Assembly: GCA_904063045.1 (NCBI GenBank)
Contig: CAJFCJ010000060.1
Span: 67,228-119,348 of the forward strand
Origin: Dimorphilus gyrociliatus
Lineage: Eukaryota; Animalia; Annelida
Direction: 5' to 3'
Length of the DNA stretch: 52,121 nucleotides
Shown: one piece after another, positions 1 through 52,121 of the stretch
Layout: every line of letters begins with the position of its first letter
Numbering within the stretch: position 1 is the stretch's first letter
Notes under the pieces: generated by a model
The model's input: only the letters and a program-made list of their open reading frames with translations
Told to the model about the DNA's origin: nothing
Database searches by the model: none
Position numbers and translations under genes: made by a program

Positions 1-378
1 TCTCCTGATGACCTAACATCATTATTACAAATACTTTTTAGTTCTCTCCTTGCCTTTATACTTGATATTAAACTCTTTTTTCATGGTTATGATTTATATG
101 ACTTGAGACAAATATATTTCCTCTTTGTTTGATTGTTGCAGGACAAAGAATTTTTTTATTTCTGACAGATCTTCTCCAAATTATCATATTCTCACTTCGT
201 TTTTTATATTAAAAGCAAATCCATCATGTGATAGAATATCCTTGCCTCTCTGGCTTCCTCCAAGGAGAAGTGTGAATTTTTCATTTGGATCTGCTTTTCC
301 TTCCTCATTCATTTCAAATGAGTCCTCTATAAAATTATTGCAATCCATACTATTTACAATAGTTAGATCAGCTTCCAC
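1..378 (-). mobile_element. Mutator (MULE) transposase remnant, N-terminal FLYWCH zinc finger, frameshifted and running off the window edge
   Basis: ORF 184..378 has GGSQRGKDILSHDGFAF; a shifted frame continues IIWRRSVRNKKILCPATIKQRGNIF...HINHNH, matching the FLYWCH pattern (L..DG(Y/F).F ... WRC ... C.A ... H.H) with the first Cys changed to Arg. Confidence 0.75.
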
Positions 379-440
379 TAGTTGATTTTCAGAAATATTA
401 CCACTATTTGTGGCATCTAAATTGATATTTTGTTGATTAA

Positions 441-570
441 TTTCTACCGAAATTACATTTATTAAGACTATTTGTAGACGAACTTGAAAGGTTCTATTTG
501 TGTGAGTATTTTGGAAAGTTGAAAAATGATTGGAAAGGACGAATACTGTTCTGAAGAAGCAGAAATTCCA
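441..570 (+). repeat. Dispersed relic coding repeat, copy 1 (others at 13929..14057, 32709..32760 and inverted at about 25915..25955)
   Basis: Direct similarity to 13929..14057 (tttctacc.aaattaca..tattaagactatttgt.gac...aaaggttctatttg...gattggaaagga.gaatactgtt...agaaattcc); many differences are synonymous in the frame FLPKLHLLRLFVDELERFYLCEYFGKL. Confidence 0.75.
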
Positions 571-1460
571 CTAATAGTCTAACAAATATAATTTGGGTAG
601 AAATGAATCAACAAAACACCAGTATTTCGTCCAAAGAATATGTATTGAGTAAAAAATGAGCTTCTAGTTCTAAACAAGCTAGTTTGAACAATTAGCTGAT
701 GGTTAGAAAACTGAACTATCAACTGTTAATTTCGTATGGTTTATTTACTCTTTTTAAGGGTTGATAGTTGACAAATTTCAATGTTCAAAAAAACAAAAGT
801 AACATTTTAAGGCAAAGAAAGTTCTAAATATGGTCATGTTTTTATTGTTGTTTACTCTTCTAAGTAATATTCGAATTTCGAAGATTGATATATGCACTGC
901 CCTACGCTAAACTAGGTCAATACTGCTTATCTTTATCAGTGCTATCTGCACACTACAATACTGGTTCAAAACTACTTATCTATTGAAGAGTATTGCTGAC
1001 GAATGTATGTGCATAGGGAAGAAACCACGATAGGTTGAGTAGGTAGGAAGTTATTGAAAAATTCAGAAAAAAAATTTTTTCTTTTGAAAATTGTTTCAAA
1101 CATCGATTGTGGCGTATTTTTTCTTTGACTGCTTCCCAAAATCATTTGGGATTCTTGAAGTGTGAGAATTGTTTCTGTTTTTTGATTTTGTTAATAAAAA
1201 CCTGTTGCAAATCCTAACCATAATAATTGAATGTTAATTAACTTGCCATAAAAAGTAATTAATTCTTTATTTCGACAGCTTTATGTAGAAAAATAAGGAT
1301 TTATTGTCAACTAAAATAAAATGTATGCATAACGTTAAAATGGCAAACTTTTAAAACTGTTTTCTATAAAATTGTGTGTTTGTTAGTTAAAAAAGGTAAA
1401 TGACCACTTTTGTATATTTATATAGACAAGATAAAAAAGTATAAGTTTTTCAATCTAATC

Positions 1461-2219
1461 TCATTTAATTTTTTTGAACAAATAAAACATGAATTGTGCT
1501 TCCTTTTTTAGTTTAAAAGATCGTTTATTCTTTGGCTTCGAAATACTTTCGCTAACTTGCTCCTTCGTTATTTTTTTATTTTCTGTTGTAATAAAATGAC
1601 CTTCCAAACTCACTTTATCAATTTCAAGTTTCTTGATATTTGGATTGTAAACACCAATTAAATTAAAATTGGCTTTAGTAAAGACATTACGAGCATCAAA
1701 ATGTGCATCACTGACCAGAAAATGACCACTGGGACGTAAAAATTCGAGACATGGAGAATTGCTGATCAATCCAGCAGAAGCTGAGATTACCAGATCGAAA
1801 TTACTGGTGTTTTGTGCAAAAAATTTCATGTAATCAATATTTTGAAAATTTATAGTGGGAGAATCAGTGTATTTTCTGTTATCTTCTATCCACGAGTGTA
1901 TAGCTGAATCACTGAAGAAAGGTTCCATCTTCGGGTTAAAATCCAAATAAGTCACATTGGAGAATACCAGTGAGGCGGAAAGATGTTTATCACAGCCAGG
2001 ATATAGCACAGTATTAATATCGCCACAAAATTCTTTAACTTCAGTAAAGATAGGTAGATGCCAGTCATTCAATCCTTTGTAGATGCGAAGAAAGTGTGAT
2101 AAATACTTAACAGACTGCTTCTTAACTTTAGTCCCTTTTTTTGGCTTTAATCCCCCTTTCCTCTTTTCTTTTTTCTCAATAATTTTCTTGTTTGATCTCA
2201 ATGTCCTTCGACCCATCAT
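1461..2219 (-). CDS. Intronless class I SAM-dependent methyltransferase-like protein (252 aa) with Lys-rich N-terminal extension
   Basis: Single uninterrupted ORF; motifs VLYPGCD (motif I-like), VTYLDFN, FDLVISASAG and LRPSGHFLVSD follow Rossmann MTase strand order. Confidence 0.75.
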   Translation of the reverse strand: MMGRRTLRSNKKIIEKKEKRKGGLKPKKGTKVKKQSVKYLSHFLRIYKGLNDWHLPIFTEVKEFCGDINTVLYPGCDKHLSASLVFSNVTYLDFNPKMEPFFSDSAIHSWIEDNRKYTDSPTINFQNIDYMKFFAQNTSNFDLVISASAGLISNSPCLEFLRPSGHFLVSDAHFDARNVFTKANFNLIGVYNPNIKKLEIDKVSLEGHFITTENKKITKEQVSESISKPKNKRSFKLKKEAQFMFYLFKKIK

Positions 2220-3997
2220 TATCCAATTTTTAAGGACTTAAATTAAAAATATTAGTTTTACATAATAAAAATCTCATATAGCAGTTAAGGGAAATCAATA
2301 TTTAAAAATATTTAAACCCATTTTCTAATAACATATAACAACAGACAAAATGATAGACAATTGTTATTTCACTATTTACTCTAATAAATCTATCTCCAAA
2401 AGTTATAAAAAGTGCTATTATCATCAATAATAATTCATTCACCTTTCTTTTATTTTCGATTTATTCCCAAAATACTATTTCACTGAGAATTCTGTAAATC
2501 AATATTAGAAAAAAATCAAAATGGCTGACTTGAAGTGAGTAAAATTATTAAAAACTGGTATATTATAAGTAACATAATATGATGGAATTTTATATAATAA
2601 TTTACACATACATATATAATACATTTATTAATATATGTTAATTATTTTAAAGTGGCTGTGCACCTAAGTTCGATATAGATGCTCTTTTAGAAAACCGTAG
2701 ACTTAACTCAATACTATTTAATATGAATACTTATCAATAGCGTTGTACGTTAGGTACTCGCAGTTCTATTATATGTATATGCTGTGATGCACGTATGCAT
2801 GTGAGCATATACAATTCTTATAAATAAATGTAATGAATTTAGCATTAATTAAAGAACTACATTAGACTTACTTTAACTGCCTAAGAACATTAATTTAGCA
2901 GCCAGCTAAAGAGTATCAAAAGGTCAAACTCAACTATTGTTGACTTTTGGACCAGTTCCAACTTTTCATATTCAATGATTGAATTGAATATTACCAAAAT
3001 TGTTACTACAAAAGAAGCTGACCACCTAAATTTATCTGACCTAATTACTCCCGATGAACGAAACCAATTAAAGGCAGAACCATTTTTAGAATTTCAATTG
3101 TGTCAAAATGTTACTTTGCATTGTTGAAACTTTGAAATTGTGAACTGTTAGACTCCTAGGAAAGTATATTAACCCTACGAATTTAACAGTTGTTAGCTTA
3201 GTTTTCTAACTGCTTGCTTAGAGATAAAAGCTCAGAATACATATCCTATTTGGAAAATACTAGCATTCTGTTGAAAGTTTGATATAAAACTTTGGACGAA
3301 TATCATTTATTTGCTTATACTTGCGGGCGAACTTGAGGTTCTATTTGGACCAGTACTTTAGCGTAATATTAAATGAGTTGTACAGATGAATACGGTTCGG
3401 ACGAGAACGAAATTCCTAAGATCTCAATAGAACAAAGTACATAAAACATCATATATTCTTGAAACTACACTCAAATTAAAAGAATAATAATATAAACTCT
3501 AACAATTCATTTCATATTCATTAAAATTTGTATTTTAAAAGTAATGAATAATACATGTTGCAAACTGACCCTGAAGTAAAATCAAAAGTAGAATGTTTTG
3601 GGCTTTTCCAACAACAATTTTATGAATAGGAATGCATAATATAATTTTGCTCCATTCTTACAAAATATTTTAGACAGGCAACCAGTAAAAAACAAATTTT
3701 TGGATATTTCCTTTCAATATCAATTTTCAATATTATTCTAAATGTGGAAATGGGGAATGGGAAAATATGAATCATTCGTGAAAACTGGTTTGTGTTAAAT
3801 TCTCTTATAAATAATTGAGCTATGACAGTGGAATTATTTGATTGATTGATCAAAATTTACATAACAGCAGTTGGAATTCATAATATTATAAAAAAAAGAG
3901 TGAATACCTTGATAATAAACCATGGTTACATACAGAGGTTTGGAGGTAAATTTTACATTAATGTTTTGATCTCCTGATTTATACGAATTTTTTCTAG

Positions 3998-4295
3998 GTA
4001 CAGATATTATTGAGCGGGATTGTGAAAATAGGCACATTTATTCTGGATGCGTAACATCAAGGGATCTGTCTACTTGTTTCTGTAGCCATAATAGATGCAA
4101 CAGTCAAATTAGAGGAGATAGCGGTGGTAGAGGTGGTGGTGAATCAACAGGTGGAAATGGAGGAGGTGGTGAGGTGGTGGTGGAACTGAAGATAGTGGAG
4201 GAAGTAGAGGAACAAATACATCTTCCAACATGGTATTATCGACAGAAATTTTCTCAATTGTTTTGTCTTTGTGTATTACAAAATCTTTGCTATAA
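3998..4295 (+). pseudogene. 3' exon of a Ly6/uPAR (quiver-like) GPI-anchored protein with a 1-nt frameshift in a Gly-rich linker
   Basis: Acceptor tttctag at 3997; reads TDIIERDCENRHIYSGCVTSRDLSTCFCSHNRCN (C.C...CN end motif), then a Gly-rich linker; after a missing G near 4171 it continues GGTEDSGGSRGTNTSSNMVLSTEIFSIVLSLCITKSLL* (GPI-signal-like, TAA at 4293-4295). Confidence 0.65.
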
Positions 4296-6094
4296 AGCAA
4301 TAGCATGTTTTTCTATTTGCTTTGTTGCGTTTCATGTAAACATATTTGGATTATTTTTATCAATTCAGAACTAAAAAGTAGAAATCAGAATTTTTTATTT
4401 GAAAAAAACTGTTAACCAATAGTGGACTAGTATGAATGTTTGTATAATTATAGATTAAACTGGGTTAGGGGGTAGTTGGAAAAGTTGCAGAAGAGGTAAC
4501 AATTTTAATTCAAGTCTAACAATTGAGACAATGTATGCATTGTATATTTGAACATTGTTTATATTCCACTTGAACAGCAATAACTAATTACTTGAGTTAA
4601 CAAATGTTAATATTTGTATATTTCCTTCTATAACTGTTCAAAAACCAAGGATGTACTTCGTTGTATTGTAATTGTAGAAACTTCTCCTTCTTCACAACAG
4701 TAATCGTCCATTCAAATCATTTACCAACTTACCAAAGTACTCACACAAAAAGAACTTTTCATGTTTGTCTACAATTTTGATTCCAACTCAAACAGACCTT
4801 CAAGAGTATTACCTCAAGTTACCTGTTCTCATGACAAAATGAACACACACTTACCCTGACATATATACACTGACACACAACACAGCAGGCATGTGCTGTT
4901 TCGTTCATTAGCTTTAAATTTTAGGACAATATCTTCTGCTTTATTCTTTCACCAGTTTTTTCATTGCCATCATTTGACATTTATTTCAAAGAGCAGAGAA
5001 ATTTCCTGGTTTTCAACCTTGTAAAGAGTCAATTTATATGATTACTTTCAATACTATATTTTACTTTTTCAGTAGATTTTTTAATATTTAATATTGTGTT
5101 TTGTAAAAGTATGCCCATTTGTTAAAAGACATAATGTTTGTTCTGGATTCCAGAACATTTCGTCCCCGTTGCCTGGACATTTTGTCTCCCTTTGCCTCAA
5201 CATTATATCCCTTTAGTATGGACATTTTTATGATTGGTTAGTTGACCAATCTTCATTTTAATAACTTTACAAGTTTTCTCTATGAAGTACTATTATCTAC
5301 CAGTTTTCTTAAGAAAAATTTTTCCCTTTTCTTGTTTATGAAAAAGTCTTCTAGGAATATTTGATTTTTAGCTGGTGGGTTTATAAAAAATAAATGTTCA
5401 AAGGCATCAAATATGAATTAAAAAACTTGTTGGTTTTGCATGAAAAAGTTTTACTGGAACCAACCAAAAACTAGATGTAAACTGTGTGGACACTTTTATC
5501 ATAGAAAGTGTTCAAAAAGTAAGTGCAGCAAACTGTTCATTTTCTTTTAAAACCTCAGACTTGTAAAATAGATGAAATATTACTAATATTACTAAATATT
5601 ACTTTATTAAAAAATATTAAATTTTGCATTCAGCATAAGTGACAAATAAACTACACCTATACTCGCAAATTTATTAACTTATTAGTTACTTTTGCTGAAT
5701 GCATCTTAGTGATAATTTCTTTCCAAAATATTTCTCCATTCTGGTAACTTTTTTATTTGAAATGATCTTGTATTTTGTATCTTCCATTATTTTGTTGTCA
5801 GTATAATTCGAATTAAAAAATAATATATTTGGGTTAGATTAGGTTTGGTTAAAGGTTAGGGTTGTACCACTCACAAGACACGTGTAGGTCAATTGTTGAT
5901 GTTGATTATAGGCCGCTTTGTTTGGAAACGGTTAGATTAGGTCCTTTCCTTGTTTATTTTGTTAAGCCACTTCAGTATCCTTTTTGGTAAGGGTTACGGT
6001 TAGGGTTAGGAGACAATGCAATAGATGATCGATAACCCTCAATAGTTCATTAAAGTCATATATATTTTTAAAAGAGTATTCTATTCAAATAAAA

Positions 6095-6134
6095 ATTACA
6101 ACGTTTCGACCATTACTGGTCTTCATCAGGTAAT
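6095..6134 (-). ncRNA. Minimal type I hammerhead ribozyme (Penelope-like-element type)
   Basis: Minus strand reads ATTAC-CTGATGA-A-GACC-AGTAAT-GGTC-GAA-ACGT-T-GTAAT: core CUGAUGA and GAAA, 4-bp stem II, 5-bp stem I (ATTAC/GTAAT), palindromic ACGU at stem III and predicted cleavage after GUU. Confidence 0.75.
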
Positions 6135-6344
6135 AACACCATTTTAAATGATAGAGCCTATTTAACATTTGTGTACTGTTCATAAAATTTTTCTTTTGTT
6201 AATATTTTCACTTGTGAATATTTTCTCCCACTTAAATATTTTTAAAACAGATTTAGTTGCTTATTACAATGTAAAATGTTCCTAATTGAACATGTATTAG
6301 ACAGGACTTTGCATGACTAACATACAATAATGTACTCTTTCTTT

Positions 6345-6616
6345 TCAGGGTGAAGTAGCTTGTTTGGTAGAAGTATCACTTTTTGTGATCATACTTCTAC
6401 TGGAATTTTTACTTTTAATTGACTTTTTTCGGAATAATGACAGGAATTCATTTCTAAATTTTCTGCCACTTATGCAATTTTGAAGATAATAAAACTTACA
6501 ATATTTCCAAACATACCCATAATAAAGCAAATTGAAGTCATAACTCTCACACCTATATACCAATCCATTGTATCTGGTATTTCTGGAAAAGCTGGATAAT
6601 AAGAGGTGTTATTCAT
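6345..6616 (-). pseudogene. Internally deleted paralog of the GPCR at 29581..30622 (N-terminus/TM1 fused to post-TM7 tail)
   Basis: ATG at 6616 gives MNNTSYYPAFPEIPDTMDWYIGVRVMTSICFIMGMFGNIVSFIIF (paralog: MNNSSYYPSFPEIPSTMDWYIGIRVISSICFIMGIFGNIASFIIF), directly followed out of frame by CISGRKFRNEFLSLFRKK (paralog: CLSGRKFRSEFLFLFKKK). Confidence 0.9.
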
Positions 6617-7823
6617 AGTTTTTTATTTTTCTCTCAATACTTTAAAAAAAATTTGTTGATACAAAGATTATCACTCTCTTATATAACAATACTATCTTTA
6701 GAAAGACCTCAAGAAACGTCTGTCAAGTACAACACATTATTGGAATAATGAGCAATTTAGTAATTGCAAAATAGTTAAAAGGATGATAGATATGGGTGGA
6801 GATGAAGAAAACTTTAATTGCTATTCTCATTTTATCAAACAATAGCAATTTTTTCTTTTGTTTTTGAAAAATATATTGACTTCAATTCAGGGTTAAACTC
6901 TTTATATAATATTAAAAGATTGTCTTACCAAAAAGGTTAGAGAGAGAGACAAGGGCTAGGTTAGGGTTAGAGTTAAACAGCATTTCATAGCCTAATCAAG
7001 CATAAAATGATCAGAGAAGAAACCTAACATCTTTTCAAATGCCATAGGCAGCATCTCTTTATCTATTATCCTGTCCTAAATTTTGCTGTTGCAATACTAA
7101 ATATCTTATGCTCCTTAGCTAACGTCTCTTCTAAGACTCTTTGTACATGTCAACAGACAAGGTCATTACTACACTCCCACAAAGAATTATTGCAGTTGAC
7201 AATATGGAAAACTATGGTTACTCTATTTGATATGTTTACGGTTTGGAATTTTTTGGCAATATTTTATTATTCTATTTTCATATTCAAAGTAATATATTCA
7301 ATTGTTGTCTTATAATAGAAATATTTGATTTTTGGCTCAATTTTTTATAATGAAAAAGTATTTAAAAGCATCAAATATGAATTTAAAAAATTGGATCACC
7401 ACTACTGAACCCTTTAACAGTAAAATAACAATATTGAACACCATTTAAATATTAGAAAAGTTTATTGGTAGTTTGATTAAATACAAAAGCAAAATAAGTT
7501 ATAGGATCATCAGTTAATGGATTCATAGCAAATCCATTATTTACACCTTCTGCTGTTATCAATACACCATTTTAATTTAATGATATTTTAGGGGCTATAT
7601 GACTATATTTATCAAACGAATACATAATTCTATCAGCTGAATAGTCACATGATAATATAATAATAATTTTTGGTAAGATATTGAGTGGTAATAAGTTGAT
7701 CTAAGCCCTGTTCTCTCTGCTTCATTTCAGAAATAAGCAAATTCAACATCTTCGATCAACTAAATCAGCTTAAATATATTTATTTCTTTATTTTAGATAT
7801 TTTCAAAGTGAAAGTATAAGACA

Positions 7824-10017
7824 TTACTGTTCAAAGAACATATCACAAAGAAATATTTCATGAATTTCTGAAACACTATTTTGAAAAATTTTCACAGAAA
7901 CTACATTTGATTCTACTTTTTCAATATGTTCACAAACGAAATTGTACACAAGATATTGATTTTTCCCAGAAAAGTTTTCCAGTTGACAAATTTTATCATT
8001 TAAATCATCATTTTTAATCTTATAAGTAATATATATATCAATATTCATGTCAATTCCGACATTTTTTTTGAATATCATTACCAAATTTGAATTTTTCACA
8101 AACAGCATTTTCCCTTTTGCATTTGTCAGCTGATATTCAAAATATATTGGGTTTGCCTTCAGAGTTGAGCACGTAGCTAAATTCTTATCCAGAAAATTAG
8201 AAATCTGTGGATTATTACATTGTGGAAAGTTAGATAGCAGTATCCTTCTTCCCTCTGCAAAAGTCTTATCAATTGCATCCTGTAGACTATTCAGACCACC
8301 TACCTTTATCCAATATTTGAATATTGTTCATAATTGAATGTTCACCATTCTTGAAAGATATTTGTTTAATATTCAAATTTATTGATGTGTTTATGATAGC
8401 CAATATGCTCTCATCATAGGCTAAACCAGATCCAAATTTGATTTGATTATCAGTCAATAATATCCAAAATTCACTCCAGGAATCACAACTCATTAGTGCC
8501 GAAGATTGTTTAAATTCAACAATATTCGCATTCATTGAATTATAAACTGTGATTGATGATGATTTTACATTCTCAGCAATCTTATCAATATTCAATTTAA
8601 AAAGTATTGTTGAGGTATCACTAAAACTCATAATGAATGATGAACAATCAGCAGGATGTCCGGTGTGCTCACCTTTCACTTTGAATGCAAAAGCCATAAA
8701 ATTATCAAACAGTTGTTGATCTAGAGGATAGAAAACATCATATTGACTTTGAATAGAGTAAATATTCTCTTCAATCTCTAAAAAATGGAAAGAAAAAAGT
8801 AGGTCAATGAAAAAATAAAAAAAAAATAAAAAATAAAAGACGTTTTGTAAAAACTTTAAAGTAGTTCAGTCCAATGTAATTATGGGAATAAACATCTGTT
8901 ATTGTAATATTGACTGATGACTCAATAGTTGGTCTATATTTATAGTTGTAGCAATGGTGGTATATATCTGAAGGTAAATTTGTTAATTGTTCAACAAATT
9001 CAGAACTCCATACCAACTGCATGGTCTTTATATAAGCGTTATTATCATATCTATAAACAATAATTAAATATTCATATGTCATTGATAGTGTTTTTATTTT
9101 TAAATAATGTATTACCTGTTGGCATAGCAGTAAATGTAAGGTTGGGATAGAAAAGGGAAAACAATATTTATATATTGACCAATGCAAGTTGGTTGTCCTA
9201 ACAGACCGCAGGCTGGTGTCCAATAGTTGTTAAATATTCTATTTAAGGCTTTTGTACATTCCTGACCATTTTGTGAACTAGAACTGACACAACTTGCTCC
9301 AAGTTCAATATCTGCCACATTAATAAATACATTTTCATCAATGTCGCTAGTATCTGCCAAAGGAAAATTGAAAAGTTTTTTTTATGTAAAGATTGCCTGT
9401 TTTAATAAAATATGCATTAAAATCTCTACCATTGCTAAATGAATAGACAAAAATTGTATTAAAACCAGAATTCATAGCTTGGTGTGTTGATGAATTAAAA
9501 TTAATTGTAATAAAAGAGTTATTTTCTCCAGACTCTTTGCTTACTAAGACACAAGTTTTTATAGAATTTATATTGTAGATTTCTTCAGAACAATTACTAA
9601 ATGAAACTCTCGCTTCTTTACTATAGATATATGTATCTACAATTCTTCTAACAAAGCATATTGCAGCTATATTGTATATTTTTTTAAAATATATTGTGAT
9701 CTGCATTGAATTGCATAATTCGCCCAAACAATTTCCTGCCCAGTCATTATTGTTAAACCAAATTGGTGTGAGTGCATTGTTGCATTTGTAATCAAATTTT
9801 GAATAAGCAGGATGAACAGAGTTAGCTTGACAAGTAGCTCCATTCAACTTTGAAGCAATATTAATAAGCTTTTCATCTAGTTTTTGTTATGATATCATAA
9901 ATAAAAGGAAAAGAATTATTCTTTAAAAATTTTCTTACCTGCTTGAAGAGAAGAATAAACATTCATAATTGAAATTATTATGAATAATACATAAATTGCC
10001 TTCTTGTTGTCAAACAT
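7824..10017 (-). CDS. Multi-exon secreted protein: signal peptide, two galactose-binding/F5-8C-like domains, FAMeT-like (Methyltransf_FA) domain and a C-terminal domain; possible frameshift near 8280
   Basis: Exon 1 9939..10017 MFDNKKAIYVLFIIISIMNVYSSLQA with donor GTAAGA; repeats LINIASKLNGATCQANS..CNNAL..W and INVADIELGASCVSSS..CTKAL..YW; ALMSCDSWSEFWILLTDNQIKFGSG fits the FAMeT-domain signature. I found no in-frame splice across about 8280-8305. Confidence 0.6.
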
Positions 10018-11585
10018 TGTTATTCAACGAGAAATGATGGGAATTTCATTTCAAAAGTTTTCTTCTTAAATTATAAATACTTTATGATAATTGATTTATG
10101 AGTTTCTTTGGCAATTTCCAGTTACAAAGAGAATACATTTCTTAATGAACAGTTAGTATATTGACAAACTGTGTTTACACATCAAAATATTGAGAAAACT
10201 ATTTTTTATAGTTTATCTTTATATACTGTATATTTAATTAATTGATTGATTGGTAAATTGTATTTAAACAGAACGTTATATACTAACGTTCCGTTCACAT
10301 TACATGATATGAGTGAATGTGTGTTAGTGTGCGAGTGTCAGTGTCTGAGCGTCACTTAAGAAGGGAGTTTGACTTACCCCAGAGTCGGGACAGTCCAACT
10401 TGATGTTATGCCACATCGTTGATAACGACGTGGCATGAACGTGGCATGAATGTGGCAATACAGATGAGCACAGTCAAACACCCAATTAAGTGACACTAAC
10501 AAAGTATAAAAGGGAGTGAATGTAATAGAACGGTGTGAGAGACCAAAAGAATATCAAATAAAATTTATACGAAATTCTTAGGAATTTCGTGCTATAAGCG
10601 AAAAACAAAATCTTATAAAGTATTCATTGATCAATGGAAGAAGTTTCTCAGAAATTCCTATAATATTTTATCAGAATACAATTGTATACAATTTATATAG
10701 ACATTATTGTTGTTTTACCTTAGTTTTTCAATAAATTGACAAAATGTCTGGCTTTTGTCATCAGAATGAGGTCACAAATATATATAGATGAATAAACACA
10801 ACTAATTTTTACAATATGATTATTGCAATACTCATTTTATCCAATAAAACCACAAATTCGATAAATTTTAACTGCGCGACTGCTTCCATACTTTTGAGAT
10901 GTCGTTAAATGGCGTCACTTTCAGTAAAATTCTATTGCATATTTATTGGGACGAGTTTAAGCTTCTTAATATTGAATTAAAACTTTAAAAATGAATTTAA
11001 AAACTTAAAGACAACAGTATAACACCATCCTCAATAACATTTGGCTAAACATAGATTTCGATCTCATCCCCAGATAAGACATTTTGCAGTAATAAAAAAT
11101 TTTTGTTCTATAATTCTTCCAGGAAATTGGATATTGAATTTTGCTTCTCCATTTGTTTTTGGGGCATTTCCTTCTGCTGAAGTATTTACCAAATCACCAA
11201 AATTACTTAAACAAGTAGAACCTTTTCTAGTTGCATTCAAGATCTTTAAATTTAAAACATTGACAATTTTGTGCTATACAAATTATTTACACTACTTGAT
11301 ATCTATAGCTGCTGTCAGCACAAGACTTATCTTTTAATATCAACACCTCTTTCTTTATGCGTTTCAAAATGGCGACTACTTGCTTGTTTACAACTAGAAA
11401 CTCATTTACTCAATACATAGGACATATCGGAGTTGATATTTTACTTTGATATATAATTGATGAAACAAAAAATTTCCGCATACCAATACTTTTATTCCAA
11501 CCTTTAGCAAGCCAATAGTTTCAGTTTAAAATATGTTAGAAAGCTTATATAATCTAATATTTAAAATGTATATTATCATATCACT

Positions 11586-12274
11586 TTAGATAACCAACTT
11601 TATGATTAATCCAAAAATGAAGAAAATGGTTGTCAGTTCAAGATGATTTTTAGATGCTCCACTCTTGCCTTGAGATAATAAATCACAGATTGTAGATATA
11701 TTTTAAAAAAAAATTACTTTACTTACAATATTTATTGATTTCATTTTGAGCTGAGCTGAGATTAGGAACTGGGCAGTCTTTAGATTTTGCTGCTTTTAGA
11801 CATTTAAAATATTCAGTATAAAAGTTGCAAGATTGTACATCTGTTAGAGTAGATCCGATCAGTTTATTTTCCAGTTGATTGACACATTTTGTAATTTTAT
11901 CAGCACATTCAAGTACAGATCTTTTTTCCACAGACCAACAAAATGGTGTAAATACTGAATAAAATTTAAAGAATATTTTGAATTAAACCTAAGGGATACC
12001 GGATGTGGTAGAAAACGGCCATAAATCTATGGTTTTACCCTAACCCTAACCCAGCCCTTGTTTTTGCCTAACCTTTTTGAATACCCCTAACCCTTAGATG
12101 GGACCCTCCTAAGAACATATCAACAGTTATCTTATTCCTCCTAACCATTTCCCAGGCTGAAATCTAACTTTCAAATATTTCATTTATGGCTGTTTTCGAC
12201 CGGTTCCAGGGATACCATAGCATTATCTACAAAACTTTTAACTTACCCAACAACACAATGATGTACTTGTTCAT
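11586..12274 (-). CDS. Small secreted GPI-anchored six-Cys protein (112 aa, 3 exons)
   Basis: Exons 12247..12274, 11727..11954 and 11586..11668, both donors GTAAGT, both introns phase 1. Product: MNKYIIVLLVFTPFCWS-VEKRSVLECADKITKC...CNFYTEYFKC...DC...YCKSGASKNHLELTTIFFIFGLIIKLVI*. Confidence 0.8.
12001..12207 (+). mobile_element. 207-bp Mutator-type MITE, copy 1, in intron 1 of the GPI-protein gene
   Basis: Subterminal inverted repeats GGTAGAAAACGGCCATAAAT / ATTTATGGCTGTTTTCGACC; 9-bp TSD AGGGATACC at 11992..12000 and 12208..12216; near-identical inverted copy at 19544..19750. Confidence 0.9.
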
Positions 12275-12323
12275 TCTTGGCTCAAAATCGAAAATATTCT
12301 TCACTTTTTCAGTAATGTTGAGC

Positions 12324-12331
12324 TATTTATA
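12324..12331 (-). promoter_or_regulatory. Candidate TATA box (TATAAATA) of the GPI-protein gene
   Basis: TATAAATA on the minus strand about 50 nt upstream of the ATG at 12274; AT-rich background lowers specificity. Confidence 0.4.
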
Positions 12332-12399
12332 CAAAAATCTTGGTGAAATATCATCAGGGAATAATTTAAAATTGTATTGATATGAAAATATATTTTAAT

Positions 12400-12902
12400 G
12401 ATGTACAGAAATATTTCAAAACATTATTCATATAAATATCCCTTTGTTACATTTGAAAGCATTTAATGCGTGAAGAGATATTTTGACTCATCCATTCCAT
12501 TGTAGTACTTTTTTGAATGTGTCCGTTGGGTTTTCCCAATAAACTATATTTGAAAACTGAAAGAAAAAAGTCCCAACTTGAGCATCTTAACAAATTTCTC
12601 TAGAATTTTACATCATTTTGTTTATTAATAGCTAATATTCATCGATAGATGGCATCACCTAATAATCTATTCAAAATGTTCTATTGTATGGCATATGAAA
12701 AAAAAATTTGAAGACTTGCCAAAATCTGGTCACTCAAACATGGCTGTAACGCATTAAAAACAGAGAAGTAATCAACAGGGTCATCGGGGAGGATTGGACT
12801 ATTTCTCATAATAAAAAACAAAGAGTATGAATCATTCCAATTGTACCTAACATGCCACACCATCTGTTCAACTAATCGTTCTATCAACTCTTTCGATTGC
12901 AT
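12400..12902 (-). mobile_element. Decayed gag-like internal region downstream of LTR1/PBS
   Basis: Lies 3' of the PBS on the minus strand; ORF 12681..12902 plus a downstream RIKCFKCNKG zinc-knuckle-like remnant near 12450-12480. Confidence 0.4.
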
Positions 12903-12964
12903 AGTTTATTCCTTGGGAGGGTACAATTTCACTCAGGTATGTTTTCACCTTGTACCAAAAGAAT

Positions 12965-12982
12965 ATCCTGTCGGCTGCGCCA
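12965..12982 (-). promoter_or_regulatory. Primer-binding site complementary to the 3' end of tRNA-Ser
   Basis: Minus strand TGGCGCAGCCGACAGGAT, 4 nt after the LTR's terminal CA. The plus strand ATCCTGTCGGCTGCGCCA resembles metazoan tRNA-Ser 3' ends including CCA (isoacceptor recalled, not searched). Confidence 0.75.
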
Positions 12983-12986
12983 AATT

Positions 12987-13621
12987 TGTACTGCTCTTGC
13001 TGGCAAAATCTATGCGTTTGCAAGTTATAACAATACTGGTTCTACTCGAACCTTTAAACAAATGTTTAAATTAAAATGGTTTATTCGCAATAATAATACT
13101 TAAGCAAGTAACAATATGAGAGTTCAATAGCAGAGTAGATAGTTTGTAATAGCAGGTTGCCAAATTACCAAACTGTCTTCCAATGTTGAGGAGTAGATGG
13201 ATGGTTCCAGTGGAGGTTGTTTCCAGATGATTTTCCCAGGTCCTTGGGTCCAGATGGAAGCTGCATGCCAAATGAGAATAATGAGGATTTATATACTTTG
13301 AGGTTTGTCTCTGACATCCAATCATCACTTTACAGTTGCCAAAATGTGTAGTTCATATTTATCTTTAGTAACAGGATGTTACAAGGTTCAACATTTAGGA
13401 AGGTTAATTGAATTATAACTTGGCCACACCCTAGGCAAGTTAATTAAATTATAACTTGGCCAAACCTTTATTGGTAATTAAAGATGAACCTTCAAGCTGA
13501 CTAATCAGACTTATGTTTGGCCAATGTTATAGCATTTTCTTGCGTAGGTTTTAAGATGTACATGTATATGTTGCATAAAATAATAGAGTTCAAGCATGTA
13601 AAATATAACCAAAGTTGTACA
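12987..13621 (-). mobile_element. LTR1 of a Ty3/Gypsy-like retrotransposon (635 bp)
   Basis: TGTAC...GTACA termini, adjacent PBS, and colinear similarity to 27492..27952. Confidence 0.85.
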
Positions 13622-13928
13622 ACCTGTTATTCTATTTCTATAGGCTTAAGTTAATTGGGATCCAATCTTTAAACTTTAGACTTTAATATTGCTATATCTA
13701 ATTGACTAGTTTAGAAACAACACTTTTTGCTTATTTCACTTTTCTTCATAGTGTTTAAAGTTTTAAGAATTAGCAGATATACATCTCAGAATATAGTTGA
13801 AATTTGAATATTTATCATAAAATTCAAATAATAAACTATTTTTATGGAAATTTAAAGTTCTCTGTGTGTTTAAGGAATTGTTGACTCATCTCTTCCTCCC
13901 AAATATTTTCAGGTGTTTTATTGATTCA

Positions 13929-14057
13929 TTTCTACCCAAATTACAACTATTAAGACTATTTGTGGACAAATTTAAAAGGTTCTATTTGTTCGAGTACTTT
14001 GGTAAACTGGTAAATGATTGGAAAGGATGAATACTGTTGTTACAAACTAGAAATTCC
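13929..14057 (+). repeat. Dispersed relic coding repeat, copy 2
   Basis: Colinear with 441..570. Confidence 0.75.
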
Positions 14058-14079
14058 TGTATTACTATACAAAAAAGTA

Positions 14080-14145
14080 CACCGTATCTAGCTGAAACCA
14101 TACACATGTGAATGAAACTGTACCAAAGTGAAACCGTACCTATTG
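14080..14145. repeat. Fragment of the GAAACCGTACC subterminal repeat of the 31-kb Mutator-like element
   Basis: gctgaaaccatac, tgaaactgtacc and gtgaaaccgtacc match the unit at 31012..31042 and 31687..31771; another fragment at about 27990..28024. Confidence 0.55.
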
Positions 14146-15126
14146 TGAGCAAAAAATGATATGGAATTGATTAATATGTCATATGATACAATATATATTT
14201 TAGTGCTAAAAATAAACACGAATTTACAACAAACAACCCATCACTCATATAAAGGAATGTTTCAGATATTAAATAGAAATGATCCACTTCAAGCTAGTGG
14301 AAGGAATGACTAATCAAGTTCTGAATTAGAGTCATATCTTCTAGCATTCAAATCGAATGAATCCTTGCCTGCAGTTTTTGCTTTCAAAGTTCACGACAAT
14401 TCACAATGTACAGCAAAAACAGTAATAGATAATGGAAAGCCTGAGATGGCATTTAGAATAGGTTTGGTAAAGTTAAATATAAGATATACTTGCAGAATGA
14501 GACATAGAGAATGTGTTGAACAATATACAGTATATGGCTTTCTCTACCAGTTGAAACATAAGGCTATAAACTTTGATTAACCCTATTTAGACAATAATTT
14601 TCTTTTTAATTAATTAGTTGATGACCACCAACCGTCTCACTCATAGCGTCTAATAGAATATCAAACAACTTAAGTCGATTTATTGATTATGTGCAAAAAA
14701 AAGGCTTTATTCTAAATAATCAATATTTTAAACGCATCACAATACATTTTGCAAAGAACAAAAATAAGTTAATTGATGTTCATCAGAAGATATGGGAATG
14801 AAAAAACTCGTCCTCTCTTCTATATCAGGTGGATAAGGTATCTTTTCTTGATTTTTTTTACAGGATTTACATAACTGTCATTGGTTTCTGGCTTAAGTAA
14901 ACAAACACGTTTAAAATCAATATACCAAACCCCAAAAAATGGGGATGAGTTTTCCCCTACTCAAAAGATATTTCACATATATTAGAACTCTATTAGTTGC
15001 TACTTTATTTCAATGCACTCAAAGGATAAAATAAAATTAATGAAGAGGGAAAATGATGATTGTTTAATGAGGAGAGTAGACTGCAGTGGCTATTTACTTT
15101 CTCACAGGTTCAATGTCTGAGATTTT

Positions 15127-16014
15127 TTAACCAATTGTACTTATACTTGAATTTTGAATTTTGTCTCCACCTAAATATTTACAGAATAAACTTTTAACTA
15201 TTTTAAAGAATTGTTTATGAAAAATTAAATATACAAAACAATTTGTTGAGTTATTAATAAAATAAAGTCGTTGTTGAATTAGATCAGCGTCTACTTTCAT
15301 CAAAACTTTCACCTGTAAAGGTAGCCATGTAACAAAAAAAATACTAGCTGTACAAAACAACATTAAAGCACATCTAATTTGAGTAGATTTATTATTTTCG
15401 CAGTTTCCTTTAGGATTTTTATGTCTTTTTCGTAAAGCTATAAAGATACTAGTATACATCAATAATACCAATATAAAGAATAGCAATTGAAGGCAAACTA
15501 TTAAGATAATTCCAGTTGGAATTATTGAAAAATCTTTTCTAATACATCGAAATTTTGGATTATCTGTTGAAATGGTTACACTTGTAAAAGTAATTGATTG
15601 ATATATGGGAAATGCTAAAGAACATGATGCAAACATATAGTGTAAACAATAAATTAATTTTGAAGATAGTATATGAGGTTTAAAAACAGATAACCATCTT
15701 TCAAATGCTAATAAAACATTCAAAATGAATGAATGAAGTACAAAAATATTTATAAAATAACAATGTATCTGACAAATTAATAAACTATGTGTTCCATATA
15801 CATTTAAAAATGTTGATATTGGTAGAACAATCCCACAAAATACAGTATCTACAATAGCCAATATTCTCACAAAAAAGTTTGTCAATGTTCTTTTATTACT
15901 TTTAAAAGGAAAATATAGTAGGATAATAATATTTGAAAATGTGCCAATAACTGAACAAGGTATTGTAAATATTAAAATCCATTTTGAAGTATTATCCATT
16001 TTTCTACAGTTCAA
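15127..16014 (-). CDS. Intronless class A (rhodopsin-like) orphan GPCR, 295 aa
   Basis: Seven hydrophobic segments; TM1 GTFSN, TM2 LAIVD, TM3 LAFERW, TM6 FFVTWLP, TM7 NNSTNCFVY. Confidence 0.9.
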   Translation of the reverse strand: MNCRKMDNTSKWILIFTIPCSVIGTFSNIIILLYFPFKSNKRTLTNFFVRILAIVDTVFCGIVLPISTFLNVYGTHSLLICQIHCYFINIFVLHSFILNVLLAFERWLSVFKPHILSSKLIYCLHYMFASCSLAFPIYQSITFTSVTISTDNPKFRCIRKDFSIIPTGIILIVCLQLLFFILVLLMYTSIFIALRKRHKNPKGNCENNKSTQIRCALMLFCTASIFFVTWLPLQVKVLMKVDADLIQQRLYFINNSTNCFVYLIFHKQFFKIVKSLFCKYLGGDKIQNSSISTIG

Positions 16015-16609
16015 TTTTTAAAAGTATTTGAAAAGGAGACAATATTTTTTATTATGTTATGTTTTATGTTAGAGACTAACCTATAAAGTAACTTATATAT
16101 ATATATATATCAAAGGAGCCATCTAGTGGAGAAATATACAGAAATTAATTGACAATTTTGTATTATTGTAATTAGAAATATGATAATATATTTGCTTATG
16201 TTTTATATTTCTCTCTCTCTCTTTCTCTTTGCCTCTCATTAGAGAACATATCGTCAAAATGAAACAAAACCAAAATGAGACGAAAGAATAAACAAATTGT
16301 CCAGAAACTAGTTATTATCAAATAAGCTCTGCTTAAAATCTTTGAAATATTTTTTAAATAATCAAAAAGCATACAGTGCTAAAACAAATGTTTCGTACAA
16401 CCGACTTTTTTTTATAAGGGCTATTTTAAAGGGTAATCAATGGGATTTTTTTTTTTAAATTGACTACTGTGTAGGAAATTTTGTCTAGTTTTATTAGAAA
16501 TTTTCAGATGCTTTCTACCTCCTCTAGTTTACGAGCTATTTACATATTTTGGTGAGCATGTATAAGCCAGTACGAATTTTTTTTGGAAAAGTCAAGTCTA
16601 TTTTCCGTA

Positions 16610-17546
16610 CACTCACTATATTTTGTATATTTGTTAATTTTTAATTAAATGCACATTTACAAAATTTTGATACTTTAGCTTCAAGCCATTTTTTGCAATG
16701 CATTCCAGTCCCCTCTTCAGCAATGAGTTGTGAAGGGCGATTAAGTCCTTTTTCCTTTTCTTATTCATTATTTCTACTTTTTCTTGAATGCACCTCCATA
16801 AATTTTCCTTTTTGCTAAACTGTGGCCCATCATACACCATATTCTTCAGCATATGCCATACATTCTCTATGGGAGAGAGATCTGGGGAGTAAGCTGGCCA
16901 TGGTAAGACTGTGCACTTTTCAGTCTTAAAATACTTTTGCACACTTTTTGCCTTGTGGCAAGGAGCATTGTCCTGTTGGAAAATGAAACCCTTCCTATAT
17001 CGTTTTTTAGGAATGGCATGAGCTCTTTTTTCAAAAGAGAGAGGTACCATGCCTTTGTGCATTTTTTTTCAATTCTAGAAATGTTCACAAAACCATCTGG
17101 CCCCATACATCCCCAGATCATGACTCCTCCACCACCCATTGAATGTTTATTTCTCATATTTTCCCTTTCTGGATTAAACTGCCAGGTTTGGAAGTTATCT
17201 GACCCATCCAAACTGAATCTGCATTCATCAGATATGATCACATAATCCAGATTTACTTTCTTTTCAAGCCATCCTCTATAAATTTCGGCCTCCCAACACC
17301 ACCACTCTTCTTGTAATTCAGTTTTATAATATATTGTATGGAAGATTTTGGAATGTTGAAAATCTCTGAGAGCTGCCCATATGATAAGCCTTCTTGGTGC
17401 TTTTGTTTTATTAAAGTTCTTATTTCTTGACTGAAAGCCATTTTAAAAATGTTCTTTTCACACTAGCCTATTAATATTATACCTTCCTATCATATTAATT
17501 GAGTACTTGTTATAAACTACTCATGGATCATATTTTATAAGGGGTG
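16610..17546 (-). mobile_element. Defective Tc1-family (DD34E) DNA transposon
   Basis: N-terminal HTH ...GRPK (17253..17441), IISDECRF, GGGVMIWGC, FQQDNAPCH and WPAYSPDLSPIENVW; 34 residues between the second D and the E. Second HTH deleted near 17270, frameshift near 16990. Ends are tentative (TA-CAC...GTG-TA, poorly matching TIRs). Confidence 0.9.
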
Positions 17547-17559
17547 TATTTTATAACAA

Positions 17560-17910
17560 ACCAAGTGTAATTTTGGATATTCTTTAAACACTGGATCATG
17601 CATTAAGTGTCCAATAGCTTACTGTCAATCCTGTGAATATCGCACAACTTGTGCAACCTGTACAACTGGTTTAAATATAACAGATTTCAATACAAAATGT
17701 AAAGGTATGTAGAAATTTTCATTTTTTTATAGCTTGTACAGCTTTCTTTGTCTTTTTTAAAACTTTATAGGCGAGTGTTTGTTCTGTAATGAAAACAGAG
17801 AAAAGTGTGGAGCTGAAATAAAATCTAAAGACTCAAAGAAGACAATAGAATGCCTTCAAGGTAGTTGCTGGGCTTATAGAACAGAAATTAACGGAAGTGA
17901 GAAAAATGCA
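17560..17910 (+). pseudogene. Two-exon remnant: furin-like Cys-rich repeat plus N-half of a Ly6/quiver-like domain
   Basis: TKCNFGYSLNTGSCIKCPIAYCQSCEYRTTCATCTTG...KCK, donor GTATGT near 17705, acceptor at 17770, then GECLFCNENREKCGAE...IECLQGSCWAYRTEING; stops follow and the 5' end abuts the Tc1 edge. Confidence 0.55.
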
Positions 17911-19543
17911 GAGTCAGTACTATAAAAGAGTGTTGGAAAAAACTGTAATACATTTGAATAGCCAATGTCTATTCAGTATATATGTTTATTAAACAACCAG
18001 CCATTAAAAACTGTCTACTTAATAATGCAATTAATTGCAAACTCGTAAATTGACCAAGCCATACAGGTACATTAATATTCATATTCACTTCATGAAATAA
18101 ACAACAGAAACTTGTTGAAATATTTTAATCAATTTGAGAATAACATGAGTAAATTATTCATACTTACAGAGAGGAAAATTGTTTAAAGATATAAATTACT
18201 GCTAGGGGGTGGATGTGATTGTATTTATTTAGTACAAAGATAAATACTTGTTTGTCAGTAAAAACAGCATATTTTGGGTGAATGATTGAGAAATGTTGAC
18301 AAACTTGACTATCACAGTAACATAAATATGTGTATTTATCATACATATCCCTTTCTGTAAAATAATCATTTTTAGTGTTAGTTAGTTGACAATTTTGAAT
18401 ATTTCTTTTATTTTAAACTCTGCTATTGGTATTAATATTCCTTTTTGACAAGCAAATTAATTTGACAGCTACTGAGTAAGTTTCTATTTTTCATTAGAAG
18501 AAAGAGTGATGTAACATCAAAAGATTGCATGGCGATAGTCTTAATAGTCTTGTTTATTTTCCAAAGCTAAATGTCAATAGAAGTTATAAAAAAATTATGA
18601 ATTCTTCATAATTTGTTTCTCTTTCTCTCTTTAATAATTGACAGTATTAGGCATACGCAAGGATCACGTGATAATCTTTAAAAAAGAATGATTAATATTA
18701 TTGGACACCGTAAATTTTGATTGGCCAAGTTTTAATTAACGGTTAAAATGTTTTTATATAAGTTTACTATATATATTTTGATGTATTAATTAAATAATAG
18801 CTTTGTTTGCATTGCCCTGTCTGAATCACCTATTATGGGACTAGTAGAAAACGGCCAGAGCTCTGCTTGAAAATGGTCAAAGATCTATTTTCATGTATAA
18901 AATATTTAAAACTGACTGAGAGAGGTAGAAGAATTGAAAGACAATAATTGAGAAAGATAAATATGGAAGGACAGTTGCTCTGTCACTCCTTGCTCCTCTT
19001 CCTCCCTGGACCAAATCATTTTTCAACAAATTTCTTCTTCAGGTAGCTTTTCACTATTAGAGTAGTAAAAATTCTTCTGACAGTTAAAATCCTTCCTTTG
19101 TTAAACATGCAAAAGGAAATATTTGATACTTGAGACAAATTTAAAAATGTTAAAATGACAGAAGCTCAGATTTTAGAAAATTGATTTAAAATATATATTT
19201 CACATTAGATATGTGTCACTTTATTAGTTCAAATAGTTGCTTCTAGTAGCTCAATATTTTTTTAACATATAAATTTATTATTTAAAATATAAAATTACAT
19301 CTTCGGCCATTTTCAATTAGACTCTTTCCTCATTATATTTGAGTGTACACTTCTATTTTATATTTCTTTTATGATTTCATTAGAAAAAAATATTTTGAAG
19401 TCCTTTTTTCACAGATTTCACAGTGAATAATCCAAATTGTTGAATAGGCTCTTATTCATGTAAAGAAATGCAAAGAAAAAGAGGAGAACGAAATTGAAAG
19501 GGTCAGCAATACGTTTCAAAGTGTCTGCAAATGGATTGAAAGG

Positions 19544-19750
19544 GGGACCGGTGGAAAACGGCCATAAATGAAATATTTGAAAGTTGGATTTCAGCCTGGG
19601 AAATGGTTAGGAGGAATAAGATAACTGTTGATATGTTCTTAGGAGGGTCCCATCTAAGGGTTAGGGGTATTCAAAAAGGTTAGGCAAAAACAAGGGCTGG
19701 GTTAGGGTTAGGGTAAAACCATAGATTTATGGCCGTTTTCTACCACATCC
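19544..19750 (-). mobile_element. 207-bp Mutator-type MITE, copy 2
   Basis: Reverse complement of 12001..12207; own 9-bp TSD ATTGAAAGG at 19535..19543 and 19751..19759. Confidence 0.9.
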
Positions 19751-20386
19751 ATTGAAAGGCTTCCAATCAATTTTTATATAATTCTGCATTAAATTAGAAA
19801 AAAGAAAGTATAACTTAAGTATAAATTTTTAGCATGTTTTGCACCTGTTTTCACAAAAAGAGTGTTTTGCTAGTTTTATTGCTCATAGGAAAAACATCAG
19901 GTATGCAAGTTTTTCAATAATTTTCTCTTCTACCTCTAGTTGTTTATCTATTATAGAAGCAAATACAACAGTATTATTAAATTTTCTTTCAGAGAGTTCT
20001 TATCAAAGTTTGTTCTTTACAAGATAATATTAGAATTCAAAAATGATGCCACAATGTTTTTCTTGCAAAAAGACAGAAAAGAAAAAGGGAAAATGCTCTC
20101 TTTGTAAGCATACTACTCATTGAATTTGTCTAAAAATCCTTCACAAACCTAACGATAACTCTGTTTTGTTTTTTTAAATGCAAAGATGCTAAAAAAATAT
20201 ATCTAGTATCTAGTAAAAAGATCTTGCCGAGATGTTTCACTTAAAGCAAGGGAAAGTATGACAAAATTAAAATTTTACTACTATTCTCATTGTTCCATTT
20301 GCTTAGGTCAGGGTTAGCCATAAATATCAAATGTATATATTTCTCAACTAAAAGTGTATTGAAATCTAGATGAAGATTTAGATCTT

Positions 20387-23300
20387 TTAAATAGAATTAT
20401 GTTGTTTCTCAACTTTATCCCTTTCCTTTAAAATATATTTAATAAAATGTCCAAAAGTAAAACTATCATTTTTCATGTCATTAATATTCATATTCTTCTT
20501 GAACTTTAGGTCAGTTAAAGTAAAATCTTTTGTGAATCTCCCCTGATAAGGAAAAAATTTATGAAGACTGTGAAACAATACATTTTAATGAAATGATAAA
20601 CCTGTAGAATTTTGAAATGTTGACAATGTCCACAATCAATTGACATTGAATTTTTATTGATTATGACAATTTCTTTACAGATTTGTTTTATGCAAATAAA
20701 ATATTGACAGTTTTTAAAGAATTTTTCATTCATTCTAAAACTTTTGTAATGTTTATCAATATAAATTTCTTGTTGAATGTTTGTTACAATTCTTGCTAAT
20801 TGAACAAATGTTTTATATATTAAAGCAAAATATGTATATTGTATCAAAATGTTTAAAAAAAAGAGTTTTAATTTCCTGAAAATTTTCTTGTTCTCTATTT
20901 TGCTTACCATTCGTTATTTTCTCATTTAATGATTGTCTATTAAAAAGAGAGAGAAAATTGGGAAAATTATTGAACATTTTTAAAAAAATAATAAATAAAA
21001 AACCAACATTGCCAGTGTAGACTTTAATTTGGAAAATTTTAATTTTAGTCGTATCTCCATTATGAAATAAATATATGGGTTAACAACAGCTGCTAGTGGC
21101 ACAAGACATCCAATAATTGAATTGTAAATATTGTTGTTGATATTCAATTCAATGGTTATAGAAATAAAAGCTGAAATTGAAAAGATATCGGCTGAAAGAA
21201 TGGAAAAACCAATGACAAACCTAAAATACATATTGGTGTCCAACATAACAGATAGGAAAAGACCAATACGTAATTGATTTTTGAAAGTGTTCTAGTGCAT
21301 TTGTAATACTGATTAGTCATCATCTTCTTTCTTGAATAATTAATTGAAATGAACATAATGCCATATATGACAAATATCAGGATGCTAATTGGAAACATCA
21401 TTACACCAAATATTATAAATGAATATATCCAGCCATCGCTTTTATCGCTTCTGATGTAGATATTTAAGCATATTGGTGTTTTTGAAAAGAAATCCTTATG
21501 AAAAAGACAAAATAAATCATACGTTTTCAAGTTAGAAAAGAAAGAAACGTAAAAAGTGGATGATGGTGGAGGTGTCTACTGCTTTATTGAAAGTAACGCT
21601 TTTCAATTAATTTAAGCCTATCACAGCCGCAAAACTAATATATTAGCAAACGGCAATGGAAACTTTCTCCAACACCCACCAAAATACTGGTACTGGAAAT
21701 AAGATTGGTGGAATAATTGCAATCGATGCTGCTAGAAGAAATGCTAAACAAGAAATTAGATATTGGTATTCTTTAGCTTTACTAGTTTTGAATGGTTGTA
21801 AAACTATTTCCAGCCTTTCAATTGACATGAATAAAACATTAGTTATTGAAAAAATCAATGAAAATGACATAATTGATCCAAGTATTTGACATAGTAAACC
21901 CTTTCTCCAGTTTTCTTCCCTTTCTAAATAATCATCTCCTGAAAAGTATACGTCAGCAATACATATTGACATTGTATAAAACGATGATAAAAAATCAGCC
22001 ATTGAAATATTGAAACGATAACTTCTAGACATTTGCTTATTCTTAAAAATAGTAAAAAGTATAGCAATAATATTGCTACAAACACCAGAAATGGAGAAAC
22101 TCCAACTAATGAATCTCAAGATATTTGAATAGATAAAGGTGTGACAAGTTAAAAACAATGGCGGATTTGGTAAACAATCAACACTTTGAAAAATATTGTA
22201 TTTTGAAATTAAACAACAAATTTGATATTGTTGACTTTGAACAATTCTAATATTTTTCAACCCTTTTACTGCTATTGTTAAGTGTTTTAAATGTATTTTT
22301 GTCATATTTAAATAGATTTCTTGCAGTGAGAAATGATTAAAAATATTGACATTCAAACTTTTTATTCTACAATTAATTAATTTCAATATTTTTAGTTTTT
22401 TTAATTTTTTCAAATCTTTTAAATTCAATTGAGTAATATTTGAAAATGACAAATTTAAAGATAATAAATTTTGGCAGTTATATTTAAATAAATGTTTTAA
22501 AACTATTATTTTCAATCAATTTTAATTCAATTACATTTGCAATTGATTTTACATTCCATTCTTTCAAATGATTATTCTTTTCTACTGAAAATACTATTAA
22601 TCCATTTGAATTTAATTCTTTTTTGTATAAAAAATTTCCAGATATTGATAATCTTTTTATATACTTTGTTATTTGATTAATGATTACTGCAGGTACATTT
22701 CCTTTTAGGTTACATTCCATATTATATTTAGGATGAACTGTGCATTCTTTATTTGTAAGATTGTTTTGAGTAGGGTCAGGGTAGCTTGCATTACATAACA
22801 ATTCATCAGAAGCTCTCCTACAGTCTACAATACCATTGCACAGTTTCTCTTCTGGAAGGTATAGGTATTCATTTTTACACTTAAAAAAGCCTTTGACTAA
22901 ATTCATTTCATATTCATTTCTTCAATCCCTATCGCTTTCCCTTTTCTCCATAAGTAGAAGAAAATACATTCACCTTCTACTGTACGGCAGCTGTATTCGT
23001 CATCTCCGTATAAACAGTGATTCACTCCATCGCAAACATTTTCAATAGGAATGCAATAGCCTTCCAGATAGCATTTGTAATGGTTTGAGGAGCATTTTAA
23101 TTCTTTGCACAAGTAGCTGTATGGTCTTGATATCAAGTGTCCCTTTCCATCAAATTCTATATCGCATTTCCAAAATTGTTCTTTGCACACACTTTCGGTG
23201 AAATCCGAAGAACTAGTTTCACACCCAGATTCGTCATACAAACAATCTGGAATTCCATTGCAACGAAGATGGTGTTCATAACACAATCCATCACAGACAA

Positions 23301-23533
23301 ACTGACTATTCTTATTACATTCTTTATCATAGATAACATACTTTAGATTAGTGGAAAAATAATTAAGCAAAAGGAGTAGAAACCTTTCTTTACTTGATCA
23401 ATTAGAGCATCGGATCTTTGACATATTTCATCAGTCTTATCAAAACAATCGTGACGACCATCACAAACTTTATATCTTTCGATGCATTGTCCATTATTGC
23501 ACAAGATACTAGAGAATCGTAAAGACAATAGAG

Positions 23534-23582
<49 letters not shown>

Positions 23583-25600
23583 AGAAATAATATTCCTACC
23601 TGATTTTTGAATTACCGATAGGTTGATCTAAATTTGTTTAAATATGGAAAAAAAAGGTTGCTGTCAATTAGTGGAATGTTGGTTTTTGATTTTTTGATAT
23701 TTTATTATACAAACTACAAAATTCTTCGTCAGAATTATCGAAACAATCTGATACATGATCACATACACTTGTATATTTGACAGTTTGATTTGTTTTAAAA
23801 CATGAAAATGTATTCTGTTGTTGTTGTAAACAATCCTTTTCATCGTCGTTCGTCAAACAATCATTTTCACCATCGCAAACATAAATTGAATTGATACAAA
23901 TGCCACTTTGTTCACAGAGAAAAAAGTCAAAGTTACATTCTATTTCATTTAAATCTTGTTTTGGTAGTGAATTTCTTAAATCTTTTGCTGGAAATATTAA
24001 TTCAACGTGTTCTTAACTTGATTAAAAGTTTTTAAACAACTAACCATCTAAAGTATGACAAATGATAATATTATCCTTTAAACCCTGTTCAGAACCATAA
24101 AGAAATAAACTGTATGATGGTCCAGACCTAAATGAAGAGTTATTTAAATATTTAAATAAGTTAGCATGTTAGTTATTATTTTTATTAAATAGTTTACAAA
24201 ATGTTGTATTCAAATTTTAAAGAATTTAATTTGTTGGATAAAGTTAAATGATTAGCAGAGTTTTCTAAAATTGGACATTTCATATCATTTTGTGGATAAA
24301 ATTGATTGGGAAAAACTAGTTTAAGCATGTAACTACTACTAGTAACCATAGTCAATTGATTTTCATCATTTTTTCTATAATTTACATCTAAACAACAAGA
24401 AAAATTGTGAACAAAATTTCAATAGATTTATTTAAAATACTTGAAATCAATATCAATTCTTCTTCAGATTGATGATCCTTAGAATTGTGTTTTATATTAC
24501 CAAATATAAAGGCTAGAAGAAGTTTATTCTTTGTTGGAAAATCAGTTAGTGTCAAATTCCTACTCAGACAAATCTTTTCCATTTCATTAGTTGAATATGA
24601 TCTTTGGGAAAAGATAACAATATAGCATACATGTTCAAAATGGATCATTGTATCCTTTGGACAATTGATAACTTTTCGGATTGTTGTAATGTTTAAAGGG
24701 TTAGATAATTTATTATATTAGATATTGTTTAGTTAATACCTTTGTTTGTACATTTCATTAATAGTCCTTTACCATTGATCATGTGTTTTATCCTATTTTC
24801 AGGGTAAGAAGACAATGAGAGAGAGAGAGAGAGGAAACATTTACTTACTTTCCTCTAAATTTTGGTTGTAATTCACAATCCTCAAAATTAGTGTTTGTAT
24901 TGTTGCATTTTATATTTGAAAGAGCAAAACTATAAGTTTCCTTTATGGGAAAATAACTTTCTTCGGAATGTTCATAAATTGTTCCAGAAATAAAACCAAT
25001 ATGCTTACAAATAACTTGAATTTCATGAAATCTTAAATTTTCAATAATGTAATATATGCTATTTTTTAAAATTTCAACTTGTCCAATCACTTCTCCACTT
25101 TGTTGTGGCATATTTAATTTTGGTAATACCTTGACAAATTGAAAATATGGCTCTAAAATATTTGAAAATATCTTTAAATAATCATTAAATAATCTTAAAA
25201 AATTACTAGAGCCTTTGTATTCCTTTCCTTTGCATATACATTTTTCTACAAAGCGTAAATTTTGTGTCCTTTCTCTAGATTTTTCAAAATTATTTTTTTA
25301 GCTGTTAGACACAAAACGGCGAGAATTTTCGGGGTGACCCTAATATATATATATTTATATAACCTTCTAATTCAGAATAAGTACACACAATTGATTTACT
25401 CAAGCCTTCCCTTTTACTATCAGTTATATTCATTGAGTAGTTACCATTGAGAATTATATCAACAGAAGTATTTTTAATATTCAATGGAAAATTAATTGCC
25501 AATTCACTCATTCTACACAAATATTTAGTTTGTTTAGATGAATTAATTCTAAATACATTATTCTTCCATCTTGCAAAAAGTTCATAAAAACCATTACCAG
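20387..25600 (-). CDS. GRL101/LGR-like receptor paralog 1: SRCR-like, CTL-like, LDLa repeats, LRRs, 7TM, C-terminal kinase-like domain (multi-exon; 5' end uncertain; homopolymer frameshift near 22500)
   Basis: SRCR-like 24845..25111 (VICKHIGF...LSNIKC..FEDC); LDLa CDG..DC.D.SDE repeats at 22800..23900; LRRs; SCLPNP..TC hinge-like segment, NISMADF, MSIER, CWTPI and NPYIY; spliced tail exons 20908..20936, 20602..20795 and 20387..20542. Confidence 0.85.
23539..23578. repeat. (GA)n microsatellite in an intron of receptor paralog 1
   Basis: About 20 perfect GA units. Confidence 0.95.
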
Positions 25601-26256
25601 TTAAATGTTGTTTTGTTTATTTGAATTGCAAAATATTGCAAAACATGTTATTTAAGTGAGTAAAATATCTCTTTTAAATGTGCACTCAGTAAATATATGT
25701 AATTTAAGAAGATTACTATTTACATTTTTAATTAACATTTAATATGTAAAGTTTAACAATAACAAGACACCTATAATATATTGTATTACTTTTTAAATTA
25801 ATATTATTAAGTCTAAACTATTTTTAAGGTTAAACAAAACTGAAAGAATTCTACAAGTTTGGTGTGTAGTGTCCGGAGTATGAAGAAAAGTTGTGTACCT
25901 AGTTGTATATGTGATTGTAGGAATTTCTGGCTCGTCACAATTATATTCATCTTTATTGTTATAAACAGTCAGAGTACTAAGCGCAAACAAAGAACTATAG
26001 AGTACTGTAACTTGCATAGATTAAAAAGATTGTGTTTGTAATCAGATACTGAAAAAGATTTTGAGAGATTGAGTAAAATTCTTACCAAGAGTTGTTGTAG
26101 AAGGTGTATATTATTCTCATTCTTTCAACTAGGCTAGTGTGGAGTAAAAATGTCTAGATTAACAGGAACTAATCACAATAAGTAAAACAAGGTCAGACAG
26201 AGAAGTTTCTCTTAACAACAAGAGAATAATATGCTTGAACTTTTTCCAAACAGTCA

Positions 26257-26280
26257 ATGATCACGTGAATGATCACGTGA
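26257..26280. promoter_or_regulatory. Tandem E-box duplication (ATGATCACGTGA x2) upstream of receptor paralog 1
   Basis: Exact 12-bp tandem containing TCACGTGA twice; function inferred only. Confidence 0.3.
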
Positions 26281-26498
26281 AAACATGAAGAGATGAGCTC
26301 TGTTCATACTGTTGTATGAGATTGAAAGATGAAAATCTGTTTGAAATCTTCCTAAGAAAAGATTAACCCTAACCTGAACATGCTTCGCAGTTATATAACC
26401 AGACCTTTAATTAATGAAATGTTTGTATATCATAAGATTTCAGGAGAAAAAAATCATTATCATTTCAAATTTTCTTAAATATAGGCCTACATAAATCT

Positions 26499-26543
26499 GA
26501 GGTGTTTCACTAGGAGGAGCCACAAGTCAAAAGATACAATAAT
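26499..26543 (+). repeat. Shared putative DNA-transposon terminus, copy 1 (copy 2 at 37228..37273)
   Basis: GAGGTGTTT(T)CACTAGG(A/G)GGAGCCACAAGTCAAAAGAT..AATAAT occurs at both sites. Confidence 0.7.
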
Positions 26544-26689
26544 CTACAGCTCAAACCAAAAAACACGAAAAGGAAATTAACATCGAGAGTAGTTTTTCAA
26601 ATAGAATTATAAAAAAGAAATATTTAATTTAAATATTGAAATATGAAACACATAAAGCAGAAAATCACAACTCTCCAAGAAGTATTGCC

Positions 26690-27430
26690 TTGTCTCATAA
26701 AAATTTGGGGTTTCCGTTGAAGCATCTTTTCCTATCACTTTAGTTTTTTTGGGCTCTTTTGTCTTTTGATTTTCCAACTTGGACACCATTGTGATTGGTT
26801 TTTTCTGGGTTAGTTTTAACAAGATTTCTGCTTTCTCAGCAGCTTCATATAGTTCTGCCAATGTTTTACATCTAGGATGTAAGGTGTACACTAAGTGTAG
26901 AATATCCCCTTGTAATCCTCTTTGTAAAACTTCCATCAGTTTCATTTCTTTCATTGTTGCAATCAATTGTGGGTTCATTGGTCTAGGTGGAGAAAACCTT
27001 TTTATCAATTTCTTTGCCCTGTTAACAAGCTGAACCACACTTTCACCATTAATTTGCTTTAAGGTAAACAGTTTCTCCTGATACTCCATAGGATCAAGAT
27101 CAAATTCGTCATGGAGGGCTTTCCATATTTCGTCTACAGTAGGCTCTCCATCAAGAGCTAACACCAAATCCCTAGCAGGATCAGTTAAATAATCTAAAAG
27201 ATTTGCTTTCACGACATCTTCACCAACCCAACCATAAGAATAACATGCCTGATTAAAGTCTTCCTTGAATTTTGAACACTCCCTGCTTCCATCATACAAC
27301 TTAAGGATAGTTATTTGGGGGCAGTCCCAAGCAGCCCTTAATGTTTGAATTAGTGTTGTGATATTGCTGGGGTTGAAGGATTAGAGTCTGTAATTACCCC
27401 AGTGGCATTTCCATTTCCTCCTTCTGCCAT
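26690..27430 (-). mobile_element. Ty3/Gypsy-type gag (capsid) ORF, frameshifted near its start and truncated at its 3' end
   Basis: YDGSRECSKFKEDF..ACYSYGW..LLDYLTDPARD..LKQINGESVVQLVNR..RGL fits retrotransposon gag; ATG at 27430, 40 nt after the PBS, is out of frame with the main ORF. Confidence 0.8.
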
Positions 27431-27469
27431 ATTTACTTTCTCCAAATTTTTTAATAAACCAAAATAATA

Positions 27470-27487
27470 ATTCTGTTAACTGTGCCA
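27470..27487 (-). promoter_or_regulatory. Decayed tRNA-Ser primer-binding site
   Basis: TGGCACAGTTAACAGAAT matches the PBS at 12965..12982 at 13 of 18 positions; all differences are transitions. Confidence 0.7.
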
Positions 27488-27491
27488 AATT

Positions 27492-27952
27492 TGTACTGCT
27501 CTTGCCTGGCCAATTTATGCATTTGTAAGTTACAACAATACTGATTCTACTCAAACCTTTAAACAAATGTTTAAATTAAAATGATTTATTCAAAATAATA
27601 ATACTTAAGCAAGTAGCAATATGAGAGTTCAATAGCAGAGTAGATAGTTCATAATAGCAGGTTGCCAAACTATCAAACTGTCTTTCAATGTTGAGGAGTA
27701 GATGGATGGCTGCCAAATTGTGTAGTTCATATTTATGTTTAGTAACAGAATGTTACAAGGTTCAACATTTAGGAAGGTTAATTGAATTATAACTTGGCCA
27801 TACCTTAACTGGTAATTAAAATGAGCCTTCAAGTTGACTAATCAAACCTGTGTTAGCATTTTCTTATTTTCTTTGCATAGGTTTTAAGAGGTACATGTAT
27901 AAGTTGCATAGAGTAGTATAGTTCAAGCATACAGTATAACCAAAGTTGTACA
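27492..27952 (-). mobile_element. LTR2 of the same Gypsy-like family (461 bp, shorter than LTR1)
   Basis: TGTAC...GTACA termini; colinear with 12987..13621 but lacking a roughly 130-bp block and a roughly 36-bp duplication. Confidence 0.85.
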
Positions 27953-29580
27953 ATGCATCTTTTTGTAATGTTAAATGTAGCATCTAGAAGAGGGGTGAAA
28001 CCATACTTGGTTGAAACTGTACCTAAAAAGAAACATAGTTAATTATTGAAGAAAATTGGGATTCAAATTTCTTTCATTGTTTGAATAAATATGTTTTTTT
28101 CAAAAATCCTGATAGACTTTTCAGGCATAGAAGGAAAAATTATTATAAAACATAGCTGTTTCATGTTATAACCTGACGATTGGCCAGTACTATATATGAA
28201 AATATATTGAGTTGTTAACACACTTCTGGAAATTCTTTATACGAAGGGATAGATATAGAGAGTGTAGCGTCGAATTATTATTGGATTAGGACTAGAGAAT
28301 TGAATAAGATTTGTTTTGTTGTAACCGAAAAGGATTACCTGATGGATGTTGAATATAAATTTTCGGATTATGCACTTGATTATCATAAGATTCGACTTGG
28401 TTGTCCATACAGAGGTACAGTAATTTTGAAAACACGAGCACTATAAAATTTGCTCCAGAAAGTTTTCTTAGTCCTTTTGAGTACTTGAACACAGTTGAGT
28501 CGTATAGCAGGATGGAATCCTATAAAAATCTTATGAATGGTCAAACTGAGAATTCCTTGTTCAAAAATCAAATTACCCAATACATTCTCTCCAACACACA
28601 AATCTAGGTATAAGAAAACAATTCTCCACAAGGAGAAAATAGTAATATCTCAAATTCAAAGGGATAATACCAATGACAATTGGGTTAACACATTAAGTCA
28701 CGATTGGAAGTTAACATGGGCTATTTCTATTACACAATAGTTAAATCAGTGCCGAAATGTCAACATCACCAATACAGTTGTTCGCTGATAGATGAGAGTG
28801 GTTTAATGATTAGTCATCAAAGAGGAGCGAAAAATCCTAATAGCATAGGTCATAATCAGCACATAATTTCATTAGAACCTAAGCTATCAACTCAGCTCAT
28901 AGCTACAGAAATTCTATAGAAAAGCCAATGCTTAAACATCTTAACGTTGAGATATCAATTGTGCTGGAGAGTAAGCATTTTCTTTTCTTTCTCTCCAATC
29001 TGTTCAATATGCTTGAATTTATAGGTTACGCTTAAGAATGACAAACACCAAGGAAGATTTTTTACTATTCAAAAGATAAGAAGGCTATGCTGATTTCTTT
29101 TCATGATAACTGGTAAAATATTTGGATATTTTTGAAAGTATAACTTTATTTTCTAAATTTAAAAACAATAAAAAAAGTCAATTCATTAAACTTTTATTGA
29201 AAATTTTCACACTTATTTTCACCTATAGGATACCATCAATGGAGTGAAACTGTTTTTACCAGAGGGTTAAAGACTGCAAATTAATTGTTGTTTCGGGCTA
29301 TTAGATGGGTGCTTGTCAAAATATATTAAAAAGGTCACAAAGGATAATGATCAATCGTTGCGCATTTGGCATGCTTTTCTGTTACTAATTTTAGTGTTAA
29401 GTTTTAAAATGAACTACACTTTTTTACTTGACACGTTCCAACAAAAAGATAGACACGTGTTAGTGTCTTAATTAGTTTTTGACAAGTACATTTATATAGT
29501 AACAGTAGTTACTTTCAAACTATTTCAGAGTTTTTCCTACAGACGTCTCTTGTTCTAAAAGAAGAGAAAAGAAAAGAATT

Positions 29581-30622
29581 ATGAATAATTCTAGCTATTA
29601 TCCCTCATTTCCAGAGATACCTAGCACGATGGACTGGTATATTGGGATTAGAGTTATTTCATCAATTTGTTTTATTATGGGTATTTTTGGAAATATTGCG
29701 AGTTTTATTATCTTCACCAAAAGTAAGATGAATTCAACAACAACGTCAATTTACCTTCGGTGCTTGGCGATTTCCGATATTCTTAGCTTAATATGTTGGT
29801 TCTTTCTATACATGTTTTATACAATTGAACTAAGGATCTTTAAGAATCATAAAGATATCCTATACTTTTCTTGTATGGCAAAGAATGCATTTGGCAAAAT
29901 GAGCCAACAAACAAATACATTAGTACTCTGCGCAATGACTATCGATAGGAGTCTATTTGTACTTTTTCCAACTAAAGCAAAATCTTTAGCTTCAAAGAAA
30001 CGTACATATTTTATAATATAACATTTTATCGTCTGCAGGCTATTCAACAATTTTTGTCATGTTCAAGAACGTGCTAATTGTTGATAATCCATTCAAAAAT
30101 AATTCTGGACTATACTTTTGTCTAACTAGAAGTGAATCTTGGAAAGTCTATTTTGATAAGATTAATCCAACTTTGGAGATTGTTTTCATGCATTATGCTC
30201 CAGGCATTATTCTTCTTATTACAAACATTCTAATACTGAAGGCATTGATATTGGCTACAAACAAGAGAAAAGAACTTTCCGCAACTGCAAATACTAAGGA
30301 AGATACGAAAGGTCGAAATTCATCAATTATTCTTCTTATAATATCAACATACACCATTCTCTCTTCAATACCAGCAATAGCACTATACATCTATGTGAGC
30401 TATTATTTGAAGAATCCATCAACGGAAGATGTTGCCTTTTTGAAAAAAGGAGCCCTCCTGTCGGAAGTTACTGTCAAATCAAATTCCGCTTTCAATTTTT
30501 ACTTTTACTGTTTAAGTGGAAGAAAATTTAGAAGTGAATTTCTCTTTTTATTCAAAAAGAAGCTAATTAAAGATCAAAATTCACAATTCAAATCAATATC
30601 AAAAACACAATCATCCAAGTAG
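29581..30622 (+). CDS. Class A GPCR of the FMRFamide-receptor-like/Srw-like expansion, interrupted by a frameshift near 30020
   Basis: GIFGNIASF, YLRCLAISD, AMTIDRSLFVLFP, YAPGIILL and NSAFNFYFYCLSGRKFRSEF; the two ORFs join in TM4 (KRTYFII / ILSSAGYSTIFVMF). Confidence 0.85.
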
Positions 30623-31011
30623 CAGATTATCTATTTGTTTTGCTTTTTGGAGCATAATGTATTGCCTCATTTTTAAATGGATATAATACACTTTATAGAG
30701 TATACTTGAGCAAATTATAAACCTTTTTACGGCTAGGAAATACTCAATTTCATTTATTCTTACCGAAATTAAGGCTTAACGAAAGGTTAAGGACTAGACA
30801 GGAGAAATAACTTTATGCACTGTGTGGTTAGGCCTAACGTAAAAATTCAGAAAATACACATTTTTACTTGAAATTAAATGATAAGCTAATCATAGAATTT
30901 GGCAAACTGAATGAAGACTTATTTCTCCTTCCGGATAGGGTGTCAGTAATGTAGTATCAAATTGGTTCTTGTTCCGTTGTTCTCTGTCCCCTAATTCTGT
31001 CTTGAGGCATT

Positions 31012-31778
31012 GGGGTAAACCGTACCCGGGTTAAACCGTACCTATTTTTTATTTAATATACTGTATATGTTTATTAAACTTGTGATAATGAAATCTATGT
31101 TATACTGATACAATGTATATAGGCAAATATATAAAGATACATTTATCTAAAAAATTAAAAGAATGAAAAATGAAATGAAAAGAAAAAGAGAATATGAAAT
31201 GTAGGTAAAATCTATGGAGCATATACAGTATATCAGATGTTTTTTAGCAATAATTCATCTGCTAATATTTTTCCTAGTTTGTATTCATCCCAAATGTCAA
31301 ATATTTGTTTTTCTCTCTCCACATTCCTTTTTCCCTGATATCTATATTTTTGTTTATTAGACATCACCTTTTCATAGATAATCATCCACTAATATGTAGA
31401 ATGAGCCTTTTGAATGCACTTGACTATTCATCCTGTTGTGCCAACCCTCCACACTATTATTTGTTCTAATTGATAGATCAAACACTGACCAATTTTCAGG
31501 TTTCCACATAGAATTACATATCCATGTATTTTCAAAATACAACAGTAGGTCAGCCAATTTCTATTGCTCCAAAAGTTCAGACTTCAGTCTACCAAATGTT
31601 GAAATGATGATATCAGATGGCAGAATACACACACATATATATAATATCTATATATAATATTAAGATATATATATTAAATTAACAATGGGTACGGTTTAAC
31701 CCGGGTACAGTTTAACCTGGGTACGGTTTAACCCTGTAGTGGGTACGGTTTAACCCAGGTACGGTTTCACCTGCTCCC
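31012..31778 (-). mobile_element. Internally deleted Mutator-like element with inverted 16-bp subterminal repeat arrays and a transposase C-terminal fragment
   Basis: Two GGTTAAACCGTACCC-type units on the left and five GGGTACGGTTTAACC-type units on the right; inside LPSDIIISTFGRL..*KLADLLLYFENTWI..W.PENWSVF..RTNNSVEGWHNRMN, the conserved invertebrate MULE segment. Confidence 0.8.
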
Positions 31779-31879
31779 ATATACCTTATCCTATTCCTAT
31801 TGGTGAAATAATTGATTTAAACAAACATCTTGAAATAATTATACTGCAGTGCAACAATTTAATATCACAGGTTGAAGCA

Positions 31880-32300
31880 AAAGCAGTATTAAAAACACTT
31901 GCTATTGATATGATATTGGAAAAAAAATATTTCAAAACATCCAAGATCACTGTGAAAATTTAAAGGTACTTGACATTACCAACTGTTCTTTTGATGCCAA
32001 TATCGATTCAATTGGTTGTAATTCACATTTGAAACACCCGAATTTACAAGAAAATGCATTTGGATCTGAAGTTGGAAAGGAAATTTTTAAAAATATTAAA
32101 GACCATTGTAAAAATTTGAAGATGCTTATTCAGCTGTTCTGTTGATGCCAATATAGGTTCTATTTTTGGAGAAGCAATGGTTTGTAATCCATATTTGAAA
32201 AAATTGTATTTGGTAGGAATGGAATTACGATCTAGTGTTGAAGAAGTAATTAGTGATAATATAACTGATGATTTTAATACAGTTCGGAAAGAAAATTGTC
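31880..32300 (+). pseudogene. RNI-type (NLR-like) leucine-rich repeat gene remnant
   Basis: Missed by the ORF track. Reads GKKIFQNIQDHCENLKVLDITNCSFDANIDSIGCNSHLKHPNLQENAFGSEVGKEIFKNIKDHCKNLKML, frameshifts, then SCSVDANIGSIFGEAMVCNPYLKKLYL; upstream stops. Confidence 0.65.
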
Positions 32301-33270
32301 TAATTTTTTTTCTTTAACTTGAACATACCATTTGAGTAGAATTTTCCGACTTAATGCTTATATTCTATTTCATAAGAAATAGATTCTTTGACCATAATTG
32401 ATGTATGTACTATAAAATGACAAATGTACATTCAAAAATATTCACATCAATAATGTTGTGTTAGGTGTGATATTTATACCAGATGCTGATAAAATAGATT
32501 AATTTTGCAGTGACATAATTTGGCCATATGGCTTTAATTTGTACATTGCATTTTAGATATGGCGTGTAACAGTCTTTCATGCTTGACAGAATATTTGTTA
32601 CATGATAAATATGAAATTGTCACATTTCATCCTTGTTAACATGTGAGCATTAGAACCAAGCTTTGGTAAAGAATTTGTTCTAAAGGGTATAATTTGTGAC
32701 ACACTGGTGGTTCTATTTCAATTTATTTGATTACTGTTGTGAAGAGCCAGAAATTCCTACAATTAAACTACAACATAGCTCAAAAATGAAGATTTTATCA
32801 ACCCTAGAAATGGTTAAAAGTTCATCCTAAACTTTTGCTCCTTGGGCAGTTTTCTCCTCATCCATTTTTATTTGTTGTCACTTTCTTTTTTTTTGAAACA
32901 GACAATATGATGACAATAATAACATTTTCACAGAGAAATAAGATGTGGAGAGAAATTGTCTCTCTAGATAAATTAAGAACAGATGAGGATGATATTGCTG
33001 ATAATAGGATGTTATTATTTGCTCTAACACAATTAAAACAGATTGAAATGATAAAACACCTTCCAAGCATTATGAAATTAATTCAATAATATTCCATATA
33101 TTGTTCGCATTGATGATGTTTTAATGAAGACTAAATTGAAAACATTGAAGTTTATTCAAGTTAAATTGGCTGATGATTTTGCTGATTAAATATCTCGAGA
33201 ATGTCTTCTTATAGATGAGGTATACAATAGTTGGTCAACTTTAAATACTGCTATTGGATATTTAACAACT

Positions 33271-33624
33271 TTGTTGGATGTTAATGCAAATAAAAAATTA
33301 AATACATTTTTTAAAGAATTGTGCCTGAAAACTAACTACTTCCGAAAAACAGCAAAAGAGTTTTGTAATGTTGAGCATGTTGAAGATTTTTGGCATATTT
33401 TAGATAGACAACATGATAAATTATTAATTGATCATCCACTATTTAAAATTCCTGATGACACTCAACTATGTCAAGCCCATATAGTTGCTATGGAAAACAA
33501 TGTTAAACAAAAGGCAAAAGTAGCTGATGAAATTGTTATTCACTTACATAGGGTTATCAATGAATATAGTGATGATCCAGATAATATGGAATATCCGTTT
33601 AAAGAAAACTTTATCCGAAGATGA
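33271..33624 (+). other. Unassigned 117-aa ORF, probably a fragment of the decayed gene at 31.9-33.6 kb
   Basis: Protein-like composition, same strand as the LRR relic and ORF 32835..33089; no recognisable motif. Confidence 0.3.
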
Positions 33625-34398
33625 TTGGATAACCAACTTCCTAAACTAATCCATTTCACTTTCACACTATGGATCTTTGGTGGACATTTTAGTGTAATCA
33701 TTAATATAGTTTTTGTTGTACAACTTTCTTTCTAAAGCAATATTACTTTGTGTAACTTATAATAATTTGAGTTAAAAACCCAAATTAGCAAAATCCTCTT
33801 TGGCCTTCACTTTTTCTTTGTTAAAATTAACATTTAATTTTTGACTATTCTACAATGAAATAAACAACCTGTTACTTTGCTTCATCATCTGGATAATGTT
33901 TTTGTAAGTTCTTCCCAAATGGCTCTTTAAAAGTCTACCAAAAAAAGTATACTTTAAATAAAAGTGAATTACTAATAATGTTATTGCAGAGAGAAGAGGA
34001 GCCTGTTTTAGTAGTGTATCTGTTTATAGTAATAAGTAAAGGAAAAACAGCTGTTTGAAGGAAGGATTTATCACATTTAAATTTCCATCTAAAAATCACA
34101 TGTTAGCAGAAGATAGGAGTTGCAGTTGGTGGTTAGTTTCAAAAATTATCATTGTTTTGTCTTTTATTATGTATATCCTGTCTAAAATATCTGTTTGGAA
34201 TAAATGAAAAATTTAACAGAAAGTCATTTTGAAGAAAAGAAAATCTTTTACTATTCTTTTGCTGCTGAAATTTAAATCCTTATTTGCTATTTCTTTTCTT
34301 TTCAACAATTTAAAACGAAATGTATTGTTATTGTGTTTGTTTATAAAAGATGTGTTTTCAAATGGGTTCTATCAATAATGTAATAAATAGTTATGTAT

Positions 34399-36219
34399 TT
34401 ACTTACGGTTAGAAATTATATCAACTTCGGTTAACCTTTCAATTTCATTCGAATCTAGTACTATAGATGTCGCTACAGTATTCAAATATTCAGTGCATAG
34501 GGTATGGCTTATTAAAATTGTATTTTCCACTTCTATTGTAGTAGTATTAACAATTATTGCTGATTTAGATAGTTCAATATTGATGACAGATGTTGATGTC
34601 ATATTTAAAACTGTATACAAAATTTTTTATAGAATCACTTTAACTAAATAAAGAACAAGTTACTGTACCAGTTATACAGGCTAACTTGACAGACACTGAG
34701 GAAAATTCTATCTTTATCATTTCACTGGGAAGTAGGCTAACATAATTAGTAATTCCTTGAAAATAGTAAATATCATCTGTTAGAATTGCTTTAATATCAT
34801 TGGATCCTTTAGTAATTGCCTCCACTTTATGTTTAATGTTCTCTTCTATAAACAAACAAAACACACAAAATAAGATTCAAATTTTTTAAAAACATTGACA
34901 GTTGACCCCAATATTATGATGGATAGGTGAATAATAGTTTTATTTAAAAAGGATAATATACTGAATTTCTGTGAAAACTCACTTGCACTTCTATTAGAAT
35001 GGCCATAAATTGTTAAGCTACAAATATCCAACATATATACATTTCTTAAACCAGTCTTATCATAAGAATTAATTAGCAAGTAACTTCCGGTGATAGATGA
35101 ATTTGTAAAGAATGTGTGTGTTGCATGATTACCATTAAAACTTGAGTTATAATCCTTAACAAGAAAATTTGCCTTGGGATTAAAAATAGTTTGAGGTGAA
35201 TCACTGATAGATATGTAAATATTTTGGAATGTTGCAGGAACATCTGAAAAACAAGATGGTTATTTATTTGTCCTTTCTTTACTCTCTCTCTCTCTCTAAC
35301 TCATTACCTTTCTTCTCTGAGGCTAAAATGAAAACTCCTAAAACATCTACTTGATTTTGGAAATTTATTCTAATAAAGAGGTCTGATTCTGAAATTTGTT
35401 GAAATGCTGTTAAACATTCCGTGTTAATAAGATCAGTTATGATAAAATCTTTGTGGAAACTTTTGAAATTTGATGAATTGATGACTTCATAATCTATAAA
35501 ATAAACATTTATTAATAAAAATTTAAGTCATCCAATGAAATTAACAAAAAGATATTTTACCTCTCTCCTCAACAAATTCCCCATAGACTTTTACATCACA
35601 AAGTGTTAGAATAGCATTGTTAACTTGATTTATTTTTAGAAATGACCCAATAGAATTTGATAGACAATTGAAACATTCATAATCATTAACAGTGTTTGCT
35701 ATTTTTACAGAAGTAGTCTGAGTAGCTTTACAAATATTTTCGTGTTGATCATAAAGATTTTTCTTAACAGTTATATTAAAGTTTATCAAACGTTCAGCTA
35801 TATAGATAAATGATTTTTTTAAATATCCCTATCTATCTATCTATTGTATTAGTTTACTTACGAAACACTTCTCTATTTAACAAACAGATTCTATTTATGT
35901 TGTAACTTTTCTTTAAATCTGCCATCCACCAACCATAACGTGCGTCGTGACTGGTGTGAGTGCAATAGTATTTTTGACCAACATAGCCAATATGAATAGG
36001 ATAGTCATTCCCTCTGTAAGCCCAGTGACCATCCCAAGTAGTACTTTGAAAAGCTGGACCATTCCTTATTAGATTACCTTCCTCAGCATACTCTACACAA
36101 AGTATTGTTACTGTGGGAAAAAAAATTCCAGCGTCCCTCACTGATTACCTTATTGCTAATGATTAATGATATTCACCTGTCTGATAAATTAAGATGAGAA
36201 AGTAGACGACGTCTTTCAT
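34399..36219 (-). CDS. Secreted F-type lectin (fucolectin/FTP) domain protein, multi-exon, at least one full and one partial FTP domain; 3' end uncertain
   Basis: Exon 1 36177..36219 MKDVVYFLILIYQT spliced to exon 2 at 36110: NLIRNGPAFQSTT..CTHT..WWMADLKKSYNINRICLLNR; next exon ends LTLCDVKVYG; a second domain end LDICSLTIYG near 35000. Confidence 0.75.
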
Positions 36220-36256
36220 TTAAATTTAGGTAGAACGAAACGGAGATTAATCTAAA

Positions 36257-36287
<31 letters not shown>

Positions 36288-37065
36288 ACAATGATAAATT
36301 CAATTGTGGCGACCAACTGCAACCTGCTTAGTCATTTATGAAAAACGTATGAAATAGTGAATAATACATTTAAAAATCTAAATTATAGATTGATGAAATA
36401 TGTTATCATGGAATTCTTTGAACCTAACTAATTCATCCTACAATCTTAAATTTGTAATATCCTTTTTCTAGCTGTTCAATTTTCTCAAAATGGCAAAATC
36501 TGTTCAATTATTTCTTACTTAATGACAATAACATCAATTAATTTATCAAAAAAATGAACAGAGAAACTTCGTTAATAAATAAATTTTCATTTGTTGATTT
36601 GAAAGAAAAGAATAATAAAAAACTAATACAGCTGTTAAATAATAGAAATAAAATTTAATATTAATAATTTGATTGATTATTTTGACCATAAACACTAATT
36701 ACATTATTTATATTTTCGTTCTGGAATGATTGATAGAAATGTTGAACAATTGTAAAACTAATATTATGTAATAAGCCTCTTGAATTGCACCTTTACCTTG
36801 GAATGATGATCAAGTAAACATGTAATTCTTTTTATCTTTAACTTTATCTGCACAATTATTGAAAAATATTCTTTGACATTCTAAATTATAAATGAAAAGA
36901 ATGAATACATCAATAGAAACTTATAAATAAACAGAGCTTTGGTTCATTTGCAAGTGACATATTCCATATGAAATTAATATTGAAACATTGGCGCTGTTAG
37001 GAAATGTCCATGAGATTAGCTTAAGAGTAAGGGAAGAGGAGATAGGTAGCAACTAAAGTAATGGT

Positions 37066-37205
37066 TTGGTCAGCATTGATCCTTGGAGGGTAGCATTTCA
37101 TCTGAATGATGGATATTCATTTGTTGTTATGCATAAAATGCATTCAAGTACAATCTTGGTGTGTAGTGTGAGGAATAATAAGAAAAGTTGGCTATCTTGT
37201 ACAAA
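37066..37205 (+). mobile_element. Second FLYWCH (Mutator transposase) remnant
   Basis: HLNDGYSFVVMHKMHSSTILVCSVRNNKKSWLSC, homologous by eye to the 1..378 fragment. Confidence 0.55.
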
Positions 37206-37227
37206 TATATATATATACAGTATATTC

Positions 37228-37273
37228 GAGGTGTTTTCACTAGGGGGAGCCACAAGTCAAAAGATGAAATAAT
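37228..37273 (+). repeat. Shared putative DNA-transposon terminus, copy 2
   Basis: Matches 26499..26543. Confidence 0.7.
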
Positions 37274-37546
37274 ATTTCAAATTTTTACTTTTTGTTGTAT
37301 TGTTCAAATACAAAAAGATTATGACTTTAGGACGAAAATATTAATTACTATAAATCTTTCCCAACTACTTGACCAAATATTGGTTGCATCCCTATCTATA
37401 TTGTTAACCCTTGTGACCTAATCTTTTCCATTAGGCCAAATCGAAACAAAGGTTAATGTTTAAATGCTTATAAAACTGCACACCAGCGATTATTCTACTC
37501 TAAAAATAATGAATAATAAGCAAAGAGATAATTTTTCTTTAAGTTT

Positions 37547-40500
37547 TTATTTAATAATTGTATTCAAATAATTTCCATAAATTTGAATATCATTAAAATT
37601 TAATGCTATTGCATACTGAAATAAATCGTGGTAGTTAATATAGAATTTCCATTTGTTTGAGTTTTGCTACAAAAAAATACAAAAAATGATCAAATAAAAT
37701 ATAAGAGAATCCTATAAAAAAACAAGGAGAAACTAACAGTAAAATAAATATTCAATGTCTTAAGATTACTTTTAAAGTTTAATCCTACTGTTTGAAATTT
37801 TGAAATACAACATATCAATTGTTTTGAAAGTGAAAGTGCCAATGTCAATTTTCTTCTATATTTCAAGTTTCTATTATTAAAATGTTTATAAGTATTAATA
37901 GATGATACATAAACATTATTTGATTTATAGTTCAATAAGAGTTGACAAACTAGACCAAAGGAACAAAAGTTACAATTACATATAGAATAATAAATAAAGA
38001 AAAATAAACAAACATACATTGTGATTGAATTTTTCTTCTTTCTGAATTTAGTAACAATTCTCTATAAAAAATAAAGTTTTTTTTGTAAAATTTAATACAA
38101 AAAAGCTGTTTCTCTAATTTTACAGGTTTGCAGTTTCATTAGCCTTTGAGATTTTTCTATGATATGTCAATGAATTTAGGCAACTAGAAATAGCATAAAT
38201 AATTGCAAGTACTATATGTAACATAAAGACAATGAGGGAATGATAAATATTATGCAATTGGTAAGTATCTTCAATAGATATTATATCTGTAATAGAATTA
38301 AAATGTTAGATTAGGAAGAATATGAAAATTTCAAAAAAAAAAGAAAAACAAATGAAACAAACTTGAGAGAAATATAAAAGTTGAAAAACTGACATTGCAA
38401 ACAGTACTTGGAAATTTTATAAATTGCTTTTGTGTAAATTTTAACATGACTGATAGACAGAAAATGGTACAAAATAGCATTGAAATCAGACAATTGATTG
38501 TAATGAATGAATATATATCTTCAAAAATATTTGTTTTTAAACTTGAAATAATTGGTGTACATAAGACATTTCTTGAAAAGTAAACATCAAATGAAATCAA
38601 TGGAATTAGCGAAATGATTAAAGAGATTATAAAGAAAATGATAGCAATGATATAATATAATGATGTTTTAGTTAAGTATTTATTATGCAAGAAATGGAAA
38701 TAACTGTTTAATAAGATATACTTATTAATTAATATTAATGCTATTAATAGATTTGAATATATAATTGATGTTTTAGCCATTAATCCAAAAAATACGCATT
38801 GGAAGCCTGTTCTCCATTCATAATCGTGATTTATGTAGATACCTCTATATCTGGAATTTGTTGTAACAATCGATAATATATAACTACTCAATATTATATT
38901 TGATATAAAGAATAATTGATAAAATGCTTTTGAAGGCGTTTGATCAAGATTTGAAAGACAAACTGCAAGAAAATTTGCCAACATTCCAACAATTCCTATT
39001 ACCCAGAGTAATAATATTAAATATCGATTATTCAGCATATTTGAACAAGTATAGAGTACATCAGAATTTGGTTGACATTCAGTTAAATCAAATTCAAGTA
39101 AATTAACAAAACAACAAAGTGAATATCTTTGTGAATTTATTACTTGAATAGAAGTTAAATTGCTTAAAAAATCTTTTGATAAAAATAATGGAAGTTTAGT
39201 TTTATTTAAAAATAAATAATTTAAATTAATTAATTTTGATAAAGAATTTTGATGAATTGTTTGAATTTTTGAATTCATAATTTTTAAAATTTCAAGTTTT
39301 ATTAAAAACGATAATTGATATTGATTGATAGTTTCTATATGACTTTTTGATAAATCTAAATATAATAAATTCTTTGACATTTTAAAAAGTAACACTGGTA
39401 TTCTGATTAATGGATTATCACTTAAATCCAAATATTGTAATAATCCATAATCCCATAGACTACTTGATGATAATCTCTTTAATTTATTTTCTTTTAATAT
39501 TAAAATAACTAGATTTTTTGTTGAGAATTGTGGAATTTCTTGAATTTTTCCATTTGTTAATGATAAAAAATGCAAATAGTTTTCCAGCATTAAATTAATT
39601 TCAATAGATTTTGTCTTTGAAATTATTGATAGATAGGTTAATGGAAATTCAAATTTTAATGATAAATAATCAGATTCTTCTTTCATTCTACAATCAATTA
39701 ATGAATATTTTTCGCAATTACAATCCTTTGGGCAATTAGAAATTTCTAATTTATGACAAAATGTTTCATCATTTCCCAATTTACAATCAACTATTCCATC
39801 GCATACTTTATTCAATTCAATAAAAACTGTTTGGTTTTGACAACTAAATGTTGATTGGGGCCTAAAATTTTTACAATTAAATTCATCATCTTCATAATAG
39901 CAATGAATAACACCATCGCAAACATTTCTTATTGATATACAATAATGTTTTTCGTGGCACTGATATTCTCCAATTGAACAAGTTGTATTAAAGCAATTTT
40001 CAATTTCATAGTATGGAAAATTTCTAGCCGTTTGAATTTGATTGAATGAATTATAGTATAATTTACATCTTGTTGGTGAATTTTCACTAGAGTAGTTTAA
40101 AGCTTGTCTAATGTGAAGAGCGGGAAATTCTGTTTTTGTAGTAAAAAATGTTTTTCTTTCTCTTGAAGAAAAAAAAGGCAAAAATTATGTTGTTCAAAAA
40201 AGATGTTGAAAAATTTCCCTCTCACTTTCCATAGATTGATTCAACTACTGATTCACTGTGAAAGGAGTAGATATAAACAAAAATTGATCCAAAAAAATTC
40301 AAATAATAACAATAACAAAAAGAACATACTATCCCCTTTCAATGCAATCTTTCACATACACTTCAGTTTTATTTTCTAAATGACAGTCAGTTTTCAAAAA
40401 GCATTTATCTTTCTCATCCAAACAGTTGTTATTGCAATAATGAGTTCTACATTTCTCTAGTTATTTTTTAATTATGATATTTAATACAAAAATGAAGTAT

Positions 40501-43500
40501 ATTTTAATTTTTTTATCTTCATTTCTTTACCTCTACAAATTTCTCCTTCATCACTACCATCAATACAATTTTTATCATTATTGCATAATTGTTCTTTTGG
40601 TATAAATTGATTATTTTTGCATTCATAACTATTTGCAATATTGATATTTTTTGAAAATATATAATCTATGTTTGTTTGTTTTTTTTAAAAAAAAGAAAGA
40701 ACTGTTTTAATAAGTGTATAAGAATATTTTGTAAGAAAAAACAGAATTACAAAGGTCACCCTAAACAACAAGACTTAACCCAAAATTTCACAACAAACTT
40801 ACCACAATACCATTCATCACTTCCATCGGGACAATCTTTAATATAATTACAAACAAAATTTAACTGTAATTCTGTTTTATCATTGCATTTAAATGTAAAA
40901 TTAGCTTTTTGGCAATTATTTTCATCTGATTTATCCCAACACTCATAAGATCCATCACAGACATTTAAATAGTTAATACAATATTTTGAACTCTGACAAG
41001 TAAATAGCCAATTTGGACATTTTTGAGTTTTATCAATAAATAATCTTGAATACCAAAGTTGTACATTGTTCCTTTCACTATTAACTAACAGAAATATGTT
41101 TTATATATATAAATATAGATATATTCAATTAGGAACAAGTTTTTTTAATTACTTAGTGTTGTCTCGCAGAGAAAATGTGTAAATTTATAATTAGTTTTAG
41201 TTTCACAATCGTATTCTACAAACTTAAGAAAAAAAGTATAAACCAAACATCTTTTACTTTGATAGTTTTTCTTTAAAACTTGATTCACTGTTATTTTAAA
41301 TGTTTTTATTGTATAATTTAATGTAGTTTTATAATATCTGGTACAAGCAAACAAACAAAGTGAATATGTCAGAGTGAATTAATAATAGAAACTCACTCAT
41401 TTAGGTCATATTCTTCTTGATTAATTTCTGAAATGCTTCTTGAATGCATAGCTAATAAATTAACAGAATGAGAATAACGAAAAGGTAAGTATTCAAGATA
41501 TTCTTAAATTTATAAACTTACTTAATGGAGCTATTTTTCTTTGAATTCTATCCTGATTAAGGTAAACATTTTTTGCACTGTATGTTACTATAAGGCGAAG
41601 ATCTGTTAAAATTTGACGTTGTGCCAAACTACTTATTGTTAACAAAGTCATATTAAATCGATTGCAAAGTTGAAAGGCTTGAGAAACATCAATTTGAAAA
41701 GTTCCAAAAAATTTTTCAATATCCAATGGTAAAACTATTTTGTAACATTTTTCATCATATGTTATATAATCTTCAGGGCAATCTATGTATTTTATTAAGT
41801 ATTATTAGTTTATATTGTCTCCCTCTCTCTACTCAAACCGTCTATTTGCCTTTTAGTTAGATAGCAAGTTATTTGTGTTTGTGGATGCATGGAATCTTGA
41901 ATTTCTTCAAATGTACATTGTTCTAATTCTGTAAAGTTTACTGGACAAGCAAGATTAACAGTTCGAACGCGAGGTTTACTAACAAAAAAACTGAATTTAG
42001 CATATTTATATTCAAAATATTGGCAAATTTTCTGAAAATTTCGTTTTTAGAACATTAGAACAGAGAGAGAGAGAGAGAAATTGAACGTTACTTCTACAAA
42101 TCTATTTACAAACCATTTTGACATAACAACTGTTGCCGGCACATTGTATCTAAATATTTTCAATTCGCCTGTCAATTTTTCTGGTTTTTTAGCTGAATTT
42201 TTAAAATGCATTTGTGATCCTTGATCAAGTATAAATATTTCATCTGTTTCAATGTTTTATATATAGAAAATTGATAAATAGACATTAAGAGAAATAGTTT
42301 GCCATTTGTATTTATGACCTGGTTTTCTGACAATTGTATCATTTACACATTCAATTTCGCAAATACTTCGACCAAAATGGTTTAATTGACTACATTCAAA
42401 TATTGAATTACTATCTTTATTGCAGTGAATGGATAAGTATGGTGAATCTAAAAGATATTTAGCTGGGCAGGAAAAGTCAAACTTTTTGTAATTTACATAA
42501 TTAAAATGTTTGCAAATATAATAGCCAACGGAAGGAACATTGTCAGCTTCCAGGTACAGCATACCATATTTTTTGGATAGAAGTCTAGGATAAAAAATAT
42601 TTTTGTCTCTATCTGGATTTCTTTCAGATACAAGAGAATAAATCCTATGATCTAAAAAGTTTTTATCTTTTCCTTCAAATTAATGACAAAGGTATTGATT
42701 AAAATCTCTTTTTTGATTACCTAACATCTCATTTAAACAATAGACTTTCCTGCTTTCATTTCTACTGCTATTAAATCTTCTAATTGTCAAATTTCTTATA
42801 TCTCCATAAAAAGCAAATTTAGGTGTAACATGCTTAAATATCATATCCCATACTATATACAGCTCACGACAAATTTTTGTCAAATTTTCTGACTTGTTTG
42901 GTATATAAATATGAGATCTAGCTTTATATCTCACTTGAACATAAGTAGCAGAAGTTCTTTGAAATAGAACTAAAGAATGAAAAAAAATAAGAGAAAAAAT
43001 AAGTCAGAACAAAAAAGCAGCAAAATATTTAAATATTTTACATGGTATATTCCTTTTATAGCAGCCGATTCTGAATATATCATACTGATGCCAATGTTCT
43101 GTGCATCTACCATAATGTCTTAAAATAAAAAGAAATTGTAAAATTTGTAAAAACTCTTATTTAAATAAAGATTGCTTACATCATCACTTTACCACTGATA
43201 TAGCTATAATAAATATATGAAATCCTTTCCTCTAAAAGAGAGACAAAGTGAAAAGGTGATGTGCTTGATGATAATGCAGAAAAATTGATCATTACTCTTA
43301 AATGTTGTGTATTGATTTGGCACATTTACATTTTGATCAAAATTTGGATTTCTTGAACATAACTTTAAGCCTATTCTATAGAACATGCTGTAAGAGTATT
43401 TATTTGATTCAGTATCTGCTATAACTACAAAAACAGTTGTATTTCTTGATTGTTTAAGCGAATACATAACATTATAAGTGATAATTTGTTCATTTTCAAA

Positions 43501-43650
43501 AACAACATCACCAAATACTAGACTTTTAAAAGAAGAATCCAAAACTTCTCAAGGCAATAATTCACATTTAGAATTTTGAATTATGTTTAACGAAATATAT
43601 TTAAATAATATTGAAATAATTAATATTCTTAAATGATATGAAAAAAACAT
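37547..43650 (-). pseudogene. GRL101/LGR-like receptor paralog 2 (SRCR-like, TSP1-like, CTL-like, LDLa, LRR, 7TM, kinase-like tail), disrupted
   Basis: ATG at 43650 with signal-like sequence, then in-frame TGA at codon 34 (43549..43551); 616-aa ORF 38331..40181 with LDLa, LRRs and TM1-5; TM6/TM7 remnants ILTNCIIFIIP and LFLVA/LNSL broken by a stop and a frameshift; tail exons 38018..38061, 37738..37949 and 37547..37666. Confidence 0.85.
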
Positions 43651-43875
43651 ATTTTCCAAAAAGAGAGCAAAAAATATCTAAGCAGTTGAAGTAGAAAAAC
43701 ATAGATAAATGAACCAGAATTAAAAAAAAACATGACACTTATTTTTTAAATTCAATTATTGTAATTTCTTAAAAACATATTCAAATAAATTCAAATAAAC
43801 TTTTGTATTCCCTTGAGAATTATAATCAATTAACTTTCTCTTTCTCTGTCTGTCTGTTCTCTATGTATTTGTCTG

Positions 43876-44160
43876 TCTATCTATCTATCCATCTATCTAT
43901 CAATTTCTCTTTTTGTCTGTTATTCATTTCATCAATTGCTATAATCAATGAACACTAAATGAACACTAAGAAGAGAATCATGACAAAAAAAGTTGATAAT
44001 TTTTGCATAATATATGAAGAAAAATTAAGATTAGCACAAAAATTTCAATTAAAGATTCATGATTCACTCTTTTCAGAGTCGTAATTTAATTGGAAAAAGA
44101 AAATTATTCTAATGTTCTTTTAAAGGAGAAGAAGAAGAAGAAGAGGAAGAGGAAGAGATA
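43876..44160. repeat. (TCTA)n and (GAA/GAG)n microsatellites in the divergent intergenic spacer
   Basis: tctatctatctatccatctatctatc at about 43876..43901; gaagaagaagaagaagaggaagaggaagag at about 44126..44160. Confidence 0.85.
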
Positions 44161-46906
44161 GAAAAGATTTTTATTCCCTATACATTTTATTTTTTTGAAA
44201 AGTAATGTTGGTTTTTGTCTCCTTTCTCATTATACTTAATGAAATTGAATGTAAATCAAAAAATTTATGTTACTCTGTGAAATATTATCCAAATTATCAT
44301 TACAAAAAATTAACAATGGGAAAAACAATTGAAGACACTCCTTCCAAGATAACAGCTTTTATTGTTTTAAAAAGTAATAGCAAAAGAATTTATAAAATAT
44401 TACCTGATGCAAAATTTTTGAAAAAAAGAAGCAATTATGATATTATTGGAAAGCATGTATGCAAAGCGAATGGATATGATGATATGTTCATGATTATTGA
44501 GAAGCATTTTGAGGAGACAAACAGTAATTGTTTTATTCAATTGATATGACAAAAAAAATGGTACACCAATAGCCATTTTCCGCCATATTTCATTAATGAA
44601 AAAAACTAGATAATATTAAATATCTTTCTGTTTAATTAATTAAAAATTTCATTTAAATAGCTGACAGAGTTGTTAAATTAAAAAGACAAGCAGTATGTTA
44701 AAATTGCCTTTATAATAAAAATAATTTGCTGTTTTAAGTACCATTTATTTTAGTTTTCTTTTGCAGTGGCTAAAAAAAAAAAGGCTTCGAATTTTAAAAT
44801 CTAAAGGTTGTTATTCAAAGACCAACTATAAGCATACATTCAAAATTACTTGTATGAAAATCAACAAAAAATGTAAATGAATTAGAAAAGTCAAAAACAA
44901 AACGACAGTAACCAGTTTAAATTTTCTTTTATTACACTACCAGATTTCTATAGTTGGAAAATAGAGAATATTTTACGCGGCAAAGGTCATTTTAATAATT
45001 CGTAAGATACTTAAGAAGAAAAGGAAAGTTAACTCTTTATTTTACCACCAGGGTATAGAGAAGAGGAAGTAGACCTTGCTGCAGAGAGAAAAAGTTATTT
45101 TATATTTGTAAGATATATGAAAAAAAGTTATCTTTTGGCAAAACACGAGAACATATCTGTAGAAAATATATGCACTAAAAAATATCATTTACTATTCGAT
45201 GGTAGAACGAGTGGATATCCGCGAAAAGGATGTTACTATGGTAACGAGACACATTATCGAATTGATTCCAAAATTTTTATTAAAAATTGCATACCATATC
45301 AAAGATGTGATGAAAATCAGGAAGGTATTTAAAGGTGAATCTATTCACTTTTGCCCCATTAGCTCTTCCTTCCTTTTCTCTAGATATGAACTTAAAAGGA
45401 TATACATTCTTAAAAAGTAGAAAAAACAATAATACTTTCTATCCTCTGATTAATTCAAAAAAATATGGAAGTTTTTCAATTTATCTGTCAGATATGATGT
45501 TAAAAAAATTAACAGAGATTCTATTTTGTAAACATTTGAATTTTACATCAATTAGCAATTATGAAACCTATAACATGAACAAATGTGACTTAGGATTGCA
45601 ATTTACATCAAATGTTAAAATTTTCTCTCTAGATTGTTCTAATGATGTTAAATCATTGGCTGATTGTATTTTTGGTCTAAAATCCTCTACTATTTCTCTG
45701 GCAAAAAGTAGATTATGTGTTATAACTTGTGAAAATAGATATATAGAACAGAAATTTCGCTTTGTACAAAACAATTTGGATATAGTTTATCAACATAGTC
45801 ACAATGGATTATCAAGTGTACGAGGTCATATAGAACTAAACTTTAACAATTTTTGGGTTAATATATTAGTTTCTCCCTTTGCCAGTAGAACATTACAGGT
45901 ATTGAAAATCAATTTTCCCTGACGGTGAAGTATAGGCTTTGGTAAAAATTCATTTTCATTAATCAATGCCAAACTGAAGTTTACCACAAAAAAAAATGAA
46001 AAATAGGGAAAGATGTTGTACAGCATCTAGTATATATATTTAGGATATATAAATCCCAATGGAATATCTTCAACTTTTATTTTGTGAATGAATATGAAAT
46101 TTTTCCAAATCTTATCCAAAACACGTCTATCACTCTTTATTCTTTTTTAGTTAATATATAAAATTATTTAAAAGAATGTTTTTCTTTTGTTTTTTAAACA
46201 GTTAGTCTGTAAATATTTCAACTATAGACATTCAACTTTTCTGTTTCATAATAACAAAAAAGTTAAAAAGCATATTCCATTTCTGATCAATTGCAAAAAT
46301 TGTACCAGTTTAGATTGTTGTGATATTACTGTAGATGTAAAACTGTTAGTTTATAAAAAAGGAGATACTCAATTTGACATATCTTGTCACAATAATGCAG
46401 AAATATCTGATGGTTGGTATTTAGTTTTTTTCACATTTTTTTTTAAAGTTTTAAAATTTTAAAAAAAAAAAAAAAGAAGTTTGTTCTAATGAAAATGATA
46501 TAAAGTATAATGGAAGATGTTATTCTATCCATATATCTGGAAATATATCACATTTGTTTGAATCTTCATTGAATTATAATTATTTTGATGATGTCTACAC
46601 AAGACAACAGATAAATCAAGTTTGCAAGCGAGAAAATAAGATTGTCTTTAGTCCAGATTTAATGACTGAAATATCTTTAATTAATGAATTATTCAAGCTT
46701 TTACTTAAAACATATAGATCTACAGCAGAAATAAATGTTCCATTAGGTAGATTGATCAAAAGATTTCAATGTCAAATAATTTTTCTTTATTTTGACCAAA
46801 AGAATATCTTGTGCCCAGAGAAATAAGCGGAATGTTTGGCTACCTTCGATTAGAGTAAAGTTATTGATAATATAAAATATATAAGGGTTTAACAGGGAAA
46901 AAAAAG

Positions 46907-47112
46907 GGATGTTGTTGAAAACGCCCACAGTTTTACAGTTTTACCCTAACCCTAACCCAGCCCTGGACCCTGTTTTTAGGGCTTTATTGTTCCTAAACCT
47001 TAGTTTGGACCCACCTAATTACAAACCAATTGCTTAAATACTTTTCCTAACCTAATCCCAACCCAAAATCTTACCCCAAAAATACACCAAAATGGGCGTT
47101 TTCAACAGCCCC
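46907..47112 (+). mobile_element. Diverged third member of the 207-bp MITE family, in an intron of receptor paralog 3
   Basis: 206 bp; inverted ends GTTGAAAACGCCCA / TGGGCGTTTTCAAC; shares TTTTACCCTAACCCTAACCCAGCCCT with copy 1; flanks AAAAAAAAG / CCAAAAAAG could be a degraded 9-bp TSD. Confidence 0.7.
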
Positions 47113-50100
47113 CCAAAAAAGAGCATCCCACTGTTGGGGTCAACAACATCCGAAATGTTTTATTGAACTGATCAATGTTACGGTTTTTCATATCTTTTTT
47201 TCATACCAATGGGGATGGTTTTATTTCCTAATCCTATAATTTCTTATCAACTTTTTGATATTATAGAGAATTTACGGAAGCAAAGACAATTGCTCTTACT
47301 GGAATAGAATACCATTTTCGCAATCTCGACAAGTCGAGAGCAAACGAAAACCGCTTTCATATGAATGCTTTAATATCTAAGAGTATAAACTGTAAGGATG
47401 ACAATGAATTGAAATTTTTGGTGTGCGAACAGTCGCTTTGTAACTAGACAAACAAAACTTTATTAATCTTCATTTTAAATATTCTGTTTTAATCTTCCAG
47501 ATAACCAGAATAAGAACACTGAATGGAATTACAATGTATTATCTTTACCAGAATCCTCTAATTGTCCTTTAGAACTTTTCACTTGTCAAACGTACAAGTT
47601 TTGCGTAAGTATGCTAGATATTTGTGATGGTGACAATGATTGTTACGACGGAAGCGATGAGAGAGATTGTTTAAGCATGTACAAGTTTGTTTGTAAAAGT
47701 GGACAACAAATATCTGCCCAATTTGTGTGTGATTTTTCTGCTGATTGCGATGATAAATCTGATGAATTAAACAGTAAAAGAAATTACCAAAACAGTCATC
47801 TTACTACAAATCAGTAAATGTTTTTTTAATTAAAAAATAACTAATCATTAATCATATCCTTATCTTATCAAATAGATTATTTATATGCCAAAATGGTCAA
47901 AAGATACCGAAAATCTACGAATGTAATAATGTTAGAAATTGTTATGACAATAGCGATGAAAGTAGTCAATGCGAAGGTTTTTGAATAAAATATCTAGTAT
48001 ATCCATGACCTAATTCTGTTTAATAGAAAGATGCGAGACTGGCACATTTTGTGAAAATTACTGTGTGCGAAAAGAATTTAAATGCGATTTTCATCCTGAC
48101 TGCACTGATTTATTAGATGAAAGTGTAGTTAAATGCGATGATCGAAGTTTATATACTGAACAATTCTTGGAGAGAATTAAAAAACTTCCACCAACAACTG
48201 CCTATTGTACATTGGAATACGATTCATTTGGGAGGATAGTAACAAGGGCCGGATTCCCTTTGTATCAATTAAGTCATTGCGCAAATGTCACATGTAAAAT
48301 TGGAGAATATAAATGTCAAAAAAAAGGTTTTTGTATCCCTTTGGATAAAGTTTGTGACAAAGTATTCCATTGTTTGGAAGGAGATGATGAAATAAATTGC
48401 GGTATTGTATTATTATAGGCCTATTCTATTTAAAATCGTGTCAATAAATGTATATAGAAACATTTCGACCACATGCAACATTTCTTTGTAAATACGATAA
48501 TATTTTTCTAAATTTGAGTAAAGTTTGCAATGGAATTCTTGATTGTAAAAGTGGTCATGATGAAATATTTTGCTATAATTATGCTGAAATAAAATGCCCA
48601 AATTTATGTAATTGTCAAACTTTAGCAACAATTCAATGTTCAAATAGAAATGGTTATAAATTGAATGAAATCAAATTTAATTTTGGTATGAGAAAACTAA
48701 TTATAATAGAATTTTTTGGAGAAATATCTATATATCTAATGGAAAGTTTAACATGAACACAATTAATTTATCAAAGTAGTAATATTGAAAAAATTCCCAA
48801 GTTAACAACATTAAATCTGATAGTATTGAATTTAAGAAACAATAGTATAAAACAATTAACAGCAACAGATCTTGAAAATTATGAATCACTCCAAAATTTT
48901 GATATAAGTGAAAATTTATTTGATAAAATTCCAACTGAATTTTTTTCACCAACAATAAATATAATTTTTTTAAATTTAACAAAAACAAAATTAACAATAA
49001 TTGATAATGAAATATTCAGTTATTTAGTCAATTTAAAGACATTAGAAATGATGAATTGCAAATTGAAAACTGTTAGTAGTAGTCCATTTGAAAAATTAAT
49101 AAAATTAGAAAATTTATATTTGATGAATACAAAATTACCAAAAATTTTAAATTTAAATATGATAAGAAATTTGAAATCATTAAAAAGATTATATTCTGAA
49201 AGTTTTCTTTTATGTTGTATGGCAAAAAAGTTCAAGTCAGAAAATAAAGTGGACTGTATACCAGACAAATCTGTCATTAAAATATGCAAAGATTTAATTG
49301 GATCTCAATCATTGAGGATTGTAATATGGATTATTATATTTTTGGGTTTACTTGGAAATTCTTTAGCCCTATATATACAATTGAAATCTTTTAAACCATC
49401 TTCAATATTCTACCTATTTCTTCATAGTTCTGATTTATTATTTAGTTGTTATCTCACAGCTATTGGTATAACTGATTTATACTATAAAGGCAATTATATT
49501 GAACATGATACTGATTGGAGATTTGGTCCTTTATGCACAATTTGATTTCAATATCTATATCACTGGCTCCTTACTTTCTATTTGAGGTAAGAATAAAAAA
49601 ATATACATGCATTTTCAAGTTCTTATTGTAGTTGTTGTTTGCTGTAGTTGTTTACTTCTTTTAGGATTATTTCTCAAGATCTGTTGTTTGCTTCTCACTT
49701 CACATTACATCAGAAAGAGCAAATGGATGGCAATATTCATTTGCAACTTTTAGCCCCCTAACATTTTTCCAATTGATAATTATAATATATTTTTATATTG
49801 AAATAACAAGGGAAATTTGGAAATCAAAAGATATTAATAGAAGCCAATTTAGAAAAAGAATACTAAATATCATAAAGACAAGTTTGATAATTGTTTTAAC
49901 AAATGTTGTTTGTTTTATTCCCATTTCAATTTTAGGTTAGTTTTGTATTTCTTTCATAAAAACTGGTAATACAAAGTCTTTTCTGTTCTTTTTTTTAAAC
50001 TAGGATTTGTGGCTTTGGATATTAATCATCAATTAGATGAAGGATACTATCCTTGGTTTATTATACTGATTGTACCATTAAACTCTCTCTTTAATCCATA

Positions 50101-50194
50101 TATCTATTGTACAGCAACACTAATAGAATTTTTGAGACAAAAAATCAAAAAAAGGCTTAATGCTGTCAACATTTTGTAAATATTATTTTTCCAT

Positions 50195-50310
50195 GGGCAT
50201 GAGAGAAAATGTCCTAACCTATCCCATTAGTTGGCAAACTTATCTTCATTATCATCTTCTTAACTGTTAATTTAACCCTATACCCATTGAGGACATTTTC
50301 TCCCAATCCC
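50195..50310. mobile_element. Short (116-bp) MITE-like element in the intron after TM7 of receptor paralog 3
   Basis: Imperfect terminal inverted repeats GGGCATGAGAGAAAATGTCCT / AGGACATTTTCTCCCAATCCC; no clear TSD. Confidence 0.6.
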
Positions 50311-51183
50311 TTTTTTTTATTATATACATTTCTTATACAATATGTAAACAAATTTCCATTTTTAGACATAAATTAATTATTGATGCAAAACATTCTGAAA
50401 AAAAGAAATGTTAGTAAAAACTTTTAGTACCTTTTTTCTTATTAACAAAGTTTCGTTTTTTTTGTTCAAGTTTTAAAATTTCTATCAGAATTGGATAATG
50501 ATGGAATAATATTTGATGCTCAGAATAAATTTAATACACATGAAATTTGTGCTAAATATACTGTAAATCTATTAACAATTTGGAATATAGCAATCAGCAT
50601 ATGTAATGGATTGCTAAACGCCCATTCATTGAATTTAGGCATAAATGATAGAAAAGAAATATGTGTTTTTTCTGGGAATTTAAACTGTAAAAAACAAATA
50701 CCAATATTTCTCTTGGCTTTAACTGATATAGAAAGTAGGAAAGATTGCTCTCAAAATAGTCAAGATATAATGAAATTTGGGAAACTTTTAAGAAAGTATA
50801 TTTCAAATTATTCCCTACCGAAATAAAAAGAAATTGATTATCAAATATGTTGTAAATCCAATGCTGTTTGTTGTTTAAATAAATAGAATTTTATTTCAAC
50901 ACCAACAAAAACACTTTCATAGCAAGTAGGCTAAATAGCATCAGGTACTTTTATTAATTTACAGATATCCAAACAAGAAAAAGTGTTACTTATTATTAAA
51001 TCTATTACCATTTTTGTTTATCTTAAATATTGAAACTAACATTGAAAATGTCATGTTCCACAAGAATCACCAGGGTCAATAGTTCATGATGGAATACTCA
51101 TGTTTCGTCTTCTTCCTTACCATACTTTTCTAAGAATTCTGTAGACTTCTCTACCCTTTTGGCTTTATGTCACCAATCAAATT

Positions 51184-51284
51184 GGTATGGAATCCATCTC
51201 AGCCTGGGTTATTCTCCTATTATCTCTGATTAATGCCATAACTCTATCCTTATTGCAATTGTTGCTGGCTGTTCTTTGGCATCC
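51184..51284 (-). mobile_element. Mariner-like transposase HTH remnant
   Basis: GCQRTASNNCNKDRVMALIRDNRRITQAEM resembles GRP.T....V..LI..DRR.T..EI; flanked by stops. Confidence 0.45.
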
Positions 51285-51779
51285 TGGCTAGTCACCCTCA
51301 AGTATATTTATTTTTCCTCCTTTAAAATTCTCTAATCCAATTTCTTACTTAACCTTTGCTAAGTAGGCCATTTTATAAATTTTCAATGTCTTGAATAAAA
51401 TTTTTACCATTGCAATGAAAAAGAAAAGACGATTTACGTGAATTTATCCAAGCAAAGAAAACACGCGATTCTGCAGTTAAAGAATGCTAAATCCCAAAAA
51501 AAAAATACTTTTAATAAAAGAGATTATCTATCAGAGACCATTCCTGGTTTCAATTCCACCACCAGATTCTATTATCCAGATTTTCAAAATATTTTAAGAA
51601 AAGATAGATAAAAAATATCTCAATGAGAATTGCTTTAAATATAGATAATAAACTTTCATAGGCCTATAAAATTGTTTGTCAAACAATACTTTTTTGTTTA
51701 TATGTGTATTTTTGTGATAAATGAAATATGATTTTTTTAATATTAAAAAATGACTAATTAAAAATTGAGATACTGACCT

Positions 51780-52121
51780 TGACTACAATTTTCAGGTTTT
51801 CCATAATAGTCATATATACCACTAGAAACAAATAAATTTGGTTGTGATTGCTTTGATTCATCATTGAAATAGCATGTATTCTGATCTCTTTTGTAGTCGA
51901 TTGACCTTGAAAAAACAAGAGAAATTAAATAAATTCTATTGTCCATTTTTTTTTACTCCAAAAGAAGGAAAAGATAAAGAAAATCCAACTTGCAAAGTTC
52001 ATTCTTGTCACAGTATTTTTTACAATTTTCAACAGTTGCCACACCACTTGTAGAACCATCAAATTCAGCTATTGGAATTGATCTGCCAGAGATAGCACTA
52101 CCCGCAAAATATTCGTAGTCA
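51780..52121 (-). pseudogene. PAN/apple-domain exons, gene continuing beyond the window edge; apparent 1-nt frameshift near 52085
   Basis: YEYFAGSAISG / ATVENCKKYCDKNELCK, a phase-2 intron, then SIDYKRDQNTCYFNDESKQSQPNLFVSSGIYDYYGK; the C...C..N..C.S.DY....C pattern fits PAN. Confidence 0.6.

Follow-up and report, generated by a model that had tools for sequence, protein, structure and literature searches.

What do the exons behind the last transmembrane helix (TM7) of three neighbouring receptor genes encode? The question is raised by a stretch of DNA of 52,121 nt, referred to below as the window (the whole stretch that was analysed; all coordinates are positions within it), in which an initial annotation had placed three LGR/GRL101-type seven-transmembrane (7TM) receptors, each spliced to a non-catalytic, kinase-like tail and together forming a family. 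This core reading is supported by the predicted exon phases and sizes, the open frames and the language-model neighbours of the tails. We consider it probable that the genes encode GRL101/LGR-like receptors with LDLa and LRR ectodomains, in which the reading frame continues beyond helix 8 into a catalytically dead module resembling a kinase core, and that they belong to a lineage-specific family.

The receptor bodies and the two lesions found in one of them are located as follows.

21219..25111, minus strand: receptor body of paralog 1, with an SRCR-like exon, LDLa repeats, LRRs and TM1-TM6 (ERL, CWTP)
38331..43542, minus strand: receptor body of paralog 2, with LDLa, LRR and TM1-TM5/6 (INKY for DRY, without CWxP)
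44205..49937, plus strand: receptor body of paralog 3, with LDLa, LRR, TM1-2 and TM5-6, and two lesions
48754..48756, plus strand: in-frame TGA within an LRR exon of paralog 3
49537..49586, plus strand: frame-breaking deletion junction of paralog 3 (end of TM3 and most of TM4 gone)

The ectodomain matches the LGR/GRL101 type (Pfam Ldl_recept_a, E = 2.3e-10; LRR_8, E = 7e-11 and 5e-9), the LDLa repeats align between paralogs, and Pfam 7tm_1 matches fall on the exons of paralog 1. The rhodopsin motifs read ERL, CWTP and NPYIY in paralog 1; paralog 2 has INKY, no CWxP, and NSLTY; paralog 3 has NPYIY, with TM3-TM4 missing and a stop. At the sequence level, paralog 1 looks functional, and paralog 2 is divergent with degenerate coupling motifs. 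For comparison we used four related loci on independent contigs from other public samples (L001, L003, L006 and L007). The TGA of paralog 3 is not intronic, because the alignment with an L007 open reading frame (46% identity) runs collinearly through it, and at the deletion a paralogous contig in run X1 measures 371 nt versus 234 nt in paralog 3. The runs listed in two run searches were DNA runs from the source sample and its study, with no RNA run among them. The DNA contigs placed on paralog 3 confirmed the assembly and revealed the paralogous contig; none of those aligned to paralog 3 carried allelic variation usable for a selection test. In view of the in-frame TGA and the frame-breaking loss of TM3-TM4, paralog 3 is probably a young pseudogene.

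Behind TM7, all three genes follow one plan: a phase-2 GT donor closes the last 7TM exon, a micro-exon comes next, with phase 2 at its entry and phase 1 at its exit, and a phase-1 acceptor then opens the tail exon or exons (slashes mark exon boundaries).

21008..21170, minus strand: last 7TM exon of paralog 1 (ECL3, TM7 with NPYIY, helix 8), phase-2 donor AAT/GTTGGT
20908..20936, minus strand: micro-exon of paralog 1, 29 nt, flanks ..AATAG/ and /GTAAGC, in phase 2, out phase 1
20602..20795, minus strand: tail exon a of paralog 1 (alphaD/alphaE-like part, FFKNCQYF...), homologous to the L001 tail
20387..20542, minus strand: tail exon b of paralog 1 (..FTLTDL..NDSFTFGHFIKYIL..), stop at 20387-20389
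38124..38286, minus strand: last 7TM exon of paralog 2 (degenerate TM7, NSLTY for NPxxY), phase-2 donor CCT/GTAAAA
38018..38061, minus strand: micro-exon of paralog 2, 44 nt
37738..37949, minus strand: tail exon a of paralog 2, 212 nt (length equal to that in L006)
37547..37666, minus strand: tail exon b of paralog 2 (..INYHDLF..NDIQIYGNYL..), stop at 37547-37549
50004..50175, plus strand: last 7TM exon of paralog 3 (TM7 with NPYIY, helix 8), phase-2 donor TTT/GTAAAT overlapping an in-frame TAA
50366..50409, plus strand: micro-exon of paralog 3, 44 nt
50471..50826, plus strand: single tail exon of paralog 3, 118 codons plus stop, matching the L003 tail and with kinase-cluster neighbours in ESM Atlas

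The initial annotation had described a phase-2 donor, a micro-exon ending in phase 1 and a tail exon, in the same phases in all three receptors, and every one of these elements is in its place; the exon models also bear out the micro-exon sizes that it gave. The introns of the three TM7-to-tail models are GT..AG throughout and 59-190 nt long. When spliced, the frame from TM7 to the end spans 179-190 codons with the terminal stop as its sole stop, and the other two frames contain 16-22 stops. The last 7TM exon of paralog 1 has a 50-nt intron upstream and, if left unspliced, would run into a stop 9 codons later. A phase-0 intron ahead of tail exon b is common to paralogs 1 and 2, L006 and L007, and a split codon T/TT, encoding Phe, opens the tail exon in paralogs 2 and 3, L003, L006 and L007. 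Paralog 1 also offers another frame-keeping arrangement, with its TM7 donor spliced straight to an acceptor near 20868, versus the 29-nt micro-exon of the model given here.

The four outside loci repeat the exon plan of the window, with a 44-nt micro-exon and a tail exon opening in phase 1. The TM7-exon segment measures 170 nt in four loci, and tail exon a is 212 nt long in both paralog 2 and L006. The seven loci (three in the window, four outside) are deeply diverged (13-38% identical), and in all of them the tail lies in the same orientation and less than 400 nt from TM7. It extends over 118-140 stop-free codons in DNA of 22-28% GC, the terminal stop being the only one in frame, with 15-26 stops in the other frames. 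As read from these contigs, the tail is conserved, coding and part of the receptor gene, and not UTR, because the four outside contigs share the exon plan. Splicing of the tail onto the receptor is supported as a prediction by the conserved phases, exon sizes and open frames at the seven loci, and we infer that the tail exons are indeed spliced and translated; the phases and open frames would place the 7TM domain and the tail module in one polypeptide.

Local alignment against 1000 shuffles gives significant links between the tails of paralog 3 and L003 (z = 17.7), paralog 2 and L003 (z = 6.9), and paralog 1 and L001 (z = 6.7), the highest z between tails reaching 25. The tail of paralog 3 also matches the L003 tail (P0008) at E = 4e-4 in a library of 1.8 billion proteins, and hhalign connects the two tail subgroups (P = 0.018, 111 collinear columns). 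By the same procedure, no pair among the three window tails reaches significance (z = 0.6, 0.6 and -0.6). The three-tail alignment drawn by eye in the initial annotation is thus not significant on its own, and what stands of it is the linkage through the L003 and L001 relatives; judging from these alignments, the homology of the window tails runs via outside relatives and not through direct pairs. A protein search with the paralog 2 exon found no annotated protein of the source genome and had its best match, at 26% identity, in a GRL101-like protein of Haliotis. Used as profile queries, the tail and the TM5-6 exon retrieved only four ORF fragments, on Logan contigs, and the TM5-6 alignment had no match in the metagenomes scanned. 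Standard gene callers and Pfam miss the feature because a micro-exon of 44 nt and a donor-overlapping stop codon conceal it.

The resemblance of the tail to kinases emerged from language-model, profile and structure comparisons. By ESM Atlas features, the tails of L001 and paralog 3 fall into Pkinase, PK_Tyr_Ser-Thr and Kdo clusters (scores 0.89-0.92, recognition 3041 and 3105), and both reach these clusters despite having no detectable pairwise similarity (z = 0.6). A negative control, a chance antisense ORF of matched composition, gave no kinase (recognition 958, top score 0.73). The ESM Atlas shape search returned kinase-fragment clusters at TM 0.61/0.56 and 0.63/0.51. When a tail profile was compared with PDB sequences, eight of the nine matches were the kinases CLK3 and CLK4, aligned over alphaD-alphaE-HxD/catalytic loop in the register expected for a kinase, at E-values below significance (0.36-3.3). 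The best of these was CLK4 at E = 0.36, so that a significant kinase sequence-profile match was not found; phmmer and a first profile, run against PDB sequences, likewise gave nothing significant.

The AlphaFold2 model of the L003 tail, which belongs to an outside relative and not to a window receptor (pLDDT 74.3, pTM 0.63), contains a helix at 33-52, strands at 55-57, 63-70 and 76-82, and a helix at 96-118, a topology corresponding to alphaE-beta6-8-alphaF; the model of the L001 tail was poor (pLDDT 51) and was set aside. VIA-align, a structure search independent of Foldseek, returned kinases or pseudokinases in about 48 of the top 50 rows for the L003 model, all with Z < 8; these belong to many kinase groups, and no subfamily recurs consistently. 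A Foldseek search of PDB and Swiss-Prot models yielded nothing significant, with E of at least 0.1 for its matches (Rio2, inositol-phosphate kinases and SAICAR synthetase), and Pfam hmmscan of every tail piece, at E up to 10, found no kinase family (Pkinase or PK_Tyr_Ser-Thr). Of the checks proposed in the initial annotation, AlphaFold gave a kinase-core topology, for the L003 tail, and Pfam and Foldseek gave nothing significant.

Between NPxxY and the alphaD/alphaE region there are only helix 8, the 15-residue linker and about 30 residues, so that no more than alphaC-beta4-beta5 would fit ahead of the hinge. Past the alphaF-like D-x-x-x-[FY]-G motif the protein continues for 12-30 residues, and the alphaG-alphaI subdomain is missing. 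No GxGxxG or VAIK motif, for the Gly-rich loop and the beta3 Lys, occurs in any frame; the HRDLKxxN and DxWSxG patterns are absent from the window and the outside loci, and a search for canonical kinase motifs across both sets found none anywhere. The HRD position is degenerate and varies by copy (for example IND, FKS, MKE and VDN), as do the position of the catalytic-loop Asn and the DFG position (for example LTD, SDF and LNN), where LTD and SDF may stand for DFG or APE. These motif searches and alignments agree with the earlier observation that the Gly loop, VAIK, HRD and DFG are absent or degenerate. Because the predicted module is truncated (beta1-3 and alphaG-I are missing) and degenerate in its catalytic motifs, it is catalytically dead and not an enzyme. 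The pseudokinase domain originally proposed is accordingly retained as kinase-like and motif-dead, and replaced, as to its extent, by a truncated core from about beta4/5 to alphaF; a full-length pseudokinase is ruled out by too little sequence and the lack of an N-lobe. To our knowledge, and as a point against the kinase-core reading, there is no close precedent for a stable domain made of a kinase core that lacks beta1-3 and alphaG-I.

Several other explanations of these exons were weighed. The downstream ORFs and splice sites might be chance features of AT-rich 3' UTR or intergenic DNA, where GT and AG dinucleotides are plentiful, and the window tails are indeed not significantly alike in pairs; this explanation is effectively refuted, since a chance ORF is ruled out by the frames kept open at seven loci of low GC content, the tail homology across samples, with its library-wide E-value and z-scores, and the identity in size of the TM7-exon segment, the micro-exon and tail exon a. 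We also find it quite improbable that the tail exons, while conserved and coding, lie outside the main receptor protein, as a small separate downstream gene or a rare alternative isoform. Unspliced, the frame does end at the donor (GTAA giving TAA) in paralogs 2 and 3, L003 and L007, the other loci reach a stop within 9-19 codons, and ORF callers give the tail as a stand-alone ORF (P0008, P0010). However, the tail exon opens with a split codon at a conserved phase-1 acceptor, with conserved residues F-x-x-F-L-S/N at the boundary, an ATG is not conserved, entry in phase 2 from TM7 alone keeps the 44-nt micro-exon open, and orientation and close spacing are constant among loci as diverged as these.

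Another reading accepts the tail as a real, spliced and conserved cytoplasmic domain and gives it a lineage-specific alpha/beta fold unrelated to kinases, so that the likeness would come from secondary-structure patterns and from the priors of AlphaFold and the language models. We regard this as unlikely, while granting it some weight: no HMM match is significant (Pfam; PDB profile E of at least 0.36), nor is any Foldseek match, VIA-align stays at Z < 8, and the domain is only about half as long as a kinase domain. Against it, four different methods agree on one clan, two mutually dissimilar tails are both found in kinase clusters that the control does not enter, the CLK alignment is in the expected register, and kinase folds make up nearly all of the top 50 structural neighbours versus a few percent of PDB representatives (a rough estimate).

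Under the preferred reading, that of receptors extended by a dead, kinase-core-like module, the three genes would be members of a lineage-specific family of LDLa+LRR rhodopsin-type (GRL101/LGR-like) receptors, in which TM7 leads, by way of a phase-2 intron, a 44-nt micro-exon for a polar linker of 15 residues and a phase-1 intron, into a module about 120-140 residues long. The module would be derived from, or at least adopt, a protein-kinase core that comprises approximately beta4/beta5 and the hinge, alphaD and alphaE, the strands of the catalytic loop, and the beta7-beta8 hairpin with alphaF; it lacks beta1-3, the strands that bind ATP, as well as alphaG-I and most of the activation segment. 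We infer a function as a receptor-tethered scaffold of the pseudokinase type, which would lie about 35 residues past NPxxY, adjoining the G-protein/arrestin pocket, and could bind a partner protein, either an adaptor or a true kinase, or else gate or bias coupling as TM6, TM7 and helix 8 move. With the first intron retained, the product would be an ordinary receptor with a short tail, since a stop follows at the donor or shortly after it. Canonical GPCR motifs are retained in paralog 1, L003, L006 and L007, and the tail is kept even in copies without DRY and NPxxY. More tentatively, a large LGR-type family specific to one lineage of non-sponge animals may have undergone an independent kinase fusion that was pared to a minimal dead core, serving the receptors as their principal output, independent of G proteins, or as an inbuilt switch of coupling; we put this forward as a possibility of which we remain doubtful. 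It would mean that GPCR-kinase fusion had arisen one more time, and that this module is the smallest of kinase origin known to be under selection.

Under the preferred reading, the family would carry a module of kinase origin on a scaffold typical of classical animal hormone receptors (LDLa, LRR and rhodopsin 7TM). The kinase fold would then be prunable to about half its size and yet conserved. Ligand-binding and coupling assays exist for relatives of the LDLa+LRR rhodopsin scaffold, so the function of a GPCR-kinase fusion would become directly testable.

GPCR-kinase fusions have been catalogued in oomycetes, amoebozoans, choanoflagellates and sponges (PMC6033456, PMC12716839); GPCR-TKs are reported from sponges and from no other metazoan lineage (PMC12716839), and no GPCR-kinase fusion has been functionally characterised (PMC12716839, PMC6033456). 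The initial annotation did not know the architecture as a described family and allowed that it might be catalogued already; GPCR-kinase fusions in general are, and none is reported on LGR-type receptors or in non-sponge animals. We found no literature report of an LGR-type receptor with a dead kinase-like tail for any bilaterian animal. The choanoflagellate and sponge GPCR-TKL/K and GPCR-TK proteins (PMC12716839) likewise combine a 7TM domain and a C-terminal kinase-type domain in one polypeptide and show lineage-specific expansions. They carry full TKL or TK kinase domains recognised by Pfam/InterPro, whereas the window tails are a truncated dead core invisible to Pfam, and their 7TM domain clusters with no other GPCR family, whereas that of the window receptors is of the rhodopsin class with LDLa and LRRs. 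Neither Pfam nor the structural neighbours assign the window tails to TKL, TK or PIPK. A GPCR-PIPK relative is ruled out, since the LR(x)9GI linker motif of that group (PMC12716839) occurs in none of the linkers of the compared loci and the neighbours of the tails, in sequence as in structure, are protein kinases. The GPCR-bigrams of oomycetes and amoebozoans (GPCR-PIPK, GPCR-TKL and others; PMC6033456, PMC5784254) share a C-terminal accessory signalling domain with the window receptors and differ from them in accessory domains predicted to be catalytic, protist taxa, another 7TM type and the lack of an LDLa/LRR ectodomain; the models of their authors include an inactive accessory domain, with the receptor signalling or scaffolding otherwise (PMC6033456, PMC5784254).

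GRL101/LGR/RXFP-type LRR GPCRs have the same LDLa repeats, LRRs and rhodopsin-type 7TM. The relatives retrieved here (P0001, P0003) end in a short unstructured tail after TM7, whereas the window receptors have two or three extra exons with the kinase-like module. The best structural and language-model neighbours of that module include minimal or atypical kinases (Rio1/2, Bud32, NleH/OspG, HopBF1, Kdo/WaaP) and pseudokinase scaffolds (PAN3, PEAK3, RNase L, NFR5). Minimal and atypical kinases illustrate that the core can dispense with the activation loop and alphaG-I, and dead kinases can scaffold; all of these neighbours have a beta1-3 N-lobe, which the window tail lacks. The kinase-homology domain of receptor guanylyl cyclases is a non-catalytic, kinase-like regulatory module directly behind a membrane receptor. 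It is a full bilobal, ATP-binding domain of a single-pass receptor, placed ahead of a cyclase, and differs in these respects from the module of the window receptors.

Three genes occupy ~20.4-50.8 kb of the AT-rich window (GC 26-33%; short introns of 50-190 nt), each matching LDLa, leucine-rich repeat and rhodopsin-type 7TM domains in Pfam; paralog 3 is encoded on the plus strand, the other two (paralogs 1 and 2) on the minus strand. Their mutual identity is ~27-46% even in the best-conserved domains, which marks them as old duplicates, so that neutral DNA between them is saturated. The closest named relative in protein searches is a Haliotis GRL101-like protein (26% identity). Toward the N-terminus, paralogs 2 and 3 contain further cysteine-rich ORFs without Pfam matches (42257-46826, both strands); these ORFs align with each other (E = 4e-5) and are additional ectodomain modules preceding the LDLa array. 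Among the neighbors, a separate rhodopsin-type GPCR between paralogs 1 and 2 (29581-30622, +; two ORFs of 146 and 187 aa with Pfam 7tm_1/Srw-like matches) is devoid of LDLa and LRR domains. A 230-aa ORF without a Pfam match in a locally GC-richer (33%) stretch (26607-27299, -) is Gag-like in look and possibly of retroelement origin. One of two ORFs downstream of paralog 2 (35541-36141, -) weakly matches F5/8 type C (fucolectin-like) domains in Pfam (E = 2e-4), and is probably an exon of another gene.

The DNA behind TM7 was read directly and the exons were then assembled by script, giving the following models (the slash marks the splice site).

Exons behind TM7 in the three receptor paralogs
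50004-50175, +, paralog 3 TM7 exon, donor TTT/GTAAAT
50366-50409, +, paralog 3 micro-exon (44 nt)
50471-50826, +, paralog 3 tail exon
38286-38124, -, paralog 2 TM7 exon, donor CCT/GTAAAA
38061-38018, -, paralog 2 micro-exon (44 nt)
37949-37738 and 37666-37547, -, paralog 2 tail exons
21170-21008, -, paralog 1 TM7 exon, donor AAT/GTTGGT
20936-20908, -, paralog 1 micro-exon (29 nt)
20795-20602 and 20542-20387, -, paralog 1 tail exons

Each element of the initial annotation, namely a phase-2 donor, a micro-exon of 44 nt (paralogs 2 and 3) or 29 nt (paralog 1, likelier model) and a phase-1 tail acceptor, was recovered in all three paralogs, with GT..AG introns throughout. The spliced TM7-to-end frames comprise 179-190 codons with a terminal stop only, the other two frames having 16-22 stops. 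For paralog 1, splicing the TM7 donor straight to an acceptor near 20868 also keeps the frame, which leaves its micro-exon the likelier structure rather than a proven one. An in-frame TAA overlaps the donor GTAA in paralogs 2 and 3 and in two related receptors from other samples (contigs L003 and L007), and elsewhere the frame stops 9-19 codons on; an unspliced message would thus encode an ordinary short-tailed receptor. The joining of TM7, micro-exon and tail is inferred from genomic DNA, not observed.

The likeness among the three window tails, initially noted by eye, fails pairwise (local alignment scores stay at the level of shuffled sequences, z = 0.6, 0.6 and -0.6) but emerges via outside relatives. 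Searches yielded four ORF fragments (P0002, P0008, P0011 and P0012), whose parent contigs (L001, L003, L006 and L007, assembled from other public samples) each carry a related receptor followed by a phase-2 donor, a 44-nt micro-exon, a phase-1 acceptor and a tail exon. The TM7 exon measures 170 nt from first full codon to donor in paralog 3, L003, L006 and L007, paralog 2 and L006 share a first tail exon of 212 nt, and an additional phase-0 intron occupies the identical position in paralogs 1 and 2, L006 and L007. A split T/TT (Phe) codon opens the tail exon in paralogs 2 and 3, L003, L006 and L007 and is followed by a conserved F-L-S/N pattern, so that conservation reaches right to the acceptor. 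In a search of 1.8 billion proteins the paralog 3 tail hits that of L003 at E = 4e-4, and shuffle tests give z = 17.7 for this pair, 6.9 for paralog 2-L003 and 6.7 for paralog 1-L001. The tails form two subgroups (paralogs 2 and 3, L003, L006 and L007 versus paralog 1 and L001), which hhalign aligns over their whole length (P = 0.018).

It is this outside evidence that decides between a tail and chance; a comparison confined to the three tails in the window would leave the matter undecided. Given the shared exon plan and tail homology, the tail is a conserved coding part of the receptor gene. A separate gene downstream of the receptor is unlikely, since no start codon is conserved, the first tail codon is split across an intron, and the micro-exon is open only if entered from TM7 in phase 2.

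No tail piece matched a kinase family in Pfam at E up to 10, and neither a single tail nor the first profile matched PDB sequences. An 11-row tail profile gave nine PDB matches at E up to 10, eight of them to CLK3/CLK4 kinases at non-significant E = 0.36-3.3; this alignment spans alphaD, alphaE (..LH..) and then the HxD-LKPEN-IL strands, in the same kinase register as initially proposed. By language-model features, the paralog 3 and L001 tails, which have no detectable pairwise similarity (z = 0.6), show recognition values of 3105 and 3041, typical of real families, and nearly every named cluster closest to them is Pkinase, PK_Tyr_Ser-Thr or Kdo. For an antisense ORF of equal composition, open by chance, the recognition value was 958 and the top score 0.73, with no kinase among its neighbors. 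AlphaFold modelled the L001 tail poorly, and the usable structure model is that of a relative, L003, rather than of a window tail. With the 11-row alignment AlphaFold2 gave pLDDT 74.3 and pTM 0.63, with a long helix (33-52), strands (55-57, 63-70, 76-82) and, at the end, another long helix (96-118), an order that in the model corresponds to alphaE / beta6 / beta7-beta8 / alphaF of the kinase C-lobe. Foldseek against PDB and Swiss-Prot models returned at best E >= 0.1 (Rio2, inositol-phosphate kinases, SAICAR synthetase). The language-model features, the CLK profile and the L003 model agree with the initial kinase reading; Pfam and Foldseek give it no significant support. If the tail is real, its origin from a kinase fold is probable.

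NPxxY is separated from the alphaD/alphaE region by no more than helix 8, the 15 residues of the micro-exon and ~30 further residues, leaving room for alphaC-beta4-beta5 at most and not for beta1-3. The protein ends 12-30 residues past the alphaF-like D-x-x-x-[FY]-G motif, hence alphaG-I are absent. Paralogs 2 and 3, L003, L006 and L007 have ~15 residues fewer than canonical kinases from the alphaE 'H' to the alphaF 'D'. In the AlphaFold model a conserved [LS]-[TD]-[DF] motif directly follows beta8, which suggests a DFG remnant and then a deleted activation segment; the motif could instead occupy the APE position, a reading compatible by spacing alone. As initially annotated, the catalytic motifs are absent or degenerate: Gly-loop, VAIK, HRDLKxxN and DxWSxG patterns occur in no frame, and the copies differ from one another at the HRD, Asn and DFG positions. 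As predicted from these residues, the module cannot perform canonical ATP binding or phosphotransfer catalysis. Of the proposed pseudokinase domain, a kinase-like C-lobe core with lost catalytic motifs probably stands, but the lack of N-lobe, alphaG-I and significant profile match sets it apart from bona fide pseudokinases.

Paralog 1 (ERL, CWTP and NPYIY present) looks intact across the 7TM domain, and the tail occurs together with canonical coupling motifs there and in L003, L006 and L007. Paralog 2 has INKY instead of DRY, NSLTY instead of NPxxY, no CWxP and a short third loop, and L001 is similar; with NPxxY and DRY-type motifs lost, both (38124-38286, -, and 4125-4243, respectively) still have the micro-exon and a tail frame that is open. 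Paralog 3 carries an in-frame TGA within an LRR exon (48754-48756, +), through which the L007 alignment is collinear (46% identity). It also lacks the last part of TM3 and most of TM4, a loss that shifts the frame near 49540 (site 49537-49586, +), having 234 nt where a paralogous contig in run X1, from the source sample, has 371 nt. The 21.7-kb run X1 contig 'record 2' is ~80-86% identical to its TM1-3 and TM5 exons (49323-49744, +), which indicates a closer paralog elsewhere in the genome. Paralog 3 is probably a young pseudogene with its tail frame still open.

A receptor bearing a dead kinase-like tail is, in our assessment, a fairly probable architecture. The tail may act as a receptor-tethered pseudokinase-type scaffold ~35 residues behind NPxxY, adjoining the G-protein/arrestin pocket, where it would serve either to recruit a partner or to gate coupling upon movement of TM6, TM7 and helix 8; intron retention could yield a tail-less isoform. 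This specific mechanism is tentative and on balance rather doubtful.

Full-text literature searches returned nothing relevant on a GRL101 receptor with a kinase-like part or a 7TM-pseudokinase fusion, in line with the initial suggestion of a possibly undescribed family, but 7TM fusions to kinase-type domains as such are already described, as the GPCR-bigrams of oomycetes and amoebozoans (PMC6033456, PMC5784254). In these bigrams the kinase domain is complete, is recognised by Pfam and is attached to other types of 7TM, whereas the window receptors have a truncated, Pfam-silent tail. The window receptors resemble GPCR-kinase fusions whose accessory domain is inactive, yet fall outside those families by their missing N-lobe, profile match and alphaG-I. 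In the GRL101-like relatives that were retrieved, the protein stops soon after TM7, as had been stated for canonical GRL101/LGR receptors, whereas the window receptors have tail exons beyond it.
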